Assembly (NCBI GenBank): GCA_036734945.1
Contig: DAIMXP010000023.1
Span: 1-64,000 of the forward strand
Length of the DNA: 64,000 nucleotides
Origin: Chloroflexota bacterium
GTDB lineage: Bacteria > Chloroflexota > UBA4733
Reading direction: 5' to 3'
Shown here: one piece after another, positions 1 through 64,000 of the stretch
Numbering within the stretch: the first letter of the stretch is position 1
Layout of the letters: the number at the start of each line of letters is the position of its first letter
The notes under the pieces: generated by a model
The model's input: only the letters and a program-made list of their open reading frames with translations
Database searches by the model: none
What the model was told of the DNA's origin: nothing
Translations under genes and position numbers: made by a program

Positions 1-27
1 ACCACCGCTCGCTCGCTCGTCCCGCCT

Positions 28-666
28 ATGCTTCAACTCAGACAGCCTCCTAGCAGCCCCCAACCCGAACCCCATCCTCTGCCGCCACCTGATCTTCGGC
101 AGCAGACGTTACCGCTGCTGGAACAAACCCAAGTTTGGCTTCGCCTGCATGAGCGGGTACACAACGCGCTCTACTGGGGACGCAATCCTGGGCGGAAGTA
201 CCCTGCCCGCTTTGACGATCCTGAACAGCGGTATGGCGTACTCTACGCCGGAAGCGATGAACATTGCGCCTTCATTGAAACCTTCGGGCACATCACCGGG
301 CTGCGCACGGTGGGCTGGGGCGACGTGCAACGCTATGCCCTGTGCCGAATCGTGATCGACCGTCCGTTGCAACTGGTCGACTTGACAGGTTCGGGTCTCG
401 CCCAATTGGGCGCGGATGCCCGGCTGTTTGCTGGTGAGTACGCGACCGCCCAACAATGGTCCCGCGCTTTCTACAAACATCCAGCGCAACCTGATGGCGT
501 CTACTATCCGTCGCGACATGACCCCAGTCGACAATGCCTCGCTCTCTTCGACCGCGCCGAGCCACACGTTTCCGCACTATCGACCGGGAACCTTACAGCG
601 CTGACGCACCGCCTATTGCTCTGCCGAATTCTCAACACGTATAGGTTCGGTGTCCATCGCCAGTAA
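28..666 (+). CDS. RES domain-containing protein, the likely toxin half of an Xre/RES-type toxin-antitoxin pair whose partner would lie upstream of the window
   Basis: 212-aa ORF. Motifs GRNPGRKYPARF, RYGVLYAGSDEHCAFIETF and YYPSRHDP match the conserved Arg/Glu/Ser positions of RES domains. A hairpin terminator follows at 743-769. Confidence 0.5.
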   Translation: MLQLRQPPSSPQPEPHPLPPPDLRQQTLPLLEQTQVWLRLHERVHNALYWGRNPGRKYPARFDDPEQRYGVLYAGSDEHCAFIETFGHITGLRTVGWGDVQRYALCRIVIDRPLQLVDLTGSGLAQLGADARLFAGEYATAQQWSRAFYKHPAQPDGVYYPSRHDPSRQCLALFDRAEPHVSALSTGNLTALTHRLLLCRILNTYRFGVHRQ

Positions 667-742
667 TGCGGCTAACAGCATGTGCCAGGTCAAAACTTGG
701 AGCGCCATGTCGGCTCTCGGCGGACGCGCTCCAAAAAGGAAA

Positions 743-769
743 GGGCCGGAGCGTTGCCGCTCCGGCCCC
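743..769 (+). terminator. GC-rich stem-loop downstream of the RES gene (11-bp perfect stem GGGCCGGAGCG/CGCTCCGGCCC, loop TTGC), a candidate intrinsic terminator without a T-tract
   Basis: Perfect inverted repeat read directly from the sequence. High-GC genomes often lack the U-tract. Confidence 0.35.
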
Positions 770-933
770 CGGTGCAGGGCGCCTCGCTGTGGGGGCGAGG
801 TGGAGGAGGGTAGGGTCTAAATCGTACCTTCACCGAACTTGAGTCTACCCCTAGTGTCTAAATTTGCTGTGAACTTCAAGGTAAAGACTTTGCAGCCAAC
901 AGGTGTGACCTGCCGCGCGCGCCTCGACGTGCT

Positions 934-1836
934 ATGCTGCCGCCGCGGCCGTCGGGACCGCTGAAACAGGGTCAGGAGGTGGTGACGACGCGCATTGTTG
1001 TGACCGGTGGCGCCGGGCGTATCGGCGCCTGGGTGGTGAAAGAGCTGCAGGATGACTACGAGGTCGTCATCTTTGACCGCACGCGACCCCAGGAGCGACT
1101 CAAGGCCCGTATCGTCCTGGGGGATCACGCCGACCTCGGGCAACTTTGTGAGGCTTGTGCCGGCGCTGCGGCGATCCTACACCTCTCCGCCATCCCCGGA
1201 CTGGGGCCGCAGACCGATGCCGTGGTCTTCCAGACCAATGTGCTCGGTACCTATGCCATTCATCAGGCCGCCGCCCTGTTGGGCATCGACACGGTTGTCT
1301 CCACCAGTTCCCAGTCGGCCTACGGCTGGGCCTGGGGGAAGCGAGACTTCCTGCCAAAGTATCTGCCCGTTGATGAAGATCATCCCGACGAACCCGATGA
1401 GGCCTACGGCCTTTCCAAGGTGGTGGGTGAACAGATTGCCTGGTCCTTCCACCGCAAGACGGGTATGCGCACCCTTGTGCTGCGTCCGCCGCTGGTGTTG
1501 CTGCCGGGCGACTACGCGAGGGTCCTGCAGTCGTCCGCCGCGCGGCGCTGGCGCGACACGCTGTTCAGTTATGTCGATGTGCGCGACCTGGCACGAGCGT
1601 TCCGGCTGGCGCTGGAGCGGCGCGAGGTGGTCTGCGACGCCTTCAACGTGGCCGCCGACGATGCGCTGGCGGAGGAACCGCTGAGCGAACTGTTGCCGCG
1701 CCTCGAGCCGCGCCTGGCGCCACTGGCCAGCAAGTTGAGCGGCAACCAGCCGATGGTGAGCAACGCCAAGATCAAGCGACTGCTGGGCTGGACGCCGCAA
1801 CATTCCTGGCAAGACGAGGAGCCGCGCGGCGTCTAG
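934..1836 (+). CDS. NAD-dependent epimerase/dehydratase family protein
   Basis: N-terminal Rossmann motif VVTGGAGRIGAWVVKEL and a catalytic YxxxK (EAYGLSKVV). About 300 aa. Confidence 0.7.
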   Translation: MLPPRPSGPLKQGQEVVTTRIVVTGGAGRIGAWVVKELQDDYEVVIFDRTRPQERLKARIVLGDHADLGQLCEACAGAAAILHLSAIPGLGPQTDAVVFQTNVLGTYAIHQAAALLGIDTVVSTSSQSAYGWAWGKRDFLPKYLPVDEDHPDEPDEAYGLSKVVGEQIAWSFHRKTGMRTLVLRPPLVLLPGDYARVLQSSAARRWRDTLFSYVDVRDLARAFRLALERREVVCDAFNVAADDALAEEPLSELLPRLEPRLAPLASKLSGNQPMVSNAKIKRLLGWTPQHSWQDEEPRGV

Positions 1837-1858
1837 CATCGGTGCCAGAGGAGGACGC

Positions 1859-3148
1859 ATGGCTGGGCAGATCCCGAATCTGAGCGTCGAGCGTCGGCGC
1901 CTTTTCGCCCTGCTCTTCGGCATCAACACGTTGAACTATGCCGACCGCTATACCTTGCCGGCGGTGGTACCGCTGCTGGCGGTGAGCGTCGGTCTCAGCG
2001 ATACGCAGCTCGGCCTGCTGGGCACTGCCTTTCTGCTCATTTACGCCATCGCTGCCTTACCGTTGGGGTCCCTGGCCGATCGCCGTTCGCGCACCCGGAT
2101 CGTCGGCGGCGGTGTCGCTCTGTGGAGTGTCGCCACGGCGCTGACCGCGCTCTGCCGCAGCTTCCCGCAACTCTTCGCGGTACGGGCACTGCTCGGCATC
2201 GGCGAGGCGTCCTACTTCCCCGCCTCCAACAGCATGCTGGCCGACGCCTTCCCCCAGGCCCGCCGCGCGCGCGTCATGGCCTGGTGGGGTGCGGCGCTGC
2301 CCCTGGGCGTCTTTCTCGGCTACGCCGCCGGTGGCCTGATTGGTCAACGTTTCGGCTGGCAGGCGGCCTTTTTAGTGGTCGGCATCCCCGGGCTGATCCT
2401 GGCCGCCCTCGTCTGGCGCACCAGGGAGCCTCGGCGCGGGGAGAGCGAGGGCCTGCTGGCCGCCACGGTCCGGTCCGAGGGAGACCCCTTTGCCTTTCGC
2501 CTGTTGCGTATTCCGACGGTGTCCTTTGCCATCGCCTCGCAAGTATTCGCCTATTTCGTCCTGAGCGGCCTCGGCTTCTGGCTCACCACCTACCTCGTGC
2601 GCCATTACCACCTCGGCACCGGCAGCGCCGGCGTCATTGCCGGGGCACTCTTCGTGGTAGGAGGAGGCATCGGCACGGTGGCGGGCGGCTATCTGGCCGA
2701 CCACCTGTTGCCACGCCAACCGGCGGCACGCCTGCTGGTGCCGGGGGTAGGCCTGATCGCCAGCGGTGTCGCTATCGCCGCCGGACTCCTGGCGCCGACA
2801 CTGCTGCTCTTTCTGGTGATCTACACCCTGGCCGGTGCGCTGGTCTCCCTGCCCAGCGCACCGCTCTCCGCACTTTTCCAGGACGTGGTGGCGCCGGCTG
2901 TGCGGGCTAGAGTCGTCGCGCTATCGCTCCTGCTTGCCCACCTCTTCGGCGATGCCTTCTCTCCGTCTCTGATCGGCGCTGTCTCGGACCGTCTGGGCGG
3001 TGCGAACGGTGGCGGACTGGACAAGGCGCTCTGGCTGATGCCGGTAGCAGCGATCATCTCCGGGATTATCGCCCTGGCCGGGTGCCGCTACGTGGCCGCG
3101 GACCGCGCGAGGATGCTGGGAGCTCTAAGCCTCATTCCCCTTATGTAA
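1859..3148 (+). CDS. MFS transporter
   Basis: 429 aa with about 12 predicted hydrophobic helices and MFS motif A-like GSLADRRSRTRIV. A GGAGG-like RBS lies upstream. Confidence 0.7.
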   Translation: MAGQIPNLSVERRRLFALLFGINTLNYADRYTLPAVVPLLAVSVGLSDTQLGLLGTAFLLIYAIAALPLGSLADRRSRTRIVGGGVALWSVATALTALCRSFPQLFAVRALLGIGEASYFPASNSMLADAFPQARRARVMAWWGAALPLGVFLGYAAGGLIGQRFGWQAAFLVVGIPGLILAALVWRTREPRRGESEGLLAATVRSEGDPFAFRLLRIPTVSFAIASQVFAYFVLSGLGFWLTTYLVRHYHLGTGSAGVIAGALFVVGGGIGTVAGGYLADHLLPRQPAARLLVPGVGLIASGVAIAAGLLAPTLLLFLVIYTLAGALVSLPSAPLSALFQDVVAPAVRARVVALSLLLAHLFGDAFSPSLIGAVSDRLGGANGGGLDKALWLMPVAAIISGIIALAGCRYVAADRARMLGALSLIPLM

Positions 3149-3169
3149 AGGGGAGTGGTCTGAGCCAGG

Positions 3170-4456
3170 ATGGAGGCTATTCGGATGCACGCAAGCGATT
3201 CCGTCACGGGCAGACAGAAGCCGGCTGCGGAAGCGACCAGCGGCGGAAAGGGCTGGCTGGGTGCGGCCGGTTGGTACAGCGTGGCCAGCCTGGGGGCCGG
3301 CTTCTTCTACGCCTTCAACAACTTCACGCTGCCCTTGGTGCTCGGCGCAATGACCTCGAACGCCACGCTGATCGGCCTGTTGAGCAGCACGCGCTCGATC
3401 GAAGGCGTCGTCATCCAGCCGACCATCGGCGCCTGGAGCGACCGCGTCTGGACGCCGCTCGGTCGGCGGCGGATTTTTATGGCGGTCGGCCTGCCGATCT
3501 CTGCGTTCTTCTTTGTCGTGGCGGCGCAGGTCCACACGCTGCCGCTGCTGGTCGCGGCGATCGTCCTCTTTTCGCTGCTGTTCAATGCGGCGATCGACCC
3601 GTATAACGCGCTGCTGGCCGACCTCTTTTCGCCGGAGCGGCGCAGCGTGGTCAACGGCCTGGCGACCGTCGTCCAGTTCGTTGGCCAGGTGGCGATGCTG
3701 CTCCTGGCGGCGCAACTCTCCGGCAACACCGTGCCGCCGGTCGTCTTCTATGTCGTCGCGGGCGGCATGCTCGTCACGGCGGCAATCACGATCAGCCGCA
3801 TCCGCGAACCGCGCCACCTGACCGCGCATGCCGCCTTACCGGACGAGCGAACTGCCGTCACCTTTCGGGAGTACGTCGGCCACCTGACCGCCAATCGCAT
3901 GGCGTTGCGCTATCTCGTCTGCTTGTTCTTCTTCAACTTCGGCGTCAACGCCATCCTCCCCTTCCTGACGCTGTTCGCCGAGCGGGTGATCCACACTGAC
4001 GCGCGGGTGGCCCAGCTGCTTTCCGTCCCCTTGCTGGTGTCGGCCGGCCTCTTTGTCCTGCCGGCCGGACTGCTGGCGGCACGCATCGGGCGGAAGCCGG
4101 TCCTGGCTGGGGGCATCCTGCTGCTGGCCGTGACCGCCCTCGGCGGGCTGGTGATCCAGACGGCCCCTCAGACTGTGCTGATCGTTATCCTCGCCGGCGT
4201 GGCCAATGCCGCCATCAGCGCCACCAACTGGCCCCTCCTCACCGAACTGATCCCGGCCGATGAGGTCGGCGTCTTTGCCGGCATCAAGACCGCCTTCGAA
4301 TCGGTAGCGATCCCGGTCTCCGCCATCGTCGCCGGGGCGCTGATCGGCCACTGGGGCTACCGCGCCATCTTCGGCGTGCTGACGTTCGGGGCAGTTATTG
4401 CCGTGCTCGTGCTGTCGACCGTCGTCCTACCCGGCGACACAGCCGACGGTGAATGA
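3170..4456 (+). CDS. MFS transporter, a candidate lysophospholipid transporter LplT analogue by position upstream of the Aas-like gene
   Basis: 428 aa and polytopic, with motif GAWSDRVWTPLGRRRIF. Adjacency to an acyl-ACP synthetase/acyltransferase gene mirrors the E. coli lplT-aas operon. Confidence 0.65.
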   Translation: MEAIRMHASDSVTGRQKPAAEATSGGKGWLGAAGWYSVASLGAGFFYAFNNFTLPLVLGAMTSNATLIGLLSSTRSIEGVVIQPTIGAWSDRVWTPLGRRRIFMAVGLPISAFFFVVAAQVHTLPLLVAAIVLFSLLFNAAIDPYNALLADLFSPERRSVVNGLATVVQFVGQVAMLLLAAQLSGNTVPPVVFYVVAGGMLVTAAITISRIREPRHLTAHAALPDERTAVTFREYVGHLTANRMALRYLVCLFFFNFGVNAILPFLTLFAERVIHTDARVAQLLSVPLLVSAGLFVLPAGLLAARIGRKPVLAGGILLLAVTALGGLVIQTAPQTVLIVILAGVANAAISATNWPLLTELIPADEVGVFAGIKTAFESVAIPVSAIVAGALIGHWGYRAIFGVLTFGAVIAVLVLSTVVLPGDTADGE

Positions 4457-4491
4457 CTTGATTGACGAACTGTTGCCAACGTCTGGTGCAG

Positions 4492-4683
4492 GGAGGCCCC
4501 CACTCTGCCTTCGGCATCTCGCCCCCAGGCGTTGGGGCGAGCCAAGGTCAAAGTATTGCGGCAATGGCACGGTGGACAGGAGGCATCCACTCTGGGTTCC
4601 AGGATCCCAGCGCCGCAACACCTCGATACTGGCTCGCCCCCACGCATGGGGGCGAGATGCCGAAGGCAGAGTGGGGGCCTCCT
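4492..4683. repeat. Long nested inverted repeat (about 52-bp arms GGAGGCCCCCACTCTGCCTTCGGCATCTCGCCCCCAGGCGTTGGGGCGAGCC, about 85-bp spacer), a palindromic MITE-like element in the 5' region of the ligase gene
   Basis: The arms are reverse complements of each other with 2 mismatches. Each arm also holds an internal hairpin CTCGCCCCC...GGGGGCGAG. Confidence 0.6.
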
Positions 4684-4751
4684 CCGGTCAGGACCGCGAG
4701 TTCGCCCACAAGCTCGTCCAACGTCGAGTCACCATCTAAGGAGACCAACCT

Positions 4752-7343
4752 ATGTTCATTCATCTCTATTCCCTTGTCCTCCGCCGTGCTACCGCGTATC
4801 CCGAGTCGGTTGCTTTCGGCGGACAGGACGGCTTGAACTGGCGCACGCTCGATGGCCGGCAGGTGCGGGATCTGACCGACATCCTGGCAAATGAACTCGC
4901 CACACGTGGTGTGACCGCAGGGGACCGTGTTGTGCTCTGGATGCCGAACCACTGGCGTACGCCGCTCTATTTCTTCGCGCTCTGGAAGCTGGGGGCGGTG
5001 GCAGTACCGTTCGACCGGGAGATGAACCCGGACGCCGCCGGTCGCATCGTCGATTCGGTAGCGCCGCGGCTGCTGATCAGCGGCTATGGCGAACGACCCG
5101 TCTGGTCGGAGCGACCCTACCGAGCGGAGTGGTGGGAACCGGGCAGCGAGCGACGCGATTCCGCTGCAGCGACGGCGAACGTCTGGACGCCGCCGAACGA
5201 GGAACTGGCCTTCATCGTCTTCACGTCGGGCACGACTGGTCAGCCGAAGGGCTGCATGATTACCCACGCCAACCTGTGTTCTCAGATCGACGCCTTTCCA
5301 GATCGCGTGCCGCTGGACACGACTTGCCGCCTGGCGAGCATTCTGCCCCTTTCCCACCTGTTCGAGATCACCGGCGGGCTCCTCTATCCCTTCTCCGTCG
5401 GCGCGGCCATCCACTACATACCCAGTCGGCGTGGACCGGACATTGTGCGGGTGCTGGCCGAGCAGAGGATCACCCACATGATCGCCGTACCCCAGTTGTT
5501 GACCTTGATGGGCCGGGGCCTGGAGCAACAACTTGCCGCCGCTATACCGGCGCCGCTCCACAAGGCCCTGAACGCCGTGGCGCCCCGTTTGCCACTGGCC
5601 TTCCGACACGCGCTGTTTACATCCGTTCACCGCAAGATCGGCGGCAAGCTGCGCCTGATCCTCTCCGGCGGCGCCGCCTTGCCGCTCGAGACGCAGCGCC
5701 TCTGGGCACGCCTCGGCGTCCGCGTGACACAAGGCTATGGCGCCAGCGAGTGCTCTCCGGTCATCGCCGTTGGCAACGCCGATGGCAGCACGCCGGTCGG
5801 CAGCGTCGGCAAACCCCTGCGCAATGTCGAGGTCAGATCGAGCCCGGACGGCGAGATTCTCGTCAAGGGTCCCAACGTGATGCGCGGCTACTGGCAGGAC
5901 CCGGAGTACACGGCCGAGGTCATGCGCGATGGCTGGTACGCTACCGGCGACCTGGCGACCCAGGACCCGGCAGGCAATCTGGTACTCACGGGTCGGGCCA
6001 AGGAATTGATCGTCCTACCGTCCGGGATGAATGTCTGGCCGCAGGACGTCGAAGACGTCTTGCGTACACAACCGGAGGTGGCGGACGCGGTGGTGCTGAC
6101 CGTGCCAACCGCCAACGGCGGCGTCAGCCTGCATGCCTACCTGCTGCCGAGCCGCCCAAGTGAGGGTGGCGCCGACCTGACCGGCATCGTGCGCCGCAGC
6201 AACAGCCACCTGGCGCAGCACCAGCGCCTGGCCGGCGCTTCCTGGTGGACCGAGCCGGACTTCCCGCGTACCGCGCTGGGAAAGGTCCGGCGTGCTGCAC
6301 TGCCCGCCCCATCGGCGCCAACAACGGGGGCACTGCCGGCTGCGCCGGTCGACGATGACCTCGTGACCCAGGCGATTGCCGGTGTTGCTCGCGTCGCCGC
6401 CGTGCGCGATGACCAGACGCTCGGCGATCTCGGCCTGGACAGCCTTGCCCTGGTCGAGTTGGCGCAAGCCCTGGAGGAAAAGACGGGCAAGGCTGTTACC
6501 GATGGCGATCTCCGGCTGGACATGACCGTGCCGGCAGTGCGCGAGCTAATCGCGCAGGCGCCAGGCAGCGAGGAAGGGTCAGGAGCGGCTGCCGCCGGCA
6601 AAGACGTACCGCTCTGGCCCTATACCTGGGGACGCGCCTTCCGGCGCCTCAGCCTGCCGCTCGACCTGCTCTACCAGGCAAGCGTGACGCGCACCATCGT
6701 CCTCGGCGCCGAAAACCTGAGCAAGCTGCCGCCCCGCCTGATCGTGGCCGGCACGCACCACGGCTTCGCCGACCTGCCGTTAGTCCGCCAGGGACTCGCC
6801 CGCACGCCGGCACGCCGGCTGGTCCGGCGGCTGGCGATCACCACCGGCGCCGAGATCTTCGGGCAGGCCGGGCCGCTGGCCTACATCGCCATGCTTGCCT
6901 TCGGTCTCTATCCGCTGGAGCAGTACGGCCACCGCGACAGCAGCCTGCGCCGCCTGGCCCCGGTGGCGGCGGCCGGGAACGCCGTGCTGATCTTCCCCCA
7001 GGGCCACCACATCAGACCGGCAGCCGAGCAAGCCGGCGACCCGGAAGCCGCCTTCCGGCCCGGCGTCGCCCACCTGGCTGCTGCCCTCGACGCGGCGGTC
7101 ATACCGTTCGGCCTCGCCGGCACCGAACGGGTGATACCGCCGTTCCTGGACGAGTACCACGGCCTGGTCATCGCCAAGATTCCGGTTGCCATCACGCGCG
7201 GTCCGCTCGCCATCGCCTTCGGCGCTCCTCTGACGCTGCAGCCCAGCGAAACGCCACAGTCCTTCACCCAACGGCTGCAGGCAACGTGCTTTGCGCTGGC
7301 GAAAGCAGCCGAGACGGAGCTGGTTGGCTGCGCCAATCGCTAG
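4752..7343 (+). CDS. Trifunctional acyl-AMP ligase / acyl carrier domain / lysophospholipid acyltransferase (Aas-like) protein, with domain order opposite to E. coli Aas
   Basis: AMP-binding motifs FIVFTSGTTGQPKGCMITHANL and GWYATGDLA. The PP-binding site is DQTLGDLGLDSLALVELAQALEEKTG. The PlsC-type HX4D is AGTHHGFADLPLV, with FPQG downstream. Strong RBS AAGGAGA. Confidence 0.75.
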   Translation: MFIHLYSLVLRRATAYPESVAFGGQDGLNWRTLDGRQVRDLTDILANELATRGVTAGDRVVLWMPNHWRTPLYFFALWKLGAVAVPFDREMNPDAAGRIVDSVAPRLLISGYGERPVWSERPYRAEWWEPGSERRDSAAATANVWTPPNEELAFIVFTSGTTGQPKGCMITHANLCSQIDAFPDRVPLDTTCRLASILPLSHLFEITGGLLYPFSVGAAIHYIPSRRGPDIVRVLAEQRITHMIAVPQLLTLMGRGLEQQLAAAIPAPLHKALNAVAPRLPLAFRHALFTSVHRKIGGKLRLILSGGAALPLETQRLWARLGVRVTQGYGASECSPVIAVGNADGSTPVGSVGKPLRNVEVRSSPDGEILVKGPNVMRGYWQDPEYTAEVMRDGWYATGDLATQDPAGNLVLTGRAKELIVLPSGMNVWPQDVEDVLRTQPEVADAVVLTVPTANGGVSLHAYLLPSRPSEGGADLTGIVRRSNSHLAQHQRLAGASWWTEPDFPRTALGKVRRAALPAPSAPTTGALPAAPVDDDLVTQAIAGVARVAAVRDDQTLGDLGLDSLALVELAQALEEKTGKAVTDGDLRLDMTVPAVRELIAQAPGSEEGSGAAAAGKDVPLWPYTWGRAFRRLSLPLDLLYQASVTRTIVLGAENLSKLPPRLIVAGTHHGFADLPLVRQGLARTPARRLVRRLAITTGAEIFGQAGPLAYIAMLAFGLYPLEQYGHRDSSLRRLAPVAAAGNAVLIFPQGHHIRPAAEQAGDPEAAFRPGVAHLAAALDAAVIPFGLAGTERVIPPFLDEYHGLVIAKIPVAITRGPLAIAFGAPLTLQPSETPQSFTQRLQATCFALAKAAETELVGCANR

Positions 7344-7385
7344 GTTGTGCATCCGATAAGGACCGGTCAGTTCGCACCGCACGCC

Positions 7386-7531
7386 CGGCGACTGAAGTCG
7401 CGGGCTACAGCGGGCGAAGTCCGCCTTCGCGGACTGGACGCTCACCCTGAGTGTCTCGTCTCAGCCCGCGAAGGTGCCGGCAGCCGCAGGCTGACCATTG
7501 GCAAGGTTAGCCCGCGACTTCAGTCGCCGGG
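7386..7531. repeat. Family-A MITE-like palindromic element (terminal inverted repeats CCGGCGACTGAAGTCGCGGGCTA / TAGCCCGCGACTTCAGTCGCCGG), copy 1
   Basis: The terminal inverted repeats and the internal GCGAAGTCCGCCTTCGCGGACT palindrome are shared with copies at 15.7, 43.6, 45.0 and 58.5 kb. It is intergenic between convergent genes. Confidence 0.7.
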
Positions 7532-7803
7532 ACCTTTGGCGCCGATGTGCGACGAACTTGCCGGATGCACTACTACGCTACCTCGCGCACGTGTGCGACC
7601 TCCCGTTCTCTCACTGCCCGAACGGCATCAGCGGGAACGGTGACAACGGCAAGCGTCAGCCCGGAAAATGCCGTGAACTCTACCTCATAACCGGCTCCTT
7701 ACTGGTGTACCATAACGACAGTACCGACATCGTCGGCTTTCAGTCCGTTTTCGGGAATGTCTTGCGTGAGCACGGCAAACTTAAGTTCCTGAATCATTCC
7801 CTT

Positions 7804-9111
7804 TTACTCCAACGCTTCAAACGCCTCGTCTACGGCGATCAGCGTCTGGTCGATATCCTCCATCGTGTGGACCGTAGAGAGATAGAACTTCTCGTTGGGG
7901 TTCACCAGGATGCCGCGATTGAGCAGTTCAATCGCCCAGCGGAAGCCGAGGGGCTTGTCGGCTGTAAGTAAGTCCTGCCAGTTGCGCAGGGGCTGCTTCG
8001 CAGTGAAGCGCACGCCGAAGACGGCATCCTCGCCGGGACATTGGACGACGTAGCCGTGCTTGTCGCCCAGCATGCTGATGCCGGCGCGGAGACGGCTGCC
8101 GATGGCGTGGAGGTGGTCATAGGTACCCGGTTGTTCCAGCACGCCCAGTGCGGCGACACCGGCGGAGGCGCTGATCGGGTTGCCGTTGAGGGTGCCGCTG
8201 GCCCAGGCCAGCTCCTGCCGCGGTCGCTGGCGGGCATCCAATGGTGACATTACTTCTGCCTGACCGACGATGGCCGCCATGGGGAAACCGCCGGAGATGG
8301 CCTTGCCGTAGCAGGCCATGTCGGGGACGACGCCGTAGCGTTCCTGCGCCCCGCCCCAGGCGATGCGGAAGCCGGTCACCACTTCGTCGAAGATCAGCAC
8401 GATGCCGTGGCGGCTACAGGCATCGCGAATGGCGGCCAGGAAGCCCGGCTCCGGCAGCAGCACGCGTTGCAGGGGCTCCACGATCACGGCAGCCAGGTCC
8501 CCGGCATTGCGGTCGATGATCTCCACCGCCCGCTCGCTGTCGTTGAAGGGGGCGACCAGCACCAGATCGGCGATGGCCGGCGGGATACCGGCGGAATCAG
8601 GGTTGGACTGCGGGTAGGGGGATGGTCCCTCCGGCACGGTACCCCACAGGGCATAGTCGTGCATGCCGTGCCAGCCGCCCTCGAACTTGAGTATCTTCTG
8701 GCGACCGGTGAAAGCGCGGGCCACGCGCAAGGCAAAGAATGTAGCCTCCGTGCCGGAACCGGTGTAATGCACGCGCTCACCGCAGGGGATGGCCGTCACC
8801 AGCTTCTCCGCAAGACGAATCGCCGGCTCGTTCAGGAAGTAGTAGGTCGACCCCTTGCGCACCTGCGCTTCGACCGCCGCCACGATCTTGGGGTGCGCGT
8901 GCCCCAGGAACGCCGGCCCGGAACCCAGGTGGTAGTCGATGTACTCCCGGCCGTCGACCGCCGTGACCCGGCTGCCGTAGCCGGAGGCGATCACCAGGTT
9001 GACCTCAGGCGGCAGTTGGAACAACCCCAGACCGCCCCCGGCCAGCGTGTTGGCCGCGATCTCCAGCAGTTGCTGCTGGCGCTCGACGCCACTTGCAGTT
9101 ACAACCGTCAT
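7804..9111 (-). CDS. Class-III (PLP-dependent) aminotransferase, glutamate-1-semialdehyde aminomutase-like
   Basis: 435 aa. N-terminal GSRVTAVDGREYIDYHLGSGPAFLGHAHPKIVAAVEAQ and the overall length are typical of aminotransferase class III. Confidence 0.75.
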   Translation of the reverse strand: MTVVTASGVERQQQLLEIAANTLAGGGLGLFQLPPEVNLVIASGYGSRVTAVDGREYIDYHLGSGPAFLGHAHPKIVAAVEAQVRKGSTYYFLNEPAIRLAEKLVTAIPCGERVHYTGSGTEATFFALRVARAFTGRQKILKFEGGWHGMHDYALWGTVPEGPSPYPQSNPDSAGIPPAIADLVLVAPFNDSERAVEIIDRNAGDLAAVIVEPLQRVLLPEPGFLAAIRDACSRHGIVLIFDEVVTGFRIAWGGAQERYGVVPDMACYGKAISGGFPMAAIVGQAEVMSPLDARQRPRQELAWASGTLNGNPISASAGVAALGVLEQPGTYDHLHAIGSRLRAGISMLGDKHGYVVQCPGEDAVFGVRFTAKQPLRNWQDLLTADKPLGFRWAIELLNRGILVNPNEKFYLSTVHTMEDIDQTLIAVDEAFEALE

Positions 9112-9944
9112 GCTTCGCTCTCCTTCCGATGAAAGTCCCGGCGCGGCCGGATCTGGCGACCACGAAACTCCAGGAGGAAGTTTGCCAGGTGCCGTGTCGC
9201 CGCGTCGGCCAACTGCTTACCCTTTTCCGGCGTGGCCAGCGTGGGATCGCCCTGGATGCCGGTGCTGGAGTTACGACTGAAGAACTCCTGGAAGTTGACC
9301 GGACCGCCCCTGGCCAGATCCCAGAAGATGTGCTCCGAACGCTGGACTTCGTCCATCGTCTTCACGGCCTTCGACATATCGACCAGATCGGCTTGCAGGT
9401 GCAGGATCAGCGACGTTTCCGCCTCGCATGCGTGGGAGAAGCCGCCGGGGTAGGGCGACTCCCGCCAACTGAGGTCCTCGGGATGGAGCAACGACCACCA
9501 ACTCAGCGCGGCGCAGATCGCTTCGGTCTGGTTATTGATCAGGCGTGCGGCGATGTCGATGAAGGGCGCGTTGCTGCCGTGCCCGTTGTAGAGGACGATA
9601 TGCCGGAAGCCGTGGTGGGCCAGACTGCGCCCGATGCAGGCCAGGTAGTCGATGATGGTGTGGGCGTCGATGGCGATAGTGCCGGGGTAGTCCAGGTGGT
9701 GCTCGTTGAAGGAGTAGGGCACCGGGTGCATCACCAGCGCGGGTGCGGCGCCGTCCCCGGCTTGCTCCGCCAGGCTCCGCACGGCCGCCTCGGCCATACG
9801 CCCAGCCGTGAGGTAATCGGTCATCAGCGGGAGATGGGGGCCGTGCTGCTCGGTCGTGCCGACCGGCAAGACAATCACCGGGTCATGCTGCACCGCCTCC
9901 CGCACCTGCGGCCAGCTCAGTTCCTCATAGCGATACGTCTGCAT
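9108..9944 (-). CDS. Creatininase (creatinine amidohydrolase) family protein
   Basis: The N-terminus LSWPQVREAVQHDPVIVLPVGTTEQHGPHLPLMTD matches the creatininase family metal-binding core. It overlaps the downstream aminotransferase by 4 nt. Confidence 0.75.
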   Translation of the reverse strand: MQTYRYEELSWPQVREAVQHDPVIVLPVGTTEQHGPHLPLMTDYLTAGRMAEAAVRSLAEQAGDGAAPALVMHPVPYSFNEHHLDYPGTIAIDAHTIIDYLACIGRSLAHHGFRHIVLYNGHGSNAPFIDIAARLINNQTEAICAALSWWSLLHPEDLSWRESPYPGGFSHACEAETSLILHLQADLVDMSKAVKTMDEVQRSEHIFWDLARGGPVNFQEFFSRNSSTGIQGDPTLATPEKGKQLADAATRHLANFLLEFRGRQIRPRRDFHRKESEA

Positions 9945-10320
9945 CTGCTGCTCCTGTCCTCCAGTGCGCCGGCTCTTCGCCCCGATACGGTTTCGGCCCG
10001 CGACTGCGGTCGCGGGTAGGCTTATCTAAACTGTATTGCTCTTCGCCTTTCCAGCATATGCTACTCTGCCGGACGGCGGCGCGCATCTTGACATTCCCGG
10101 CTACAGGACTGACCAGGGTCCGCCCGCGCTTTCTTACCCTGCCCGTGCGATCGCGGCGGGCGTTCCATCACGATGGCAACAGGAGCCGTGGCAGCTTTTG
10201 GCAGTTTGGCGGCGCACTTTGATAGCTGCCGTACCGGACGCTTCACACGAACGGCGAGCGGTATAGGTGCGGAGCGATAACGGATCACCCGCACCTTGAT
10301 GATCTCAGGAGGTGACACGG

Positions 10321-10761
10321 ATGCGAATGCAACGCTCGATGCTGGTCATGCTCATCGGCACGGTTGTGCTCTTGCTGGCGGGGGTTCTTGTCGCCCTCGT
10401 CACTGCCCACCGAACGCCGACAACGTTTCCGGCCGGCAGCCCGCAAGCCACCGTCGCCACCTACCTCCGTCTGCTACAGGATGGGCAGGTTGACGACGCC
10501 TACGCCATGGCGGCATTCGATCAGCCCACAATGACCCGTGAGCGCTATCACCAGGCGTTCGATCACTGGAACCAGCAGCCGCATCGCGTGACGCTGCTGC
10601 GCACCACGGTCACGACCGACCAGGCGACGGTCACCGTGGAGATCTCGACCTTCACGTCCACCTTGCTGGGAGCAGGCGATCACTCGTCCCAACAGACGTT
10701 CACCCTCTTGCTCCGGCAGGGGCATTGGCTGGTCACGGGGCCACCCTACCTCTTTGGGTGA
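10321..10761 (+). CDS. Hypothetical membrane-anchored protein
   Basis: ATG 8 nt after an AGGAGG RBS. It has an N-terminal hydrophobic helix followed by a soluble domain. Confidence 0.35.
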   Translation: MRMQRSMLVMLIGTVVLLLAGVLVALVTAHRTPTTFPAGSPQATVATYLRLLQDGQVDDAYAMAAFDQPTMTRERYHQAFDHWNQQPHRVTLLRTTVTTDQATVTVEISTFTSTLLGAGDHSSQQTFTLLLRQGHWLVTGPPYLFG

Positions 10762-10803
10762 CGCCCTTGGGGACGCAGGTAGCGATGACAGGGGAGGAAG
10801 CAC

Positions 10804-12567
10804 ATGACAACCACACGACGCACCTACACCTATCTGCTGGCCCTGGCCGGGCTGTTGGTGACCATCTCCGCTGCCGCCGGTCTGCTGGCACTGGTTGTCT
10901 CTACCCTCGTGCTCCACTCTAGCACGTTGCTCGGCGATGAGCGCAGCGTTGCCAGCTCCTATCTGGCCGAACTGGTCGTCGGCTTGCCGGTATGGCTCGG
11001 GCACTGGCTCGTAGCCGAGCGCAGCCTCGCCCGAAACCCGGAGGAGCGAGATGCAAGCCAGCGACGCCTTTACCTGGCCGCCGTCTTCGCCGTCAGCGCG
11101 GTGGTGGCGCTGTTCGCCCTGCACACGCTCCTGCGCGTCATCCTCACCTTGCCTGGCGCAGACGCCCGTCAACCGTTGATCGCCACCGGCATCAGCGCCG
11201 CCGCGCGTTTGCTCATATTCGGCGGAGCCTGGGCTGTCCATACCCCTGTTGACCACCAGCGCTTTGCAAGTCGGAACAGCACAGCCGGCGTGGACGATGC
11301 CCATGACCTGGCCGTGTACGTGCTGACGGGCACGGCGCTGGTCTTCTTGCTCATCGGCCTGGACCAGGCCATTCGCCAGATCGTTGGGGACCTGCTGTCC
11401 GCCGGGCAGACGGAACTCCTCGTCGTTGCCGGGCAGAACCTCTGGACTATTTGGGGCGCGATCGCCGCCTGGGTGCTGGCCGGCGGCACGATCTGGGCAC
11501 TCGTGTGGCAGTACGACCTGGCGCGCGGCGGGCGGCGACTGCTGCGGGTCATCTACCTGTACCTCGTGCTGCTTATCGCCGTGCCAACCACGATCGGGAC
11601 GGGCGTGGATGGACTCTACGAACTGCTGCGCCGCCTCTTCGGCTATCAACCGTTGGAAGCCACCTGGGCATTCCTGGGCAGCGTGCTCCCGCCCTTACTG
11701 GTCGCCGCCGGTACGTGGGCCTACCACTGGTTGACGGTGCGACAGCAGGCACGCTACGTCAGCGATGTTCCCGCGGCGCCGGCAGCGGAGGGCGAGCCAG
11801 CAGCGCCTGAGCGTGGTGTTTCCGGCATTGCCTGGCCGCGCCGCCCGGGACTGGCGCTGCTGGCCTTATTGGGGCTGGGCGTCAGTGCATCCGCCTTCGT
11901 CGCCGTACTGTGGCTCGGTCTGGACGCCCTGATTAACAGTGCCCCTTCGTTATCGGGGTCCGATTGGTGGCGCGATCGCCTGAGCGTGAGCCTCGCGGCT
12001 GGGGCGGTCGGGGCGGTTGCCTGGTTCAGTGGCTGGTGGCGCTTGCAGCGCGCGGCTACGCTGGTTCGTCAGGAGCGCGGAGCGCAGGAACGCCGGTTGC
12101 TGCTGGGGTTCATCGCCGTCGTAGGGACGCTCTTCGCCTTCGGCTTCCTGATCGCCTTACTCTGGTTCGCTTTCCGAGCGCTCCTCGGCGTGCCCGTCGG
12201 AGCGCACGGCTTGAGCACGGCGCTGAAGGAGTTCAGCGCCGCCCTCGTTGCCCTGCTACTGGCAGCCTACCACGGGCTGATCTTGCGCACCGACAGCAGC
12301 ATAGAACCCGGGCCTCCCATTCCTCAGCGGATCCGAGTACTGGTTTCCCCCGGCGCTGAGGCAATGCTGGCAGCGTTACGGCAGGATTCCAGTCTGCAGA
12401 TCGAAGTGGCCGGATGGCTGCTTGATGACGTGCGGGTAGCACAGCGCGACCTACCCGCGCTGCTTGCGCGACTCACAACCGCGGGCCCCTCGCAGGAGGG
12501 TACGCAGACGTTACTGGTGCTCGGTCCAGATGGTCCGACAATCTACCGCTACCGCAGCGAACGTTAG
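10804..12567 (+). CDS. Polytopic membrane protein of unknown function
   Basis: 587 aa with many hydrophobic segments. A GGGGAGGAAG RBS lies upstream. Confidence 0.5.
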   Translation: MTTTRRTYTYLLALAGLLVTISAAAGLLALVVSTLVLHSSTLLGDERSVASSYLAELVVGLPVWLGHWLVAERSLARNPEERDASQRRLYLAAVFAVSAVVALFALHTLLRVILTLPGADARQPLIATGISAAARLLIFGGAWAVHTPVDHQRFASRNSTAGVDDAHDLAVYVLTGTALVFLLIGLDQAIRQIVGDLLSAGQTELLVVAGQNLWTIWGAIAAWVLAGGTIWALVWQYDLARGGRRLLRVIYLYLVLLIAVPTTIGTGVDGLYELLRRLFGYQPLEATWAFLGSVLPPLLVAAGTWAYHWLTVRQQARYVSDVPAAPAAEGEPAAPERGVSGIAWPRRPGLALLALLGLGVSASAFVAVLWLGLDALINSAPSLSGSDWWRDRLSVSLAAGAVGAVAWFSGWWRLQRAATLVRQERGAQERRLLLGFIAVVGTLFAFGFLIALLWFAFRALLGVPVGAHGLSTALKEFSAALVALLLAAYHGLILRTDSSIEPGPPIPQRIRVLVSPGAEAMLAALRQDSSLQIEVAGWLLDDVRVAQRDLPALLARLTTAGPSQEGTQTLLVLGPDGPTIYRYRSER

Positions 12568-12772
12568 GCGGACGCCCGCCCTTTATGAAGGTTGACGAAT
12601 AAAACGGGGATTGTAGGCGCGTCCGTAGGGGCAGGTCCCCGTGCCTGCCCTGGCTCGGGCACAACCACCGATCACTTTGTGCAGCCGGACCAGGGCAGGC
12701 ACGGGGACCTGCCCCTACAGCTCTATCCGAATCCCGGATCTGTTTGTCATACTTCATTAAGGGCGGGCGTCG
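12567..12772. repeat. Long nested palindromic element (inner perfect 29-bp arms GTAGGGGCAGGTCCCCGTGCCTGCCCTGG; outer arms GGACGCCCGCCCTTTATGAAGG / CTTCATTAAGGGCGGGCGTC)
   Basis: Inner and outer inverted repeats were read from the sequence. The element sits immediately after the stop of the 10804-12567 gene. Confidence 0.6.
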
Positions 12773-12867
12773 GGCTGCGTCAACTGGACGTGCGGCACGC
12801 GCCCCGTCGCATGCCGCAAGCACGAGTTTGACTGAACGAGAAACGTGCGGGAAGCGGTGAACGCCGC

Positions 12868-13056
12868 CTAGGCCTGCTCGCTCCGGGCCGTGTGCGTCTG
12901 ACGAACCGGCAGTTCGGCGATCGCCACGTAGGAATCGGAATTGGGGCTACCGGGCAGGATGCCCTGGCCGTGGATATAGACGATGTGGCCGGAGTGGACT
13001 TCCTGGTAGGAACCTGAGGGGGCGCGGTGTCCACCGGCAAGGCGTAATGGTCGCAT
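12868..13056 (-). CDS. Small hypothetical protein (62 aa)
   Basis: A good RBS (AAAGGA) sits 7 nt upstream of the ATG. There is no recognisable domain. Confidence 0.25.
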   Translation of the reverse strand: MRPLRLAGGHRAPSGSYQEVHSGHIVYIHGQGILPGSPNSDSYVAIAELPVRQTHTARSEQA

Positions 13057-13314
13057 GAGGTGATCCTTTCTTCGTCATTGAAGCGCGAACGACATTGCTC
13101 GCCATCCTGAGAGATCACGCCGGTGAAGCGAGCGGACTATACTGCGACCGCCATTGGTCGCAGCGGAAGCACACCCTCCACAGACGCGGCTCGGCAAACG
13201 GACGGGGCCGTTTGCGTTACAAGTTGAGCATACCACCCGCTCGCGGTCCTGTAGAATGAAGGCCCGAAAATCTTATGAAATCTACACAGAACGGCTACCA
13301 CGAATGCTGCCGCA

Positions 13315-13656
13315 ATGCTGAATAGTCCTGACGCCAACGAGCCTACCGCGATCGTCTTGCAGAGCGGGCAGAAGCTGGTCGAGATCAGCTGGGCGGACGG
13401 CCACCAGAGCGCCTACCCGTTTGCGCAACTGCGCTGGGCCTGTCCTTGCGCGCACTGCCAGGGCGAGATGGGCAGGCCCGGCGTGTTGGCGAGTACCAGT
13501 ACACTGACGGTCGCTGAGCAGCAACTCGTTGACCTGCAACTGGTAGGCCGCTACGCCCTGCAACCGCGCTGGGCCGATGGCCACGAGACGGGGATCTACG
13601 CCTTTGAAGACTTGCGGGCAATCTGCCCCTGTACACAATGTGCGCGGTCGCGGTAG
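13315..13656 (+). CDS. DUF971 family protein (gamma-butyrobetaine hydroxylase-like N-terminal domain)
   Basis: Two CPCAHC / CPCTQC cysteine pairs with WADGH spacing, at about 113 aa. Confidence 0.6.
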   Translation: MLNSPDANEPTAIVLQSGQKLVEISWADGHQSAYPFAQLRWACPCAHCQGEMGRPGVLASTSTLTVAEQQLVDLQLVGRYALQPRWADGHETGIYAFEDLRAICPCTQCARSR

Positions 13657-13695
13657 GTTGGCGCAGCAACGCCTGGGTGCGCGCTTCGCTTGAGT

Positions 13696-14595
13696 CTACG
13701 CCTGGCTCGACCCGATTTCGTGCCCGGCCATTCCTTCCAGCACGGTGAGCAGCGCCGAGTGATCCAGGTCGCCTTTGCCGGCCACCGCCAGCGCCTGGAA
13801 GAGTTGGCTGACCAGCGCGGTGCTGGGCAACGGCACGCCATAGGCGTGGCCGGCAGCCAGGGCGATGCCGAGGTCTTTCTGGTGCAGGCGCACCTTGAAT
13901 CCGGGGGCGAAGGAGTGCTGCAGGAAGTTCGGTCCGCGCAGTTCCATGACACGGTTGCTCGCCAGGCCGCCGCCCAGCACCTGCAAAATCTTCGCCGGAT
14001 CCACACCGGCCTTTGAGCCAAGCACGAGCGCTTCGCTCACGGCCTCGATGGTCAGGGCCACGACCACCTGGTTGCAGGCTTTGACGACCTGACCTGCGCC
14101 GCTATCGCCAACCCGCACGATGGTCTTGCCCATTGCCGCGAAGATCGGCTGCATCCGCTCGAACGTCGCCTCATCGCCGCCCACCATGATCGAGAGCGTG
14201 CCGGCGATGGCCCCCTTGTCACCCCCGCTGACCGGGGCGTCAAGCATCGTCACGCCCTGTGTTGCAGCCTGCTCTGCCAGGCGCTGCGCCACCACCGGTG
14301 AGATGGTACTCATATCAATCAGCACCAACCCGGCCTGCGCCCCCGCCAGCACGCCATCAGGACCTTCAACCACTGCCGCCACATCCGGCGAATCCGGCAG
14401 CATCGTGATGACGATGCTGCTCTGTTGCGCCACCTCGCGCGGGTTGCCGGCCGCCCGCGCGCCCTCAGCGACGAGTTCGTCCACCGCACCCCGACTGCGG
14501 TTATGGACGACAAGCGCGTGCCCGGCTTGCATGAGGTTGCGAGCCATGGGCTTGCCCATGATGCCGAGACCGATAAAGCCGATTGTTTCTGCCAA
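13696..14595 (-). CDS. NAD(P)-dependent oxidoreductase, 3-hydroxyisobutyrate dehydrogenase / 2-hydroxy-3-oxopropionate reductase family
   Basis: N-terminal IGFIGLGIMGKPMARNL Rossmann motif at about 299 aa. Confidence 0.75.
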   Translation of the reverse strand: MAETIGFIGLGIMGKPMARNLMQAGHALVVHNRSRGAVDELVAEGARAAGNPREVAQQSSIVITMLPDSPDVAAVVEGPDGVLAGAQAGLVLIDMSTISPVVAQRLAEQAATQGVTMLDAPVSGGDKGAIAGTLSIMVGGDEATFERMQPIFAAMGKTIVRVGDSGAGQVVKACNQVVVALTIEAVSEALVLGSKAGVDPAKILQVLGGGLASNRVMELRGPNFLQHSFAPGFKVRLHQKDLGIALAAGHAYGVPLPSTALVSQLFQALAVAGKGDLDHSALLTVLEGMAGHEIGSSQA

Positions 14596-14730
14596 GGTTC
14601 TCTCTGCCCTTCCGCTACTGCCCGATTGTAGCGTGCCGCGGCATCCTCTTGGCGTTGGCTAGCCTGGTGGGCAGTGTGGATCAACCCGGCCGCCCGGGGC
14701 GCTGCCGCGTGGCGTTTGGAATGGTAATCG

Positions 14731-15621
14731 TCAGACAGCGGCGCGCCTCAGCGGGCACGCCAGCAGCGTGAACGGGTCGGCGGTGCTGCCGGGCCAGCAT
14801 TCCGGCCACCGGAGCACGCGAGCCGTCGCTGTCTCTAGCACGGTCCGCACGTAGCCTTCCCGCGCCCCGCCGCGCAACGCCAACATCGCCTGCCACGCGG
14901 GCCACGCCTCGTCGCTTTCCGGCGCAATGTCCGTTGGCAGAAAGAGGTGAACCAGCCAGGGATCGGCCAGAATAATGGCAGCGCTGTCCCGCGGTTGCCA
15001 GGCTCCCGTCCCCTCCGCTTCGGGCAGGCTCCAACGGCCGGCCAGGTGGGCCCGCGCCCAGCAGAAGGCCGCAGGGTACTGGCGGCCGGCGATATGCCGC
15101 GTATGTAGCCATGGGCGCGAGCCCGGTGGTAACGGCAGGCCGAGCGGGGCCGCGCCCGTCAGCGCCTCCGGCGGGACTGCCAGGTCGAGGTCCAGGTAGG
15201 TGACGCCTTGCTGGAATCCGGTCGCCATGTAGAGTGCGGCAGCAATGTCGTCCTCGGGCACGGTCTCCAGGCGGCTGCCGCCTGCGGCGCGCGTGATGCG
15301 CTTGGCCTCCTCCACCAGTGCGCGACCCACCCCTCGCCTGCGGCGGTCAGCGCGCACTTCCAGCGTCTCCAGGTAGCCGTAGCGGCCCAGGGGCGGCGCT
15401 TCCTGGCAGAGCAACAGTTCAAGGTGGCCGATCACGGCGTCGCCTTCCACGGCCACCAGCACCTCACCCCCGGCAGCCTTGACGACAGCAAAATAGAACT
15501 CGGCCCGCTCGGGGTCGCCTTGAGCATGGAAGAAGCTGTCGAAGCGATACATGGTGGTGATCGCCGAGATATCCGCGGGAGTTGCCGAGCGAATTGCGAA
15601 ATTGGGTTTTCGTGTGGGCAC
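14731..15621 (-). CDS. GNAT family N-acetyltransferase with an uncharacterised C-terminal extension
   Basis: Acetyl-CoA binding motif RRRGVGRALVEEAKRITRAAG in the N-terminal half. Confidence 0.65.
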   Translation of the reverse strand: MPTRKPNFAIRSATPADISAITTMYRFDSFFHAQGDPERAEFYFAVVKAAGGEVLVAVEGDAVIGHLELLLCQEAPPLGRYGYLETLEVRADRRRRGVGRALVEEAKRITRAAGGSRLETVPEDDIAAALYMATGFQQGVTYLDLDLAVPPEALTGAAPLGLPLPPGSRPWLHTRHIAGRQYPAAFCWARAHLAGRWSLPEAEGTGAWQPRDSAAIILADPWLVHLFLPTDIAPESDEAWPAWQAMLALRGGAREGYVRTVLETATARVLRWPECWPGSTADPFTLLACPLRRAAV

Positions 15622-15675
15622 TGGTCGTCGCCCTCCCCCGTCTGGATACGCCGGATCCAGTTCGTGCGTTGGTGG

Positions 15676-15849
15676 CCGGCGACTGAAGTCGCGCCTAACG
15701 CTGCGAAGCCCGCCTTCGCGGGCTGACCTAAACTGAAGCCACGATGGGATCTACATGGTGCGCGCTCGGGGCCTGCGGGTTTCATCGTGGCTTGAGTTTA
15801 GTCCGCGAAGGCGGACTTCGCTATGGTAGCCGCAACTTCAGTCGCCAGG
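15676..15849. repeat. Family-A MITE-like palindromic element, copy 2
   Basis: Terminal inverted repeats GGCGACTGAAGTCGCGCCTAAC / TAGCCGCAACTTCAGTCGCC. Internal palindromes GCGAAGCCCGCCTTCGCGGGCTGACCTA and TAGTCCGCGAAGGCGGACTTCGC. Confidence 0.7.
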
Positions 15850-15935
15850 CGTCTGCCACACTGCACGACCACGTGCGCTATCATTGCCCGGCTTATTGGG
15901 ATGATCGTTTCAGCACATCGGAATGGAGCGCAGCC

Positions 15936-17177
15936 GTGAAGATCAGCAAGGTGGAAACGACGGTCGTCGCGGTCCCCGACCCGCCCTTACGTAACGTCAA
16001 TGGGGTGCATGAACCGTATGCTGTGCGCGTCATCCTCCAGATACACACCAACGAGGGCGTGACGGGGCTGGGCGAGATGCCCGGCGGCACGCGCTTCAAG
16101 GAGGAGCTGGACGCTGCGGCGGCCAAGATCATCGGTCTCAACCCCGATCACACTGAATGGCTCCGCCAACTCTTCCCCGACTCGCCGCGCCTCTGGTCGG
16201 CCTTCGAGGCGCCCTGCCTGGATGCCGTGGGCAAGGCAACTGACCGCTCCGTTTCCGATCTGCTCGGCGGCGCGGTGCGCGAACGCGTCGCCTTCTCGGC
16301 CTACCTCTTCTACAAGTTCGCCACGCCGGACGGCTGGTTGGAGACGCCAGCCGGGACGCCGCAAGCGTGGGGCGATGTCGGCATGTACGGCTGGACGCCG
16401 GAAGTGCTCACGCCGGAAGCGATGGTGGAGGAGACGGCGGAGTTCGTGCGCCGCTACGGCTTCCGCTCCCTTAAGCTCAAGGCCGGGCCGCTGCCCCCCG
16501 ATGAGGAAGTACGCACTCTCCGGCTGATCCGCGAGCGCTTTGGCCCCGACTTCCCGCTGCGCATTGACCCGAATGCCGGCTGGTCGGTGGAGACGGCGCT
16601 GCGCTTGCTGCCCCAACTGGAAGAGATCGGCCTGGAATACTACGAGGACCCCGTGCGCGGCATGGACGCCATGGCGGAAGTGGGCCGCCACACGGAGATC
16701 CCCATGGCGACGAATATGTGCCTGGTCGGCTTCAAGCAGTTCCCCGAAGGCGTCGCCAAGGATGCCGTGCAGGTGGTGCTGGCTGACCATCATGGTTGGG
16801 GCGGGTTGTGGGCGATGAAGCAGTGTGGGCAAATCTGCCGCATCTTCGGCATGGGCACATCGCAGCACTCTAACTCCCACCTGGGTATCTCGATGGCGGC
16901 CATGATCCACGCCGGCGCCACGGTGCCCAGCCTGACCTACGCCAGCGACACCCACTACCCCTGGCAACAGGGCTGGGACATCGTGAACGAGACCTTCACC
17001 TTCAGCGACGGCTCCCTCCCGATTCCGCCCGGTCCGGGCCTCGGCGTCACCCTCAACCAGGAGCGCCTGGGCCGCCTGGCCGAGATCGCCGCCGCCCGCC
17101 CCTCCGAACGCCGCGACGACCTCAGCACGATGCGCCGCTGGTTCCCGGCGTGGGAGGCGAAACGGGAGCGGTGGTGA
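15936..17177 (+). CDS. Enolase-superfamily enzyme, glucarate dehydratase-like
   Basis: GTG start after a GGAG RBS. KISKVETTVVAVPD, FKLKGG-like LKLKAGP and ATNM motifs align with E. coli GudD. The longer ORF start at 15744 lies inside the repeat element. Confidence 0.7.
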   Translation: MKISKVETTVVAVPDPPLRNVNGVHEPYAVRVILQIHTNEGVTGLGEMPGGTRFKEELDAAAAKIIGLNPDHTEWLRQLFPDSPRLWSAFEAPCLDAVGKATDRSVSDLLGGAVRERVAFSAYLFYKFATPDGWLETPAGTPQAWGDVGMYGWTPEVLTPEAMVEETAEFVRRYGFRSLKLKAGPLPPDEEVRTLRLIRERFGPDFPLRIDPNAGWSVETALRLLPQLEEIGLEYYEDPVRGMDAMAEVGRHTEIPMATNMCLVGFKQFPEGVAKDAVQVVLADHHGWGGLWAMKQCGQICRIFGMGTSQHSNSHLGISMAAMIHAGATVPSLTYASDTHYPWQQGWDIVNETFTFSDGSLPIPPGPGLGVTLNQERLGRLAEIAAARPSERRDDLSTMRRWFPAWEAKRERW

Positions 17178-17248
17178 GAGATCGTCTACGTCGTCAATAC
17201 GACGCAAGTCGGGCCCGCTGCATTCGGACTCTAGTGCTGCTATCCCAA

Positions 17249-17782
17249 CTAGGTGACGGCCCAAGGGGGCGGATAGCGGCCATTGAGAATCAACTGGTGA
17301 CGCGCTCCCAGTGGGCCGTCCAGATCAGCGTGGTTAAAGCCCAGGGCCCGTTCTGTTGCCTGACCGACCGGCGTCTTGCCGACAAGGTGAAGGTGCATGT
17401 TCGCGAACGTAAAGTGCTCGGACCAGGCATCAAGACGCGGATCGAACAGGCGTACCCTTCGCCCCCAGAGCCGAAGGCTGACGCGGTCTCGCTTTCGTGA
17501 GTTGCAAAACGCGCAAGACCAGGCATAGTTATCGAGATGATCCGGCCCGTGCCGTCCAGGAGTCGGCAGGACGGGGTCGAGGTATCCTTCCATGTACTGC
17601 TTCCAGCGTGTTCCTGGAATGATATGGTCAAGCTGGAACTGACCGATCGCCGGAGCCAGGCAGTATTCACAGCACTCCCGAGCGCGACTGCGCACGATCA
17701 GCCGAACCAAGGCATCGCGGGGATCATGACGGTCACGACCGGCCAACTCCTGCAGAAGGGCATGAAAAGGTGAGGCAGTCAC
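17249..17782 (-). CDS. HNH endonuclease
   Basis: CEYC...LDHIIP...HLDNYAWSCAFCNSRK HNH motif. Confidence 0.7.
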   Translation of the reverse strand: MTASPFHALLQELAGRDRHDPRDALVRLIVRSRARECCEYCLAPAIGQFQLDHIIPGTRWKQYMEGYLDPVLPTPGRHGPDHLDNYAWSCAFCNSRKRDRVSLRLWGRRVRLFDPRLDAWSEHFTFANMHLHLVGKTPVGQATERALGFNHADLDGPLGARHQLILNGRYPPPWAVT

Positions 17783-18417
17783 CGAGAAGGCGAGGGAGTC
17801 TTCGCGGCTCGTTTCCTCTTGGCTGAGGTGATGAGCGCGCGTTTTTGCCTGGGATCCTCCTCAATCGCCCGCCACGTTTCCAGCGCCTGTTCAAATGTCG
17901 CTTTAATATACCGCCGGGCATCTTCTTCGGACATGTTGTGCGTCAAGGCATACTCACGTACGCTCCGCTCGTGCATAAGATGCCCGTTCTCGGCTACCAG
18001 TGCCTCAATCTCGGCAGTTTCCGCCTTCGTGATGGTCCCGTCGTCCTGTCGATCAAACAGATCATCAAGACGCCGGCTCTTCTCCGGGCTGAGCAGCGGC
18101 TCCGGTTCGGGCAGATCCAGCAACACCGGCCAAGCTTGCACGGAGAACAGGTCGTCGAGCCCGATACCCAACACCGCGGCGGTGGCGGCGGCGGCGGCGA
18201 GGTCGGTGCGCTCCACGGGTGCTGCCTGCATCAGTTCCCGGAGCGTTCCGGGATCGACCGTTATGCCGTAGCGTTCCTCAATCTGGCGTCCCAGGTCATC
18301 GACGCTGAGGCGCCGCTCCTCCAGGATGGCCGACAATCGGGGATACACAGCGACACTCATCACTTGCCCTCTCTTCCGTGGTGACGACACCAGTATACGC
18401 CCTCGCGATCGTACCAA
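17779..18417 (-). CDS. Hypothetical protein, possibly HTH-containing and a partner of the HNH nuclease
   Basis: Overlaps the HNH gene by 4 nt. The N-terminal segment LSAILEERRLSVDDLGRQIEERYG is HTH-like. The true start may be the internal MSVAVYP. Confidence 0.4.
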   Translation of the reverse strand: MVRSRGRILVSSPRKRGQVMSVAVYPRLSAILEERRLSVDDLGRQIEERYGITVDPGTLRELMQAAPVERTDLAAAAATAAVLGIGLDDLFSVQAWPVLLDLPEPEPLLSPEKSRRLDDLFDRQDDGTITKAETAEIEALVAENGHLMHERSVREYALTHNMSEEDARRYIKATFEQALETWRAIEEDPRQKRALITSAKRKRAAKTPSPSR

Positions 18418-18589
18418 TGTTCATACAGGCGCCGATTCGCTCGCCTGGACGGCTCCGCCGCGCCGGGCGGTCAGCGCCGCTGCCAAATAGGCGCGTGCTC
18501 CTGCGTCCAGTCGCTCGCGGGGCAGCGTCGCCAAAGGCTGCAGACGGAATGGCTGCTGTTCAGAGGCGTTGGGCAAGAGCGTTGCGACG

Positions 18590-18835
18590 TCATAGGCGAC
18601 CGCCGGGCAAGATATGCAGGCCGTCGTTATCCTCCATCGTGAGCACCGCGTCGTCTCGCAGGACGACGGCTCGCAGGGAGGTGACGTACTCCAACGGCGG
18701 CAGTTCCTTCGTGAGATAGGCCGTGATATCCAGCGGCCAGCGCTCTTCGCCTTCTTTGCCCCAGACGACCGATCCCCGCGCCATCGGGACCTGCCGGGCG
18801 AGGTAGGCGGCCAGAGCGGGTTCCGACGTCTCCAA
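18590..18835 (-). pseudogene. NUDIX hydrolase N-terminal remnant
   Basis: 81 aa ending ...AVVLRDDAVLTMEDNDGLHILPGGRL then a stop. No NUDIX box follows in any frame. Confidence 0.2.
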
Positions 18836-18921
18836 GATTTCCCTCCAGCGTTTATTCGATCACCAAGGTCCAGAGTTGGGGTGATGCTGGGCGTTCAGCA
18901 CCCACAGCCACACAAATATTG

Positions 18922-20310
18922 TCAGTCAACCATGCCGTACATATCCTCAACGGAGATGCAACGCACCAGCGGCTCCCTGGTCAGCGTGGCGCCGCAGCCG
19001 GTCCGTCCGTAGATCAGGCGAGGTGTGCCGCCGCGATATCCCGGCAACGCCGCCGAATGGTCATCAAGGTTGGTGAGTACTTCCCTACCCAACGGACGCG
19101 CCGACCACTTGACCGTGCCGACGAAGCTGATGTGATCACGGTCGCGCACGCCGACCAGATCAATCTCATGCGCTCCGTCGGTGCTCCACCAGGAGTCGAC
19201 GCGTTCCGCCTCCAGCTCTCCCTGAGCAGCAAGGCCGCGGGCGTGTTCGCGGGCCATCTCTTCAAAGATGCCGCCCATGTGTTCGTCGAGGTTCGGCAAG
19301 ATGCGCCCGTCCACCAGTTGGGCGCCGAGGCCGCGCGCGATGTGCGCCCGATTCGGCGCGATGAAGCGGAACCAGAAGGCAAAGTAGGGATCAATGATCC
19401 GATAGATGCCGCGTTTGCTACGCGCAGCGTCCGCCAAGGCAGGGATGCGCCGCTCCAGAATGCCGAGGGTCACGAGCCGCCGAAGCGGGCGCTCAACTGC
19501 AACTTTCGCATAATCGGCAATCTCACTGGGCCGTGTGCGACCCAGGGCAACGGCCTGCAAGACGCGAAATGCTCCTTCCAGTTCGGGGAGTTCGCCGGAG
19601 AGCACGAGTTCCGCTGCGTCGACCAGAGGACTTGTCGCGCTGCCAAAGAGCTGTATCAGGTTCGTGCGCCGGTCCAGAAGTGGATTCCATTGGGCCAAAT
19701 AGAGCGGTGTGCCGCCCAGCACGCCGTAGACGACTGCCCGCTCGGCGGCCGGTAAAGCAGGAACGAAATCGCCCGCCGCCCGATAGTCCAGTGGAGCGAC
19801 GCCGAGAGACGCCGTGGCGCGTTGGTGCAACGGCGCCGCCGACTCCATGGTCTGGCGCATATAGGCCACCGCTGAACCGCAGAGCACCAGCATGACGTTG
19901 CTGCGCTGGCCGCGCTGATCCCACCAGCGTTGGACGATGCTTTCCAGGCCGGGTGTGGAGTCAGTCAGGTATGGAAATTCATCGAGCACGACGACAAGGC
20001 GCTCCTGACCGGTGTTGGCGGTGACGAAGTTGAGGGCGATTGACCAGTCAGGAAAGATGTACCCCGGCGGCAGTCCCACATCGCCCAACGTGGCGCGCGC
20101 CACATCGGTGAACGCCGCCAGTTCGACAGCGGCGCTCTGTTGCGTCGCCGCGTAGTAGATGCAACGTCGCCGTTCGATGAAGGCTTGTAGCAGATAGGTC
20201 TTGCCGGCACGCCGACGACCCCACACCACGACCAGTTGACCGCCTGGGGCCTCTGCTCGCGCCTTCAGCACGGCGAGTTCGCGGTCCCGGTCGATCAGCT
20301 CCGTATTCAA
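18922..20310 (-). CDS. ATP-binding protein, archaeal-type ATPase (PF01637-like) with a DUF234 C-terminal region
   Basis: Walker A VVVWGRRRAGKTYLLQAF and Walker B VVVLDEFPYL. 462 aa. Confidence 0.65.
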   Translation of the reverse strand: MNTELIDRDRELAVLKARAEAPGGQLVVVWGRRRAGKTYLLQAFIERRRCIYYAATQQSAAVELAAFTDVARATLGDVGLPPGYIFPDWSIALNFVTANTGQERLVVVLDEFPYLTDSTPGLESIVQRWWDQRGQRSNVMLVLCGSAVAYMRQTMESAAPLHQRATASLGVAPLDYRAAGDFVPALPAAERAVVYGVLGGTPLYLAQWNPLLDRRTNLIQLFGSATSPLVDAAELVLSGELPELEGAFRVLQAVALGRTRPSEIADYAKVAVERPLRRLVTLGILERRIPALADAARSKRGIYRIIDPYFAFWFRFIAPNRAHIARGLGAQLVDGRILPNLDEHMGGIFEEMAREHARGLAAQGELEAERVDSWWSTDGAHEIDLVGVRDRDHISFVGTVKWSARPLGREVLTNLDDHSAALPGYRGGTPRLIYGRTGCGATLTREPLVRCISVEDMYGMVD

Positions 20311-20404
20311 GCTGCAAAGGTAGCATGCAGGCTTGCATCATGCAGCCTTACATGATGCAAGCCTGCATGCTCGCCACGACGGTAACCCGCTCGGGCGCTC
20401 AGTT

Positions 20405-22105
20405 TCAGCGCACCTTCTCGCGCCGTCTTGCCGGGGCGACGCCGTTCAGCAGGGGGCGGGCAGGGCCGTTGCGATCGGGCGGGGGGGCGACGCGCGCGGT
20501 AGCGGCAACCTGAGCGCTGCTATCCAGCGGCAGGTCGATGGTAAACGTCGCGCCGCGACCGGGAATGCTGCTGGCAACGATCGTGCCATGGTGCGCAGCC
20601 ACAATGGCCTTGGCGATGGCGAGCCCCAGGCCCATGCCGCCGCTGATACGGGCGCGGGAGGCGTCACTGCGGTAGAAGCGGTCGAAGATGCGGGGCAAAT
20701 CGGCCGCCGGGATGCCGGGGCCGCTGTCACTCACGCGCAGCCGGGCCGAATTGCCCATGCGAGCAGCCGACATCGTCACCACCGCGCCGGGCGGCGTGAA
20801 TTTTAAGGCGTTGTCGCCGATATTGATCAGCACTTGCTTCAGCTTGTCACGGTCACCCACGACCAGCAACGATCCGTCGGCACGGACTTCGATGGTGGCG
20901 TGCGTCCCGACCAGGCGCAGTTCGGCCGCAACGTCGCGCAACAGGGCGGCGACATCAACCTGACCCAACTGGAGCTGCGTCTGGCCCTCGACGCGGGAGA
21001 TTTGCAGCAGGTCGTTGACCAGTCGCGTCAAGCGCTGGATCTCCAGGTCCATCGTGCGCAACACCTTCTGCACGCGCTGCGGGTCGCCCTCGTCGGCCCC
21101 AAGCAGCAGCATCTCCACGTTGCCGCCCAGGGCGGTGAGTGGTGTGCGCAGTTCGTGCGCGGCGTCGGCAGTGAAGCGCTGCTGCGAGCGCAAGCTGGCT
21201 TCCAGCCGGTCAATCATGTGGTTGAAGTTGCGGGCCAACGTCGCCACCTCCCGGCTGCCGGCCGGTCCGGTGAAGCGGCGCGACAGATCGCCGCCGGCAA
21301 TCGTCCAGCTCACACCGGCCATGCGGTTAAGCGGCTGCAGGACGCGGCGTGTCAGGGCCAGCGCCAGAAAGGTACCGCCGCCCAGGGCAACGCCGCCGCC
21401 CACCAGCAACACGAAGTGGAAGATGGAAAGGAAGGTATCGATTTGCGCCAGGGAGGTACTGACCTCCAGCACGCCCTGGGTGCCGCCCGGCGATGTGGCC
21501 GGTTCCAGGAGCGTCGCCTGACGGCCCGGCGCCCGGCCGCTGTCGATGTGCTGCTGCTGTCCGGAAGCGTCCAGGCTCTTGATAAGCTGGCTGGGAGGCG
21601 CGAGCATGCCGTGCAGCAGGTTGCTGTCGCCGCCCTGGGCCACAACCGCACCGCTGCCGCTGATGAACCGGACAGCGACGTTCGCAGGAACGAACTGATC
21701 AAACCCCATATTGGGCGCCACCTGGGTCGACGGCACCGGCGTGGTGCTGGCGGTCGGTGTGGCAACAGGGCTGGCAGCCGTCGTGGCCCCACCCGGAGTC
21801 GGGCAGGGCGCCGTCGGTGATTCGCCGCACGGGAACATGGTCGGCATACTCAGCACGTTGCGCCCCCCAAAGGAGGTCATCATGGCTGAGCGCCCGTTTG
21901 CCGGCGGCGGCAGCACCTGCAACTGAGCGCCGGAGGCCAGGCGCGCGGCGTCCGCTTGCAACTGGCTGTAAACGCTCTGGTCGAGGACGTAGGTCAGGCC
22001 GGCGAAGAGGCCCAGTCCCAGCAAGCCCAGCGCAGCGCTCAGGCAGGCGACATAGAGGATCGCCAGTTGCCAGCGCAGGGAGATGCGGGAAAGCAGGAAG
22101 CGCAC
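20405..22105 (-). CDS. Sensor histidine kinase
   Basis: N-terminal TM, a Pro/Thr-rich periplasmic linker, a second TM plus HAMP-like segment, HisKA H-box HELRTPLTAL, and HATPase_c G-boxes DSGPGIP / GGMGLGLAI. Confidence 0.8.
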   Translation of the reverse strand: MRFLLSRISLRWQLAILYVACLSAALGLLGLGLFAGLTYVLDQSVYSQLQADAARLASGAQLQVLPPPANGRSAMMTSFGGRNVLSMPTMFPCGESPTAPCPTPGGATTAASPVATPTASTTPVPSTQVAPNMGFDQFVPANVAVRFISGSGAVVAQGGDSNLLHGMLAPPSQLIKSLDASGQQQHIDSGRAPGRQATLLEPATSPGGTQGVLEVSTSLAQIDTFLSIFHFVLLVGGGVALGGGTFLALALTRRVLQPLNRMAGVSWTIAGGDLSRRFTGPAGSREVATLARNFNHMIDRLEASLRSQQRFTADAAHELRTPLTALGGNVEMLLLGADEGDPQRVQKVLRTMDLEIQRLTRLVNDLLQISRVEGQTQLQLGQVDVAALLRDVAAELRLVGTHATIEVRADGSLLVVGDRDKLKQVLINIGDNALKFTPPGAVVTMSAARMGNSARLRVSDSGPGIPAADLPRIFDRFYRSDASRARISGGMGLGLAIAKAIVAAHHGTIVASSIPGRGATFTIDLPLDSSAQVAATARVAPPPDRNGPARPLLNGVAPARRREKVR

Positions 22106-22109
22106 CGCC

Positions 22110-22832
22110 TCACCCCCCGCCGGGCAGACGCAAGCAATAGCCGACGCCCCGCACCGTCTGAATCAAGCGTCGCTCGCTATCACCCAGCTTCTCGCGCAAC
22201 GAACTGATGTGGACCTCGACCACGTTGGTGTCACCGATGTAGTGGTAACCCCAGAGCCGGTTGAGGATCGTTTCGCGCGAGAAGACCTGACGGGGATGGG
22301 CCAGGAAGAGTTCAAGCACGTCAAACTCGCGTGGCGTCAACAGGACCGCGCCGCCATTGCGCCAGACTTCTCGCGTGTCGCGATTCAGCACGACGTCGGC
22401 GTAGCGCAAGACCTGATGCAGCGTCTTGCCGCGACGGCGGAGCACCGAGCGCACGCGGGCGAGCAACTCCTGGAAGCGGAACGGCTTGACGATATAGTCG
22501 TCGGCGCCGCCGTCCAGACCGGCGATGCGGTCCTGCAACTCCCCTTTGGCGGTCAGCATGATGATCGGCACGTCGCTGGTGGCGGAGATGCGCCGGCAAA
22601 CCTCCAACCCGTCGGTGCCGGGCAGCATGATGTCCAGGATGATCAGGTCCGGCTTCAGCCGGGTGGCCATACGTAGGGCGGTGGGACCATCGGCGGCCGT
22701 ATCCACATGGTAACCCTCGTGGGTCAAGCCCAGTTCCAGAAATTCGCGGATGGTCTCCTCGTCATCGACCACCAGAATGCGCGGCGCCGCTTCGGCGGAC
22801 TGCTCCTGCGGAGACAACTCGGTCGCTGCCAT
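22110..22832 (-). CDS. OmpR-family response regulator
   Basis: ATG after an AGGAGG RBS. Receiver motif ILVVDDEETI...DLIILDIMLPGTDG and a C-terminal winged-helix domain. It overlaps the HK start. Confidence 0.8.
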   Translation of the reverse strand: MAATELSPQEQSAEAAPRILVVDDEETIREFLELGLTHEGYHVDTAADGPTALRMATRLKPDLIILDIMLPGTDGLEVCRRISATSDVPIIMLTAKGELQDRIAGLDGGADDYIVKPFRFQELLARVRSVLRRRGKTLHQVLRYADVVLNRDTREVWRNGGAVLLTPREFDVLELFLAHPRQVFSRETILNRLWGYHYIGDTNVVEVHISSLREKLGDSERRLIQTVRGVGYCLRLPGGG

Positions 22833-23059
22833 GGGTGCTCCTCCTGTGCCATCGCCGCGGTAATCGCTGCGCAGGTGGACTTGAAGCAAAGTAGTTCGGG
22901 CGCAGCGGCCCCATCCTGTCATTGATGATACCGGCCAGGCTGAAGGGAAGGGGCGGAACAACTGAAGGTTTGCTGAAGAGGGCTATATCAGCAGCCGTGC
23001 CCAGTCGAGCATCAATTGGGCGTGTGGCATAATCGCCGCTAGCGTGAAAGGACAACATC

Positions 23060-23902
23060 GTGGAACTGCTTTACCTGGGAACCGCTGCCGCTGAAGGGTA
23101 TCCTGCCCTGTTCTGTTCCTGCCAAAACTGTCTTTCAGCCCGCGCGGCCGGCGGGCGCTGCCTGCGGCGGCGCACTTCAGCCCTGATTGATGGCGAACTG
23201 TTAATTGATGTTGGCCCTGATCTGCTCGCTGCCACCCATGCACTGCAGCTCAGCCTCGACAGCGTGCGCTGGGTGCTGCAGACGCACAGCCACTCCGACC
23301 ACCTGCTGGAGAGCAACTTCACCTTCCGCGAACAAGGGTTCACCGGCACCGTCCCGGCCTGGTGGGAACTCTGCGGCTCCCAACCGACGATTGACATCAT
23401 CACCGGCTTTGGCAATCTCGATCAGCGGCGTCTCACATTAAGAACCGTTGCAGCGTTTGAGACCTTCACGCTGGGTCCCTACACCGTTACTGCCCTGCGC
23501 GCCCGCCACGACATGAGCATCGACCCGCTGTTCTATGCCATACGCCGGGACAATGCCGCAATACTGTGGGCGAACGACACCGGCGCGTTCTTCCCAGAAA
23601 CCTGGCAGGCGCTCGACCAACTCGCGCAAGCCGGCGTGCGTTTCGGCTTCGTCGGCATCGAGGCGACGATGGGCACGGCTGCTACACCGGACGGCGACAA
23701 TCCCGGCGGCCATATGACCATCGAACAGTGCGCCTGGCATCACCAGGAGTTGGGTCGCCGCGGTCTCCTGGCCCCCGGCGCGCAACTGTTCGCCCACCAC
23801 CTGTCGCATGCCAACAACCCGCCACACGCTGAGCTAGAGGACAAATTGCGTCCCCACGGGGTGGCGCCGGCGTATGACGGGCTACGAGTGACGGTGAGAT
23901 GA
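23060..23902 (+). CDS. MBL-fold metallo-hydrolase
   Basis: HSHSDH metal-binding motif and beta-lactamase fold spacing. Confidence 0.65.
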   Translation: MELLYLGTAAAEGYPALFCSCQNCLSARAAGGRCLRRRTSALIDGELLIDVGPDLLAATHALQLSLDSVRWVLQTHSHSDHLLESNFTFREQGFTGTVPAWWELCGSQPTIDIITGFGNLDQRRLTLRTVAAFETFTLGPYTVTALRARHDMSIDPLFYAIRRDNAAILWANDTGAFFPETWQALDQLAQAGVRFGFVGIEATMGTAATPDGDNPGGHMTIEQCAWHHQELGRRGLLAPGAQLFAHHLSHANNPPHAELEDKLRPHGVAPAYDGLRVTVR

Positions 23903-23933
23903 GCAGGGAACGGTGAGTACCGTCGCCTGGCGG

Positions 23934-24698
23934 CTATGTATCCTGTCCGCGCCGTAGGCGATCTAACTCCGCGCGAAGACACGCGACTTCCGCCTCCGCG
24001 TTCTGTCGCGCCTCCGTCTCCAGGTGCTGACGCGCTTCTGCCGCGCGCTGCGATGCTTCTGCCGCGCGCTGCGATGCCTCCGCTTCCCGGATGCGAAGTT
24101 GTTGGGCATGGAGTGGTGTAAGTTGCGCTCCGCTGCGCCCGTCCAGCACCTCCAGGACGTCATCAACGATCATAAAGCGGATCGGCAGCACCCTGCTGGC
24201 GAAACTGCCGTCCGCTTCCTCCAACAAGGGCTCCGGACCCTCCCGGCCCAGCAAGTTCCAGCCGCGGATTCGTGGCCCGGCAAACTCGCCCGACGGGTTG
24301 AAGAGCCAGTACTCGGGAATGCGTAGCTTGTGATAGGCATCAAGCTTCCCGACCTGGTCGGCCTTGAGAGAGGTAGGTGAGAGGTATTCCGCAACCAGAT
24401 CGGGCATCTTGCCTTCTTGCCACGGATCGTAGACGCGGTGATTGCGCTGGGGCACTCCCCGCGCCACAAGCAAGTCGGGCTGCAGCATCGGCTCTCGTCC
24501 CGCCGCGTCCCGGCGCAGCCAGCGCTGGAAACTGACGTAGCAGTCGGGGCCGGCAAAGCGCTCAAAGAGGACGGTGTAGCAAAAGATCTGCTCCATATAG
24601 TGGTAATCGCTCGCCAACGGCTCGTCCCCTTCCTCGCTGTATTCCAGTTCCATCGGGTCAAGCACTGGAAAGAGGGTCAAAGTCTCCTGTTGCAGCAT
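23934..24698 (-). CDS. Uma2 family (DUF820) PD-(D/E)XK-like endonuclease
   Basis: PDLVAEYLSP...KLDAYHKLRIPEYWLFNP core. A C-terminal coiled-coil carries a 21-bp tandem duplication. Confidence 0.65.
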   Translation of the reverse strand: MLQQETLTLFPVLDPMELEYSEEGDEPLASDYHYMEQIFCYTVLFERFAGPDCYVSFQRWLRRDAAGREPMLQPDLLVARGVPQRNHRVYDPWQEGKMPDLVAEYLSPTSLKADQVGKLDAYHKLRIPEYWLFNPSGEFAGPRIRGWNLLGREGPEPLLEEADGSFASRVLPIRFMIVDDVLEVLDGRSGAQLTPLHAQQLRIREAEASQRAAEASQRAAEARQHLETEARQNAEAEVACLRAELDRLRRGQDT

Positions 24699-24839
24699 CG
24701 CGTTCCATCCTTACCGAATGTCGGTCCTGCCTGGCCATCCACGCTGAACATGAGTATAGGTGGTCCGATCTCGTTCCCGCCGCGAGGCGGAAGACTCCCG
24801 CCGATGATACTGCCTGCCCGAACCGCCACCAGGTACCCT

Positions 24840-25688
24840 TCAGCGATGGTCCTTCGCCATGGTCCGCTCCGCCGCTTGGCGCATCACGTCGATTGGCGCC
24901 GGCTGGCCGGTCCAAAGTTGGAACGATTCCGCGCCCTGATAGACGAGCATCGGCAGACCGCCGAGCACGCGAGCGCCGGCCTGGCGAGCCTCCCGCATGA
25001 GGCGGGTCTCCAGGGGATTGGCGACCAGATCAAATACCAGGGCATTGGCAGCCAGGAGCGGCTCGGGCAACGGCGTGGCATCCACGCCTGCGCCGAGCAT
25101 GCCGGCGGGTGTCGCGTTCACCACGAGCGGCGCCTCCGCCAGGACGGCCTGAAACTCCAGGCTATGCCAAGCGAGCACAGTAACGCGATCATTGCCCAGA
25201 GCGGCGGCGAGGTCATCGGCGCGCCGGCGATGGTGGTTAGCGAGCCACAGTCGCCCGACGCCGGCTCCGAGCAGCGCCACGGCGACAGCGCGGGCGGCGC
25301 CACCGGCGCCGAGCAACAGCACGTCCGCCCCGACGGGATCGAAGCCTCCATCGTCCCGCAGCGCCCGTAAGAACCCTCCTACATCGGTGTTATAGCCAGC
25401 CAGTTGCCCGTCCTCGTTGACGAGCGTATTGCTTGCCCCTATTTGCTCCACCAGTGGGTCACGGCGCGCCAGGTAGGGCAACACGGCCAGCTTGTAGGGA
25501 ATGGTGACGTTGCTCCCCAGCGCATCCGGCTGGGTCAGCCGCGCCAGGTGAACGGCCAGCGCCTCCGGCGCCAGTTCCCAGGCGTGGTAGTACACATCCA
25601 GTCCCAGCGTGTCAAAGGCGGCCTGTTGAAAGACTGCGGAGATGGAGTGGCGAAGCGACTGGCCGATGACGCCGCAGACGCGCGTCAC
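24840..25688 (-). CDS. aroE: Shikimate dehydrogenase
   Basis: GVIGQSLRHSIS, NVTIPYK and NTLVNEDGQLAGYNTDVGGF motifs. Confidence 0.8.
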   Translation of the reverse strand: MTRVCGVIGQSLRHSISAVFQQAAFDTLGLDVYYHAWELAPEALAVHLARLTQPDALGSNVTIPYKLAVLPYLARRDPLVEQIGASNTLVNEDGQLAGYNTDVGGFLRALRDDGGFDPVGADVLLLGAGGAARAVAVALLGAGVGRLWLANHHRRRADDLAAALGNDRVTVLAWHSLEFQAVLAEAPLVVNATPAGMLGAGVDATPLPEPLLAANALVFDLVANPLETRLMREARQAGARVLGGLPMLVYQGAESFQLWTGQPAPIDVMRQAAERTMAKDHR

Positions 25689-26023
25689 GGTCGGCGCGAG
25701 CTGCGGAATAGCGACTGGAAGTTACCGTCGAAGGCAGCCAGGTACTCGTGCATCGCCAGGACATCCTCGGTCTCTACCGGCCCATCCACGTTCGGCAACC
25801 CTTCGTCAAAGGGGTCGGCCAGGCAGTGGTGCAGGCGGGTCAGCAAATCGCCGGTGAAGCACACACGGTTGGCAATCGCGCCGCACCCTTCACAGTGCGT
25901 GGCAATCACGGCCGTGGCCGTGCGGCGACTCAGCACGCGCAACAGGTGCAAGCGTTCGCCGCACTGGGGGCAGCCTGACGATGCCAGGCACTGCTCGATC
26001 GCCCCGTCCAGCCCGTCGTCCAC
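25685..26023 (-). CDS. Hypothetical zinc-ribbon protein
   Basis: CPQCG...CEGCG pairs. Sits between aroE and pheA with a 4-nt overlap. Confidence 0.35.
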   Translation of the reverse strand: MDDGLDGAIEQCLASSGCPQCGERLHLLRVLSRRTATAVIATHCEGCGAIANRVCFTGDLLTRLHHCLADPFDEGLPNVDGPVETEDVLAMHEYLAAFDGNFQSLFRSSRRP

Positions 26024-26107
26024 ACCGCCTCCGTCGCTGATTGCCGTGGGGGCATTGTACGTGCCGACGCCACTGGAGGGAAGGCAGTCATGCCCCGGAA
26101 GCAGAGG

Positions 26108-27250
26108 CTATGCCTTGACGGCAGCAAGTTCGCCTTGCCGCCAGGCGCCCAGCACGCGCACGGAGAGACAATACTCGCGCAACTCTTCCAGCGCCGCCTC
26201 CACATCCGGGTCGTTCGGGTGGCCGATGATCTCCAGGAAGAAGACGTAGTCCCAGACGCGGCGCTGCGACGGCCGGTGGTCGAAGTGGGTCATGTTCAAA
26301 CGGTGGCGTACCAGGCAGCCGGTGATATCGTGCAAAGCGCCGACCCGGTCGCGGATGGAGAGCATCACGGCGGTGCGGTCGTTGCCGGAGCGCTGGCCGA
26401 TCTGGTGTCCCAGCACATAGAAGCGGGTGGCGTTGTCGCTGCGATCCTGCACGTGCTCGGCCAGCACTTTCAGGTGATAGTGCTCGGCGGCGATGCGAGC
26501 ACCGATGGAGGCGGCGGTCGGGTCGTCCTGCGCCAACTCGGCGGCGCGACTGGTACTGGAGACTTCGATCTGCTCCGCCGCCGGCAGGTGCGTCGCCAGC
26601 CAGTTGCGGCACTGGCCAATCGCCACAGGGTGCGAATAGACCCGGCGCACGCTGCTGAGCGGCCCCAGGCCAAGCAGGAATTGGCTGATCGGCAGGATGA
26701 TCTCCGCACAGACCTTGAGGTTCTGGTCGGCGTTGACAAAGGCGTCCAGCGTCGCCGTGACGACTCCCTGGATAGAGTTCTCGATGGCGGCGACGCCATA
26801 GTCGGCGGTGCCGCGTTCTACGGCGGCAAACACGTCCTTCACCGCCGGTTGCGGCAAGTAGCGCGCTGCGGAGCCGAAGCGCCGGTTGGCGGCCTCATGC
26901 GTGAAGGTGTGCGACGGACCCAGGTAGGCGACGGTGAGGTGATCCTCCAGGGAACGCATGGCGGAGAGAATCTCGCGATAGATCGCCTTCAGGCTGTCGC
27001 CCGTCAGCGGCCCCTGGCTGGCAGCGCGCACGTTCTCATAGACGTTCTCTTCGCGTTCCGGGATGAATGCGGCCACGCTGCCCTGCTGCTTGATCCGCCC
27101 GACCCGCTCCACGACCCGAGCGCGCGTGTTGAGCAAGGCCACCAACTGGCGATCCAGGTCGTCGATTTCTTCGCGGCAGGCTGCCAGGAGAGCGGCAGTC
27201 TCGGCAGCAGCGGGCGGCAACTTACTCGCGTCGATTGGTTCGTCCATCAA
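26108..27250 (-). CDS. pheA: Bifunctional chorismate mutase / prephenate dehydratase (P-protein)
   Basis: N-terminal CM_2 helix region, prephenate dehydratase domain VAYLGPSHTFTHEAA, and a C-terminal ACT domain. Confidence 0.8.
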   Translation of the reverse strand: MMDEPIDASKLPPAAAETAALLAACREEIDDLDRQLVALLNTRARVVERVGRIKQQGSVAAFIPEREENVYENVRAASQGPLTGDSLKAIYREILSAMRSLEDHLTVAYLGPSHTFTHEAANRRFGSAARYLPQPAVKDVFAAVERGTADYGVAAIENSIQGVVTATLDAFVNADQNLKVCAEIILPISQFLLGLGPLSSVRRVYSHPVAIGQCRNWLATHLPAAEQIEVSSTSRAAELAQDDPTAASIGARIAAEHYHLKVLAEHVQDRSDNATRFYVLGHQIGQRSGNDRTAVMLSIRDRVGALHDITGCLVRHRLNMTHFDHRPSQRRVWDYVFFLEIIGHPNDPDVEAALEELREYCLSVRVLGAWRQGELAAVKA

Positions 27251-27586
27251 GGCGTTCGTGCCGCTGCCATTTCTGCTCTTGTCGCCAGCGCTGCCGATGG
27301 TAGCGCCGAAAGGCGATTGATGTCAACGGGCGGCGAAGTGGCGAAGTGGTTTGTTTCGTTGCGTGTTCGTCCAGCGTATAGGAGAGAACTCCTATTTGGC
27401 AGGCGAGCGGCGCATCTGTCGTATCATTCCATCCAGAGAATTGCGGTACGACCATTTGTACCCTGTTTCGGTCTGTCTTGCAGAGTAGCGCGGAATACAA
27501 GAGTAGATTTATCCGGCGCAAAACGCAGGCAAGGTCGAAGCGGGGACGGGCACGCCTGAAGGTACGGGGCTGGAGGCGGGGTTGAC

Positions 27587-29127
27587 GTGGCAGACCTCCA
27601 AGCGGTCGGGATCGACCTCGGCACAACCTACTCGTCGGTAGCGATCGTCGATGCCCAGGGCAACGTCCAGCTTATCCCTAACGCCGAGTCCGAACGGTTG
27701 ACGCCGTCGGCTGTCTACTTCGATGACGACTCCATCGTGGTGGGTCAGATTGCCAAGGATAAGGCGGCCAGCGACCCCGATCGGGCGGTGCTCTTTGTCA
27801 AACGCCAGATGGGCAGCCTCCATTGGCTCTTCGGCCACGAGGACCAGCGCTACTCCCCAACCGATGTCTCCGCCATCATCCTGGCAAAGCTCAAGCGGGA
27901 CGCCGAACAGTACCTCAATCGTCCCCTTCCCTACGCCGTCATCACGTGCCTGCCTATTTCGATGACGACCGGCGACGGGCCACCATTGCGGCCGGGGAGC
28001 TAGCGGGCTTCAAGGTGCTTGATCTGGTCAACGAGCCAACCGCTGCGGCGGTCGCCTTCGGCGTGGAACGCAGCACACAGGACGAGACGGTGCTGGTCTA
28101 CGACCTCGGAGGGGGGACGTTCGACGTCACGCTCATGCATGTGGCGGGCAAGCAGATTCGGATCATCGGGACGGATGGAGATCATCAGCTCGGCGGTAAA
28201 GATTTCGACGACGCCATAATGGTGTACGCCGTTGAGGCCTTTCAACGCGAACACGGCTTCGATCCGTCCATTGACCCCTTTGTGGCGGCGGAGTTGCGCG
28301 GTCAAGCTGAACGAGCCAAACGGGAACTGAGCAAGCTGACCAAGGCATCCCTGGCTGTGCGCGCTCAAGGCAAAAGTACGCGCGCTGTGCTTTCCCGCGA
28401 ACAGTTCGAGGCGCTGATCAAGCCAAAGCTGGATACGACACTGGCGCTGGTACGCACGGTCATCACGGAGGCGAAAGTAGCACCCGGACAGGTGGACCGT
28501 GTGCTTCTCATCGGCGGCTCGACGCGCGTGCCGGCGGTGGCCCAGGCACTGGAGCGCTACTTCGGCAAGGCTCCCGATGCTTCCGTGAACCCGGATGAGG
28601 CAGTGGCGCTGGGAGCCGCGCTCATGGCCGCGCGGAAAATGGTCGACGCAGCCCCGTTGGAGGCGCCCCCGAAGGTGATCGAGAAGGTGGGTGGACTGGA
28701 AGTCACCGACGTCTCCGCGCACAGCCTCGGCATCGAAGCCTTCGTTCCCGGCACCAGTCAGCGCCTCAATAGCATCCTGATCCCCCGGAACAGCCCGATC
28801 CCCACGGAAGTCTCGCGCGAGTTCGTGACCGCCCTTCCCGGTCAGACCGCGATCAAGGTCACGATCTATCAAGGTGAATTTCCAGACCCCAACCTCTGTA
28901 ACCCCATCGGGGAGTTCACGCTCACGGGTCTGCCAGCGAACCGTTCGGCAGGACAGAAGGTAAGGGTGACGGTTTCCTGCGGAACCAGCGGTGTGGTGAA
29001 CGTGACTGCACTCGACATCGCCACGGGTCACCAGACTGCCACCGAGGTGAGTTACCGTGGCGACAAGGGTGGCGAAGCCAAGAAGAGCGCCCGAGACCGC
29101 TGGAAGACGGCGAAGCCGATCGTCTGA
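27587..29127 (+). pseudogene. Hsp70-family protein lacking the C-terminal lid, interrupted by a -1 frameshift near 27946
   Basis: N-terminus AVGIDLGTTYSSVAIV. The frame switches after AVIT (expected AVITVPAYF; the sequence atcac|gtgcct lacks 1 nt). The downstream frame reads VPAYFDDDRRRATIAAGELAGFKVLDLVNEPTAAAVAFG. Confidence 0.7.
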
Positions 29128-29193
29128 GGACGTGCAGGAGAATTCGAAGCCACGGTGCGCGTCGGGCGCAGGGAGAAGCAGTAGGGGGTATAC

Positions 29194-30456
29194 ATGCCGA
29201 ACAATCGCCACCTGGTGAACGACTTCGATATCCTCCGGCCGACGCAACTCCTCGAACGTGGCCTGCCCCTGCCGGGGTTGGACGGCCGTCACATTGTGGA
29301 ACATGGCTGGTGCTGCATCATCACCATCGACGGCGTCTACCAGGAGACGCTGGGGCCAGGTAAACACCACCTCGGTCGCTACCCCTTCTTCGGCAACGTC
29401 AAGGCCACCGCCGTCGATACGCGCATCAAGACGCTCACAATCTCTACCACCCGCGAGTTCACCATCGAGAAGCCCGTGCCGGTAGAGATCAACCTGGATC
29501 TGGCCGTCGAGTATCAGGTGAAGGATGCCCGCCGCGTCGTCCTCGAAGTCGGCCAACCGCTCACCGGACTGTACGACCGGGTGATTCAGGCAGTGCGCGG
29601 CGCCGTCGTCTTTGCGACCGTGGAAGACATCCGCCGTCAGGGTGAGACGATCGCCCAGATGACGCTGCAACGCCTGCAAGCAATGCAGCTCCCAAAGATT
29701 CTCGGCATTGAGGTCTTCACGATACTCGTCAACTCAATCAAGGCGACGGACGCCGGGAACGATGCGCTGGCCGCCCGCCAGATGGAGGAGTACACGCGGG
29801 TGCGCGACTGGCAACTCGATTCGCAAATGCTGTCCCAGTCGCAGATGACGCCGGAGTGGATGCTCATGCATCGACCGGAAGTGTACGCCCAGATGATGGC
29901 CGGCAACCAGGCCCTCATGAAGGAGTTGATCGAACGAGGCATGCTTGACCCGGCCGCCGTTCTGAGCCGACCGGTCGGCGCTACGTACGTTGATCCGCAG
30001 TCTATGCTGGCTGCCTTGACGGGCGGCGCGGCCTCGGCGTTCGGCGGCGTCCCGAGTCTTGGGTCCGGCATCCCCGCGACACACGGCTCTCCGCAGTTGC
30101 CCGAAGCCTTGCCGGGCAGTAGCCAGGCCGCGGCAGGAGGCGACATCATGGCGCGAATGCGCGAGGATATCCGCTACCTCCAGGCGCTGCCGGGAGTGGT
30201 GGTAGAGACCAAGCCCGGCATTGACGACCTCGGCGTGCCCGACGGCTCCTACGACGTGCAGGTGCAACTGCCGCGCAGCTCGGGCGGACGTCTCCAACTG
30301 TACGTGATGTGCCCACGGGGCTACCCACAGCAACCGCCGACCGTCGAACTGGACCTGGACGATCAGCCCACCCCCTTCCAGTCGGCCATCCTGCGGCGCT
30401 GGACCGGGCAGTATCTCGTGGAGATCGCCCGCGAAGCCAAGCAATACTGGGGGTGA
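29194..30456 (+). CDS. SPFH/band-7-like domain protein with a C-terminal E2/RWD/UEV-like (YPxxPP) module
   Basis: SPFH-like block YQETLGPGKHHLGRYPFFGNVKATAVDTRIKTLTISTT...GIEVFTILVNSIKATD. The C-terminus LQLYVMCPRGYPQQPPTVEL resembles the UBC/RWD YPxxPP signature. Confidence 0.5.
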   Translation: MPNNRHLVNDFDILRPTQLLERGLPLPGLDGRHIVEHGWCCIITIDGVYQETLGPGKHHLGRYPFFGNVKATAVDTRIKTLTISTTREFTIEKPVPVEINLDLAVEYQVKDARRVVLEVGQPLTGLYDRVIQAVRGAVVFATVEDIRRQGETIAQMTLQRLQAMQLPKILGIEVFTILVNSIKATDAGNDALAARQMEEYTRVRDWQLDSQMLSQSQMTPEWMLMHRPEVYAQMMAGNQALMKELIERGMLDPAAVLSRPVGATYVDPQSMLAALTGGAASAFGGVPSLGSGIPATHGSPQLPEALPGSSQAAAGGDIMARMREDIRYLQALPGVVVETKPGIDDLGVPDGSYDVQVQLPRSSGGRLQLYVMCPRGYPQQPPTVELDLDDQPTPFQSAILRRWTGQYLVEIAREAKQYWG

Positions 30457-30465
30457 GGGGACAGC

Positions 30466-31203
30466 GTGTCTGACTTCTACCGCGCCCTTCGGGTGATGCC
30501 CTCCGCCACACCGGAGCAGATCGCCAGCGCCTACGCGCGCGAACGCACGCGTGTGGAGACGCCCGGGGACACGCCGGAAACGTCAGTAGCGGCGCGCCTG
30601 ACGGCGATTGAGGAAGCGTACGTCGTGCTCGGTGACCCTGAGCGCCGCGCTGCCTACGATCGGTCGTTGGGCAGTACTCGCGCGCGCGCCTCAACCGTGA
30701 CCGTGCAGGCGCTCGTCGATGCCGAGCCAGAAGCAGGACCTTCCCCGTCGGCGGCCCCACTCGCAACCATCACTCCGTCGACGCCATCGTCGACTGCAGC
30801 CTCACTGAACGCATCCACTATCAACCTCGACTTGCTGTCTCCAGCGCCGACCGTGCGAGCCTGCCCGAATTGCGGCAATTCCAACCCGGTACAGGCGACC
30901 ATCTGCTCGTCCTGTGGCGGGCAGATGACCCGGCCTTGCCCCTATTGCGGCCAGCCGGTGGCCCTCAGCGAAGCCGTCTGCCCACGCTGCCACACCGTTG
31001 TCACGGAGTATGACCAGCGCCGTTTCGCCGTGGCGGTGCAAGGGGACCACCAGGTGCAAGAAGAGCGACGGGATCTCTCGGCCGGGGTGGAGGCACTGGA
31101 GGCTTCCAATGCCCAACGCAACCAGAACGCGCTCATCTTCTGGCTGGTGGCGCTGGCCCTTTTTGTTGGCGTCATCATCTTCCTGGTAAGCCAGGTCCAT
31201 TGA
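30466..31203 (+). CDS. J-domain-like (no HPD) double zinc-ribbon protein with a C-terminal transmembrane anchor
   Basis: FYRALRV...IASAY...LGDPERRAAYDRS is a J-fold with TPGDTP where HPD is expected. Zinc ribbons CPNCG...CSSCG and CPYCG...CPRCH. Terminal hydrophobic helix. Confidence 0.5.
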   Translation: MSDFYRALRVMPSATPEQIASAYARERTRVETPGDTPETSVAARLTAIEEAYVVLGDPERRAAYDRSLGSTRARASTVTVQALVDAEPEAGPSPSAAPLATITPSTPSSTAASLNASTINLDLLSPAPTVRACPNCGNSNPVQATICSSCGGQMTRPCPYCGQPVALSEAVCPRCHTVVTEYDQRRFAVAVQGDHQVQEERRDLSAGVEALEASNAQRNQNALIFWLVALALFVGVIIFLVSQVH

Positions 31204-31940
31204 ATGCTGCAATGACCATGGCAACGCTGCCTCCCGAGACCACCCCGGAGCAGGGTCTGATCTGCAGCAACTGCCACGCGCTCAACTCCGCCGGCGCCAG
31301 CGTCTGCACTGCCTGCGGCGTGCGCCTGGTCAACCTGCCGGACGCCGTTGTTCGGCTACAGGAGATCGAACGGCAAGAGGCGGCCGCGCATGCCGCCATC
31401 CTCCAGGCCAGGACGGCAACACGCATTGACGGCGAGTGGCGGCGAAGCGTGCGCGGACTGCGCCGCCAGATGGTCTGGCTCCTCGCGGCTGCGCTCGTCG
31501 CTGCTGCTGCTGGGCTAGGGGTCATGCGCTTCCACCAACATCAACTCGCCGTTCAGGCTCAACACCTGGCGAGCGACTACGCCGCGGGGATGCTGTGCCT
31601 GAGCGATACCAACTTCCTCTGTGCCCGCGACGACTTCCAGGCGTTGCTGCTGGAGTCCCCAGGCTATCGCGACGCGGCCGACAAACTGCGCGAGGCGCGC
31701 TATGGTCTGGCGCGCCAATACGCGGCGGGCGGCCAATGGCAAAAGGCGCTGGATGAGCTGAACGCTGTGCTCAATCAGAAGCCGGGCGATGCGCAAGCGC
31801 TGACCCAGGAGCACGATGTCTACAACCGCTGGATTGCCGATGTGTCGGGCCACGGCGACTACTTGCAAGCGCTGCGCCTGATTCTGCAGCGCGACGCCCG
31901 TTTTCCTCCCGGCCAGCCGGATATCTACAGGGAGACGTGA
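31200..31940 (+). CDS. Zinc-ribbon / TM / TPR-like repeat protein
   Basis: CSNCHALN...CTACG ribbon, one TM helix and a C-terminal helical repeat region. It overlaps the previous gene by 4 nt. Confidence 0.45.
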   Translation: MNAAMTMATLPPETTPEQGLICSNCHALNSAGASVCTACGVRLVNLPDAVVRLQEIERQEAAAHAAILQARTATRIDGEWRRSVRGLRRQMVWLLAAALVAAAAGLGVMRFHQHQLAVQAQHLASDYAAGMLCLSDTNFLCARDDFQALLLESPGYRDAADKLREARYGLARQYAAGGQWQKALDELNAVLNQKPGDAQALTQEHDVYNRWIADVSGHGDYLQALRLILQRDARFPPGQPDIYRET

Positions 31941-31999
31941 AGGTGGGGGCGCCGCCACAACGGGCGCTGTGATTTTGTCCTCAATAGAAAGGAAGAGCA

Positions 32000-32944
32000 A
32001 TGGCAACCTATTACGAGACCTTGCAAGTGCAGCCGACGGCAACGCCTGCCGAGGTCGATGACGCCTGTAACACGCTGTACAACAAGTGGCGGCGGCTGGT
32101 GACGCACCACGACCCGAGCGTGGTAAACCAGGCCAATCAGGCGTTGCAGCAGGTGGATGCGATCCGCTCCACGCTGAGTGACCCGGTCCGGCGCTCCGCC
32201 TATGACGAGGGCATCGGGTTGAATGGGGCGATTGGCGGGCTGGCGGACCCAGAGGCGGTGCTACGGGCAATGCCGGTCGTGACGATGGCGCCGCCCTCTC
32301 CGCCGCCCCCTCGACCATTGGCTGGTCCACCTGCGCAGGTAGCCGCCAGTCGGCCGGGGCTGTGGGCGTGCCCCAAGAAGGGGTGCGGCGCCGAAAACCC
32401 TCCCAATACGAAGTTCTGCTTCAAGTGTGGGACGCAGTTGGTGCAAGAGTGCCCCGAGTGTAAGAAAATGTCATCGCTGATCTCGACGAGTTTCTGCGGG
32501 GAGTGCGGTTACCGCTACAGCATAGCTAGCGAGCGGGCTGCGACGTTAGCGGCTTGGCTGGAACTACAGCAGAATGTCGAGCGGCAAAATGGGGAACTGG
32601 GAATGCTTCAGGAACAGCGCAACCACATGAAGTATGGTGGGCACATCTTCTGGATGATCGTGTTCGGGTTGGGAGCACTTGGAGTATTTTTAGGGGCGCA
32701 CTCTGACTATGAAAAGGGAGGTGCTGTGGGTGTGAGTGTGAGTGTGAGTGTGAGTGTCGTCCTCGGTGCCTTCTTGGTGGGGATTGTCGTCCTTATTGGA
32801 GTGGGGTACAGCAGCAAGCAGAAGGAGAAGGCGAAGGCTGACGCCGCCATCGTCGCCAAGCGCAGCGAGATTGAGCGAACGACTCAGATGATGGCCGGCT
32901 CGGCTCAGGTGTATCAGCAGCTTGGACAGCGCAAAGCGGGGTGA
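32000..32944 (+). CDS. J-domain-like (HHD variant) zinc-ribbon membrane protein
   Basis: YYETLQV...LVTHHDPSVVNQANQ...LSDPVRRSAYDEG. Ribbons CPKKGCG...CFKCG and CPECK...CGECG. Coiled-coil and 2 TM helices with a VS repeat encoded by (GTGAGT)n. Confidence 0.5.
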   Translation: MATYYETLQVQPTATPAEVDDACNTLYNKWRRLVTHHDPSVVNQANQALQQVDAIRSTLSDPVRRSAYDEGIGLNGAIGGLADPEAVLRAMPVVTMAPPSPPPPRPLAGPPAQVAASRPGLWACPKKGCGAENPPNTKFCFKCGTQLVQECPECKKMSSLISTSFCGECGYRYSIASERAATLAAWLELQQNVERQNGELGMLQEQRNHMKYGGHIFWMIVFGLGALGVFLGAHSDYEKGGAVGVSVSVSVSVVLGAFLVGIVVLIGVGYSSKQKEKAKADAAIVAKRSEIERTTQMMAGSAQVYQQLGQRKAG

Positions 32945-33005
32945 GATTCTGGGGTGTGACGCAAAGTAGTACGCAGCAAGCGAACGACGTGAGTACCAAA
33001 GAGCA

Positions 33006-33500
33006 CAGGGCCGCGATTGCGGGCCCAGAGGGCGCCCCCGGCCAAGTTACCGGGGCGACTGCGGTCGCTTGGGTGGGGGAGGACGGTTGGGGGCAAGGGA
33101 CGTTCGATGGGTTGGGAACAGGGCCGCGATTGCGATCGGCGGCCAAGGACGGAGGGCGACTGCGGTCGCTTGGGTGGGGACCGACGGTTGGAAAAGGCGA
33201 AAGATTGGTTCATCTTGAACAGGGCCGCGATTGCGATCGACGGCCAAGTGACGAGGGCGACTGCGGTCGCTTGGGTGGGGACCGACGGTTGCATATTCAC
33301 AGCGCCTCGGCCCCTGCTCCCCTTCACCATTCCTTGCCTCCCGCAACCGTCCTTACCCTGTCAAGCGACCGCAGTCGCCCCCGTCACTTGGCCGCCGATC
33401 GCAATCGCGGCCCTGTACTCCCCCACCCACCTTCCCGCAGCCTCCCCCAACCGCACTCCCCCGGCCAAGCGACCGCAGTCGCCGCCCTGCGATCTCCCTA
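33006..33500. repeat. Family-B REP/BIME-like cluster with three direct and two inverted copies of a roughly 50-75 bp unit (GGGCCGCGATTGCGATCGGCGGCCAAGTGACGGGGGCGACTGCGGTCGCTTGG)
   Basis: Units were read directly from the sequence. Each holds two hairpins (GGCCGC..GCGGCC and GCGAC-TGCG-GTCGC). The same unit recurs at 37.8 and 55.2 kb. Confidence 0.7.
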
Positions 33501-33549
33501 ACTAAACCGTATTGGGCGTTCACCTCAATCTCGCGTTGGGAGCCTAACT

Positions 33550-36546
33550 ATGCAGTTCCCCTATATCTTCCTTTCCAGCCGTGAATTCGTCCAGGAGGCT
33601 GTCGACTTCGACAACAATCATGGTGTGACCTACCGGGAGGTCGGCGGCGAGCATGCCATCTGGGCGGCGCGGGTGCCGTTCGTCCCAGCGATGATGTCGG
33701 AGGACTTCACGCGCCTTGGCCGGGAACGCATCCGGCTCATCATGGAGCGCCAGTTCCATTTCATCTACGACCTCGCCCGGCTGCGGGAGCATCGCGCTAC
33801 CTTTGAGCTCCGCTTCATCGCCACGCCCAATCCGGTCCCCGGCCAACCCAACCTGATCGACATGGTCTTCCTCGGCAAGGTCTTCGCGACGCGCTTCCGG
33901 GGCGGCCAGCCGCTGGCGGAACGGCTCTGGGAGAAGTTCCAGGCGACGTTTCCGGTGGAGGACCCCTTCAACTATCCGCTGGAGCCGGTGACCAACGAGG
34001 CGGAGTTTCGGAGTTACCTGGAGCCGATCCCTACCGCCAACCTCACGGCGGACTGTCTGCTCGAAATCCGCAAGTATGAAGACATGCCGATTCGCAGCAC
34101 GGCAGCGCTTGGCCGCCTGGAGCGAACCGGTGACTATGTCGCCCACCCCTTCGTCCCCTGCGTCGACTTCAACCCCATGGGCCGCTTCCTGGCGGCGCTC
34201 GCCCGCGAACCGCAACGCTGCCTGGTGGGTATCAGTCTGCGGCCTGTACGCATGTTCGACCAGGAAATCTTCAATGTCAGCTATGCCATCGGCCAATTCA
34301 AGAAGACCATCGGCGACGACGCTGGCGTCACCGAGGAGTACATCCGCTCGCGGGCCGGCATCGGCACCTTCGTCTATCAACAGTTGATGCAGGAACGCGA
34401 GGGCCTGGTGCTGGTGCGCGTTCACCTGGTGGGCGAGGACCACGCGCCTTACGGCCTCGCCGGCGCGCTTGGCTCCGAGATGATGGGCAACGCCGAGAAC
34501 GTCTACCCGACGCAGTGGTCCGCCGCCCAGCCGGCCGACGAGCACGAATTCGCTACTGCCGTCGCCAACCTGCGCTTCTTGGAGCAGGCGCACTGGGGCC
34601 ACACGATTGCGCCCTTACCACTCCAGCGCCTCCGCTACTTTGCCACTGCGCGCGAAGCATATGGCGCGTTTCGGCTGCCTGTCCCTTCCGAGTCCGGCTA
34701 CCTCCCCGGCGTGCTGGTCAAGAGTGAACCATTCGTCGCGCCGGCTGACGAATTGGAACTGCGCGAGCAGGCCCGTGCCAACCGCAACGATGCGCTCGCA
34801 GCCTCCACCGAGCAGGCCCGCAACCGCAAGGTCGGCCTTGGCGTAGTCTACCACCGCGGTTCAGCCACCGCGCAGGCATTCCGACTCAATGTGCGCGACC
34901 TCACCCGCCACGCGCTCATCGCCGGCTCCACCGGCAGCGGCAAGAGCACGACCGTCAAGCACATTCTGGTGCAGCTCTGGCTGGAGCACCGTGTCCCCTT
35001 CCTGGTCCTGTACCCGGTCGATAAGCCCGACTACCGCGAGCTGCGCGGCTTCCCGGCACTGGCCGACGAGTTACTCGTGTTCACGTTGGGTGACGAGAGC
35101 ACGTCGCCCTTCCGCTTCAACCCTTTTGAGGTACCGGATGGCCTGCTGCTCAAGACGCACCTCTCTCGCCTCATGCGAGTCTTCACCGCTGCCTTCAGCC
35201 TCCAGGATCCTCTGCCCATGATCTATCGAGAGGCGCTTCGCCAGGTCTATCGGGAGAAGGGCTGGGACATTGTCCTGGAACGCGGCGAATCGAGCCGCGA
35301 CTATCCGACCATGGCGGAGTTCTATGCGGCGATCAAACGCATTGCCGACGGGCTGGAGTACGGCCGCGAGGTCAAGGATACCGTTCGCCAGGCCTCCGTC
35401 ATCCGCATTGGCGATTTGCTGGAGAATGCCGGCCACGTCGTCAACGTGCGCCGATCTATGCCGCTCGGCAAAATTCTGAACCAGCCCACGATCATGGAGT
35501 TGGGCCGCGTCGGCTCCGCCCAGGACACCGCGCTGCTGATGGGCTTCCTGTTGATGCGCTTCACCGAGGAAGTGGAGCGTCACCCGCGTCACGCCGAGCA
35601 CCCGCACATCACCGTGATCGAGGAGGCTCACCGTCTGATGGCGGAGACGGGGCCACGCTCCGAGTCGGGCGGTGACACGCGCGGCGCGGCCGGCGAGGAC
35701 TTTGCCAATATCCTGGCGGAGGTGCGCGGCTTCGGTGAGGGCATCATCATCGCTGAGCAGATTCCCACGTTACTGGTCAAAGGCGCCATCGGCAACACCT
35801 ATCTGAAAATCATGCACTGGCTGGAGGACGCGCCGAGCTTTGAGTCCTTCGCCGACATGATGAACCTCAACGCGGAGCAACGGGAGTACGCCCGCACCCT
35901 CACGCCCGGCTTCGCCCTCCTGCGTAATCCCTACGGTCGCCCGGTCCACGTCAAGGTACCGGAGTTCGGCGATCAGCCGGGCTACTGCCGCGAGGCCCTG
36001 CCCGACAGCTCCGACGCGAGCATTCGCGCCTTTATGGAGACGCAGCGGCAGAAGCTGGCGCTGGGCGACGTACCGGTTGACCCGTGGGATATCAGTCTCA
36101 GCGCCGGTGGGTCTGCCGCCGGGGCCACTCAGGCGGGGGCGGAGCTGCTGCAGTTGCTCGTGGCGGCGCCTATGGCAACCTGCGCCTACTGTGCCCCGTT
36201 ACACGCCACGAAGCGCTGCCGCTATGCCGGGGCGGTGCGCCGCCGTCTGCTCAGCGACTCCGCCTTCGATCAGGCCCGGCAGGAGGAGCTGCGTTCCGTG
36301 CTGGCACAGGAACAGCAATCAGACCTCTGGTTGGAAACGCGCGGCTGGGGCGCCCGCGTAGAAGAGCGGGTACGATCGGTCACGCCGGCCGACCGACGCG
36401 GCATCGTCTACTGCTACCTGGCGCACTCTGCCGACAGTATGGCGCGGGGAGCATCGGCGAAGGCGGAGGGGACAACGCCCGAGGTTCGCCGCGCCCGCGG
36501 CCTGCTCCAGCAATTTGAAGCAGAATACCCAAAGCCGGAAGGATGA
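33550..36546 (+). CDS. HerA/FtsK-type P-loop ATPase (DUF87-like) with a large uncharacterised N-terminal domain and a Cys-rich C-terminal region
   Basis: 998 aa. Walker A LIAGSTGSGKSTTV at about residue 450. Walker B HITVIEEAHRL (hhhhDEAH, characteristic of HerA/VirB4/FtsK). C-terminal CAYCAPLH..KRC. Confidence 0.6.
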   Translation: MQFPYIFLSSREFVQEAVDFDNNHGVTYREVGGEHAIWAARVPFVPAMMSEDFTRLGRERIRLIMERQFHFIYDLARLREHRATFELRFIATPNPVPGQPNLIDMVFLGKVFATRFRGGQPLAERLWEKFQATFPVEDPFNYPLEPVTNEAEFRSYLEPIPTANLTADCLLEIRKYEDMPIRSTAALGRLERTGDYVAHPFVPCVDFNPMGRFLAALAREPQRCLVGISLRPVRMFDQEIFNVSYAIGQFKKTIGDDAGVTEEYIRSRAGIGTFVYQQLMQEREGLVLVRVHLVGEDHAPYGLAGALGSEMMGNAENVYPTQWSAAQPADEHEFATAVANLRFLEQAHWGHTIAPLPLQRLRYFATAREAYGAFRLPVPSESGYLPGVLVKSEPFVAPADELELREQARANRNDALAASTEQARNRKVGLGVVYHRGSATAQAFRLNVRDLTRHALIAGSTGSGKSTTVKHILVQLWLEHRVPFLVLYPVDKPDYRELRGFPALADELLVFTLGDESTSPFRFNPFEVPDGLLLKTHLSRLMRVFTAAFSLQDPLPMIYREALRQVYREKGWDIVLERGESSRDYPTMAEFYAAIKRIADGLEYGREVKDTVRQASVIRIGDLLENAGHVVNVRRSMPLGKILNQPTIMELGRVGSAQDTALLMGFLLMRFTEEVERHPRHAEHPHITVIEEAHRLMAETGPRSESGGDTRGAAGEDFANILAEVRGFGEGIIIAEQIPTLLVKGAIGNTYLKIMHWLEDAPSFESFADMMNLNAEQREYARTLTPGFALLRNPYGRPVHVKVPEFGDQPGYCREALPDSSDASIRAFMETQRQKLALGDVPVDPWDISLSAGGSAAGATQAGAELLQLLVAAPMATCAYCAPLHATKRCRYAGAVRRRLLSDSAFDQARQEELRSVLAQEQQSDLWLETRGWGARVEERVRSVTPADRRGIVYCYLAHSADSMARGASAKAEGTTPEVRRARGLLQQFEAEYPKPEG

Positions 36547-36553
36547 CCGCACA

Positions 36554-36841
36554 GTGAGCGACTTCACCTTCGACCCTGCGGCTGCCGACGCCATTGATGC
36601 AGCGGTAAACACCGCCTCACTCGACGTCAGCGGCCCGGCCCTGGAAGTACCGGAGGTGCAGGCCGACGCCGACGTGCCCGATGTCGTTCCGGCTGGCGAC
36701 GACACTACCCTCGCCACGATCCATCCGCCAGAACAGCCGGAGATCGAGCCCCACATGGAAAACGAGCCCGTCACCATCGAGACGGGCGGTAAGTCGCTGG
36801 AGCCGCCGGAAGGCTGGACTCCCCGTGGTCCCGAGGGGTGA
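36554..36841 (+). CDS. Small acidic hypothetical protein
   Basis: Asp/Glu/Pro-rich and abuts the ATPase gene. The start is uncertain (36515 ATG overlaps the previous CDS; 36554 GTG). Confidence 0.3.
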   Translation: MSDFTFDPAAADAIDAAVNTASLDVSGPALEVPEVQADADVPDVVPAGDDTTLATIHPPEQPEIEPHMENEPVTIETGGKSLEPPEGWTPRGPEG

Positions 36842-37458
36842 TAGCGATGGACGACATCGATGTCGCCGAGCCACCAACACCCGAAGTACTTGACGCACCG
36901 GCGACGGACGACGGCCAGGGAAGCCTGGATGGCTCTGTCGACTACACCATGGAGACGGATCTGCAGGTGCAGGATGCCACCGATGCGCTGCAGCAACTCG
37001 ACGGCATCTCCCCAGCTACCTGGCAAACGCTGGATGCCCAGGGCCGATTGGAGGCCCTGCAGAGCGTGGAGGACAGTATGGCGGCCGTGCAGGGTCGCCC
37101 GGGCTTGTCCGTTGAAGCGGAGGCCCTCGGCCCCGGTGTCTGCGGCGCCTACGACGGGTCGCGGCTCGTTGTGAACGCCGAGCAACTTGACAGTGCAACG
37201 CCTGTCGGTGAATTTGTGGACACTGTTGTTCACGAGGATCGCCACGCCTTCCAGGACTTCGCGGTGAGCCATCCCGGCACGGTGACCGATGGCACAGTGG
37301 TCGGGGCCTGGGCAGCGAATATGGAGCCTGGGCAGTACCTCAGTGCCGAAGACTACGGTCTAGAGGCCTACGCCGCCCAACCGATCGAAGCGGATGCCTG
37401 GGCCTATGCAGGCCGCATTGCCCAGGGCCTCGGGCTGCCCCGACTGGAGTCGGAATAG
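36838..37458 (+). CDS. Putative zincin-like metallopeptidase (HExxH) with an acidic N-terminus
   Basis: TVVHEDRHAFQD contains HEDRH (HExxH). Overlaps the upstream stop (GTGA). ATG at 36847 is an alternative start. Confidence 0.45.
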   Translation: MIAMDDIDVAEPPTPEVLDAPATDDGQGSLDGSVDYTMETDLQVQDATDALQQLDGISPATWQTLDAQGRLEALQSVEDSMAAVQGRPGLSVEAEALGPGVCGAYDGSRLVVNAEQLDSATPVGEFVDTVVHEDRHAFQDFAVSHPGTVTDGTVVGAWAANMEPGQYLSAEDYGLEAYAAQPIEADAWAYAGRIAQGLGLPRLESE

Positions 37459-37780
37459 GATGGAGATGGAACGCGATACTGTCGTGTCCCGACTGGTAGA
37501 GGAATTCGGCTATCCGCTTCACGGTGCATCGTTAGTAGCCGACAAGTTACTCGCGCTCTCACCACCAGTGCGCGAGGCCTTCATCTCGTGGTGGGACGGC
37601 GGACCCTTGCCCAGCCTCGAAATCTCGGGGGAAACCGTCCGCACCCTCATGGATCAGCACGGTCAACAGCCGATCGCCGCCTTCCTAACGCTCGACTGGC
37701 TCCAGCGCGACCCAGTCGCGGCGCGACGGGTACTACGAAAAGGTCACGATAGCGTCCGCTTCCCAGGACGCCACGTGTAG
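37459..37780 (+). CDS. Hypothetical small protein
   Basis: ATG immediately after the previous stop. 107 aa with no known motif. Confidence 0.3.
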
Positions 37781-37843
37781 GAATGGCGATGGGTGCGCCG
37801 CAAAATCCTGCACAGAAAGCGAACGGTATTTAGTGGCGTGTTA

Positions 37844-37974
37844 CAGGGCCGCGATTGCGATCGGCGGCCAAGTGACGGGGGCGACTGCGGTCGCGTTGCG
37901 AACCGTCGACGGCGCATCCAAGCGACCGCAGTCGCCCCCGTCACTTGGCCGCCGATCGCAATCGCGGCCTTGTA
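37844..37974. repeat. Family-B REP-like palindromic element (unit + 27-bp spacer + inverted unit)
   Basis: Near-perfect inverted pair of CAGGGCCGCGATTGCGATCGGCGGCCAAGTGACGGGGGCGACTGCGGTCGC. Confidence 0.7.
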
Positions 37975-38062
37975 CTCTCGGGTAATCACGTCGTCCCCTT
38001 TCTAAGCAAACCGTTGCGGCCCCCCAATGCCGATCTGGTTCGAGCCAGCCGAACACAGCCGA

Positions 38063-41000
38063 TCATTCGTTCGCCACCAGCAAGCCCCCCAACCCTGCTT
38101 CCGCCAGCGTGGCGTTGAACGGTGGCAGGTCGTCGCGCAGCAGCGCCTGGTACCGCTCGATTTGTGCCTGGCAGAGCTGCGTCAGGTGCTGGAACACCTC
38201 CTCATACTGACGCGGTGGGGCGGCGTCGGCGCTGTCGACCATGCTGGCGAGGATGGCCAGGCGGGCGTTGAGTCGGTTGAGGGGGCCGAGCGCGCTGGCG
38301 GCCTTCGGTTCGACCAGTTCCTGCTCGATGGCCGTCAAGCGCTCCACCAGGGTATCGCCGGCCTGCTGGATGCGGTCCGCTGCTGCGTTGCCTTTGCTGC
38401 GCCGTTGCCAGTCTTGCACCTGCTGGCGCAGGTCGCGCAGTTGGAGGACAGTGCGATGGACAGCGCTCAACTGCTCGTTTATACGGCCGTGCAGGTCGGC
38501 CAACGCCTGCAGGTCCTGCTCGCTCGCCGCGATACGCGGGTCCTTCAACACGGTATATTGGGCAGTCTGGACGAGTTCGCCGGCGCGCAGTTGCACCTGG
38601 TACTCGCCAGGGGGCACGAGCGGTCCTTTCAGCAGCTTCTCGGTGGCGGCATCGCCGGGCAAGGCTACGGCATCGGCGCGCCGCAGGTTCCAGACGAAGC
38701 GGTTCACGCCAACCTTGGTGGGAAGAGTAGGCGCACCGTCACCCTTGGTGGCCCCTTCCTTCTTGGCAGTGCCGGACTCAGACGTGTCGCCTTCACTGGA
38801 ATAGGAGCGGAGCTCAGTGCCGGCGCTATCCAGAACGGTGAGTGTGAGCGGCTGGGTCGGCGATTCGCTCAGCAGGTAGGTGACGACGACGCCATCCTTG
38901 GGGTTCTCCCCGGCATCAACGAGGTCCTCCACCTGCTCGCCCTGCTGGTTGCGATGGCGGCGCAGCGGGACACGCAGCGGGCCGCTGTTGCGGAAGTCGT
39001 TGGCGGCAGTACCGTTCGCCTCCCGTCCGTAGTTGCGCAGGCGAAAGGTCGGCTTCGGCGTGAATAGGTGAGCCGGCTCGGCTGCCGCTGCCGGATCAAG
39101 CTGACGCAGTGGGGTGATGTCGTCCAGAATCCAGAAGGAACGGCCGTGCGTGGCGGCGACCAGTTCGTCCCCTTTGATCGCCAAATCGTAGACGGGCACG
39201 ACCGGCAGGTTGCCGCGCGCCGGACGCCATAAGGCTCCGTCGTCGAAGGAGACGTAGAGGCCAGTCTCCGTGCCGGCGACAAGCAGGCCGCGACGCACCG
39301 GGTCGGCGCGGATCACGCGCGTGAAAACGTTGGCAGGCAGACCTTGCACGATGCGCTGCCAACTCTGGCCGTAGTCGCTGGTCTTGTAGAGGTAGGGTCG
39401 GAAGTCGTCCAGCTTGTAGCGGGTGGCGGCGATGTAGGCGGCGCCGGCGTCATAGGGTGACGGTTCAATAACGCTGATCAGGGTCCATTCCGGCAGGTCC
39501 GGCGGCGTGATGTTGGTCCAGGTCTGGCCGTTGTCGCGGGAGAGGTGGACCAGACCGTCGTCCGTGCCTGCCCAGAACAGGCCTGCCTGGTGGGGCGACT
39601 CCACAAAGGCAAAGATGGTGCCGTAGAGTTCGGCTCCGGTGTTGTCGCGCGTGATCGGCCCGCCGGAGGGCAGCATCTTTTGCGGGTCGTTGCGAGAGAG
39701 GTCCGGGCTGATCTCCTCCCAGGTGGAACCGAGGTCGCTGGAGCGCAGCGCCTTGTTGGCGGTGACGTAGAGGACGTTCGGGTCGTGGGGCGAGAAGGAT
39801 ATGGGGAAGGTCCACTGGAAGCGGTACTTGAGGTCGGCGCCGCTGCTGCCCATGCCCATGACGTCGGGCCAGACGGTGATGTTGCGCTTCTGGCCGCTGC
39901 GATGGTCGTAGCAGATCAGCCGGCCATGGCCGGAGCCGCTGCCGATGGCGCCACCAACGATGATGTTCTGGTCATCCGGCTTGAGGGCGATATAGCCGCT
40001 TTCGCCACCGCCCGGCTCAAACCAATCAAGCTGGGTGATAGCGCCCGAACTGGTGCGGCTGGGCAACGACAACGCCGAGTTGTCTTGCTGCGAGCCGTAG
40101 ACACGGTAGGGGAACTGATCGTCGGTGGCGACGTGGTAGAACTGGCCGGTGGGCTGGTTGTAAACGGAGGACCAGGAGAGGCCGCCGTCAAAACTCACCG
40201 TCGCGCCACCATCGTGACCCAGGATAAGCCGCCGCGGGTTGGTTGGATCCATCCAGAGGTCGTGGTTGTCGCCGTGGGCCGTCGGCACGGCGCTGAAGGT
40301 GATCCCGCCGTCGATGGAGCGCCAGCAACCAACGTTGAGCACCCACACGGTATCGGCATCTTGCGGGTCGGCGTGGATGTGCATGTAGTACCAGGCGCGG
40401 CGGCGCAGATCATTCTCTTCGCACAGCCGCGTCCATGTAGCGCCACCATCATCGGAACGGAAGACAGCGCCATCTTCGGACTCCACGATGGCCCAGAGGC
40501 GGTCGCGCCGGGCCGGGGAGGCGGCGATGCCGATCTTGCCGCGCACGCCGGTGGGCAAGCCGGGGTTACTCGTCAACTCCTGCCAGGTGTCGCCGCCGTC
40601 GGTCGATTTGAAGAGCCCCGAGCCGGGCCCGCCGCTGGTCAAGCTCCAGGGGGTGCGCCGGACCTCCCAGAGCGCCGCGTAGAGCACGCGCGGGTTGTGG
40701 GGGTCGAGCACGAGGTCGCAGGCGCCGGTATCTTCGTTGCGGAACAGCATGCGCTGCCAATGCGCGCCGCCGTCTACGGAGCGAAAGATACCCCGCTCGC
40801 TATTCGGGCCGTTGGCGTGTCCCAGCGCGGCCACGTAGACGAGGTCCGGGTTCGTTGGGTGTACGCGGACCTTGGCAATGTGCCTGGTGTCTTCCAGTCC
40901 GACGTTGATCCAGGTGGCGCCGGCGTCGGTGCTGCGATAGACGCCGTCACCATGGGACACGTCGCCGCGGATGCAGGCTTCGCCGGCGCCGACGTAGAGC

Positions 41001-41305
41001 ACGTTGGGATCGGACGGCGCCACGGCAACCGCGCCGATGGCGGCAGTGTGCAGATAGCCGTCGGTGATGTTGCGCCAGGAGATACCGCCATCGACGGTCT
41101 TCCAGACGCCGCCGGCACAGGCGCCGTGGTAGAAGGTCAACGGCTCGGCCGGGTCGCCGGCCACCGCCACCACGCGCCCGGCCCGGTGCGGCCCGATCAG
41201 CCGCCAGCGCATGAGGCCGGCAAGGGTATCGTCCAACGGTGCTTCTTCACGTGTCGTCAATTGATCCCGCTCCCTCGCTATCAGGTCGGAGCATAGCACA
41301 GGCAC
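38063..41305 (-). CDS. BNR/Asp-box repeat protein (sortilin/VPS10- or GH74-like beta-propeller)
   Basis: At least 9 SxDxGxTW Asp-box motifs (STDAGATW, SVDGGAHW, STDGGDTW, SDDGGATW, SIDGGITF, SFDGGLSW, SRDNGQTW, TSDYGQSW, SFDDGALW). 1080 aa. Internal Met at 41212 is an alternative start. Confidence 0.65.
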   Translation of the reverse strand: MPVLCSDLIARERDQLTTREEAPLDDTLAGLMRWRLIGPHRAGRVVAVAGDPAEPLTFYHGACAGGVWKTVDGGISWRNITDGYLHTAAIGAVAVAPSDPNVLYVGAGEACIRGDVSHGDGVYRSTDAGATWINVGLEDTRHIAKVRVHPTNPDLVYVAALGHANGPNSERGIFRSVDGGAHWQRMLFRNEDTGACDLVLDPHNPRVLYAALWEVRRTPWSLTSGGPGSGLFKSTDGGDTWQELTSNPGLPTGVRGKIGIAASPARRDRLWAIVESEDGAVFRSDDGGATWTRLCEENDLRRRAWYYMHIHADPQDADTVWVLNVGCWRSIDGGITFSAVPTAHGDNHDLWMDPTNPRRLILGHDGGATVSFDGGLSWSSVYNQPTGQFYHVATDDQFPYRVYGSQQDNSALSLPSRTSSGAITQLDWFEPGGGESGYIALKPDDQNIIVGGAIGSGSGHGRLICYDHRSGQKRNITVWPDVMGMGSSGADLKYRFQWTFPISFSPHDPNVLYVTANKALRSSDLGSTWEEISPDLSRNDPQKMLPSGGPITRDNTGAELYGTIFAFVESPHQAGLFWAGTDDGLVHLSRDNGQTWTNITPPDLPEWTLISVIEPSPYDAGAAYIAATRYKLDDFRPYLYKTSDYGQSWQRIVQGLPANVFTRVIRADPVRRGLLVAGTETGLYVSFDDGALWRPARGNLPVVPVYDLAIKGDELVAATHGRSFWILDDITPLRQLDPAAAAEPAHLFTPKPTFRLRNYGREANGTAANDFRNSGPLRVPLRRHRNQQGEQVEDLVDAGENPKDGVVVTYLLSESPTQPLTLTVLDSAGTELRSYSSEGDTSESGTAKKEGATKGDGAPTLPTKVGVNRFVWNLRRADAVALPGDAATEKLLKGPLVPPGEYQVQLRAGELVQTAQYTVLKDPRIAASEQDLQALADLHGRINEQLSAVHRTVLQLRDLRQQVQDWQRRSKGNAAADRIQQAGDTLVERLTAIEQELVEPKAASALGPLNRLNARLAILASMVDSADAAPPRQYEEVFQHLTQLCQAQIERYQALLRDDLPPFNATLAEAGLGGLLVANE

Positions 41306-41367
41306 GAATAGCGGACTTGTCCAGGGCGATAAGGCTGGTATACTGCCGCAAGCATAAACGTCTCTTT

Positions 41368-41739
41368 ATGGATGGCGGCAGGACGGCGATGAAGGAACTG
41401 CGCGAGCTGGCACTCACCCTGCACGCCTGTGCCGACGGCACGCGTCTGCGCATCCTGCGACTGCTGGCCGATGGACGGGAGATTTCGGTTTCCGACCTCA
41501 CGCTGCTGCTGCATATCAGCCAGCCGCTGGTTTCCTGGCACCTGCGCATCCTGCGCCGCACCGGCCTGATCAGCACGCGCCGGACCGGTCGGCAGGCGCT
41601 CTACCAACTGAATCGCGCGGGTTGGGATGGCCTGCGGTCCGGGTTGGATCAAGTGTTGCTCCCAGCGGCGTCGGGCTGGGATGCGGAGGCAACGCGCTTG
41701 CTGCCCGGCTTACGCCAGCAGGAGACAACGGTCGGATGA
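41368..41739 (+). CDS. ArsR-family transcriptional regulator
   Basis: HTH CADGTRLRILRLLADGREISVSDLTLLLHISQPLVSWHLRILRRTGLI. Confidence 0.7.
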   Translation: MDGGRTAMKELRELALTLHACADGTRLRILRLLADGREISVSDLTLLLHISQPLVSWHLRILRRTGLISTRRTGRQALYQLNRAGWDGLRSGLDQVLLPAASGWDAEATRLLPGLRQQETTVG

Positions 41740-42935
41740 AAATCGCGCTCGTCTGCCCCTACGATTTCGCCACGCCCGGCGGTGTGCAGGATCACGTGCG
41801 CCACCTGGGAGAGCGTTTTCAGCAGACGGGCCACGACGTGCGCATCCTGGCGCCCTCCAGCGACGACGAGGTCCACGAGAGCGGCAATGTCTACACCGTC
41901 GGCGGTGTCACCGCTGTGCCGGCTAACGGGTCGATCGCCCGCATCTCCCTCTCCATTCGGCTGGCGAAGCGCGTCAAGCACATCTTGCGCTCCGAGCAGT
42001 TTGACATTGTGCATGTGCACGAGCCGCTGATGCCGATGCTGCCGATCACCGTGTTGCGCTTTTCCGACGCCTTGAACATCGGCACCTTCCACGCCTATTC
42101 GCGCAGCCATTATGGCTACCAGTGGGGCAAGCCCCTGCTGATGCGCTATTTCCGCCGCCTCTCCGGCTGCATCGCCGTGTCCGAACCGGCCCAGCAGTTC
42201 ATCGAGCAGTACTTCCCCGGCAAGTACACGGTGATTCCCAACGGCATCGACGTCGCCGAGTTTTCGGGGCCGATCGAGCCGCTGCCGGAGTTTAACGACG
42301 GCATGCTCAACATCCTGTTCTTCGGGCGACTGGAGAAGCGCAAAGGGCTGCGCTTCCTGCTGCGCGCCTTCCCGCTGGTGAAGTCGGCCTTCCCCAACGC
42401 CCGCCTGATTGTGGCCGGTGAAGGCACGACGCGGGCGGCCTACCAACAGTGGGTGGACAAGCACGAGGTACGCGATGTCGTGTTCACGGGCCGCGTTTCG
42501 GCGGCGGATCGCGCGCGCTGCTATGCCAGCGCCGACGTCTTTTGCGCCCCCAACATCGGCGGCGAGAGTTTCGGCATCGTCTTGCTGGAAGCGATGGCGT
42601 CGGGGAAGCCGGTCGTCGCCAGCGCCATTCCCGGCTACAAGGCCGTCATTCAGGACACGGTGGATGGCTTGCTGTTTCCAGCCAAAGATCACGAGGCGCT
42701 CGCCAGCACGCTCTGTCGGCTGCTGGCCGATGCCGATTTGCGACGGCAGTTAGGGGCAGCCGGTCGGCGCAAAGCCTGGCAGTTCGACTGGTCGTCAATC
42801 GCCGATCAGGTGCTGACCTACTATCGTCAGGTCGCGCAGAGTCAACAGCGTGAGGCTCCCCACTTGCTGGCCTCGCCAGCCGAGGTGTTTGAGGCGCTAC
42901 GCGGGCGGAACCCCGCCGGGGAGGGACGGGCATGA
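41736..42935 (+). CDS. GT4-family glycosyltransferase (PimA-like)
   Basis: MKIALVCPYDFATPGGVQDHV N-terminus and C-terminal EX7E-like FGRLEKRKG...ESFGIVLLEAMASGKPVV. Start overlaps the ArsR stop (ATGA). Confidence 0.75.
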   Translation: MKIALVCPYDFATPGGVQDHVRHLGERFQQTGHDVRILAPSSDDEVHESGNVYTVGGVTAVPANGSIARISLSIRLAKRVKHILRSEQFDIVHVHEPLMPMLPITVLRFSDALNIGTFHAYSRSHYGYQWGKPLLMRYFRRLSGCIAVSEPAQQFIEQYFPGKYTVIPNGIDVAEFSGPIEPLPEFNDGMLNILFFGRLEKRKGLRFLLRAFPLVKSAFPNARLIVAGEGTTRAAYQQWVDKHEVRDVVFTGRVSAADRARCYASADVFCAPNIGGESFGIVLLEAMASGKPVVASAIPGYKAVIQDTVDGLLFPAKDHEALASTLCRLLADADLRRQLGAAGRRKAWQFDWSSIADQVLTYYRQVAQSQQREAPHLLASPAEVFEALRGRNPAGEGRA

Positions 42936-43618
42936 TCTCGCTGGAACTGCAAGCTATTTTTCGCCGCCTGGTCGAACGCCTGATGCAACCGCTGGTACGC
43001 TCGGGCATCACCCCGAACATGGTGACGATCGTCGGTCTGCTGGTGAGCGGCGTGACGGCGCTAGTGTTGGCTGGCGGGCACTTCTTTGGTGGCGGCCTGC
43101 TCGTGCTCTTCTCCGGCGCCTTCGATATGCTCGATGGCGGTCTGGCGCGCGCCCGCGGCGGCGGCAGCAAGTTTGGCGCCTTCTTTGACTCCACGCTGGA
43201 TCGCCTCTCCGAGGGCGTCATCTACCTGGGCCTCCTCTACTGGTTCACCGCCACGCAACGGCCCAAATCGGCTGTCCTGATCTACCTCGTCATCCTCGGA
43301 TCGCTGTTGATCAGCTACTCCCGTGCCCGTGCCGAAGGGTTAGGCCTGGAGTGCAAGGTCGGCTTGCTGGCCCGCCCGGAGCGCGTGATCCTGCTGGGGG
43401 TGGCGCTGGTCATCGACGGCGCCGGTTTCGGTTCACTGCCGAAAGACCAGATCCTGGTGGTGGTGCTGGCCGGCCTGGCGGTCCTCACCTTCTTCACACT
43501 GGCCCAGCGCATCTGGTACATCTGGCGACTGACCTTGCCGGTGGTCAGCGCTCGCGAAGGCGGTGCTGTCGCCATGTTCCTCGCCCGCCGCGATGCCCGG
43601 CGCGCCCGCCATTCGTAG
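42932..43618 (+). CDS. CDP-alcohol phosphatidyltransferase (phosphatidylinositol-phosphate synthase-like)
   Basis: DMLDGGLARARGGGSKFGAFFDSTLDRLSE matches the D(x2)DG(x2)AR...G(x3)D(x3)D motif. Overlaps the GT4 stop. Confidence 0.75.
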   Translation: MISLELQAIFRRLVERLMQPLVRSGITPNMVTIVGLLVSGVTALVLAGGHFFGGGLLVLFSGAFDMLDGGLARARGGGSKFGAFFDSTLDRLSEGVIYLGLLYWFTATQRPKSAVLIYLVILGSLLISYSRARAEGLGLECKVGLLARPERVILLGVALVIDGAGFGSLPKDQILVVVLAGLAVLTFFTLAQRIWYIWRLTLPVVSAREGGAVAMFLARRDARRARHS

Positions 43619-43625
43619 TAGTCCT

Positions 43626-43733
43626 CCCGGCGACTGAAGTCGCGGGCTACTGAAAGCGAAGCCCACCTTCGTGGGCTGACCTAGTCCGCGTAGGCGGACT
43701 TCGCTTCGAATAGCCCGCGACTTCAGTCGCCGG
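43626..43733. repeat. Family-A MITE-like palindromic element, copy 3
   Basis: CCCGGCGACTGAAGTCGCGGGCTA...TAGCCCGCGACTTCAGTCGCCGGG with internal GCGAAGCCCACCTTCGTGGGCTGACCTAGTCCGCGTAGGCGGACTTCGC. Confidence 0.7.
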
Positions 43734-44150
43734 GCGCGGAGGCGCCGCCGTTAGCAAGCAGACCTCGCAAAACCTTGGGGGACACCCCGGTAACGCTGCC
43801 CCGTGTCGGCATCGGTTATGCGTCTGTTACCATGTGATGGACGCTCGCCTCGTCTCATCGCTGATGAACGCATACTGCAGGGTGGCGATCACTGCCTGCC
43901 GGAACGGGGCCTGTGACGGGTCCCACATCCGCGCCGGTAGCACCCCTGTTCTGTCGGTCGCACCACGACCGTTCCGCTGAGAAAGAAAATTGCCCCGGTT
44001 CCACTGTGGAGCCGGCTCGTGTGCCTATTGCCAGGGGAAGGACATTGGTTCGTGCTACAAGCGTATGAGACTCGTTCGGGCGTCGCTCAACCCGCCGTTG
44101 GGTTGGCGCCGACGAGTGAACGGTTCAGACGAGCAGACAACACGCCGTGG

Positions 44151-45008
44151 ATGCGCTTCTTCGTGGTCGTCGGCGTCGTCGTGCCGATTGCTGCTGTCGT
44201 CGTCGCTATCGTGCAACTCTGGCAGCACGCAGTCTATGGCAAGGACCTGGCACTGCTCGCCAGTACCTACTTCTTCGTGGCCATGGGTGTCACGATCGGC
44301 TATCACCGCTTCCTGACCCATCGCGGCTTCCGCGCGCCGCGCTGGTTGAAGCTGCTGTTGCTCATCCTGGGCAACATGTCGTTGGAAGGGACTCCGGTCA
44401 CCTGGGCCAGCACGCACCTGGAACACCACGCAAAATCCGACCGCGAAGGCGACCCGCATAGCCCGCTGGAAGGTTTCTTCCATGCCCACGTCGGTTGGAT
44501 TCTTGACGGCTTTACTTCCAACACGGCAAAGTATGGCCCCTGGCTCCTGGAGGACCCTATCGTCATGTTCGTCACGCGAACGTCGTGGCTGTGGGACGTG
44601 CTCTCTTTCGCCATTCCGTTCGCCATCGACGGCTGGCGGGGCCTGATCTGGGGCGGGCTGGTGCGCATGTTCCTGGTGCATCACGTCACCTGGAGTGTCA
44701 ACTCCGTCTGCCACGTCTTCGGCAAGCGGCCCTTCAAGACGGGCGACCGCAGCACCAACAACTGGCTGGTCGGCCTGCTGGCGGGCGGCGAAGGCTGGCA
44801 CAACAACCACCACGCCTTTCAGCGCTCCGCCTATCACGGCCTCTTCTGGTGGCAGTTCGACCTCTCCGGCATCATCATCCGCACGCTGGAACTGACGCAC
44901 GTCATCAGCGAGGTCCAGAAGGTTGATCGAGCCCTTATCAGGCGGCGATTGCAGGAGGCTTTGACCGCTGCGGCGGCCAAAGCACCCGCATCCGCGGGCG
45001 TCGCCTGA
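44151..45008 (+). CDS. Acyl-CoA (delta-9-type) fatty acid desaturase
   Basis: Histidine boxes HRFLTHRGF, HLEHHAKSD and WHNNHHAF. 4 TM helices. A long upstream leader of about 400 bp. Confidence 0.8.
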   Translation: MRFFVVVGVVVPIAAVVVAIVQLWQHAVYGKDLALLASTYFFVAMGVTIGYHRFLTHRGFRAPRWLKLLLLILGNMSLEGTPVTWASTHLEHHAKSDREGDPHSPLEGFFHAHVGWILDGFTSNTAKYGPWLLEDPIVMFVTRTSWLWDVLSFAIPFAIDGWRGLIWGGLVRMFLVHHVTWSVNSVCHVFGKRPFKTGDRSTNNWLVGLLAGGEGWHNNHHAFQRSAYHGLFWWQFDLSGIIIRTLELTHVISEVQKVDRALIRRRLQEALTAAAAKAPASAGVA

Positions 45009-45016
45009 GTAGACGG

Positions 45017-45141
45017 CTGGCGACTGGAGTCGCGCCTAACACCCACGCTACGCGCGGGTACCCGGCGAAGCCCGCCTTCGCGGGCTGACCTAGTCCGCGC
45101 AGGCGGACTTCGCCATGGTAGCCGCGACTTCAGTCGCCAGG
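45017..45141. repeat. Family-A MITE-like palindromic element, copy 4
   Basis: CTGGCGACTGGAGTCGCGCCTAAC...TAGCCGCGACTTCAGTCGCCAGG with the internal core shared with copies 2 and 3. Confidence 0.7.
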
Positions 45142-45217
45142 CCGGCATCATTCCTTCAAAGTGTGTACCATGGCTCGTGCTTGCGCCGAGGCAGGCAACG
45201 ATGCGAGGATAGAGAGC

Positions 45218-46291
45218 ATGGACGAACTAGAACGCTGGCGGAATCCGGGGAACTGGCGGCGGCCAGGCGCTGTCACGATCACGCAACGGTCGCCGGTGCG
45301 GGCGGGCGATTCCACCTTCGCAATGTTGCAGGAGGCCGGGATAGCCGCCACGGTCGCGCCGCTGCTGGACGCGCAGGGCAACGTGTCGGCCACCGTGCAG
45401 CAGGCGGACGTCGTGGTGTCCGGCGGCCAGCGCCTCACCGCCGATTTGATCGGCCAAATGAGCGCCTGCCGGCTGCTCCTGCGGCCTTACGTCGGCTACG
45501 ACGATATCGACGTTGACGCCGCAACGGCATCCGGCATCCTCTTCGCCAATGTACCGGACGCCTTCTCCGAGGAGGTGGCGATCCACGCCGTGGCCCTGAT
45601 CCTCGCCTTGAACCGCGGGTTGCTCCGCATGGATCGCTACGTCCGCGACGGCTCCTGGGGGAAGCGCCGGACGCGGGCGGACGTGGAGTTGCACCGCCCC
45701 GCTGTCCAAACGGTGGGGCTGGTCGGCTTTGGCGTGATCGCCCGCATGGTGGCGGAACGCCTCAGGCCCTTCGGGTACCGCCTGCTCGTCAGTGACCCAT
45801 ATATCCCCGCCGAGGACGCCACGCCCTACGGCGCCACCCTGGTTCCCCTGGAACAACTCCTGGCGGAGAGCGACGTGGTGTCGCTGCATGTGCTGCTCAA
45901 CGAGAGTACGCGCCACCTCATGAACGCCGCGCGGCTGGCGCAGATGAAGCAGGGGGCCGTCCTGATCAACACCTGCCGGGGGCCAGTCGTGGATGAAGCG
46001 GCGCTGGCGGCAGCGCTCCGCTCGGGCCATCTGGGTGGCGCCGGGCTTGATGTCTTTGAGCAAGAACCGATCGATCAAGACCATCCGTTTGTCGGCATGG
46101 AGCAGGTGATCCTGACGCCACACGCCGCCAGCCAGTCGGTGGAAGGGGTGGCGCAGTTACGCCGCCGAGTCGCCGAGATCACGGCCTCCGTTGCCGGTGG
46201 CGCGATGCCGGAGCGGAAGGTGGTCGTGAACAAGGGCCTTTACGACCAGCTGGTGGGTCTGCCGGAACTGGCCAACGTGCCGCGCGCCTAG
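45218..46291 (+). CDS. D-isomer-specific 2-hydroxyacid dehydrogenase family protein
   Basis: NAD-binding VGLVGFGVIARMVAERL and catalytic His region GGAGLDVFEQEP. Start is uncertain (45161, 45218 or 45332). Confidence 0.65.
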   Translation: MDELERWRNPGNWRRPGAVTITQRSPVRAGDSTFAMLQEAGIAATVAPLLDAQGNVSATVQQADVVVSGGQRLTADLIGQMSACRLLLRPYVGYDDIDVDAATASGILFANVPDAFSEEVAIHAVALILALNRGLLRMDRYVRDGSWGKRRTRADVELHRPAVQTVGLVGFGVIARMVAERLRPFGYRLLVSDPYIPAEDATPYGATLVPLEQLLAESDVVSLHVLLNESTRHLMNAARLAQMKQGAVLINTCRGPVVDEAALAAALRSGHLGGAGLDVFEQEPIDQDHPFVGMEQVILTPHAASQSVEGVAQLRRRVAEITASVAGGAMPERKVVVNKGLYDQLVGLPELANVPRA

Positions 46292-46378
46292 TGGAGCGCG
46301 TGATGAATCGTCTCGGAGAGTAGCGTTGAAGCACCGCGCGAATGGCACGGGCAGATGCAGGGGAAAGGATCACCAACC

Positions 46379-46798
46379 ATGGCTGTCGCACTACCTACCT
46401 TGAACACGGGGAAGCTCGTCGCCTCACTCGCTGAGATCAAAGCGCGCCACGGAGCGCCACCCTGGAATGAGCGCATCATCATCAACGACCGCTGCACCAC
46501 GACAGTGATCTGTCAGGCGCCCGGCCACAGTAACGACTGGCACTACCACGTCGTCGATGAATGGTGGATGATCGCCGAAGGGGAGCAAGCCTGGGAGATC
46601 GAAGGCGAGCAGGCCCCGCAGTACGTCAAGGCCGGCGACTTCGTGTACGTGCCCGCCGGCCACTACCACCTGATTCACGTCCTGGGCAACCAGCCTGCCA
46701 TCCGTATCGCCGTCTCGTACACGGGCGAACATCACCGCCACGAGCGCGAAAATCCACCGACAGCGCCCCGGCCAACGGGCATCACCGGCAGTCGCTAA
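46379..46798 (+). CDS. Cupin domain protein
   Basis: DWHYHVVDEWWMIAEG...AGDFVYVPAGHYH cupin motifs. RBS AAAGGA 8 nt upstream. Confidence 0.6.
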   Translation: MAVALPTLNTGKLVASLAEIKARHGAPPWNERIIINDRCTTTVICQAPGHSNDWHYHVVDEWWMIAEGEQAWEIEGEQAPQYVKAGDFVYVPAGHYHLIHVLGNQPAIRIAVSYTGEHHRHERENPPTAPRPTGITGSR

Positions 46799-46851
46799 GG
46801 TACGGTAGGCTAGTGGCAGTCAGGCGACAGATATAAGGAGGAAGGAACCGT

Positions 46852-47799
46852 ATGGCAACGATGACGAAACGCGAGCGCGTTCGTGCGGCGCTCGCCGGGG
46901 GCGATGTGGATCGCCTCCCCATCATGTTCTGGCACCACTTCCGTCCGCACGGCTCGCCCCAGAAGCTGGCGGACGCCACGCTGGACTTCTTTGGCCGACA
47001 CGACCTGGATATCTACAAGATCATGCCGGACATCCCCTATCCCTTCCCGCGCGACTCGATCCGCGCGGCGGACGATTGGCTCTTCCTCTCACCATTGGAC
47101 GTGCTGGAAGGCAACCTCGGCCGCATGGTAACGGCCACTGAACTCACCTACGAGAACCTGCCCAATGACGAGCCGCTGATCGTGACCATGTTCTCCCCCT
47201 TCTGCTATGCCATGAACTCCGCCGGCAGTGCCAACATCAGTCGGCACCTGAAGGAGAATCCCGCTCGCGTCCACGAGGCGCTGAGCGTGATTGCCCACAA
47301 CCTGGCGAGCTTCAGCCAGGCCCTGATCGCCCACGGCGCCGACGGCATCTTCTTCGCCTCGCAAGGCGCCGGTGACGGTATCCTGACGCGGGAACAGTAC
47401 AAGGAGTTCGGCGTACCCTACGACCTGCAGGTGCTGCGTGGCGCGCAGGACGCCTGGCTCAACGTACTGCACATCCACGGTTTCGAGAACCTGATGGTCG
47501 ATCTCTTCGTCGACTACCCGGCCAGCGTCTTCTCCTGGAGCGACCGCCTCAGTGGGCGTAGCCTGCGGGACATGCGCAAACTGGCGCCCAACGTCTGCCT
47601 GATGGGCGGCATCGACGAGAAGGGGGCCATCACCAAAGGCCCCGTCGACCAGGTAGCCGGGGAGATGCGCGATGCCATCGCCCAAACCGGCGGCGGTCGC
47701 CGTCTCATCCTCGCCAACGGCTGCTCCGTGCCCGACGACACCGACGACTCACTCCTGGCCGGGACACGCCGCCTCGCCGAGGAGATGCGACAGGGGTGA
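46852..47799 (+). CDS. Uroporphyrinogen decarboxylase (URO-D) family protein
   Basis: N-terminus RERVRAALAGGDVDRLPIMFWHHF, about 315 aa and a URO-D-like fold. RBS AAGGAGGAAGG. Confidence 0.65.
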   Translation: MATMTKRERVRAALAGGDVDRLPIMFWHHFRPHGSPQKLADATLDFFGRHDLDIYKIMPDIPYPFPRDSIRAADDWLFLSPLDVLEGNLGRMVTATELTYENLPNDEPLIVTMFSPFCYAMNSAGSANISRHLKENPARVHEALSVIAHNLASFSQALIAHGADGIFFASQGAGDGILTREQYKEFGVPYDLQVLRGAQDAWLNVLHIHGFENLMVDLFVDYPASVFSWSDRLSGRSLRDMRKLAPNVCLMGGIDEKGAITKGPVDQVAGEMRDAIAQTGGGRRLILANGCSVPDDTDDSLLAGTRRLAEEMRQG

Positions 47800-47814
47800 C
47801 CCCTCTCTCTGACT

Positions 47815-47944
47815 CTCTCCCCCTCACGGGAGAGAGAGAACGCGGTTGGAACGCCGGTCGCGTTGGGGCAATGTCCCAGCGCAGTTTTGACCAAAGACTA
47901 CCGTCACTCCGGCTGCGTTCCCCCTCTCCCGTGAGGGGGAGGGG
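47815..47944. repeat. Inverted repeat (about 18-25 bp arms CTCTCCCCCTCACGGGAGAGAG / CCCCCTCTCCCGTGAGGGGGAGGGG) spanning the gap between convergent genes
   Basis: Arms are reverse-complementary (17/18) and about 80 bp apart. Confidence 0.45.
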
Positions 47945-47956
47945 TCAGGGGAGGGG

Positions 47957-48631
47957 TCACCGCCGCCCCGGAAAGATCAAGGGCGGCGGCGGGCCGTCGT
48001 CCTCCGGCTCACCGGGGCGGATGAGTCGCGGCCCGGTTGAGGCTGGCGGCGGCGCGTCGTCAGCGGGCTCGGGCTGCGCATCGGCCAGCGGAGTCGGCGC
48101 CTCGGGGACGGAACGCTTGCCGGTGCCGCGGCGCGCCGCGAGTTCCTGCTCCTGTGTACGCTCGGTCAGCGTCTGCTGCAGGATGCCACCGCACTGCTGC
48201 CAGAGCAGCGACCGCACGATGAACGGCGTCATGTCGCTGGTCACCTGGTTGGTGGCGTTGGCGATCTCGATGGCTAATGCCTTCGAGCTGTCCTCCGCGC
48301 TTTCCGCGCCGTGGCTGGTGACGGCTTCCCCGACCAGCGCCTGGCAGAGGTGCTGCACGAAACCGAGCGGATCTTGCGGCGTGAGCTCCACCTCATAGCC
48401 GGACAGTAGGCGGATCACGCGCAGACCGCCCGGACGCAGGCCGCCCAGCCAGAGGGCCAGGCGGGCGGCGGTTGCGGCCAGGGCGTCGGCATGCTCGCCT
48501 GCCGCCTGGTAGAGTTCCGGCGTCTGCTCGCGCATGGCAGCGACGGTACGGCCAATCACCTGCTCCAAAAACTCCGGCGCATCACCCGCTGGTTGTTCGG
48601 TCGCCTGCTGCTGGCCCTGCTCATCCGTCAT
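47957..48631 (-). CDS. Hypothetical protein
   Basis: 224 aa with no recognisable motif and a Pro-rich C-terminus. Confidence 0.4.
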   Translation of the reverse strand: MTDEQGQQQATEQPAGDAPEFLEQVIGRTVAAMREQTPELYQAAGEHADALAATAARLALWLGGLRPGGLRVIRLLSGYEVELTPQDPLGFVQHLCQALVGEAVTSHGAESAEDSSKALAIEIANATNQVTSDMTPFIVRSLLWQQCGGILQQTLTERTQEQELAARRGTGKRSVPEAPTPLADAQPEPADDAPPPASTGPRLIRPGEPEDDGPPPPLIFPGRR

Positions 48632-48689
48632 TGCGTTCCCTCTCTGTGTACGACGCCAATCGAGCGTAGCATGCCAATGCTGACGAGAA

Positions 48690-49937
48690 TCATTGCGCCC
48701 ACAACCGCCCCGTCAACGTCGTCAGGACGCTGGCGCCGGTGGCGGTCACGACTACTATCTGCTCCGTGCTGCAGCCGCCAAGCCCCGGCTGAAAGATGCC
48801 AGGCTCGACACAGAGCACCATACCCTCTTCCAGCGACTCGCTGGAGCCGGCAGCGAGCAGCGGCGCTTCGACCGTCTCCAGGCCGATGCCGTGGCCCGTT
48901 GAGGCGGAGGCATAGGCGCCGAAGCCGGAACGCTCGATGGACTGGCGGCCGGCGGCGACGACGCTGGCGACCGGAACGCCAGCGGCCACTGCCGCTACGG
49001 CGGCGGCGCTGGCTGCCAACCCGGCCTCCAGCAGCCGGCGCGTCTCGGCTGCCGGCCGGCCGCAGACTGCTGTGCGGTTGACGTCAAAGGCGTAGCCGGC
49101 GACAGCGCCAATGGCATCAAGCGCGATAATGTCACCCTCAACGATGCGCCGGTCGGTGGCCTGCGGCCAGCGCGATCCCCAGGCGCTGTACTGCCCGGAA
49201 TGGACACGGAAGTAGCGCACGAAATCGGCGCCTGCCAACAGGCACGCATGTGTCCCGGCGGCGCACACCTCCCGCTCGCCGGCGCCGGGTCGGATAGCCG
49301 CCACCGCCGCCCGCAGCCCCAGCTCGGCCACAACGGCGGCGCGCTGGAGAAGGGCGATTTCAGCAGCGCTCTTGATGGCTCGCTGCCGGCGGACCAGGTC
49401 ATCGGCGGCAACAAGCGCGAGCTCCGGCAATGCCGTGGCCAGGTCATTCGCCGCCGACCATGGCAACAGGTCACTGCCGACCACACCGAGCCGGCGCAGC
49501 CGCGGCAAGCCGCGCAACGCCTCGATCACACCGCCGATCACGTCCGGGGTCGGGCGGATATCGTCTACCGCTACCAACGGGCGGTGGACGGAAGGATGAT
49601 CGACTACCAGCAGCGGCGCGCCATCTACCGGCAGCAACAGCGCAGCATGGCCGGCGCCGCGCCGACCGGGCAAAAATGGCGCGGTCGGAAAGGGCGGGAA
49701 ATGGTTGGTGAGATAGGCCAGGTCGCCAGGACGCTCATAGAAGGATCGCCCCAGGACGAGCAGCGCATCGTACCCGCCGGCCGCCGCCACCCGGCGGGTC
49801 CGTTCCAGGCGGCCGACAACCTCCGCGCGACCAATGGCCAAACTCGCCGGACTGAGCGACTCACCGTCTACCAATGGTTTTGCCTCCGCTGCGGAGTATA
49901 CTTGACGCCTGGCGGGTCGAGGGCGAAGGGAAAACAT
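48690..49937 (-). CDS. M24-family metallopeptidase (Xaa-Pro aminopeptidase / creatinase-like)
   Basis: Creatinase_N-like RLERTRRVAAAGGYDALLVLG. C-terminal pita-bread fold with AIGAVAGYAFD...GHGIGLE. The ATG at 49937 overlaps the divergent neighbour's ATG at 49936, so a TTG at 49874 or 49841 may be the true start. Confidence 0.65.
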   Translation of the reverse strand: MFSLRPRPARRQVYSAAEAKPLVDGESLSPASLAIGRAEVVGRLERTRRVAAAGGYDALLVLGRSFYERPGDLAYLTNHFPPFPTAPFLPGRRGAGHAALLLPVDGAPLLVVDHPSVHRPLVAVDDIRPTPDVIGGVIEALRGLPRLRRLGVVGSDLLPWSAANDLATALPELALVAADDLVRRQRAIKSAAEIALLQRAAVVAELGLRAAVAAIRPGAGEREVCAAGTHACLLAGADFVRYFRVHSGQYSAWGSRWPQATDRRIVEGDIIALDAIGAVAGYAFDVNRTAVCGRPAAETRRLLEAGLAASAAAVAAVAAGVPVASVVAAGRQSIERSGFGAYASASTGHGIGLETVEAPLLAAGSSESLEEGMVLCVEPGIFQPGLGGCSTEQIVVVTATGASVLTTLTGRLWAQ

Positions 49938-51117
49938 GAGCGTTGACGAGCGTAACCGCGCTGAGGCGCGCCTGCTGGAGCGCCTCAGCACCGTCGACCT
50001 ACCGGCGCTGCTGACCGAACTGGTGCGCCGGCCCAGCTTCGAGCAGGAGACGTCGATCGTGGAGTACCTGCAGGCTCGCTGGCAGGAGCGCGGCCTGGCC
50101 ACAGAAATTACGGAGGTCCAACCCGGACGCTGCAACATCACGGTGCGCGCCGGTCGACCGGGCCCGGCCTTCCTTTTCAACAGCCATATGGACACGGTGC
50201 CGGCCGGCCAGCGGGAGCGCTGGTCGACCGACCCGTTTGGCGCCGAGATTCGGGGCGGACGCCTCTACGGCCGGGGAGCGGTAGACGCGAAAGGCTGCCT
50301 GACGGCGATGATCGGCGCATTTGAGACGCTGGCGGCTTTGGACTTCCCGGGCACGCTGCTCCTATCCGCAGTCGCCTATGAAGAGAACGGCGGTTACGGC
50401 ACGCGGCGCGATGTCGCCCGAGGTCTGCGCGCCGACGCCGCGATCGTCGGAGAACCGACGAACCTACAGCCAAACCTGGGTCATCGCGGCGCCTCCCGGC
50501 TGGAAGTGGAATGTCGCGGCCTGCCCGCCCACAGCGCCCAATCGGAAGAGGGCGTGAACGCCATCACAGCAGCGGCCGAGGCAGTGCGGGCGCTCGCCGC
50601 CCTCGACAAACGCCTGGCGAGCCGCCTTGACCCCGTGTTGCGACAACACCCGCACCTGACAGTGACGATGATCCGCGGTGGCGATGCCGGTAACGTGGTA
50701 CCCGCCCGCTGCACGCTGCTGCTGGACCGTCGTACCTTGCCGGGCGAACGCGCCGAGGCGGTGGAAGCCGAGATATTGGATGCCATCCGCGAGGCGACAG
50801 CCGATGGCAAGGCGGAGGTGTCGCTCGCCGGCATCCGGCACACGGCCGGCGCGGTAATCGAGCCAACTGCCCTGATCGCCACGACGTTGGGCGAGGCCAT
50901 CGCCGACGTCACCGGACGTGAGCCGAACCCAGCCGGCTTCTTCGCCTGCTGCGACATGACCTACCTGGCCGCTGTGGGTATCCCCACAGTCATCTTCGGA
51001 CCAGGGGAACAGCGCATGTGCCACATCTTTGACGAGAGCCTGGCCCTGGCCGACTTGCAACAGGCCGCCCAGGTCTACGCTCTCACGGCGCAGCGCTGGC
51101 TGCTCGCGCTACCGTGA
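49936..51117 (+). CDS. M20-family peptidase (ArgE/DapE/acetylornithine deacetylase-like)
   Basis: FNSHMDTVPAG, GRGAVDAKG and EENGGYG motifs. Confidence 0.75.
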   Translation: MSVDERNRAEARLLERLSTVDLPALLTELVRRPSFEQETSIVEYLQARWQERGLATEITEVQPGRCNITVRAGRPGPAFLFNSHMDTVPAGQRERWSTDPFGAEIRGGRLYGRGAVDAKGCLTAMIGAFETLAALDFPGTLLLSAVAYEENGGYGTRRDVARGLRADAAIVGEPTNLQPNLGHRGASRLEVECRGLPAHSAQSEEGVNAITAAAEAVRALAALDKRLASRLDPVLRQHPHLTVTMIRGGDAGNVVPARCTLLLDRRTLPGERAEAVEAEILDAIREATADGKAEVSLAGIRHTAGAVIEPTALIATTLGEAIADVTGREPNPAGFFACCDMTYLAAVGIPTVIFGPGEQRMCHIFDESLALADLQQAAQVYALTAQRWLLALP

Positions 51118-51835
51118 CGGGCGCGCCGCGCCGTTCTGGTAGGTTAGAGAACAGAGCGGCACGAACAAAGCCAGAATTCGAAATTAAGTTCCAACTCGGT
51201 CGACACACCGAGGCAATCAGGAGTTTAGCGACATGTTCGGCTGCTTCATTGCGGTCATAACAGGACAGATGCAGCCATATAGGACCTACTCCGTGAAAAC
51301 AGCACGCCAGAAGTACGGCCATTGAGAGCGTGCTATAGCGCCCTTAACGCATTGCCTGCCCGACATAGCGGTGGTAGGATAGGTCCAATCCCGGCGCCGC
51401 AACGATGCGGCTCGGATATTGGGGGCAGGGAAACCAACGATCCTTTGAGCGGACAAACAGCAATGGTGACTTCCCTTGGGTGCTCGCGGACCCATCAAGT
51501 CAACCGGTCCAAACCGCTCTTTCGGAGTGCTCCCGACCAACGGCAACGCGACGGATTCGGCGGTCCGTATCTGCGTATTTTGGTGACGCCCGATGCGACG
51601 GCCGACCTGGTGATGTGGGAGGAGCAGGCGACAGGCAACGTGGTGCTGTACACCGATCCGGAGCGCTCGCCGTGCATTTTCCTCGCGCACGGCAACGATC
51701 TGCGTGATCTGGGGCAGGGCCTGTTGCCCGAGCCGGTCTTGCTCGGCATTCTCCAGGGTGCGCCGCCTTTGATAGTTCCCCTTGAGGGGATCGGAAGCGT
51801 GCAGTGGCAACTGACAGAGATCGAGCAACACGAAG

Positions 51836-52492
51836 ATGAAAGCAGCCACCCTTGATCGCGCGGTCGACGTACCGCAGACAAGTGCTCCAGCCCAACCAGG
51901 GGCCGATCGCCTCCCCTTCCAGAAGAAGGTGAACCTGCTCTCTGATCGCGGCCTCTGGCCGCAGTTGGAGGCCCTGGCGAAGCAGCACGGTTGGCATAGC
52001 GAACACATGCGGGCCTTCATTGATGCCAACCTGCCCAAGGCCCCCTGCCCCATTTGCAACACCGAGTTTTACGTCTACTCGCGGCGAGTCAAGTACTGTT
52101 CGGATCGCTGTCGCCGCGTGGCCGCTGCCGGCAACGAGCGTAGCCGCGATGGCGCAGTGATGGCCCCCCCTGCAGCCCGCAACGACGTTGCCGAGAAGCC
52201 CAAAGGCCAGAACAACGGCGACCTCTGCGTCCGCTTAGAGCGCCTCGGCGAAGACCCGCTGGATCGTCGGTTCTATATCCTCATGGTGGTCCAGGATCTT
52301 TTCGGCGCCGTTGCCCTGGTCCGTCGTTGGGGCCGGGACGAGCGCGAACGTTCGCAACAGACCGTCACCAGCTTCCTTTCCCTCGACCAGGCGTTGGAAC
52401 AACTGGAACGCCACAAGGCGATTTGCCTGAAGCGTGGCTATCACCTGGTCGCCGTGGAACGCGGACGTGTTGACCCGCGCACGCTTTCCTGA
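51836..52492 (+). CDS. WGR-domain protein with an N-terminal zinc ribbon
   Basis: CPICNTEFYVYSRRVKYCSDRCRR ribbon and a C-terminal RRWGRDERERSQQTVTSF...KRGYHLV WGR-like segment. Confidence 0.5.
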   Translation: MKAATLDRAVDVPQTSAPAQPGADRLPFQKKVNLLSDRGLWPQLEALAKQHGWHSEHMRAFIDANLPKAPCPICNTEFYVYSRRVKYCSDRCRRVAAAGNERSRDGAVMAPPAARNDVAEKPKGQNNGDLCVRLERLGEDPLDRRFYILMVVQDLFGAVALVRRWGRDERERSQQTVTSFLSLDQALEQLERHKAICLKRGYHLVAVERGRVDPRTLS

Positions 52493-52548
52493 CGATTTTT
52501 GTAGACCCGTACCGGCGCTGAACAGCCGACACCGTATGATGCAGGGTC

Positions 52549-53352
52549 ATGGATAACCGGCCGATCGGCGTCTTCGATTCGGGCCTCGGCGGCCTCACGG
52601 TCGTCCGCCAGCTCTTCGCGGCGCTACCGCACGAGCGCATTGTCTATCTCGGCGACACGGCTCGCGTCCCCTACGGGTCGCGCAGCCCGGACATCGTGCG
52701 CAAGTTTGCCCGCCAGGATGCCTACTTCCTGGCGGGACGCAACGTGAAGTACATCGTCGTGGCATGCAACACTGCCTCGGCGCAGGCCGAACCCGATCTC
52801 GTGCGCCGGCTGGACATACCGGTGCTGGGCGTGATCGAGCCAGGCGCCGCGGCGGCGGTGAGGACGAGCGCCAGCGGACGCATCGGCGTCATCGGCACGC
52901 TCGGCACCATCGCCAGCGGCGCCTACCAGCGTGCCATCCTTGCCCACCAACCAACAGCCCAGGTCGTCGCGCACGCCTGCCCCCTGTTTGTGCCGCTGGC
53001 CGAAGAGGCCGCCCAGGACACACAAGCTGCCCGCTTGATCGCGCACGACTACCTGCACCCCTTCCTTGACGGCAACGTCGACACCCTCATCCTCGGCTGC
53101 ACCCACTACCCGATTCTGGAAACGGTCATCGCTCAGACGGTGGGACCGGACGTGTGTCTATTAGACCCCGGCATTGCGCTCGCCCAGGCTCTCGTCACCG
53201 ATCTGGCACGCCGGGGCTTGCTGGCGGCCGGCGACCAGCCGGTAGAGCACCAGTACTTCGTGACCGATCGCTCGGTGCGCTTCCAGGAGCTGGCGGAACG
53301 CTTCTTGGGCCACCGTCTGTGCTCGACGGTCGAACAGGTGGACCTGGATTAG
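52549..53352 (+). CDS. murI: Glutamate racemase
   Basis: IGVFDSGLGGLTV, YLGDTARVPYG and VVACNTAS motifs. Confidence 0.85.
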   Translation: MDNRPIGVFDSGLGGLTVVRQLFAALPHERIVYLGDTARVPYGSRSPDIVRKFARQDAYFLAGRNVKYIVVACNTASAQAEPDLVRRLDIPVLGVIEPGAAAAVRTSASGRIGVIGTLGTIASGAYQRAILAHQPTAQVVAHACPLFVPLAEEAAQDTQAARLIAHDYLHPFLDGNVDTLILGCTHYPILETVIAQTVGPDVCLLDPGIALAQALVTDLARRGLLAAGDQPVEHQYFVTDRSVRFQELAERFLGHRLCSTVEQVDLD

Positions 53353-53369
53353 TGCGATGACGGCAGACC

Positions 53370-54344
53370 ATGTCGGCAGTTGATCTCGTTGTCGTGCTGT
53401 TCGTCGTCCTGGTGGCCTGGAACGGCTATCGCGCCGGGTTTCTGATTGAGGTCGCCGGCCTGGCTCGCATCGTCGTCGGCGTCGTGGCTGCAGCGCGTTT
53501 CTTCTCGCTGCCAGCGACCTGGCTCGGCGCGAACACCGGCTTGCCGCCGGTTCTCGCTAACCTGATCAGCTTCATCGCCATCTTCGCCCTTACCCAGATC
53601 GTGCTGACGTTCGTCTACGCGGTAACGGTATACCCGGCCGTCCGTCTGCTGCACGCGATTCCGGGGCTGGGCGGGATTGACCGCCTGCTGGGTATCGTGC
53701 CGGCGGCGTTGCAAGCGCTCTTCTGGGCAGCGTTTGCCCTCTCCGCCGTGCTGCTGCTGCCGATCAGCCCGCCCCTGCAGACCGCCATCACGAACTCCCG
53801 GCTTGGCAACGCGCTGGTGGTTGATCTCTCCCGCTATGAACCCCGACTGCAGGCTTTGCTGGGCAACGCGACGCGCAACACCCTGCTCTACATCACCCCG
53901 CCGGCCACGGCGACGGAAGGCACAGTGCAACTGCACTTCCCAGCGAACCTGCACCTCACGACCGATGCCGCCGCTGAACAGACCATGCTGGACTACGTCA
54001 ACCAGCAACGGACCCAACGCGGTCTTGCCGCGTTACGCCTCGATCCCACGCTCACAGCCATAGCCCGTACACATAACGCCGACATGTTCCAGCGCAGCTA
54101 CTTCAGTCACAACACCCCCGACGGGCACACGCCGTTCGACCGCATGCAGGCGGCAGGTATCACCTACACCAGCGCCGGCGAGAACATCGCCTACGCCCCA
54201 AACGTCACCATCGCCGACACCGGCCTGATGAACAGCCCGGAACACCGCGCTAACATCCTTCGCCCCCAGTTCAGCCGCGTCGGTATCGGCATCCTCAGCG
54301 GCGGCCTGTTCGAGGAAATGTATACGCAAGACTTCGCCAACTGA
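53370..54344 (+). CDS. CvpA-family membrane protein fused to a CAP (SCP/PR-1, YkwD-like) domain
   Basis: N-terminal 4-TM CvpA-like region. C-terminal HNADMFQRSYFSHNTPDGHTPFDRMQAAGITYTSAGENIAY...MNSPEHRANIL. Confidence 0.6.
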   Translation: MSAVDLVVVLFVVLVAWNGYRAGFLIEVAGLARIVVGVVAAARFFSLPATWLGANTGLPPVLANLISFIAIFALTQIVLTFVYAVTVYPAVRLLHAIPGLGGIDRLLGIVPAALQALFWAAFALSAVLLLPISPPLQTAITNSRLGNALVVDLSRYEPRLQALLGNATRNTLLYITPPATATEGTVQLHFPANLHLTTDAAAEQTMLDYVNQQRTQRGLAALRLDPTLTAIARTHNADMFQRSYFSHNTPDGHTPFDRMQAAGITYTSAGENIAYAPNVTIADTGLMNSPEHRANILRPQFSRVGIGILSGGLFEEMYTQDFAN

Positions 54345-54349
54345 GGCCG

Positions 54350-55048
54350 TTACCAGGGTAAATCGAGCCGGAATGGCCCCATCTGCACGCCGCGCGGGTG
54401 CAGCGAGGCTGCCAGCATGAGGAACTGCCCTTCGCTGAGCATGGGGATATCTGACGGCCCCGCCGAGATGCGCATGGAGCGCGGCTGCTGGCTATCCTCC
54501 GAAAGGCTCACATGGAGCGTCGGCGTCTCCTGCCAGGCTACTGTCGTGGATCCCGGTTGGTCGTAGAGTTTGGCGAGCCGGCCACCGACGACAGTTGGCT
54601 GGGCCACAATCATGTCCCAGGGCGAATCGCCCAACGGTCGCTCCGAGCGTAGTTCGAGCACGGTCAGCCACGTCTGGCGAGCGGTATCCAGCACCCGAAA
54701 AATGACGACAGTGTGCCCGTAGGGGCCGTCGAGCGTTGTCGCCCAGATGCCCAGATCCCGTGCTTGCTGATGCAGGGCGGACGAGTCCAACAACGGGCTG
54801 CCCAGCAGCCGTTCGGCCGCCGGGCCACTGATCGGCTGGGGGTGAAGTCCGGTCCCCAGAAGCGGCGGCGGCAGCGCACCGCCGGGGTCAGCCGACGCGG
54901 CAGGGATCGCCGAGGCCGCCGGCCCCAGCCACAGTAGGGCAAGGACCGCCGCCAGGCCCAGTCGCATCCAGTGCAACGACAGGCGCCGCGTCCCGGTCGC
55001 CAACCAGAGCAGGAAGGCAGGCGGCTCCAGCAACCGTGCCGAAACCAT
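54350..55048 (-). CDS. Hypothetical secreted protein
   Basis: N-terminal signal-like hydrophobic stretch and a Pro-rich region. Confidence 0.4.
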   Translation of the reverse strand: MVSARLLEPPAFLLWLATGTRRLSLHWMRLGLAAVLALLWLGPAASAIPAASADPGGALPPPLLGTGLHPQPISGPAAERLLGSPLLDSSALHQQARDLGIWATTLDGPYGHTVVIFRVLDTARQTWLTVLELRSERPLGDSPWDMIVAQPTVVGGRLAKLYDQPGSTTVAWQETPTLHVSLSEDSQQPRSMRISAGPSDIPMLSEGQFLMLAASLHPRGVQMGPFRLDLPW

Positions 55049-55173
55049 TGCAATCTCCTCCGCCCTACCCTATGTGGGGTCTGAGCATAGGCAATTGTAC
55101 CGGAAAGGGCAGGTGGGGAGTGATGCAAAGCAGTGCGCAGCAAGCGAGCATTGCGATGCACCACGCTTTTGAA

Positions 55174-55296
55174 GGCCGCGACTGCGATCGGCGGCCAAGC
55201 TAACGGGGCGACTGCCGTCGCCTGCATCATCGGATGACACGGTGCGATGCGACGGCAGTCGCCCCGTTAGCTTGGCCGCCGATCGCAATCGCGGCC
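55174..55296. repeat. Family-B REP-like palindromic element (inverted pair), preceded by a conserved leader-like TGATGCAAAGCAGTGCGCAGCAAGCGAG that is also found before the 33.0-kb cluster
   Basis: GGCCGCGACTGCGATCGGCGGCCAAGCTAACGGGGCGACTGCCGTCGCC / inverse copy. Confidence 0.65.
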
Positions 55297-55309
55297 CTAT
55301 GCCGTCCGC

Positions 55310-57676
55310 TTACGCTTCTTCCGCCACGACCTCTGCTACCGCTCCCTCCTCCTTCAATGGAAGCTGCAACAAAATAGCGCGCGCCTTCGTTGGGCCACGC
55401 GGCGGGCCGACGTACCCCTGATCGACAAGCTCATCCATCAGCAGCGAGGCACGGCTCTGGCCGATGCGCAGGCGGCGCTGCAGCAGGGAGAGGGTCACCT
55501 GTGCTTCCTTGCCCTGCTGCTGGGCAGCTTCGGCGACAGCGCGTAGCACAGCCAGCGTCTCTTCCAGCAAGCGGCTCTCCGGGTCTTCTTCCGGTATCGT
55601 CGACCAACTCTCCAGCAGGCTGTGCTGCTCCTCTGGACTCTGCCAGTGCTCCCCCTGTTCCCTGCGCTGATCCCGCCAGAAGGTGATGATCGACTCGATC
55701 TCGTCATCATAGACGTAGGTCCCCTGCACACGCATCGGGCGCAAAGCGTCGGCAGGCGTGTAGAGCATGTCGCCCCGGCCCAGCAGCCGCTCTGCACCGG
55801 GGCAATCTAGAATCGTCTTGGAGTCCACGCCGGAACTCACGGCAAAGGCGATGCGGCTGGGGAAGTTGGCCTTGATCAGGCCGGTGATGACGTCGACCGA
55901 TGGCCGCTGGGTCGCCACGACCAGATGGATGCCGGTCGCCCGCGCCTTTTGCGCCAGCCGGCAAATCTGCTGTTCGACCTGCTCCGGGGCCGTCATCATG
56001 AGGTCGGCCAACTCGTCGATGATGACCACCATGTAGGGCAACGCGGCTTCCCCGCGATCGTTGGCGGCAGCGTTGAAACGCAGAATGTCGCGGAAGGAGC
56101 CCTGGGCAAACAGCGCATAGCGGCGTTCCATCTCCAGGATGCACCAGTCCAGCGCACCGACTACCTTGTCGACATCCACGATTACCGGCGCCTTGAGGTG
56201 CGGGATGCCGTTATAGCCGGTCAGTTCAACCTGCTTGGGGTCGACCATCAGCAGTTGCAGTTCATCGGGCGTGCATTGGAAGAGCAGGCAGTCGATCAGG
56301 GCATTGATACAGACGCTCTTGCCGGAGCCGGTGGCGCCGGCGATGAGCAGGTGCGGCATGCGCGTGAGGTCGCCAAAGACCGGCTCCCCCGCCACATCAC
56401 TGCCGACAATAATTGGCAACTGCGCCCCCTTGGCGCGATAGCGGGTGAACTCCTGGCTCTCCAACAACTCCCGCAGGGTGACGGGAGAGGAGACCGGGTT
56501 GGGCACTTCGATCCCGACATAGGGCTTGCCCGGTACCGGCGCCTCGACACGAATCGAATAGGCTTCCATAGCCAGCGCCAGGTCGTTCTGCAAGCCGACG
56601 ATCTTGGCGACCTTGACGCCGGGGTCGGGCCGCACGCCAAACTGCGTCACGGTCGGTCCCGGCCGGATCTCCTGCACCCGCGCCGCGATGCCGAAATCGG
56701 CCAAAGTGCGCACGATCAGGTCGGAACGGGCGTAGATCGACTCCTGGCTGGCCTCGATCCGGGTGCCGTACTTCAGCATGGACGAATCCGGCAAACGCCA
56801 GGGTTTGCCCGAGCGGGTCGCCGGGGCAATCGGCGCCGGCTCCCGCTTCTGCTTGGCCGGTTCCACTAGCGCCACCGGAGCACCGTGCTGTGCGGGCGCC
56901 ACGGTCTTGATCAAGGGCAACGCCGGTTGCAGCACCGGCGGCGGCGCCAATACCACAGCCGCCATCTGTGCCGGCGCAGGCTTGCGCTCCAGTAAGCGCT
57001 GCAGGGCACGCACAGCCGGCGTGGCGGCCCGCGACGAGGTGCGCAGTGACCAATGCCACGCGCGGCCCACATGCACCACGCCCTGCCAGAAATCGGGCAG
57101 GGAAAGGTGCAAGGCCCAGATCAGGCCAACGAGGACGGCGGCCAACCAGACCAGCCAGCCCACCGGACCCAGCAGTTCCCCCACCAGCGCGCGCAATTCG
57201 GCGCCGCCGAAGCCGCCGCGACCGGGCGCCAGGCCGTCGGCCAGGGCCACCCAGGCGCCGAGCAGCGTGCCGAGCCCCAGGAAGCGCAGCCAGGGAATAT
57301 GCGGCGCGCCGAAGCGATAGTAGCGCACAACAGTCACGACCAGCGCCGTGAGCAACAGCGGCAGCAAGACGGCGGAGCCGCCCATCAGGGCAGTTTCGGC
57401 GGCGTGTAAACGCTGCACCGGCACGGCAGTGCCACGGGGCAAGAGCGGTAGGGCGGCCACGATCAGGAGCGCCAGAAGAGCCAGGCTCACCACCATCGCC
57501 ACATCGAACCAGAGATGGGTCGGCAGATGCCAACCGGTCCACCAGGGCGGAGGGGGGGCTTGGCGACTCCTGCGGCGTTTCGCCGGCGCTGTACGGGAGG
57601 CGCGCGGCGCTGGCGCGGCGGCGCGACGTTCGGCAGCCATACTATCCCCTTTCCCCGCAAATAGTGACACTACCAC
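55310..57676 (-). CDS. ftsK: DNA translocase FtsK
   Basis: N-terminal 4-5 TM helices, a Pro/Ala-rich linker, Walker A LLIAGATGSGKSVCINALI, Walker B MVVIIDELADL and a C-terminal gamma winged-helix. Confidence 0.85.
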   Translation of the reverse strand: MVVSLFAGKGDSMAAERRAAAPAPRASRTAPAKRRRSRQAPPPPWWTGWHLPTHLWFDVAMVVSLALLALLIVAALPLLPRGTAVPVQRLHAAETALMGGSAVLLPLLLTALVVTVVRYYRFGAPHIPWLRFLGLGTLLGAWVALADGLAPGRGGFGGAELRALVGELLGPVGWLVWLAAVLVGLIWALHLSLPDFWQGVVHVGRAWHWSLRTSSRAATPAVRALQRLLERKPAPAQMAAVVLAPPPVLQPALPLIKTVAPAQHGAPVALVEPAKQKREPAPIAPATRSGKPWRLPDSSMLKYGTRIEASQESIYARSDLIVRTLADFGIAARVQEIRPGPTVTQFGVRPDPGVKVAKIVGLQNDLALAMEAYSIRVEAPVPGKPYVGIEVPNPVSSPVTLRELLESQEFTRYRAKGAQLPIIVGSDVAGEPVFGDLTRMPHLLIAGATGSGKSVCINALIDCLLFQCTPDELQLLMVDPKQVELTGYNGIPHLKAPVIVDVDKVVGALDWCILEMERRYALFAQGSFRDILRFNAAANDRGEAALPYMVVIIDELADLMMTAPEQVEQQICRLAQKARATGIHLVVATQRPSVDVITGLIKANFPSRIAFAVSSGVDSKTILDCPGAERLLGRGDMLYTPADALRPMRVQGTYVYDDEIESIITFWRDQRREQGEHWQSPEEQHSLLESWSTIPEEDPESRLLEETLAVLRAVAEAAQQQGKEAQVTLSLLQRRLRIGQSRASLLMDELVDQGYVGPPRGPTKARAILLQLPLKEEGAVAEVVAEEA

Positions 57677-57775
57677 CGCGGCCCAGCAGCGAGAATGGGA
57701 GGATGGTCCAGGTTATGCTGACGGGGCACAGCCGACGGTATCGTGGATGTGCGGCGCCTACGGGAAGGGGAATCG

Positions 57776-58443
57776 GTGCCACTCCAGATCGTGCTTGCTT
57801 CTCAGTCACCCCAGCGCAGCGGCCTGCTGAGCCGCCTCGGCCTCAATGTCCTGGTGCAACCAAGCGACGTTGATGAAGCGTTCATCGCCGTGCCGGCCGA
57901 TCCGCTGGAACAGGTGTACCTGCTTGCCCAGGCAAAGGCCGCAGCGGTGGCGCGGCACTTTCCCCAGCATATCGTACTGGCGCCGATACGCTTGTTGAGC
58001 TTGAAGGAAGCGTCCTCGGCAAACCGGGCAGCCCGTCGCTGGCGACAGCGATGCTGCGCCGGCTGTCCGGCCGACGCCATATGGTACACACCGGGCTGGC
58101 CCTGGTTCTGCCGGAAGAGTGCCGCACCGCCGATCAATCCCGCACCCTAACCGCGATCGTCTCTTCCACCGTCACCTTTCATCAACTTGACGACGAACAG
58201 ATCGCCGCCTACGTCCAGACCGGCGAGCCACTGAACAAGGCCGGCGCCTACGGCCTTCAAGGATCTGGTAGCCAGTTAGTCGCCTCGCTCAGCGGCTGCT
58301 TCACGAATGTCGTGGGTCTTCCACTCTGTGCAATTGCCAAGCTGTTGACGGCGGCCACCGGGCAGCCGGTGCTCTGCCCTGCCGATGCTGGCTGCCGAGC
58401 TGCAGGAGAAGAGGACTGTCTTTGCCGCGTCGACTCCGCCTGA
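57776..58443 (+). pseudogene. maf: Maf-family nucleoside triphosphate pyrophosphatase with a -1 frameshift near 57980
   Basis: IVLASQSPQRSGLLSRLGL N-terminus. The frame changes after HIVL (ctgg|cgcc, one G short of ctgggcgcc). The second frame reads GADTLVELEGSVLGKP...MLRRLSGRRHMVHTGLAL...GEPLNKAGAYGLQG. Confidence 0.6.
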
Positions 58444-58459
58444 AGCTGGTGATGCTCGC

Positions 58460-58580
58460 CTGGCGACTGAAGTCGCGGCTATACCAGGCGAAGTCCGCCT
58501 GCGCGGACTCGTTTCCAGCCCGCGAAGGGCCCAGAGGGCACCCACTTCGCTCGCTTTTAGGCGCGACTTTAGTCGCCGAC
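58460..58580. repeat. Family-A MITE-like palindromic element, copy 5
   Basis: CTGGCGACTGAAGTCGCGGCTATA...GCGCGACTTTAGTCGCCGACC with internal GCGAAGTCCGCCTGCGCGGACT. Confidence 0.65.
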
Positions 58581-58742
58581 CGTCTGCTCGCCCCTTTTTC
58601 CACCTTTACGCTGGCTTAACGTTCGCTCGCATTGACAATTCACCTCTGTACGCTAGGATGACCTATCGTTTGACCGTGCCGAAGCCTCCGTTCTTTTTTG
58701 ACGTACACGTTCCTCCGGCCAGCGGAGAGGAGGGCAGCCTTG

Positions 58743-60218
58743 ATGGACGAAATCACCGTTCTTGCTACGCCAACGACCCCCAGAGGCCCGCGTGCTCGGC
58801 GTCGCCAGCTCCTGGGCGGCGCCGCCGTGCTCGGCGTCGGCGCTGTACTGGCCGCCTTGTACGAGGCTCATCCAACCGCGCAAAGTGCGCCGCCCCTGCC
58901 GGATTCGGTCCGGCTCGGCCACTTGCTGCGACGCGCCGGCTTCGGCGCGTCGCCAGAGGAACTGACGACGTACCAGCAGTTAGGCGTCGCAGGCGCCACC
59001 AACCAGTTGCTCAACTTCGAAGCAATCCCCAACCCGATCCCGGACAAGTTCGCACAACTCTTCAATTTCGACTTCACGAATGGGCAGCAACTGCAGCGCT
59101 GGTGGCTGCTGCGTATGCTCTACACCGCGCGCCCACTGGAAGAGCGGATGACGCTGTTCTGGCACGGCATCCTGACCTCGGCGCGCTCCAAGGTGCGGCC
59201 CGACATGCTGTACGTCCAGAATCTTTTCCTGCGTACCCACGCGCTGGATACCTTCCCGAACATCCTCAAAGGCATCTCCAAGGACCCGGCCATGATGGTC
59301 TGGCTTGACCTGCAGACCAACCGCAAAGGGCATGCCAACGAGAACTTCGCCCGTGAACTCATGGAACTGTTTTCCATGGGGGTCGGTAACTACTCCGAAC
59401 AGGATGTGCGCGAGAGTGCGCGCGCCTTCACCGGCTACTCCCTCGCCTACCACGGCAAGCAGGTCAACAACGTGTACAATCCGCCGAACTTCGTTTTCAA
59501 CCCACGTCAGCACGACGACGGCCCCAAGACCTTCCTGGGCAAAACCGGTAACTTCAACGGCGACGACATCATCGACATCATTGTCGCCCAACCCGTCACA
59601 GCCGAGTACATATGCCGACGGCTGTTCTCCTTTTTCGCCTACGACAACCCGGAACCAGCCGTCCTTCAAGCCCTGACCAAAACCTACTTTGCTACCAACT
59701 ACTCGATCAAGGCGTTGGTGCAACAGATCATCACATCCTCGGCCTTTTACTCCGCGAAAGCCTATCGCTCCACGATCAAGAGCCCGACCGACTTCGTCGT
59801 GGGCAGCCTGCGTACGCTTGGCATGCAGACGGAAGGCAACCAACTGCCGAACATGATGCCGGCGATGGGGCAGGAGTTGTTCAACCCGCCCAACGTGGCC
59901 GGCTGGCCGGGGGGTACCAACTGGCTGAACAGCGGCACCTGGCTCACCCGCTTGAACTATGCCAATCAGGTGGCGGCCAGCCAGGTGGCCTGGCCCAGGG
60001 GCGCCGCCAGCATCCAGGCCTGGCTCCAGCAGCAGACCAACGGCAATGTGCCGGCCGCCGTGGACCTGCTGGTGAAGCAGGTGCTGGACGGTCAAATTGG
60101 CGCTTCCCAGCATCAAGTCATGCTGGACTACGCCAACAACGCCTCCCTGACAAGCGACGAACGCTACCGCGACCTTACCTATCTGGTGCTCGGCCTGCCC
60201 GAGCACCACCTCAGCTAA
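58743..60218 (+). CDS. DUF1800 family protein
   Basis: Strong RBS GGAGAGGAGG. TAT-like RRQLLGGAAVLGVGA. LLRRAGFGASPEE and WWLLRMLYTARPLEERMTLFWHGILTS motifs typical of DUF1800. Confidence 0.65.
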   Translation: MDEITVLATPTTPRGPRARRRQLLGGAAVLGVGAVLAALYEAHPTAQSAPPLPDSVRLGHLLRRAGFGASPEELTTYQQLGVAGATNQLLNFEAIPNPIPDKFAQLFNFDFTNGQQLQRWWLLRMLYTARPLEERMTLFWHGILTSARSKVRPDMLYVQNLFLRTHALDTFPNILKGISKDPAMMVWLDLQTNRKGHANENFARELMELFSMGVGNYSEQDVRESARAFTGYSLAYHGKQVNNVYNPPNFVFNPRQHDDGPKTFLGKTGNFNGDDIIDIIVAQPVTAEYICRRLFSFFAYDNPEPAVLQALTKTYFATNYSIKALVQQIITSSAFYSAKAYRSTIKSPTDFVVGSLRTLGMQTEGNQLPNMMPAMGQELFNPPNVAGWPGGTNWLNSGTWLTRLNYANQVAASQVAWPRGAASIQAWLQQQTNGNVPAAVDLLVKQVLDGQIGASQHQVMLDYANNASLTSDERYRDLTYLVLGLPEHHLS

Positions 60219-60248
60219 GCAGCAAACCAACAGAAAGGGGCCATCGCC

Positions 60249-61496
60249 ATGCTCTCCCGACGCGACCTCCTCCAGATCAGCGGCGCCGTCGTGCCGGTCG
60301 GCATATTCCTGCCTTCCGTCTTTAGCCGGGCGATCGATCAGATGGGCAAGCAGACGCTGTACGGCAACCCGGGTCAGCCGGCCAACGCCCGCACCCTCAT
60401 CATCGTGCAGCTTGCCGGCGGCAACGACGGCCTGAACACCGTCATCCCCTACACCGACGGTCGCTATCGCGACCTACGCCCCGTGATCGGCGTCCCCGAC
60501 TCGCAGGTGCTGCCGATCAGCGATCGCATCGCCCTGCACAGTGAGCTGGCGGGGATGAAGACGCTCTACGACCAGGGTAAGGTCGCCGTGATGCAGACTG
60601 TGGGTTATGACAACCCGAGTCTCTCCCACTTTCAGGCGATGGACATCTGGGAGACCGGCGATCCAGAATTGCACCGGCGTGACGGCTGGCTCTCGACACT
60701 GGTAGAAGGGAAGGTCGACGCCAACGGCCACCCTATCGGCTCCCTCAGCCTGGGGCCGGCGCTGGCCCCGGCGCTCTGCTGTTCGCCGACGCCACCGCCG
60801 ACCATCAACAACATTAACGGGTATAAGTTGCTGCCCGACCCGCAGTTCCCGAAGAACGCTGCCACCCGTGAAGATGCGCTGGTGCGGCTTTACCAGTCCT
60901 ATCAGGCGCCGGCGCCCTACGCGGCCATCCTGGATTCCACCGCCGACTCGGCGCGCACGAGCAGCGCCCAGATGCAGGCGCTTGCCAACGCCTATCAGCC
61001 GTCGATCACCTACCCCCAAACGCCAGTGGCGCAGGGTCTCAAGCTCTTCGCCGCGACATTGAAGGCCGGCGTGGGCCTGCGCCTCGGCTACGTCGTCCTG
61101 GGCGGCTTCGACACCCATTCGCAACAACTCAACCAGCAGCCGCGCCTGCTCCGCCAGTTGGGTGACGCCCTCAACGCCTTCTCGCGCGACCTGGAAGCGC
61201 AAGGATTGGACAAGGATGTGCTCACCATGACCTGGTCGGAGTTCGGCCGCCGCGCCCAGCAGAACGCCAGCAATGGCACCGATCACGGGACGGCGGCGCC
61301 CCTCTTCCTGATTGGTTCAGGAGTCAAAGGCGGCCTCTACGGTGACGTGCCGGACCTCACCAACCTGGACAACGGCAACCTGCGCCACTCGATCGACTTC
61401 CGTTCCATCTATGCCACGGTCATCGAGCGCTGGCTCCAGGCCGACTCCAAGGCAATATTGGGCGGTACATACCCGACATTGGCGGCCGTGGGGTAG
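60249..61496 (+). CDS. DUF1501 family protein (sulfatase-like fold), the usual partner of DUF1800
   Basis: TAT signal SRRDLLQISGA. GGNDGLNTVIPY and GGFDTHSQQ motifs. Confidence 0.7.
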   Translation: MLSRRDLLQISGAVVPVGIFLPSVFSRAIDQMGKQTLYGNPGQPANARTLIIVQLAGGNDGLNTVIPYTDGRYRDLRPVIGVPDSQVLPISDRIALHSELAGMKTLYDQGKVAVMQTVGYDNPSLSHFQAMDIWETGDPELHRRDGWLSTLVEGKVDANGHPIGSLSLGPALAPALCCSPTPPPTINNINGYKLLPDPQFPKNAATREDALVRLYQSYQAPAPYAAILDSTADSARTSSAQMQALANAYQPSITYPQTPVAQGLKLFAATLKAGVGLRLGYVVLGGFDTHSQQLNQQPRLLRQLGDALNAFSRDLEAQGLDKDVLTMTWSEFGRRAQQNASNGTDHGTAAPLFLIGSGVKGGLYGDVPDLTNLDNGNLRHSIDFRSIYATVIERWLQADSKAILGGTYPTLAAVG

Positions 61497-61599
61497 GCGG
61501 AGGCAGGCCCCCTCCGGCTCAACTGGAGGCGTACCGAGCGCCGCTTACTGCTTCCATGCTAGATTTCCCCGGTCGGCAAGAAACAAAAGGGGAACCCGC

Positions 61600-62406
61600 A
61601 TGGACGGCACACTTTCAGGCAAGATCGCCCTCGTCACCGGAGCGAGCAAGGGCATCGGTCAGGGAATTGCCCTGGAGTTCGCGCGTGCCGGCGCCGATGT
61701 CGCCGTGAATTGCCAATCCGACACCGCCGGGGCGGACACGACGGCCGCAGCCATCCGGCAACTTGGCCGCCGGGCAGTGGTGGTCCGGGCCGACGTTGGC
61801 CAGCGCACAGACGTTGAGCGCATGCTGGACCAGACCCTTGCGACCTTCGGGCGCCTGGACATTCTTGTCGCCAATGCCGGTGTGACGCTCTGGCGCGACT
61901 TTATCGACCTGGATGATGCCACCTGGGAGCAGACGCTCAACACCAACTTGCGCGGGACCTTCCTCTCCTGCCAGGCCGCGGCGCGCCAATTTCGCCGGCA
62001 AGGCGACGGAGGCAGATTAATCACGATGGGCTCGGGCGCCGCCAAAGTCGCCTTCCCGGGAGCCTCAGCCTACAATGCCTCCAAAGGCGGCATCGCTATG
62101 CTGACGCAGGCTATGGCGGTGGAACTCGGTCCGCTGGGCATTACAGTGAACTGTGTGGCGCCAGGCGCCATCGAGATTGAGCGGACCCGGCGAGAAGACC
62201 CGCACTATGCAGAGACCTGGGCCCGCCTCACGCCCCGCCGGCGTGTCGGCGTGCCTGGCGACATCGGCAAGGCCTGCGTCTGGCTGGCATCCGACGCCGC
62301 CACTTTTGTCACCGGCCAGGTGATTTTCATCGATGGCGGGCTCTTCTCGCAAGGGCCCTGGCCGAGCGACCACTATGCCAAGGACACAACCGGAGCGGAC
62401 CGCTAG
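61600..62406 (+). CDS. SDR-family oxidoreductase (FabG-like)
   Basis: GKIALVTGASKGIGQGIA, NAG and YNASKGGI catalytic motifs. RBS AAAAGGGGA. Confidence 0.8.
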   Translation: MDGTLSGKIALVTGASKGIGQGIALEFARAGADVAVNCQSDTAGADTTAAAIRQLGRRAVVVRADVGQRTDVERMLDQTLATFGRLDILVANAGVTLWRDFIDLDDATWEQTLNTNLRGTFLSCQAAARQFRRQGDGGRLITMGSGAAKVAFPGASAYNASKGGIAMLTQAMAVELGPLGITVNCVAPGAIEIERTRREDPHYAETWARLTPRRRVGVPGDIGKACVWLASDAATFVTGQVIFIDGGLFSQGPWPSDHYAKDTTGADR

Positions 62407-62432
62407 GCAGCCGTGCAGCTCCGCCGGTACAC

Positions 62433-63344
62433 CTACTCGCCGCCACGCAACTCCATCACGATATCGACGACATAGGACAGCCAGCCCTGCACCTCGGCCA
62501 GCAACCTGGCCCGTTCCTCGTCCTTCGGCGCATACAGGAAGACGGCAATACCCCCAAGGACGATGAGCCAGAAAAGGTCGGTGGTAGTCGAACGGACGGC
62601 ACGTCCGGTGGCATCGAAGGCGTCACCAACGACCGCCGCCGTCTCACCGGCCGCATCCGACACGGCCGGAACGAGATTACTGACCGAGGCCTGTATCGAA
62701 GCCGCAGTATCGCGCGTCTGGCTACCGAACTGAGCAGCCCGGTCTCTTGCCTGGCCCGCCAGGTCCGCGGCGGCAGGCGCCAACTGATCCCTTGCCTGCG
62801 CCCCGAACGTACCAACCCGGCCTCGCGTCTGATCAATGAAGTCAGCGACGGCCGGCGCCAATTCGTCTCTCGCCTGCGCGCCGAGATCGCTGAGCCGGTC
62901 ACGCGCTTGATCAGCCCAATCCTCCACCATAGGCGCCAGATCGTCACGCTGCCTGGCAGCGGCCTGGGCAAGGGCACTCGCCGGAGGAGCCAGTCGGTCC
63001 CGGGCCTGGGCGCCTACTTGTATGGCGTAGTCACGGCCCTGGCCCGCCAGCCCGACAACGGCCGGCCCCGCCTGGTCGCGCAGCCCAACCAGCGTCTGCC
63101 CAGCCGCCGTGGAACGTCGTCCAGCCTCGGACCGTGCCGAGTCCAGCATCATTTGCGCAGACCCGACCGCCGCAGCCGCCTGCCTTCGCGCCTGACCCTG
63201 TGCCTGCTGCACCGCGCTCGTGGCGCTGTCGGCAGTAGACTGGTATTGGGATACTGCCCTATCCCGCCACTTTCGCGCTGCCTTCTTGCCGAACGACATC
63301 AGGCCCACACCAGCGTGCTTCGCCGGTGATCCGAACTTCAACAT
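62433..63344 (-). CDS. Hypothetical protein with tandem 11-residue amphipathic repeats and a C-terminal TM helix
   Basis: Repeats AQARDRLAP..AD.AGQARDR xN. Terminal LFWLIVLGGIAVFLY helix. ATG at 63344 after a G-rich RBS. Confidence 0.4.
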   Translation of the reverse strand: MLKFGSPAKHAGVGLMSFGKKAARKWRDRAVSQYQSTADSATSAVQQAQGQARRQAAAAVGSAQMMLDSARSEAGRRSTAAGQTLVGLRDQAGPAVVGLAGQGRDYAIQVGAQARDRLAPPASALAQAAARQRDDLAPMVEDWADQARDRLSDLGAQARDELAPAVADFIDQTRGRVGTFGAQARDQLAPAAADLAGQARDRAAQFGSQTRDTAASIQASVSNLVPAVSDAAGETAAVVGDAFDATGRAVRSTTTDLFWLIVLGGIAVFLYAPKDEERARLLAEVQGWLSYVVDIVMELRGGE

Positions 63345-63460
63345 GGGCGATCCCCCCCCTTTATCTGGCTGACGGCACGGCTTACCATCGCGACCGAACA
63401 CCGGGGAGAGGAAGCACATGACGTGCCAGTGAGGGAGCGCCAGGCAAGGCCCTGGCGTGG

Positions 63461-64000
63461 CTACAGTCGCGCTCCCACGCGCTCACGGGACACGGCACCG
63501 GGGCGGGCGAGACTTCTGTCCTGGACCTCGTCCACCAGCGCCTCCACTGCCCGAGCAATCCACATGGTATCGCTACCTGCCAGGAGTTGCGCACAGGCCT
63601 GTGTCGCGGACATCGCCTCACGGTACGGGCCTTCCGTGGTTAGGACATCAAACGCCTCGACGACACCGATGACCGAGGCGCCAAGGAGTACCTGGCTGCC
63701 GGCGCGGCCATCGGGATAACCCTTACCATCGGGGCGCTCATGGTGGAGGCGAACGAACTGACGGCAACGCTGATACTCTGCGAACGGCGCCAGGATCTCC
63801 GCACCGTAGGCTGGGTGCTTGCGGAGCGCCTCCTCCTCGTCCGGCTCCAGCGCCTCCTGCCGACGCAGCACCGCGTCGGAGAAGCCGACCTTACCGATAT
63901 CGTGGACGCGGGCCGCGCGGCGAACGAGCTCAACCTCGTCCCGACTGAAGCCCAACCGGGTGGTAACACGCGCGGCGAGGTCTGCGACCCGTCGCGAGTG
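63461..64000 (-). CDS. HD-GYP domain phosphodiesterase (partial; the N-terminus lies beyond the window end)
   Basis: HSRRVADLAARV...VHDIGKV...LHHERPDGKGYPDG. The reading frame stays open to position 64000. Confidence 0.65.
   Translation of the reverse strand, partial: HSRRVADLAARVTTRLGFSRDEVELVRRAARVHDIGKVGFSDAVLRRQEALEPDEEEALRKHPAYGAEILAPFAEYQRCRQFVRLHHERPDGKGYPDGRAGSQVLLGASVIGVVEAFDVLTTEGPYREAMSATQACAQLLAGSDTMWIARAVEALVDEVQDRSLARPGAVSRERVGARL

Follow-up and report, generated by a model that had tools for sequence, protein, structure and literature searches.

The window analysed here, a stretch of 64,000 nucleotides from a Chloroflexota genome, encodes a single polypeptide in which an adenylating domain, an acyl carrier domain and an acyltransferase domain follow one another. 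It is tentatively proposed, with slightly less than even confidence, that this fusion protein belongs with the ElbD-like enzymes that have no reductase and works as a self-contained acyltransferase, one that activates, tethers and transfers the acyl group and would apply Aas-type chemistry to a lyso-lipid or other membrane-lipid acceptor. As predicted from its sequence, its most likely function is the ATP-dependent acylation of such an acceptor with free fatty acid. The two open reading frames singled out by a preceding sequence-only reading, MFS-B and the fusion gene, were recovered at the same positions, and the second MFS gene that it had placed upstream (MFS-A) is real.

934-1836, forward strand: SDR/epimerase of the NAD-dependent epimerase family, two genes upstream of the fusion gene (Pfam)
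1859-3148, forward strand: MFS-A (Pfam)
3170-4456, forward strand: MFS-B, 428 aa, sucrose/GPH(MFS_2)-like (open reading frame; Pfam MFS_1/MFS_2)
4492-4682, no strand assigned: 191-nt palindromic element with 85-nt arms in the spacer between MFS-B and the fusion gene (RNA fold z = -11)
4752-7343, forward strand: tri-domain fusion gene, 863 aa (open reading frame; Pfam domains)
7344-7573, no strand assigned: nested palindromic REP-like element directly after the fusion stop codon, marking the downstream edge of an indel relative to the related locus L154

An AAGGAG ribosome-binding site (4738-4743) stands 8 nt before the ATG of the fusion gene; for MFS-B, the form of 423 aa found in databases corresponds to an alternative start at 3185. 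The SDR, MFS-A and MFS-B genes are tightly packed, with gaps of 22 and 21 nt, and the SDR and MFS-A genes, which do not recur near other fusion genes, are context genes that probably form a unit separate from the fusion gene. The claim that an MFS gene 'directly' precedes the fusion gene holds for its upstream position but not for the adverb, since 295 bp that include the 191-nt palindrome lie between the two. The features recognised within the fusion gene are as follows.

4782-6284, forward strand: ANL adenylation domain of the FadD13/FACS-like type (PF00501; N-subdomain residues 11-381, C-subdomain 433-511)
6360-6551, forward strand: acyl carrier domain, residues 537-600 (PF00550, 38 bits against a cut-off of 20.8; Ser564 codon at 6441-6443)
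6606-6683, forward strand: aromatic/basic segment PLWPYTWGR..LY immediately N-terminal to the acyltransferase core (conservation)
6708-7112, forward strand: PlsC/LPLAT-family acyltransferase domain, residues 653-787 (PF01553, 28.7 bits against a cut-off of 23)
6756-6773, forward strand: HX4D motif of the acyltransferase (H669..D674, within THHGFAD)
6993-7004, forward strand: FPQG variant of block III, residues 748-751

The order acyl-AMP ligase, carrier, acyltransferase had been read from the letters and is borne out both by Pfam and by the conserved residues of the three catalytic centres, among which are the quoted DSL serine, HHGFAD and FPQG motifs. Conservation was judged from an alignment of the fusion protein with 39 Chloroflexota homologues at 57-64% identity. 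In the adenylation domain, where AMP-binding (PF00501, residues 11-381) scores 230 bits and AMP-binding_C (residues 433-511) 19.4 bits, under its cut-off of 24.5, the A3 P-loop TSGTTGQPKG with its Lys166 and the A10 Lys511 are invariant in the 40 sequences. This domain finds FadD13 among PDB structures (E 2e-37) and is closer to FadD13-type acyl-CoA synthetases than to FAALs. The carrier domain bears the motif LGLDSL, with D563 and S564 invariant in 40/40 sequences, and is of the ACP type rather than the PCP type, AcpM/AcpP-type ACPs being closest. A failed PP-binding match or a variable central serine had been named beforehand as counting against the sequence-only reading; the HMM matches and the serine does not vary. 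The acyltransferase domain has a GPAT/PlsC/tafazzin fold, and H669, D674, F748, Q750 and G751 are invariant in the same alignment. A full-length AlphaFold model has a mean pLDDT of 83.4 and falls below 50 only between Pfam domains, at residues 529-534 and 608-616.

These parts suggest a reaction in three steps. The ANL domain would adenylate a free fatty acid with ATP, a substrate suggested by its FadD-like similarity; the acyl group would then be loaded in cis onto the ACP-like domain, by way of a phosphopantetheine arm at Ser564; and the GPAT/PlsC-fold domain, through the H669/D674 dyad, would move the acyl chain to a membrane-lipid hydroxyl. Overall, the enzyme would return free fatty acid to membrane lipids by re-acylating or remodelling them. 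Since no stretch of it clearly qualifies as transmembrane (its highest Kyte-Doolittle mean over 19 residues is 1.65), the protein probably acts as a peripheral enzyme on the cytoplasmic side of the membrane. In this it resembles Aas, which is peripheral and has no transmembrane segment (PMC11416262), and the likeness suggests a similar location. The segment before the acyltransferase core, in which W622, P623, Y624, T625, W626, G627 and R628 are invariant or nearly invariant, is amphipathic and possibly serves as an interfacial membrane anchor.

The closest relative of the whole protein was found among enzymes of ether-lipid biosynthesis. Myxococcus xanthus ElbD is a multidomain FAR-ACS-ACP-AGPAT enzyme of that pathway (Lorenzen et al. 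2014, as reviewed in PMC9131029), and the comparison was made with P0367, a protein of the same architecture as ElbD (NAD_binding_4, Sterile, AMP-binding, PP-binding and Acyltransferase, i.e. FAR-ACS-ACP-AT), and not with the ElbD sequence itself. Residues 150-796 of the fusion align with P0367 in one collinear HSP (31% identity over 705 columns, E 3e-73), so that the ACS-ACP-acyltransferase core is in the same order and homologous as a unit. ElbD carries an N-terminal fatty-acyl reductase (FAR/NAD_binding_4), whereas in the fusion AMP-binding starts at residue 11; the agreement of the N-terminus with those of homologues and the good ribosome-binding site indicate that the FAR domain is truly missing. 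By collinear alignment, then, the whole-protein relative is the ElbD type minus its reductase domain. A reductase-less tri-domain design is already known in the literature (PMC9131029; PMC8460268; PMC12820801): most ElbD-like proteins from other phyla are without the FAR domain (PMC9131029), and surveys have described PKS/NRPS-independent fusions of unassigned function that, like the present protein, join a FAAL-like or adenylation domain to an LPLAT/AGPAT-like (lysophospholipid-acyltransferase-like) domain (PMC8460268; PMC12820801). The Chloroflexota MFS pairing described below is absent from the accounts given in these surveys. For ElbD, ACS and ACP activities have been demonstrated in vitro and attempts to show acyltransferase activity were unsuccessful (PMC9131029); members of the reductase-less family are noted in the literature with no demonstrated acceptor for any.

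The ElbD type being the best match over the whole protein, the fusion could serve the de novo synthesis of a specialised membrane lipid and not lyso-lipid repair; it would then join a dedicated fatty acid to glycerol-3-phosphate, DHAP or some other backbone, for instance a long-chain diol or an inositol-lipid precursor, and the MFS protein would be irrelevant or an exporter of the product. Such a role would agree with the occurrence of the same tri-domain architecture in Acidobacteriota, Planctomycetota, Bacteroidales and Nitrosomonas, where a HAD (ElbB-like) gene adjoins one of the tri-domain genes. It would also agree with the epimerase-family gene two genes upstream, as elbA and elbE belong to the same family (PMC9131029), and with a myo-inositol-1-phosphate synthase gene that lies convergent downstream at 8 loci of one Chloroflexota subclade. 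Nevertheless, we regard it as unlikely, if by no means negligible. The fusion is without a FAR domain and has no AGPS in its surroundings; L154 keeps the epimerase gene but not the fusion gene, and the epimerase gene does not recur near other fusion genes; the linkage to inositol synthase is seen only among closely related contigs, where simple synteny may account for it; and blocks II and III lack the Arg that is tied to phosphate-monoester acceptors. Moreover, the elb operon has the HAD protein ElbB, ElbC and the epimerase-family ElbE as partners, whereas the fusion locus has no elbB/C/E-type operon, its neighbour being often an MFS gene, and no HAD neighbour was seen among the selected flanking ORFs scanned.

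The preferred reading, a self-loading acyltransferase of membrane lipids, draws its chemistry from E. coli Aas, the 2-acyl-GPE acyltransferase/acyl-ACP synthetase, which performs the three steps proposed here: fatty acid with ATP, acyl-ACP, and transfer to a lipid hydroxyl. In Aas the transferase is N-terminal, the synthetase follows and the ACP (AcpP) is supplied in trans, whereas the fusion has the carrier in cis and the order synthetase, ACP, transferase, so that the inverted arrangement with a built-in carrier noticed in the sequence-only reading is confirmed by Pfam. The idea that the fusion is a rearranged Aas orthologue was rejected, since the collinear relative is of the ElbD type; the adenylation domain shares 29% identity with its counterpart in Aas, and the protein scores 136 and 125 bits with the Aas equivalogs NF006386 and NF005291 (cut-offs 1221 and 1349), the best-scoring stretch lying in the synthetase part of both models. 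The transferase domain, however, matches that of E. coli Aas in a profile comparison (hhalign 92%, E 5.8e-7, 129 columns spanning blocks I-IV) far better than E. coli PlsC (0.7%), a contrast between two reference sequences only.

With the PlsC/GPAT acyltransferases at large (PF01553; structures 5kym and 1iuq) this domain has the fold and the HX4D dyad in common, but it is very divergent, lacks the block II and III Arg and receives its acyl donor in cis. The absence of the PlsC-type Arg from block II (AFGLYPL in Chloroflexota) is common to Aas and the other tri-domain proteins. The change in block III from FPEGxR to FPQGxH, in which Glu becomes Gln and Arg is gone, is specific to the Chloroflexota clade: ElbD-type proteins have FPEGTR, and a motif alignment indicates that the tri-domain proteins of other phyla keep FPEGxR. 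The missing block II Arg, the FPQGxH variant and the Aas-type transferase profile together make a lyso-lipid whose phosphate is blocked or missing, such as a lyso-phospholipid or lyso-glycolipid, the more likely acceptor than glycerol-3-phosphate or lysophosphatidic acid, the reading of substrate from blocks II and III resting on the GPAT/LPAAT mutagenesis literature.

The MFS gene alongside the fusion gene in the window recalls the E. coli LplT/Aas system; here it is sucrose/GPH-like and not LplT. Neither MFS-A nor MFS-B was accepted as LplT: MFS-B and the MFS-B-family proteins adjoining fusion genes at other loci gave no match to the LplT equivalog NF008397, for which the E. coli LplT control scored 579 bits, MFS-A had none among its 25 listed families, and BLASTP to LplT was weak (E 0.002, out of register, for MFS-B and E 0.007 for MFS-A). 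The description of the locus as LplT/Aas-like therefore stands in part, for the transferase profile and the recurrent MFS neighbour, and fails for the identity of the MFS protein and for Aas orthology. MFS-A is an anion-type MFS.

The MFS-B family is not MFSD2A- or LtaA-like; its nearest profile matches are GlcP, SLC45A4 and the sucrose transporter SUC1, it carries the motif ...SDR....GRRR.F, which we take to be typical of sucrose transporters, and its JGI labels read 'maltose/maltooligosaccharide transporter' and 'melibiose symporter-like', labels that are automatic. One might thus suppose that the fusion esterifies a sugar or polyol while the MFS protein imports a glycoside or exports the acylated product, all the more so as the window's MFS-B has an SDR and an anion-type MFS beside it, a grouping of the kind found in carbohydrate clusters, and block III of the acyltransferase is non-canonical. 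This is improbable, given that the transferase profile matches that of Aas, that the tri-domain homologues in other phyla lack an MFS-B-type neighbour, and that the characterised PlsC/GPAT-fold enzymes, to our knowledge, use lipid or glycerol-phosphate-type acceptors.

Whether the MFS and fusion genes form a locus at all is a separate question. MFS-B-family genes are the most frequent neighbours of fusion genes in Chloroflexota, upstream or downstream on the same strand: 17 matches fall in the 143 kb scanned that lie no more than 2 kb from a fusion gene, against 1 in 196 kb further out. Of the informative Chloroflexota loci, about 40% show the adjacency, and in two MFS clades every member lies next to a fusion gene. 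The adjacency is kept in a 91-92%-identical relative and absent in L154 (about 75% identical in DNA), where the order SDR-MFS-A-MFS-B-aminotransferase persists without the fusion gene. The link is facultative, and MFS-B is a candidate partner of the fusion. The fusion gene and the SDR-MFS-A-MFS-B block may instead be independent units, joined by insertion or deletion in a palindrome-rich spacer, so that their pairing in the window would carry no information on function, a view that is compatible with any enzyme function and to which we give a substantial probability, though one short of a half. It is favoured by L154, which is colinear on both sides and lacks window positions 4457-7574; by REP-like elements that lie on either side of the fusion gene and vary among near relatives; and by the grouping of the window's MFS-B with homologues not beside fusion genes, two of them being coupled with genes of the CbiA type. 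Against it are the strong enrichment of the family beside Chloroflexota fusion genes in several independent arrangements and the adjacency kept in the close relative, and a deletion in the L154 lineage would explain the indel equally well. The spacer element at 4492-4682 is replaced by a different palindrome in the 91%-identical relative and is not a conserved regulator.

For the self-loading acyltransferase, the MFS protein may, by analogy with LplT, which flips lyso-PE, lyso-PG or lyso-cardiolipin, deliver or flip the acceptor, a coupling that is uncertain in the window's lineage; the packing of MFS-B with MFS-A and the SDR, and the 295 bp with a variable palindrome before the fusion gene, count against it. 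The full analogy, in which an MFS protein resembling sucrose transporters would serve as the flippase of a lyso-lipid, perhaps a lyso-glycolipid, for re-acylation with free fatty acid by a single polypeptide through its own carrier arm, in convergence with LplT/Aas, is rather doubtful. Chloroflexota are mostly single-membrane bacteria and stand outside the known LplT/Aas range. That system has been reported only from Gram-negative bacteria (PMC11416262). If the analogy were true, Chloroflexota would have independently assembled a lyso-lipid repair module, convergent with LplT/Aas, on an ElbD-like scaffold. Two further observations on the surroundings of these genes favour the proposed self-loading acyltransferase: three loci have PspA/IM30 membrane-stress genes close by, and in a Planctomycetota genome an unrelated MFS gene overlaps the tri-domain gene.

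The fusion gene follows, on the same strand, a gene for an epimerase-family SDR and two transporter genes, MFS-A and MFS-B, and is convergent with downstream genes for an aminotransferase and a creatininase, in a region of 64-70% GC.

Genes around the fusion gene (window coordinates)
934-1836, plus strand: NAD-dependent epimerase-family SDR
1859-3148, plus strand: MFS-A
3170-4456, plus strand: MFS-B
4752-7343, plus strand: fusion ORF, 863 aa
7804-9111, minus strand: class-III aminotransferase

The SDR, MFS-A and MFS-B genes are separated by gaps of only 21-22 nt, whereas a spacer of 295 bp lies between MFS-B and the fusion gene, whose ATG is preceded by AAGGAG at a distance of 8 nt.

Domains of the fusion protein (Pfam)
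residues 11-381: AMP-binding, 230 bits
residues 433-511: AMP-binding_C, under cut-off
residues 537-600: PP-binding, 38 bits (cut-off 20.8)
residues 653-787: Acyltransferase (PF01553), 28.7 bits (cut-off 23)

The coordinates, domain order and motifs given by the sequence-only reading agree with the ORFs, the Pfam matches and the 863-aa sequence, and the carrier domain that it placed between ligase and acyltransferase is borne out both by the PP-binding match and by an alignment of the window protein with 39 of its best homologues (57-64% identity), in which Ser564 is invariant. The same alignment shows invariance of the neighbouring Asp563, of the A3 loop, Lys166 and the A10 Lys511 in the adenylation domain, and of His669 and Asp674 (HX4D) together with Phe748, Gln750 and Gly751 (FPQG) in the transferase. 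All three catalytic domains are intact and conserved, and a full-length AlphaFold2 model built from the homologue alignment is confident (mean pLDDT 83.4). The adenylation domain is FACS-like, being neither FAAL-like nor Aas-specific; PDB and NCBIfam searches liken the carrier to the fatty-acid-synthase-type ACPs AcpM and AcpP; and the transferase has the GPAT/PlsC fold. No clear transmembrane segment is predicted in the fusion protein, and an invariant aromatic and basic stretch just before the transferase core, PLWPYTWGR, could be an interfacial membrane anchor.

The exact protein is present in public collections under the sole label 'long-chain acyl-CoA synthetase', and a 91%-identical fragment from a Chloroflexota MAG bears the label 'non-ribosomal peptide synthetase, partial'. 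When 5.8 billion proteins were searched, more than 5000 matched; the best 120 are mostly 850-910 aa long, mostly carry precomputed AMP-binding, PP-binding and Acyltransferase matches and, where the source is named, come almost entirely from Chloroflexota MAGs, one of them a Dehalococcoidia. When genome contigs were scanned with the full-length alignment, the generic TSGTTGxPKG motif dominated the outcome and most matches were ordinary acyl-CoA ligases, yet tri-domain homologues in other phyla also came to light; metagenomes were searched with an alignment of the carrier and acyltransferase half (ACP-AT) alone. An exhaustive search with the ACP-AT profile gave 51 cluster representatives at E <= 1e-30, 318 at <= 1e-10 and 1607 at <= 1e-3, many of them 820-860 aa long and matching at the C-terminus. 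Pfam confirmed the three-domain layout in such representatives, and found it at about 30% identity in genomes or MAGs assigned to Acidobacteriota, Planctomycetota, Bacteroidales and Nitrosomonas and in one Methanosarcinales MAG. In this last case a complete gene (L004, 1377-3812) lies on a 6-kb contig binned to the archaeon; either horizontal transfer or misbinning could account for this. Another protein from the ACP-AT search, P0265 (969 aa), combines the C-terminal part of an adenylation domain, a PP-binding domain, a luciferase-like monooxygenase and an acyltransferase with a strong match (247 bits) to the Chloroflexota ACP-AT profile.

The closest described design is that of ElbD, the Myxococcus ether-lipid enzyme. 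A homologue of 1542 aa, P0367, has by Pfam a fatty-acyl reductase (NAD_binding_4/Sterile) followed by AMP-binding, PP-binding and Acyltransferase domains, the architecture described for ElbD (PMC9131029), and served as a same-architecture stand-in for M. xanthus ElbD. Residues 150-796 of the fusion protein align with P0367 at 31% identity (E 3e-73), in one collinear HSP that covers all three shared domains; the ElbD type thus shares a collinear core with the fusion protein but has a reductase domain that the latter lacks, for which reason the fusion is not a full ElbD. ElbD-like proteins outside the myxobacteria mostly lack the reductase and have seen little or no lipid analysis, and for ElbD itself the ACS and ACP activities, but not the acyltransferase activity, were demonstrated in vitro (PMC9131029). 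Surveys of FAALs also cite adenylation-LPLAT fusions, an architecture for which they offer no explanation (PMC8460268, PMC12820801). The in-cis carrier and inverted domain order singled out by the sequence-only reading are therefore real, but the design was already on record. Literature searches yielded no characterised A-ACP-PlsC enzyme besides ElbD and nothing on this Chloroflexota tri-domain family; as far as it was searched, the Chloroflexota clade, its FPQGxH motif and its MFS pairing are not on record.

E. coli Aas, by comparison, aligns with the fusion protein in the adenylation domain only (29% over 296 columns). At the level of profiles, the transferase shows an affinity to the transferase domain of Aas: the ACP-AT profile matches the latter with an hhalign probability of 92% (E 5.8e-7, 129 columns) and E. 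coli PlsC with one of 0.7%. In the motif alignment, block II reads AFGLYPL in the Chloroflexota clade, FIDFVPL in Aas and F..FPLPQ in other tri-domain proteins, all of which miss the Arg present in the PlsC-type FI.R; block III reads FPQGxH in the Chloroflexota clade and FPEG.R in Aas, PlsC and the tri-domain proteins of other phyla. The Arg and Glu positions of blocks II and III are known from GPAT and LPAAT mutagenesis to contact the glycerol-phosphate acceptor, and because of this the motifs weakly suggest that the acceptor of the fusion carries no free phosphate monoester.

We propose, at a little short of an even chance, that the fusion protein uses ATP to salvage free fatty acid into a lyso-type membrane lipid. 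A free fatty acid would be activated, the acyl group self-loaded onto Ser564 and then transferred at the membrane surface to a lipid hydroxyl; the acceptor would be a lyso-lipid rather than glycerol-phosphate, and an MFS transporter would deliver it. The predicted enzyme is Aas-like in its work and ElbD-like in its scaffold. That it instead makes a specialised lipid de novo, as an ElbD-like enzyme, is a reading that has the collinear core on its side and the missing reductase against it, and we regard it as unlikely. Were lyso-lipid re-acylation correct, it would provide fatty-acid salvage and membrane mending without LplT/Aas in a large and poorly cultured phylum, a first function for the widespread reductase-less ElbD-like proteins, and a compact single-protein tool for turning free fatty acid and ATP into esterified lipid. 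The fusion is a well-supported domain architecture and a useful target for biochemistry, and is not surprising in kind.

The transporter was originally read as an LplT-type flippase, and this did not hold. MFS-B matches Pfam MFS_1 and MFS_2, but neither it nor related fusion-adjacent MFS proteins match the LplT equivalog model, on which E. coli LplT scores 579 bits, and MFS-A has no LplT equivalog match among the families listed. BLASTP of MFS-A and MFS-B against LplT gives generic similarity only, out of register for MFS-B. The identification of MFS-B as LplT was rejected on these grounds, and an MFSD2A- or LtaA-like identity was unsupported in a PDB profile search. As the defining tests fail, the system belongs to neither the LplT nor the Aas family. 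Among solved structures, the MFS-B family profile (23 sequences) is closest to GlcP, SLC45A4 and the plant sucrose transporter SUC1, and automatic labels for the family include 'maltose/maltooligosaccharide transporter' and 'melibiose symporter-like'; MFS-B is, by these profile matches, a predicted sucrose/GPH-like MFS. The possibility that the fusion acylates a sugar or glycoside has to be considered between these resemblances on the one side and the Aas-like affinity of the transferase on the other, and appears quite improbable. If such a sugar-type MFS acted as a lipid flippase, it would be a bacterial addition to the few lipid-transporting members of its group.

Palindromic elements bracket the fusion gene at 4492-4682 and 7344-7573. 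The first, a hairpin of 191 nt that is single-copy in the window, has 85-nt arms that are 84% complementary and an RNA fold z of -11, and its only Rfam match is a sub-threshold one to the MIR1437 hairpin-precursor model (MITE-like miRNA precursor). A different palindrome occupies the same spot in a 91%-identical relative (L159/L160); thus the hairpin is a mobile repeat and not a regulator, and a riboswitch or leader was rejected on the same observations. The second belongs to a dispersed REP-like family whose core, GGCGACTGNNGTCGC, has 17 matches in the 64-kb window against 0.03 expected, with nested copies clustered at 33.0-33.5 kb.

Intergenic REP-like palindromes in the window
7344-7573
15678-15846
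33039-33483
37842-37974
43626-43734
45019-45138
55174-55296
58462-58476

An Rfam CRISPR-DR28 match at 45091-45114 (36.8 bits, gathering threshold 35) falls inside one of these palindromes, in a 150-bp spacer, and is a false positive because there is no array.

The neighbours of fusion genes were compared over 66 metagenome loci found with the ACP-AT-specific query, plus three taken from long contigs. The neighbour that recurs most often is an MFS-B homologue (29-48% identity), present at 15 loci. It directly precedes the fusion gene, in the same orientation, at 7 of the 18 loci that are informative upstream, directly follows it at 7 of the 42 that are informative downstream, and adjoins it on one side or the other at 5 of the 13 informative on both; in the 143 kb scanned within 2 kb of fusion genes there are 17 MFS-B-family matches, and in the 196 kb farther out there is one. 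A neighbour-joining tree of the transporters has two wholly fusion-adjacent clades, an 'upstream type' and a 'downstream type', and one mixed clade. An independent pairing occurs beyond the Chloroflexota, in a Planctomycetota MAG whose tri-domain gene is overlapped over 31 nt at its 3' end by a different, ATG22-like MFS gene (L011, 8384-9838). The recurrence, the clades and this overlap are good evidence that tri-domain enzymes and MFS transporters are, in general, functionally tied.

For the window itself we put a functional coupling of MFS-B with the fusion at about an even chance. Against it stands the close packing of MFS-B with MFS-A and the SDR, in contrast to the 295-bp spacer before the fusion gene. 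The window's MFS-B also clusters with homologues that do not adjoin fusion genes, adjacency being absent in all seven of those examined (48-59% identity), and two of the seven are coupled to CbiA-type genes. In L153 (4562-7269) and the P0187 contig the MFS-B homologue (48-49% identity) overlaps by 4 nt a CbiA/GATase_3 gene resembling cobyrinate-diamide synthase, with a Peripla_BP_2 binding protein adjoining, which is a different conserved context for the family. Also against the tie, in the related contig L154 (DNA 75-81% identical) adh_short, SDR, MFS-A, MFS-B and the minus-strand aminotransferase are ordered as in the window, and 71 bp (4676-4746) correspond to window 4457-7574, so that the fusion gene and both flanking palindromes are missing. 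Measured against L154, the fusion gene is thus an indel, and an insertion in the window fits the data as does a loss in the lineage of L154. A 91-92%-identical relative retains MFS-B next to the fusion gene. That the juxtaposition in the window arose by chance, which would be compatible with any of the enzyme functions considered, is a serious possibility that we hold at somewhat less than even. Neither MFS-A nor the SDR recurs beside fusion genes, and the two probably make up a unit of their own, perhaps a carbohydrate-related one; a reading of the SDR as an ElbE analogue is not supported, since it is kept without the fusion gene in L154 and does not recur near fusion genes.

Other recurrent neighbours hint at a membrane-lipid context and do not settle the acceptor. 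Eight loci from a single Chloroflexota subclade (L107, L111, L114, L124, L126, L127, L131, L148) have a myo-inositol-1-phosphate synthase gene downstream of the fusion gene and convergent with it, often alongside a WYL-domain regulator, itself found in six loci; an inositol-lipid tie or plain synteny is possible. Paired genes for PspA/IM30, which are membrane-stress genes, occur a few kb from the fusion gene in three loci (L001 12486-15384, L103 13-651, L105 3349-6117), and in other phyla a HAD hydrolase gene (Terriglobia) and one for a haemolysin-III/PAQR protein (Bacteroidales) are among the neighbours.

Elsewhere in the window, the left edge carries an ORF (28-666) with a RES domain, the toxin component in toxin-antitoxin pairs of the RES-Xre type; a strong hairpin resembling a terminator lies on the minus strand at 741-770, and a 587-aa protein with three DUF5671 repeats is encoded at 10804-12567.

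Follow-up and report, generated by a model that had tools for sequence, protein, structure and literature searches.

IS200/IS605 insertion sequences carry left and right subterminal hairpins that differ from each other and lie on one strand, and bacterial MITEs (for example Nezha, Correia/NEMIS, ERIC, RUP) are associated with DDE transposases and generate target-site duplications. The REPIN-RAYT or REPtron systems consist of REP doublets together with a REP-associated tyrosine transposase (Nunvar 2010, PMC2817692; Bertels & Rainey 2011, PMC3116915; PMC6006769). Subclass 1.2 of the TnpA-Y1 transposases, as defined by Quentin et al. (2018), has a median length of 148 aa and the signatures DH[IV]H, WQ, and Y---Q--HH, is recorded as "REP: no", and is mostly limited to Cyanobacteria and Bacteroidetes (PMC6006769). 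TIRtrons, as characterized by Di Nocera et al. (2013, PMC3733652), contain tyrosine transposase genes (TIRYTs) with inverted and in some cases self-complementary repeats on either side, and these repeats form dispersed, moderately abundant families present as dimers or clusters.

Here we describe Family A, a set of five intergenic repeats of 109-175 bp in a 64-kb stretch of Chloroflexota DNA (the window). A preliminary description had reported five intergenic copies; their intergenic location was confirmed, and the copies were recovered within 1-2 nt of the positions it gave. Family A most likely represents mobile elements of the REP/REPIN kind that are small and non-autonomous, and a Y1 transposase whose gene lies elsewhere in the genome probably mobilizes them in trans. 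In every copy, two ~52-nt units in inverted orientation make up a doublet. The unit runs from a first hairpin (H1) through a single-stranded linker of 13-17 nt (GGC[A/T]AC...GC[G/A]AAG) to a second hairpin (H2) with a 7-bp stem and a CTNC loop. The general form of H1 is GCG-xyz-NN-z'y'x'-CGC, represented in the window by GCGACT-GA-AGTCGC (GGCGACTGAAGTCGC). The doublets, their units (with scores in bits), and the positions of the terminal 16-mer are as follows.

7384-7531, no strand: copy 1, doublet of 148 nt
7384-7437: copy 1, left unit, intact; H1 GGCGACTGAAGTCGC, linker GGGCTAC..GCGAAG, H2 AGTCCGC-CTTC-GCGGACT; 55.0 bits
7495-7531, minus strand: copy 1, right unit; H1 kept, H2 decayed; 24.9 bits
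15675-15849, no strand: copy 2, doublet of 175 nt
15675-15726: copy 2, left unit; H2 AGCCCGC; 69.2 bits
15798-15849, minus strand: copy 2, right unit; H2 AGTCCGC; 66.2 bits
43626-43734, no strand: copy 3, minimal doublet of 109 nt
43626-43679: copy 3, left unit; H2 AGCCCAC/GTGGGCT; 53.0 bits
43681-43734, minus strand: copy 3, right unit; H2 AGTCCGC; 51.4 bits
45016-45141, no strand: copy 4, doublet of 126 nt
H2 at 45065-45086: copy 4, left unit; H1 with one mismatch (GGCGACTGGAGTCGC), linker ~20 nt longer; split match, 20.5 + 26.4 bits
45090-45141, minus strand: copy 4, right unit, intact; 72.8 bits
58459-58580, no strand: copy 5, doublet of 122 nt
58459-58511: copy 5, left unit, intact; H2 AGTCCGC; 60.0 bits
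58531-58580, minus strand: copy 5, right unit; H1 with one mismatch, H2 disrupted; 25.2 bits
7387+/7513-, 15678+/15831-, 43629+/43716-, 45019+/45123-, 58462+/58562-: terminal 16-mer, facing pairs

The internal palindromes listed in the preliminary description correspond to the two H2 hairpins, both of which are intact only in copies 2, 3, and 4; copies 1 and 5 each have one intact and one decayed H2. The terminal 16-mer, GGCGACTGAAGTCGCG, has ten matches in the window at up to one mismatch, which make up the five facing pairs above, and 27 matches at up to three mismatches, against 1.9 expected from shuffles. A second repeat family accounts for most of the remaining 17 looser matches. A half-unit covariance model (R1), whose seed included two window units, was run over the entire window with filters off. 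Ten half-units scored, seven of them at 51-73 bits, and the next match reached 12.7 bits, so this search revealed no extra copies or solo units in the window. In three of the ten units the H2 or linker is decayed or split, and some Family A copies may be fossils.

The copies are long imperfect palindromes with arms that are 80-85% complementary; in copy 3 the arms are 85% complementary and 5 nt apart, while the center of copy 2 is a 71-nt insert between the units that contains an inverted repeat of its own. When folded as single-stranded DNA, all five were far more stable than shuffled sequences, with z-scores of -9.8, -9.1, -12.9, -8.6, and -5.7 for copies 1 to 5. Doublets in other genomes have a median length of 125 nt. 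Half-units also occur elsewhere as same-direction tandem arrays (L085, period 63 nt), and arrays of this kind could be mistaken for CRISPRs.

The preliminary description had found no transposase in the window, and we agree: Pfam scans of ~49 genes found no transposase or integrase, and tblastn with Y1 proteins returned nothing. A coding partner was sought by clustering the ORFs near exact 16-mer matches across 114 genome loci, with no prior assumption about its identity. A single recurrent ORF family was found between two hairpin copies, at loci L022, L064, and L070, and it corresponds to Pfam Y1_Tnp (PF01797; E-values between 3e-26 and 3e-23). At both L022 and L070, the Y1 gene lies inside one complete doublet frame whose ends are ~55-nt inverted repeats. 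As an independent test set, 80 metagenome loci were fetched by the Y1 protein alone, and at 63 of these an H1-type hairpin lies no more than 300 nt from the Y1 gene; the other 17 have no H1 near the gene, some of them being loci that end at a contig end. H1 density is 3.78 per kb near the Y1 gene and 0.18 per kb farther off, and 171 H1 sites were observed near Y1 genes, against 0.5 expected after shuffling. H2 follows H1 at 180 of 189 H1 sites near Y1 genes, and the usual layout is doublet, gene, doublet, as in L125. Hosts of the two-hairpin unit belong to six or more phyla, among them Chloroflexota, Armatimonadota, Gemmatimonadota, Cyanobacteriota, Myxococcota, and Eremiobacterota.

The proteins of the repeat-flanked Y1 clade are 135-149 aa long (~140 aa) and carry the motifs DH[VI]H, WQ, and Y...Q..HH (YI[QR][RN]QK[ER]HH), with H.H and Y...Q invariant over 81 Y1 proteins. 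They score 71-78 bits against NCBIfam transpos_IS200 (NF033573; cut-off 55) and only ~21 bits against REP_Tyr_transpos (NF047646; cut-off 80). The closest solved structures are those of IS608 and other IS200-type TnpA proteins, with IS608 TnpA the best match, and the E. coli RAYT structure was not among the PDB matches of the Y1 proteins. Sharing of an H1 stem type is weakly related to protein similarity (mean identity 0.677 vs 0.660, a value reached in 4 of 1000 permutations).

Pairing in both H1 and H2 is maintained through compensatory changes. All three free positions of the GCG-N8-CGC frame are Watson-Crick paired in 171/220 frames near Y1 genes, compared with 21/199 in far flanks, and 270 of 390 units defined by H1 have a perfect 7-bp H2, compared with 4 of 390 after shuffling; 48 distinct H2 arms were found. 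In a gapless alignment of 65 units, three of the six H1 pairs and five of the seven H2 pairs change on both sides, and the covariation score is 0.399, as opposed to 0.149 in shuffled alignments and at most 0.087 in slid ones. The preservation of both hairpins by compensatory changes implies that they are recognized as folded single strands.

These observations bear on whether Family A could be a classical MITE, that is, an internally deleted IS derivative whose DDE transposase binds double-stranded 16-bp ends. The ends are inverted repeats around a variable interior, the length of 109-175 bp fits that of MITEs, and the transposase gene between both ends in L022 and L070 is reminiscent of an IS/MITE pair. 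This origin is nevertheless very unlikely. None of the five copies is flanked by a consistent direct repeat that would mark a target-site duplication, which agrees with Y1 transposition, and the only recurrent neighbor family with such ends is Y1/HUH rather than DDE. Also, each end is a compensated hairpin followed by a second covarying hairpin, and half-units occur in same-direction tandem arrays as well. The earlier term "MITE-like" is apt for elements that are small, non-coding, palindromic, intergenic, and similar to non-autonomous mobile elements, with copies 3, 4, and 5 missing in relatives; it fails with regard to target-site duplications, to the "TIR", which is a covarying hairpin plus a second hairpin, and to the coding partner, which is Y1/HUH.

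All copies but copy 2 start 7-40 nt past a stop codon. Copy 1 starts 40 nt past the stop of an AMP-binding/PP-binding/acyltransferase gene (4752-7343, plus strand) and is 272 nt from the stop of a convergent aminotransferase gene (7804-9111, minus strand). Copy 3 starts 7 nt past the stop of a CDP-alcohol phosphatidyltransferase gene (42932-43618, plus strand), with an acyl-CoA desaturase gene ~300 nt downstream of its end; copy 4 starts 7 nt past the desaturase stop (45008), and a 2-hydroxyacid dehydrogenase gene starts ~76 nt beyond it. Copy 5 starts 15 nt past the stop of a frameshifted Maf gene (58443) and is followed by a DUF1800 gene. The generalization that every copy lies between convergent genes or after a stop codon breaks down at copy 2, which is located between divergent starts in a 314-nt region bounded by a GNAT gene (start 15621, minus strand) and an enolase-superfamily (MR_MLE) gene that most likely starts at GTG 15936 (plus strand).

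Several copies are absent from relatives that keep the same gene order. L115, with a desaturase of 94% identity, lacks copies 3 and 4 at the corresponding sites; L206 and L207, with DUF1800 proteins of 87% and 85% identity, respectively, lack copy 5 at its site. No units were found in ~35 kb of loci around the desaturase and DUF1800 genes of five relatives. Family A copies are dispensable at these orthologous sites. Since relatives at 85-94% protein identity are without the copies, the sequence comparison favors a fairly recent gain of copies 3, 4, and 5 here, with loss in the relatives possible. Flanks at the empty sites have diverged to the point that insertion boundaries and a target motif are not delimited. 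The left H1 of copy 5 contains the start of a short-read contig (L205) from the same organism.

The positions behind stop codons and the very stable folds would also suit structural elements selected by the host, either RNA hairpins at 3' ends that act in termination or mRNA protection or DNA sites for a host protein, with the link to Y1 genes being incidental. A bioRxiv preprint (10.64898/2026.03.23.713779) reports E. coli REPs as 3'UTR regulators. We consider this reading unlikely, given the strong association with Y1 genes, the position of copy 2 between divergent starts, and the absence of copies 3, 4, and 5 from relatives with conserved gene order. The palindromes read alike on either strand, and doublets are found in both orientations behind plus-strand genes. 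No T run lies within 10 nt of any copy and the terminal hairpins have no T-rich tail; intrinsic terminator calls matched the shuffle expectation, and none fell on the terminal hairpins.

Family A might instead be a set of fossil repeats, remnants of a past burst that have been immobile since the enzyme was lost from the genome, as the three decayed or split units and the lack of a Y1 gene in the window would allow. Seven units are intact at 51-73 bits, however, and the fairly recent gain suggested by the relatives argues against long immobility. This quite improbable scenario moreover concerns how active these elements are today and does not make them elements of another kind.

There is next to no chance that Family A represents misread CRISPR repeats or integron attC sites. 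The H2 at 45091-45114 matches CRISPR-DR28 (RF01356) at 36.8 bits, above the gathering score of 35, and three further H2 sites match it at 26-32 bits; the 24-nt consensus of this Rfam family, GGCAAaGCCCGCCUGCGCGGGCuA, is essentially the linker end plus H2. The linker CCTAAC/GTTAGG presumably resembles the R''/R' boxes of attC sites. Both identities are effectively refuted for the window, which holds no regularly spaced repeat-spacer array and no cas or integrase gene, and the copies are 1.3-28 kb apart among unrelated housekeeping genes.

For elements mobilized in trans by a Y1 transposase, a plausible course of events can be sketched on the model of IS608 TnpA and E. coli TnpA-REP. The cognate enzyme of this organism is assumed, the window being without a Y1 gene. 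Such an enzyme, supplied from elsewhere in the genome, would recognize the hairpins as they fold in single-stranded DNA, such as that at the replication fork, and would cut at conserved linker or foot nucleotides. The doublet would then be excised as single-stranded DNA and reinserted without duplication. Insertion may be tolerated chiefly just past stop codons, and any effect on neighboring transcripts would be a by-product.

A comparison of Family A with the REPIN-RAYT systems shows several shared features. Both have GC-rich extragenic palindromes in inverted pairs that give one long hairpin when folded, and in both a small Y1/HUH gene lies between such repeats (shown for this unit in other genomes) and the target is not duplicated; also, a doublet often combines units of two subtypes, as is the case for the Y and Z2 REPs of E. 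coli. The picture at the hairpin foot is mixed. H1 is mostly followed by GGCAAC or GGCTAC, so that the complementary strand reads GT[A/T]G (GTTG or GTAG, respectively) at a distance of 2-3 nt from the GCG core. GTAG results from GGGCTAC in window units, while the commonest form, GTTG, falls outside the conserved 5' GT[AG]G tetranucleotide of the REP hairpin foot. Unlike in REPIN-RAYT, the enzyme is not a class 2 TnpA-REP and has Y...Q..HH instead of Y...NP, the unit has two parts, a pair of separate covarying hairpins joined by a conserved linker, where a REP has a single hairpin, and its hosts are the six phyla listed above rather than mainly Proteobacteria. TIRtrons likewise have inverted repeats flanking a tyrosine transposase gene and dispersed copies as dimers or clusters, but the TIRYTs described in PMC3733652 are RAYT-like (class 2-like) and have a common motif, GGGGWSAS.

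Family A resembles bacterial MITEs in size, inverted ends, intergenic location, strong folding, and lack of coding capacity, and differs from them in having no target-site duplication and a Y1 rather than a DDE partner. With IS200/IS605 and their non-coding derivatives (PATEs) it shares the Y1 HUH fold and motifs, hairpin-bearing ends, the lack of target duplication, and small non-coding derivatives that retain the ends only. Unlike in IS200/IS605, the ends in L022, L070, and all five window copies are ~55-nt inverted repeats, and no tnpB gene stood out in those Y1 loci that were inspected closely. Similarity to RF01356 is confined to the repeat, as the window has neither an array nor cas genes. 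A full-text literature search with a 14-mer of the repeat matched no paper.

The repeat-flanked Y1 clade matches subclass 1.2 of Quentin et al. (2018) in length range, signature motifs, and closeness to IS200-type TnpA, an assignment made by motifs rather than a joint tree. Unlike active IS, published subclass 1.2 has a low copy number of 1.7 per genome, with 36% identity between copies (PMC6006769). Unlike the published subclass, the clade described here has flanking repeats at 63 of 80 loci and extends to further phyla. We see an even chance that this orphan TnpA-Y1 subclass has its missing repeat partner in the two-hairpin unit. If so, the pair would constitute a second, independently evolved partnership of the REPIN-RAYT type, built on an IS200-type (class 1) enzyme instead of a class 2 RAYT and using a bipartite recognition module of H1, linker, and H2 in at least six mostly non-proteobacterial phyla. 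A recurrent H1 combined with lineage-specific linkers and H2 hairpins would then indicate that the system either has resided in these phyla for a very long time, with H1 strongly constrained, or has passed repeatedly from one phylum to another.

All five stretches that the preliminary description assigned to one repeated element are present in the window sequence as described there, and a repeat finder returned the same grouping of copies, each of them a long imperfect palindrome (in copy 3, the arms 43626-43677 and 43683-43734 show 85% complementarity across a 5-nt gap). Ten occurrences of the 16-mer GGCGACTGAAGTCGCG in the window have no more than one mismatch, and they make up five facing pairs, one per copy. 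Window genes were picked by third-position G+C and named with Pfam.

Family A copies, with positions and strands of the facing 16-mers and gene context
7384-7531: copy 1; 7387 (+) and 7513 (-); 40 nt past the stop of an AMP-binding/carrier/acyltransferase gene, with an aminotransferase gene convergent opposite
15675-15849: copy 2; 15678 (+) and 15831 (-); in the 314-nt region between the start of a GNAT gene (15621, minus strand) and that of an enolase-superfamily gene (most likely the GTG at 15936, preceded by GGAG)
43626-43734: copy 3; 43629 (+) and 43716 (-); 7 nt past the stop of a CDP-alcohol phosphatidyltransferase gene
45016-45141: copy 4; 45019 (+) and 45123 (-); 7 nt past the stop of a desaturase gene
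58459-58580: copy 5; 58462 (+) and 58562 (-); 15 nt past the stop of a Maf gene

All copies are intergenic, as had been claimed, but the accompanying claim that all lie at gene ends does not hold for copy 2, which sits between two gene starts. The statement that the window carries no transposase agrees with our annotation, in which Pfam recognized no transposase or integrase among about 49 genes. Window G+C is 65%, and tRNA genes are absent from the window. Copies 3 and 4 (43626-45141) bracket a single gene, that of an acyl-CoA desaturase (44019-45008), the product of which has 94% identity to a Chloroflexota MAG protein; its next-nearest relatives are from other Chloroflexota, including Ktedonobacteria at ~60%. 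Looking up the identical desaturase protein gave no record, and homologues served in its place. Folding of the copies as single-stranded DNA, a check proposed in the preliminary description, gave -39 to -63 kcal/mol (z -5.7 to -12.9), and no shuffled sequence folded as well as any of the five.

Comparison with related sequences shows that the repeating module is a half-element of ~52 nt, and that a complete Family A copy consists of two such units facing one another. Each unit has four parts from the outside inward: a flank of 2-4 nt, often CCC, CCT or GCC, which pairs with the other end of the doublet; a hairpin H1 of the form GCG-xyz-NN-z'y'x'-CGC, in Family A GCGACT-GA-AGTCGC; a linker with GGC[A/T]AC at its start and GC[G/A]AAG at its end; and a hairpin H2 with a 7-bp stem and a CTNC loop, in Family A AGTCCGC-CTTC-GCGGACT or AGCCCGC-CTTC-GCGGGCT. 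Copy 3 represents the minimal form, with 1 nt separating its modelled units, while copy 2 carries a 71-nt central insert and copy 4 an insertion of ~20 nt within one linker. The linkers define two subfamilies, one (copies 1 and 3) with GGGCTA-type linkers on both sides and the other (copies 2, 4 and 5) pairing a CCTAA-type with a GCTA-type unit; the AGCCCGC and AGTCCGC types of H2 stand in one order in copies 2, 3 and 4 and are reversed in copies 1 and 5. A covariance model of the half-unit, R1, was built from a seed of 65 units, two of them from the window, and searched against the entire window with filters off. Only the ten expected half-units scored, seven at 51-73 bits and three that are decayed or split (the right units of copies 1 and 5 and the left unit of copy 4) at 20-26 bits; the next-best match reached 12.7 bits. 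The window thus contains five doublets and neither solo units nor additional copies.

At up to three mismatches the 16-mer has 27 matches in the window versus 1.9 from shuffles, the additional ones belonging mostly to a second palindromic family based on GGCGACTGCGGTCGC, which R1 does not recognize (about 6 bits).

Family B copies
33015-33490: second palindromic family
37841-37977: second palindromic family
55168-55304: second palindromic family

The inner hairpin of this family, GGCGACTGCGGTCGC, has the GCGAC/GTCGC stem of Family A H1 and a TGCG loop, and the family also possesses a GGCCGCGATTGCGATCGGCGGCC module containing GCGATCGC. It comprises one cluster of three 101-nt tandem units with inverted copies, and two near-perfect palindromes with 48-53-nt arms that are 98% complementary. 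Family B may represent a sister class of REPs served by a separate enzyme. Its cluster lies between two paralogous (+) genes (30466-31203 and 32000-32944), encoding a DnaJ domain with a double zinc ribbon, and the gene of a 998-aa HerA/DUF87-like ATPase (33550-36546); near the paralogues are a Band-7 gene and an Hsp70-family gene that is split into two overlapping (+) frames, 27587-28003 and 27823-29127, matching profile positions 1-71 and 140-498. The Maf-like gene before copy 5 is likewise split (57743-58150 and 58051-58443, +; Pfam Maf positions 1-68 and 88-186), and could be either frameshifted, a pseudogene or an assembly error; it is intact (238-247 aa) in two loci of relatives, L206 and L207. 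A second apparent frameshift in 64 kb hints at assembly indel errors or decaying genes. Three further inverted repeats were noted, the first of them unrelated to Family A.

Other inverted repeats
4492-4682: arms of 85 nt with 84% complementarity and a 21-nt spacing, between an AMP-binding gene that starts at 4752 and the second MFS transporter gene, which ends at 4456
12566-12776: nested, directly after a DUF5671 gene; outer 47-nt arms, 79% complementary, 117 nt apart; inner 34-nt arms, 94% complementary, 26 nt apart, GTAGGGGCAGGTCCCCGTGCCTGCCC...
47817-47941: 55-nt arms, 76% complementary, 15 nt apart, CTCCCCCTCACGGGAGAGAG..., directly after the URO-D gene and between convergent genes

A scan of species-representative genomes (596 Gb) for the exact 16-mer returned at least 114 loci, none of the 114 listed overlapping the window, so that the window's own genome is not represented among them. 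By our own estimate a few hundred exact matches would be expected by chance in a search of this size, and some of the loci are clearly chance; full units (R1 at 40 bits or more) were found at about 72 of the first 100 among the loci listed. Phyla were assigned from record titles.

Lineages with full units
Chloroflexota: Anaerolineae, Chloroflexia, Roseiflexus, Oscillochloris, Roseilinea, Ktedonobacteria, Thermomicrobiales
Cyanobacteriota: Tildeniella, Stenomitos, Nostoc, Coleofasciculus, Oscillatoria PCC 10802
Gemmatimonadota: mainly Longimicrobium
Other phyla: Armatimonadota, Myxococcota, Eremiobacterota

The sameness of H1 across these phyla is partly an artefact, since the loci were retrieved with that exact sequence. 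Linker and H2 variants follow lineage, with GGCTA[CT]AC...AAAACCTGCC in cyanobacteria, GGCACCGAAAACGTGATGTCGGCC in Longimicrobium and CCTGA... in Myxococcales, which argues against bin-to-bin contamination. Many of the units pair up as convergent doublets (median 125 nt, range 106-220 nt), and half-units also occur in same-direction tandem arrays, as in the genome locus L085 at 1419-1662 with a 63-nt period. Carriage by phages was considered, and seven exact 16-mers were found in viral contigs; these cover H1 alone at 18-22 bits, with no full unit among them, and so look like chance matches.

The unit is tightly linked to one clade of small Y1 transposases. ORFs no farther than 1.5 kb from the 16-mer were all translated and clustered across the 114 listed loci, which yielded one small ORF family in which each member lies between two hairpin copies, in L022 (Armatimonadota), L064 (Anaerolineales) and L070 (Longimicrobium). 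These three proteins, with 52-57% mutual identity, match Pfam Y1_Tnp (E from 3e-26 to 3e-23); NCBIfam transpos_IS200 (cut-off 55) gives them 71-78 bits, but REP_Tyr_transpos (cut-off 80) just about 21. The gene occupies the interior of one complete doublet frame, as unit, gene and inverted unit, in L022 (roughly 550 bp) and L070 (roughly 700 bp), and in L064 several units stand on either side of it. As an independent test, 80 metagenome loci were retrieved with the three aligned proteins as the sole query. In 63 of the 80 a generic H1 hairpin is no farther than 300 nt from the Y1 gene, and H1 density is 3.78 per kb close to the gene versus 0.18 per kb farther off; 171 H1 sites were seen near Y1 genes versus 0.5 expected from shuffled flanks, and H2 follows at its usual distance at 180/189 sites. 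The usual layout is [doublet]-gene-[doublet], an arrangement termed a "REPtron" in the REP literature (PMC6006769), as in the metagenome locus L125.

Layout of L125
1383 (+) and 1482 (-): units
1501-1899: Y1 gene
1944 (+) and 2044 (-): units

The two units of a Y1-adjacent doublet often differ in their H1 stems (L123, L125, L185 and other metagenome loci), e.g., GCGGCT with GCGATT or GCGAAT with GCGGTT. Such mixed-stem doublets resemble the Y/Z2 REP pairs of E. coli BIMEs, and may reflect one enzyme reading two hairpin variants, or two enzymes. Co-evolution of Y1 protein with H1 stem type is significant with a very small effect, and is no main argument here.

Both hairpins are conserved by compensatory change; pairing was not presupposed in the tests that follow. 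Near Y1 genes, all three free stem positions are Watson-Crick paired in 171/220 GCG-N8-CGC frames, versus 21/199 in the far flanks and a chance level that we put at 1/64, or about 1.6%. A perfect 7-bp hairpin with a 4-nt loop lies 13-17 nt downstream of 270/390 H1-defined units, versus 4/390 after shuffling. At least eight H1 stem types are common (ACT, ATT, GTT, AAT, GCT, ACC and others), and the H2 arms fall into 48 distinct types with loops that are CTGC, CTTC, CTCC or CTAC almost without exception. In a gapless alignment of 65 units, changes on both sides were seen in 3/6 H1 pairs and 5/7 H2 pairs, with a covariation score of 0.399 versus 0.149 after shuffling (0/500 reached 0.399) and no more than 0.087 for slid partners. 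The percentage paired in this set is partly built in, as the units were picked for having both hairpins; the variety of pair types is not a product of that selection. Pairing of linker columns 20-22 with 28-30 into a third helix is unsupported, as only 62% of cells pair. The innermost H1 pair covaries (T-A to C-G) although its loop has only 2 nt, which in our view fits an RNA hairpin less well than one of DNA, or than symmetric protein recognition.

The Y1 proteins of this clade have 135-149 aa, and H.H within DH[VI]H, KWQ and Y...Q..HH are invariant across 81 sequences. Among solved structures they come nearest to IS608 TnpA (E 4e-10), along with further TnpA proteins of IS200 type, and the structure matches do not include the REP-associated enzyme of E. 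coli. Both motifs and length agree with subclass 1.2 of the TnpA-Y1 proteins, which is characterized by DH[IV]H, WQ, YIKNQKEHH and a median of 148 aa (Quentin et al. 2018, PMC6006769). That subclass is described as near the IS200 transposases without IS properties, as low in copy number (1.7 per genome) with "no" in the REP column, and as mostly limited to Cyanobacteria and Bacteroidetes (PMC6006769); our literature search found no later paper assigning repeats to it. Homologues of the Y1 proteins form at least 1523 clusters at 90% identity, some labeled "REP element-mobilizing transposase RayT" by JGI, a generic COG name, and "IS200/IS605 family transposase" by NCBI.

Relatives of the window organism differ from it in the presence of Family A. 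The locus L115 (desaturase 94% identical) shares the window gene order of CDP-alcohol transferase, desaturase, 2-hydroxyacid dehydrogenase, cupin and URO-D, and lacks both copies 3 and 4. Similarly, copy 5 is missing from L206 and L207 (DUF1800 87% and 85% identical), where the genes run FtsK, Maf, DUF1800, DUF1501; the distance from the Maf stop to a conserved CTTTCCCA[TC]CTTTACG box is about 12 nt in L206 versus about 150 nt in the window. No R1 units were found in about 35 kb from five relatives, versus ten in the 64 kb of the window. Loss in the relatives would be a formal alternative to gain. No consistent direct repeat flanks the copies (5/5), and exact insertion points and a target motif are not definable from the relatives because their flanks have diverged. 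In another relative, L116, the CDP-alcohol transferase and desaturase genes are separated by an additional PAS/Trans_reg_C regulator gene, so that this intergenic region differs among relatives in more than one way. L205, a 1787-nt short-read contig (ENA ERZ27248641, k119_69517) aligned to about 58474-60260 of the window, has a DUF1800 gene product 100% identical to that of the window and identical aligned upstream sequence, so the same organism occurs in that metagenome. The left H1 of copy 5 contains the start of the contig, which is expected where a multi-copy repeat interrupts an assembly.

By analogy with what biochemistry has established for IS608 TnpA and for TnpA-REP of E. coli (named in PMC6006769, PMC3479197), the doublet would be moved without duplication by a Y1 enzyme whose gene lies elsewhere in the genome. 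This enzyme would bind the folded hairpins on single-stranded DNA and cut at conserved positions of the linker or foot, with GGC[A/T]AC (GT[T/A]GCC on the other strand) and GC[G/A]AAG as candidate sites. The position of copies just past stop codons most likely reflects sites where insertion is tolerated, and effects on mRNA are possible. A reading of the elements as terminators is unsupported, with no T-rich tails and no terminator-like calls at element ends. The observation made in the preliminary description stands, and its interpretation, of MITE-like elements with roles at transcript ends or in tolerated sites, is partly supported. In the comparison with Rfam proposed there, the sole match at gathering thresholds was to RF01356 (CRISPR-DR28), on H2.

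RF01356 matches to H2 (best 36.8 bits versus a gathering threshold of 35)
45091-45114 (-): CRISPR-DR28 match
43682-43705 (-): CRISPR-DR28 match
45064-45087 (+): CRISPR-DR28 match
43655-43678 (+): CRISPR-DR28 match

A permissive scan otherwise gave only hairpin look-alikes (miRNA precursors, VA RNA) far under the cut-offs; Family A is not a described RNA family. Given the match to H2, the absence of a CRISPR array or cas genes from the window and the tandem half-unit arrays elsewhere, RF01356 may model tandem arrays of such units rather than a true CRISPR repeat, and false CRISPR calls can arise in this way.

The leading case of a transposase that is long-lived and apparently domesticated, with a population of repeats as its partner, is that of the REP/REPIN-RAYT systems, and to our knowledge almost all studies of them concern Proteobacteria and class 2 enzymes. 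In Family A an orphan transposase subclass gains a plausible DNA partner, and several little-studied phyla gain plausible REPIN-like biology. If true, this would provide a function and a DNA substrate for a Y1 subclass described without IS ends or REPs, would extend such partnerships to Chloroflexota, Armatimonadota, Gemmatimonadota, Cyanobacteriota and Myxococcota, and would give biochemical studies of how folded DNA is read by Y1 enzymes a defined two-hairpin substrate of ~52 nt that comes with natural compensatory variants. In practice, Family A repeats break short-read assemblies, as in L205.

Among known kinds of element, Family A departs from a classical IS200/IS605 element, which has asymmetric ends, and from a DDE-type MITE, for which target duplication and a DDE partner would be required. 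The CCTAAC/GTTAGG boxes, and the bracketing of a single gene by copies 3 and 4, suggested an attC/integron reading; it was abandoned since an integrase and a cassette array are both lacking and Y1 genes are flanked by this very unit. Related "TIRtrons" appear in the work of Di Nocera et al. (2013), who also described REPs tagged with GTAG from Cyanobacteria and, within Chloroflexi, from the single species Thermomicrobium roseum; Family A was compared with these by description rather than sequence, and the exact repeat may be among them. Full-text search found no paper mentioning the 14-mer core. In its structure Family A works like a REPIN-RAYT or REPtron system: its palindromes are extragenic, its doublets are inverted, and in other genomes the unit flanks a cognate Y1 gene. 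Unlike in REPIN-RAYT systems, the enzyme of the Family A clade is not a class 2 RAYT, and the repeat unit is bipartite rather than a single hairpin.

Follow-up and report, generated by a model that had tools for sequence, protein, structure and literature searches.

What does a cluster of nine genes do in a Chloroflexota bacterium when it joins a lidless Hsp70 to membrane-anchored J-like proteins, an SPFH protein and a VirB4/HerA-like ATPase? The cluster lies at positions 27587-37780, on the + strand, of the window, by which we mean the whole 64,000-nt stretch of DNA analysed (GCA_036734945.1 DAIMXP010000023.1:1-64000). We put at roughly 40% the probability that it encodes an ATPase-driven, membrane-associated apparatus for handling or exporting acidic cargo or effectors with the aid of a dedicated Hsp70.

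Gene content and conservation of the cluster

A preliminary description of this DNA listed ten co-directional ORFs on the + strand, and mechanical ORF calling returns the same ORFs and coordinates. The number of genes is nine rather than ten, since the ORFs 27587-28003 and 27823-29127 are halves of one frameshifted Hsp70 gene. The genes are tightly spaced, as described, with spacers of 66, 9, -4 and 59 nt, a single gap of 605 nt and then spacers of 7 nt or less:

27587-29127, + strand: lidless DnaK-like Hsp70, frameshifted (Pfam HSP70, reading of the DNA, phmmer)
29194-30456, + strand: SPFH (Band 7) domain, helical region, disordered linker and C-terminal RWD/UBC-like domain
30466-31203, + strand: J-like class A protein with double zinc ribbon, coiled coil and tail-anchor transmembrane (TM) helix (Pfam, alignment, TM/CxxC scan)
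31200-31940, + strand: zinc ribbon, TM helix and C-terminal TPR-like domain, ZnR-TM-TPR (Pfam, TM scan)
32000-32944, + strand: J-like class B protein with double zinc ribbon and two TM helices (Pfam, alignment, TM scan)
33001-33486, no strand: five REP-like copies of ~75-100 nt, three direct and two inverted (repeat search)
33550-36546, + strand: 998-aa FtsK/HerA-superfamily ATPase
36554-36841, + strand: 95-aa acidic, Pro-rich, probably disordered protein (translations, composition)
36847-37458, + strand: 203-aa HExxH protein, a putative zincin with an acidic N-terminal leader (alignment)
37460-37780, + strand: 106-aa partner of the HExxH protein, with an FLTLDW motif (gene order, alignment)
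37842-37974, no strand: inverted REP-like pair with 53-nt arms, 98% complementary (repeat search)

We found the same gene order in ~25 non-redundant Chloroflexota loci at 36-63% protein identity, a recurrence that places the adjacency far beyond chance. The Hsp70 is present in 20/20 loci, the J-like class A protein in 21/21, ZnR-TM-TPR in 17/19 and the HerA-like ATPase in 17/17, and the contrary view, that the adjacency is unique to this genome or that the genes belong to unrelated housekeeping families, clearly fails. The distribution of the cluster is patchy and nearly confined to Chloroflexota. The literature searched yielded no description of an Hsp70/J-like/SPFH-RWD/ATPase cluster; it is strongly conserved in Chloroflexota and apparently undescribed so far.

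Comparison of the loci brings out a conserved core that the preliminary description had missed, namely the SPFH-RWD protein, the ~1000-aa VirB4/HerA-like ATPase and the acidic cargo. Within Anaerolineae this core never occurs without a lidless Hsp70 and 2-8 J-like/zinc-ribbon proteins anchored in the membrane; in other Chloroflexota, E1/E2/JAB and membrane-anchored RWD proteins take the place of the Hsp70/J part. The Hsp70/J part is an exchangeable accessory. The TM scan assigns 1-5 TM helices to each of several membrane-spanning proteins of the operon, and some related loci additionally contain VTT/DedA or TM2 proteins.

REP-like repeats within and just after the cluster had been noticed, and both a repeat search and motif counts against shuffled sequence agree. 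Five copies of the core GGCGACTGCGGTCGCTTGG lie in 33054-33483 and two at 37880-37936; the 19-nt core has nine matches, in both orientations, versus 0.07 expected by chance. The REP-like copies occupy the 605-nt gap (32945-33549), a position taken in related loci by short spacers or by additional J-like genes. The proposal that these repeats mark an accessory cassette was not supported: the G+C profile of the window is flat, the window yielded no tRNA gene, and the genes called up to 10 kb from the cluster included no integrase. The near flanks carry genes for prephenate dehydratase/chorismate mutase and shikimate dehydrogenase; several related loci have defence-island or mobile-element neighbours.

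The Hsp70 and the J-like membrane proteins

The Hsp70 gene of the window has a 1-nt deletion at 27946/27947 (ACG^TGC where relatives encode ITVPAYF), and with one G put back it encodes 513 aa. Its halves match Pfam HSP70 with E values of 3e-27 and 1.5e-96. The identical deletion is found in four separate assemblies from the same population, including one that shows 8 SNP differences, and the gene is intact (511-524 aa) in every other locus with full gene coverage. With its Hsp70 gene frameshifted, the cluster of the window is probably an impaired or decaying copy, and it may have no function left.

The absence of a lid, proposed earlier, is borne out by the Pfam HSP70 match, which spans model positions 140-498 of 599. 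By phmmer, residues 6-488 align to positions 4-470 of DnaK (2v7y, 1e-100), and the alignment stops at SBD-beta, giving a layout of NBD, beta-sandwich SBD and a basic tail of ~25 aa. Across the family the ATPase motifs are kept, while the lid, the equivalent of the DnaK J-contact residue R167 and the canonical linker are lost, and the linker carries a 13-residue insertion.

Pfam, alignment of the J domains and a TM/CxxC scan agree with the description of the neighbouring proteins as membrane-tethered J-like zinc-ribbon proteins. The class A protein (Pfam DnaJ 5e-8, DZR 1e-8) contains four CxxC motifs and a C-terminal TM helix at residues 223-241 of 245. The class B protein (DZR 8e-9, DnaJ 5.5e-6) has paralogues numbering 1-6 copies per locus. 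In an alignment of 75 J-like domains the invariant HPD motif is absent: class B has a conserved LVTHHDP at this position (THHDP in place of HPD), and class A has no HPD motif of any kind. The changes in the Hsp70 (lid, R167 and linker), taken together with HHD(P) in class B, fit a private, co-evolved Hsp70/J pair. ZnR-TM-TPR matches Zn_Ribbon_1 (3e-4) and, weakly, TPR; the Arg-rich flank on the N-side of its TM helix (residues 91-109) indicates an N-in orientation, so that the TPR-like domain is predicted to lie outside the cytoplasm. It is missing from two of 19 loci; in one of these a divergent ZnR-TM protein takes its place.

These genes do not form a dnaK-dnaJ-grpE operon, a point on which we concur with the preliminary description. 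Apart from the missing lid, no match to GrpE was found within the cluster, nor any class A DnaJ in the canonical sense (HPD, G/F region, CxxCxGxG fingers), the Cys motifs here being zinc ribbons (DZR). A closer parallel is Escherichia coli HscC with tail-anchored DjlB/DjlC, a system whose presumed site of action is the cytoplasmic membrane (PMC8215388). In both cases a non-housekeeping Hsp70 stands beside tail-anchored J-type proteins with no GrpE (PMC8215388), here by adjacency in 20/20 loci and by the C-terminal TM helix of class A. Unlike HscC, the Hsp70 studied here lacks an alpha-helical lid and an R167 equivalent and has the linker insertion; unlike DjlB/DjlC, the J-like domains lack HPD (HHD in class B, none in class A) and are accompanied by double zinc ribbons. 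The operon also adds SPFH-RWD, the VirB4/HerA-like ATPase and acidic cargo.

The SPFH-RWD protein, the ATPase and the acidic cargo

The second gene had been described as an SPFH-E2-like fusion. Its SPFH part shows the alpha/beta fold with a helical oligomerisation region after it, and residues ~318-420 form an RWD/UBC-like domain with a UBC-like alpha+beta fold and a YPQQPP motif, of the YPxxPP type, without an active site. The SPFH domain and the E2/RWD-like fold therefore stand, while an active E2 enzyme was rejected: the HPN motif and the catalytic Cys after the YPxxPP strand are lacking, and the domain is of the non-catalytic RWD type. Compared to HflK/C, stomatin, prohibitin and flotillin, this SPFH protein lacks a membrane anchor and has a C-terminal RWD/E2-like domain, a fusion of which we found no description in the literature searched.

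The ATPase, previously assigned to the HerA/FtsK type, has a VirB4/HerA-type P-loop domain with Walker A (GSTGSGKST) and Walker B (HITVIEEAH) motifs, and we place it in a VirB4-like branch. The P-loop domain is preceded by a rare domain of ~420 aa and followed by a helical C-terminal domain with four conserved Cys. Structurally the protein is nearest to VirB4, with a match to EccE3 also found, and the HerA proteins of Sir2-HerA and DUF4297-HerA are structural neighbours. PADLOC HerA and mad8 models match it locally (E 1e-11 to 2e-13); no effector model of the HerA-effector PADLOC systems was matched. In contrast to Sir2-HerA (Nezha) and DUF4297-HerA, neither a Sir2 nor a DUF4297 effector is encoded in the cluster, the ATPase has a different and much larger N-terminal domain, and the effectors carry acidic leaders and are accompanied by separate immunity proteins.

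A single polypeptide that joins an EccE3-like N-terminal domain and a VirB4-like ATPase was described in type III-A CoCoNuT extensions (Bell et al. 2024, eLife, PMC11090510), alongside a small accessory protein, with secretion or conjugation suggested as the role. CoCoNuT operons also hold Hsp70-like NBD/SBD proteins. In its EccE3 and VirB4 structural affinities our ATPase resembles the polypeptide reported there. Its genomic context differs entirely, lacking McrBC, VWA, HEPN and CnuD, and its Hsp70 has canonical ATPase motifs where CnuD is degenerate.

The proteins encoded downstream of the ATPase, referred to here as cargo, all begin M-x-D-[DFYI]. Their N-terminal leaders contain 21-38% D+E and at most 12% K+R (0-2% in most), and are often Pro-rich. 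The C-terminal domains vary among a nuclease, HExxH, GNAT+HExxH and a Cys-containing domain without a Pfam match. A common acidic leader with variable C-terminal domains suggests a polymorphic-toxin architecture. The 95-aa acidic protein, which ends in ...PPEGWTPRGPEG, is conserved in position and C-terminal motif, and the motif (PPPGWTPGGPER / PPKDWTPGGPERG) is also present in three related loci and in L038, a relative with 41% identity.

The HExxH motif reported earlier is invariant in the alignment (H129, E130, H133), and a QPxExDAW motif in the conserved domain provides a candidate third zinc ligand. Eight of nine members match the DUF6782 metallopeptidase family weakly (best E 0.011); no PDB sequence match was found. 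The partner gene lies 3' of the HExxH gene in all ten related loci having the latter. The partner has no Pfam or PDB match and is a candidate inhibitor, immunity protein or adaptor. The pair shows the same degree of conservation as the machine itself, and the HExxH protein has 230 clusters of homologues, in none of which a Pfam domain was matched. This level of conservation accords better with a core subunit or a processing enzyme than with a variable toxin.

In related loci an Endonuclea_NS_2 toxin (PF13930, E 1e-27 to 1e-35) and a YezG-like immunity protein (PF04634) are encoded directly 3' of the ATPase: in three loci by Pfam scan, in two from sequence matches together with gene order, and also in L038. 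This pairing is that of EsaD/EsaG of T7SSb. The polymorphic-toxin features thus belong to sister loci, which also have GNAT/HExxH variants; the window contains no nuclease toxin, only the HExxH protein and its partner, with putative roles. Membership in type VII secretion was rejected, as the three tandem FtsK-like domains of EssC/EccC and WXG100 are lacking. Compared to type VIIb secretion (EssC, EsaD/YeeF, EsaG/YezG), the ATPase has one P-loop domain rather than three and no TM or FHA region, the toxins have acidic, probably disordered leaders in place of helical ones, and Hsp70/J-like and SPFH-RWD proteins have no T7SS counterpart. No WXG100/LXG domain, EssA, EssB or EsaA was identified.

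Possible roles of the apparatus

The cluster had been likened to conflict or quality-control modules. The toxin/immunity pairs and defence neighbours support the former; quality control gained no specific support. We propose that the J-like/zinc-ribbon and ZnR-TM-TPR proteins would form a membrane platform tethering the dedicated Hsp70, as DjlB/DjlC are thought to do with HscC, or as Pam18/Pam16 do with mtHsp70. Hsp70 would hold the cargo unfolded and remove a bound inhibitor or immunity protein, a hexameric ATPase would thread the polyanionic leader, and SPFH-RWD would be an oligomeric scaffold surrounding the motor. The HExxH/partner pair may be conserved cargo or a processing peptidase. In favour of this reading are the conserved gene order, the NS_2 toxin/immunity pairs of related loci, the acidic leaders with their variable C-terminal domains, the membrane-spanning proteins with the predicted extracytoplasmic TPR-like domain, and the features of the Hsp70/J pair. 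Export, the role given to Hsp70 and the threading of the leader are offered as proposals. Against export, the operon proteins include no recognisable channel, SPFH-RWD has no TM helix in the TM scan, and neither a signal peptide nor a substrate of the WXG100 type was detected. The defence neighbours and the E1/E2/JAB variant, which recalls CBASS and Bil, also point towards intracellular immunity.

The chief alternative, possible if doubtful, is an intracellular anti-phage system of the abortive-infection type. Hsp70 and the J-like array would sense infection or membrane perturbation, and a HerA-like hexamer scaffolded by SPFH-RWD would free or activate nuclease/zincin effectors held by immunity or partner proteins. 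HerA-type ATPases also serve as intracellular effector scaffolds, as HerA does in Sir2-HerA and DUF4297-HerA, and the local PADLOC matches agree with such a role. Neighbours in related loci include BsoBI restriction-modification, resolvase and transposase genes, Eco57I and CHAT-WD40, and CBASS, NB-ARC, HsdM and M78. The variable copy number of J-like paralogues looks like sensor diversification, and chaperone-mediated phage sensing has a precedent in DnaJ and bNACHT25 (PMC12169576). In three sister loci, that of Oscillochloris and two metagenomic ones, a homologous SPFH-RWD and ATPase core occurs with ThiF E1, CBASS-type E2, JAB and RWD proteins, resembling the Cap2/Cap3-type genes of CBASS; the RWD domain of the window is in the same fold class, while E1, active E2 and JAB are absent from the window. 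No ubiquitin-like protein was identified in either the Hsp70/J or the E1/E2/JAB variant.

We consider a specialised role in membrane proteostasis improbable. Tail-anchored J-like proteins would recruit Hsp70, in the manner proposed for HscC and DjlB/DjlC, the SPFH scaffold would oversee folding, extraction or turnover of particular membrane or envelope proteins, and the zincin would be a protease; HflK/C is such an SPFH scaffold, around FtsH. However, an AAA+ or FtsH-type protease is missing from the operon, the distribution is patchy and nearly restricted to one phylum, and the toxin/immunity insertions, the acidic-leader cargo and the swap of Hsp70/J for E1/E2/JAB are left unexplained. Furthermore, Hsp70 is frameshifted in a natural population, which indicates that the module is dispensable.

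Very little speaks for a remnant or variant conjugative/DNA-transfer apparatus, with a VirB4-like ATPase and membrane partners on an integrated mobile element: the VirB4 affinity of the ATPase, its distant homologues on Priestia, Streptomyces and Rhodococcus plasmids, and loci adjoining a resolvase, a transposase or a gene with a primase-like translation (by eye) are offset by uninformative plasmid neighbourhoods, by gene content (Hsp70, J-like, SPFH-RWD, toxins) unlike any T4SS, and by the Chloroflexota loci examined, in which the called genes included no relaxase or VirD4 coupling protein and nothing recognisable as VirB6/VirB8 or a peptidoglycan hydrolase (no Pfam family for the T4SS parts VirD4, relaxase and VirB6/VirB8 in gene-tabled loci; operon components only in a homology screen of all loci).

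If the membrane-associated, cargo-handling apparatus is the correct reading, it might, as a tentative extension, represent a new type of protein translocation of monoderm-type Chloroflexota. A VirB4/HerA-like hexamer would thread the DNA-mimicking polyanionic leaders of toxins and other cargo across the membrane, served by a private, lidless Hsp70 tethered by HPD-less J-like/zinc-ribbon membrane proteins and by an SPFH-RWD cage, with E1/E2/JAB replacing the Hsp70 module in sister lineages.

Gene content and conserved order of the cluster

The preliminary description had counted ten genes among ten plus-strand ORFs at 27587-37780. The ORFs and their spacings hold, but ORFs 27587-28003 and 27823-29127 are one frameshifted Hsp70 gene and the cluster therefore contains nine genes, as follows.

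27587-28003 and 27823-29127, + strand: Hsp70, one gene read as two ORFs
29194-30456, + strand: SPFH-RWD protein with a non-catalytic E2-like C-terminal domain
30466-31203, + strand: class A J-like protein
31200-31940, + strand: ZnR-TM-TPR protein
32000-32944, + strand: class B J-like protein
33550-36546, + strand: VirB4/HerA-like ATPase, 998 aa
36554-36841, + strand: small acidic protein, 95 aa
36847-37458, + strand: HExxH protein, 203 aa
37460-37780, + strand: partner of the HExxH protein, 106 aa

We found that the DNA at the lesion reads ...GTC ATC ACG^TGC CTG CCT ATT..., where every Hsp70 has I-T-V-P-A-Y-F, and restoring one G after 27946 yields an uninterrupted 513-aa Hsp70. At other loci the Hsp70 is unbroken (511-524 aa) in every case of full gene coverage. 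Four separate assemblies, from different samples, share this deletion. Two are JGI contigs that match the window at 100% identity, a third shows a single gap, and the last, an NCBI MAG contig, departs from the window by eight SNPs and an 8-nt insertion. Because these four agree, one of them despite eight SNPs elsewhere, sequencing or assembly error was ruled out. Programmed frameshifting is unlikely, since the site (C ATC ACG TGC) has neither a slippery heptamer nor a homopolymer, and we saw no Shine-Dalgarno-like sequence ahead of the in-frame GTG at 27946. This population's Hsp70 is a pseudogene, or a split gene at best. Furthermore, the NCBI MAG contig, 99.9% identical to the window, has its ZnR-TM-TPR gene called in two ORFs (L009:12019-12755, equivalent to 31200-31940 of the window), which would be a second inactivating lesion and suggests continuing decay of the operon.

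A REP-like unit of approximately 75-100 nt occurs in five copies within a 605-nt gap of the cluster and as an inverted pair past the cluster end, while the same gap position in sister loci holds short spacers or extra J-like genes. The window copy, with its frameshifted Hsp70 and a REP insertion within the operon, may be decaying. A diverged inverted pair of the REP-like core, with three mismatches each, lies at 55207-55263, so the repeat family extends beyond the cluster. Known RNA elements and a CRISPR array were rejected as explanations of the repeats: Rfam gave one match, a borderline lone CRISPR-DR28 at 45091-45114 on the minus strand (36.8 against a gathering score of 35 bits), which is not part of an array because there are no tandem repeats within 40-50 kb, and it is probably due to chance. 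Promoter and terminator scans of the operon gave matches no more numerous than in shuffled sequence. G+C content is flat along the whole window, which has no tRNA genes, and the close flanks carry genes for the biosynthesis of aromatic amino acids and one BNR/sortilin-like gene; the cluster has no island signature in this genome. The latter gene is a 1080-aa ORF (38063-41305, minus strand; named BNR/sortilin-Vps10-like in the gene table) convergent with the cluster, and the long mechanical plus-strand ORFs that overlap it (38027-39067 and 39545-41296) are probably shadow ORFs of high-GC DNA.

We next considered whether the gene order is conserved. SPFH-RWD has 92 homologous clusters, and wherever one of these is assigned to a named organism the label is Anaerolineae or Chloroflexota. 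Look-ups of encoding contigs and a metagenome scan gave 25 non-redundant loci, in which the order recurs: Hsp70, zero to two J-like B genes, SPFH-RWD, J-like A, ZnR-TM-TPR, zero to five J-like B genes, ATPase. The adjacency is thus neither unique to this genome nor a chance mix of housekeeping genes, the two outcomes that would have undone the preliminary description.

Table. Presence of components among the assessable loci, out of 25 non-redundant loci
Component, present/assessable
Hsp70, 20/20
J-like A, 21/21
ZnR-TM-TPR, 17/19
ATPase, 17/17
J-like B, 24/25

At L031, one of the two loci scored negative for ZnR-TM-TPR, a divergent ZnR-TM protein occupies the slot. The largest array of J-like genes, seven including six of class B, was seen at locus L004, where an rve-family integrase/transposase gene (L004:14747-16162) lies inside the array and the operon is otherwise intact. 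In a marine Anaerolineaceae MAG (L002), the operon is bordered on one side (L002:1-7904) by a DDE transposase, a serine resolvase and a restriction-modification pair of BsoBI type, and on its other side is an opposite-strand 970-aa gene (L002:18364-21276), primase-like by eye and with no recorded Pfam match; this operon appears to sit on an integrated mobile element. Two homologues carry labels from outside Chloroflexota: a 2.7-kb contig with Hsp70, J-like B and SPFH-RWD binned as 'uncultured Nitrosomonadales' (L001, CAIOSY010000160.1), and an ATPase homologue of 53% identity labelled 'Candidatus Methanofastidiosa archaeon' (P0180). Since all other named homologues are from Chloroflexota, these labels are probably binning errors, with horizontal transfer a possible alternative.

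Chaperone components, core and exchangeable modules

The Hsp70 is DnaK-like (phmmer 1e-100 against 2v7y), has the canonical motifs for binding phosphate and adenosine, and terminates approximately 25 residues past the beta-sandwich SBD. All family members have a short basic tail that includes a Trp, and the family carries a 13-residue insertion in the interdomain linker. In DnaK, R167 touches the Asp of the J-domain HPD motif. The equivalent position across this family is D, E, G, A, K or C in the family alignment, and the R/D correspondence was also seen in a computed alignment. The J-like proteins fall into two classes, each with four CxxC that make up a double zinc ribbon. Class A has a tail anchor and no motif at the HPD position, while class B conserves LVTHHDP there and its paralogues have zero to five TM helices. 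The ZnR-TM-TPR protein is predicted, by the positive-inside rule, to be N-in with an extracytoplasmic TPR-like domain. A canonical chaperone operon was ruled out, as the cluster lacks what defines a dnaK operon, and the E2-like domain of the SPFH protein failed the test for an active E2 enzyme.

More distant ATPase homologues (41-47% identity) were used to infer the core. The Ca. Chlorohelix genes run Hsp70, SPFH, ATPase, small acidic protein and then a J-domain membrane protein of 1002 aa. At an Ardenticatenaceae locus the set comprises only SPFH-RWD, a TM protein, a zinc-ribbon protein, the ATPase and an acidic-leader protein that carries an ExK motif. In Oscillochloris trichoides DG-6 and at two metagenomic loci, SPFH-RWD and the ATPase occur with no Hsp70 or J-like gene; these are E1/E2/JAB sister systems.

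L036:4515-12811: Oscillochloris trichoides DG-6
L042:844-11877: metagenomic locus
L043:460-11778: metagenomic locus

At all three, JAB, a CBASS-type E2 and a ThiF E1 precede SPFH-RWD and the ATPase, and SPFH-RWD is 28% identical over its full length, including the RWD part. Between JAB and E2, L042 and L043 encode a pair of TM-anchored proteins that bear RWD-type motifs, and also a small conserved 61-63-aa protein (motif LEELKKRL...VKPxRW); in L036 there is just one TM-anchored RWD protein, and the homologue of the small gene is an uncalled ORF. Since relatives without Hsp70 and J-like genes keep SPFH-RWD and the ATPase, the core consists of these two and the cargo, the acidic-leader proteins downstream of the ATPase. 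Hsp70/J-like and E1/E2/JAB are alternative accessory modules.

Plasmid and phage tblastn searches with the ATPase found distant homologues only, with uninformative neighbours. Its rare N-terminal domain is also found elsewhere (proteins P0262, P0281 and P0252), both after long TPR arrays in 1440-1510-aa proteins with TraG/TrwB-like ATPase matches and after a response-regulator receiver domain. These proteins make up a broader uncharacterised family of regulated VirB4/HerA-like ATPases.

Downstream proteins and candidate cargo

The 95-aa protein is acidic and Pro-rich and ends in PPEGWTPRGPEG, a C-terminal motif that recurs even next to an ATPase of 41% identity. It may be a candidate for a ubiquitin-like or Pup-like role, given that a C-terminal Gly is frequent in the small acidic protein; no ligase accompanies it in the Hsp70 variant, and in the E1/E2/JAB variant the 61-63-aa protein lacks a Gly-Gly end. 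The 203-aa protein has an acidic leader, invariant HExxH and QPxExDAW, weak DUF6782 matches and 230 homologous clusters, and the 106-aa partner completes the trio. When the HExxH protein and its partner were compared with the PDB by sequence profile, nothing beyond a repeat artefact emerged.

Several sister loci have additional genes between the ATPase and this trio, encoding Endonuclea_NS_2 nucleases (E 1e-27 to 1e-35), and the gene next after each nuclease is a YezG-like immunity gene. The same pair follows the 41%-identity ATPase at L038, and a weak NS_2 match follows the ATPase in Ca. Chlorohelix. Other loci have a 775-aa protein that combines GNAT with an HExxH domain at its C-terminus, or one of 677 aa whose C-terminal domain contains Cys. 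PF13930 with PF04634 is the T7SSb toxin/immunity pairing (EsaD/EsaG, YeeF/YezG). The cargo of sister loci and the 95-aa and 203-aa proteins of the window all start M-x-D-[DFYI], and cargo N-terminal regions are 21-38% Asp+Glu with K+R at or below 12% (0-2% in most) and often abundant Pro. A common leader, variable toxin heads and adjoining immunity genes together have the look of polymorphic-toxin architecture. In a large survey of how polymorphic toxins are trafficked, a route by Hsp70, SPFH or HerA only is not mentioned.

Candidate mechanism and its implications

We hypothesize, with a probability of roughly 0.4, that the cluster encodes a membrane machine in which Hsp70, a J-like platform and a VirB4/HerA-like motor translocate acidic cargo. 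Composition, conservation, membrane anchoring, the structural class of the ATPase and cargo architecture are established features of the cluster. The J-like/zinc-ribbon and ZnR-TM-TPR proteins would serve as a platform in the membrane for tethering a private Hsp70, which would hold cargo unfolded and take off bound inhibitor or immunity proteins. A VirB4/HerA-like hexamer would engage the polyanionic leader and drive translocation, with an SPFH-RWD oligomer forming round the motor, and the HExxH protein may be a conserved cargo or a processing peptidase. The guiding analogy is the mitochondrial import motor, in which an active and an HPD-less J protein, Pam18 and Pam16, are paired with Hsp70. 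HscC with tail-anchored DjlB/DjlC (PMC8215388) is a second.

Several points count against translocation. No recognisable channel, signal peptide or WXG100 protein was found, and the window's HExxH pair (230 clusters) is too conserved for a typical polymorphic toxin. Furthermore, several loci lie in defence islands, and an intracellular anti-phage system, with Hsp70/J-like sensors and a HerA-like hexamer as effector scaffold, is the nearest rival and only somewhat less likely; PADLOC matches were only local (HerA/mad8) and a known defence system was rejected. A membrane-proteostasis module is improbable, and a conjugation remnant very improbable. The cluster partly resembles dnaK operons, active E2 enzymes, T4SS, T7SS and the known HerA defence systems, yet the tests that define each of these were negative, and no single known system has the full gene set. 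The architecture is not described in the open-access papers and bioRxiv preprints searched. We place it among FtsK/HerA-ATPase-centred effector systems, but the chance that it represents a novel type of translocation apparatus is substantial.

If so, this would be the first bacterial Hsp70/J-like pair dedicated to and integrated in a translocation or effector-control machine; the only analogues known to us are the motors for import into eukaryotic organelles, mtHsp70 with Pam18/Pam16 being an example. VirB4/HerA-type motors would gain a novel set of partners, and the fusion of an inactive E2-like domain to a soluble SPFH protein would be new. Our data also define an acidic, Pro-rich type of toxin leader and two uncharacterised families, the HExxH protein and its partner, and Oscillochloris trichoides DG-6 is a named isolate bearing the E1/E2/JAB sister variant. 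The swap of Hsp70/J for E1/E2/JAB on one SPFH-RWD and ATPase core is clean, which suggests that in bacteria control by chaperones and control by ubiquitin-like conjugation can be equivalent in function. Such equivalence bears on the origins of the wiring of eukaryotic proteostasis and immunity.
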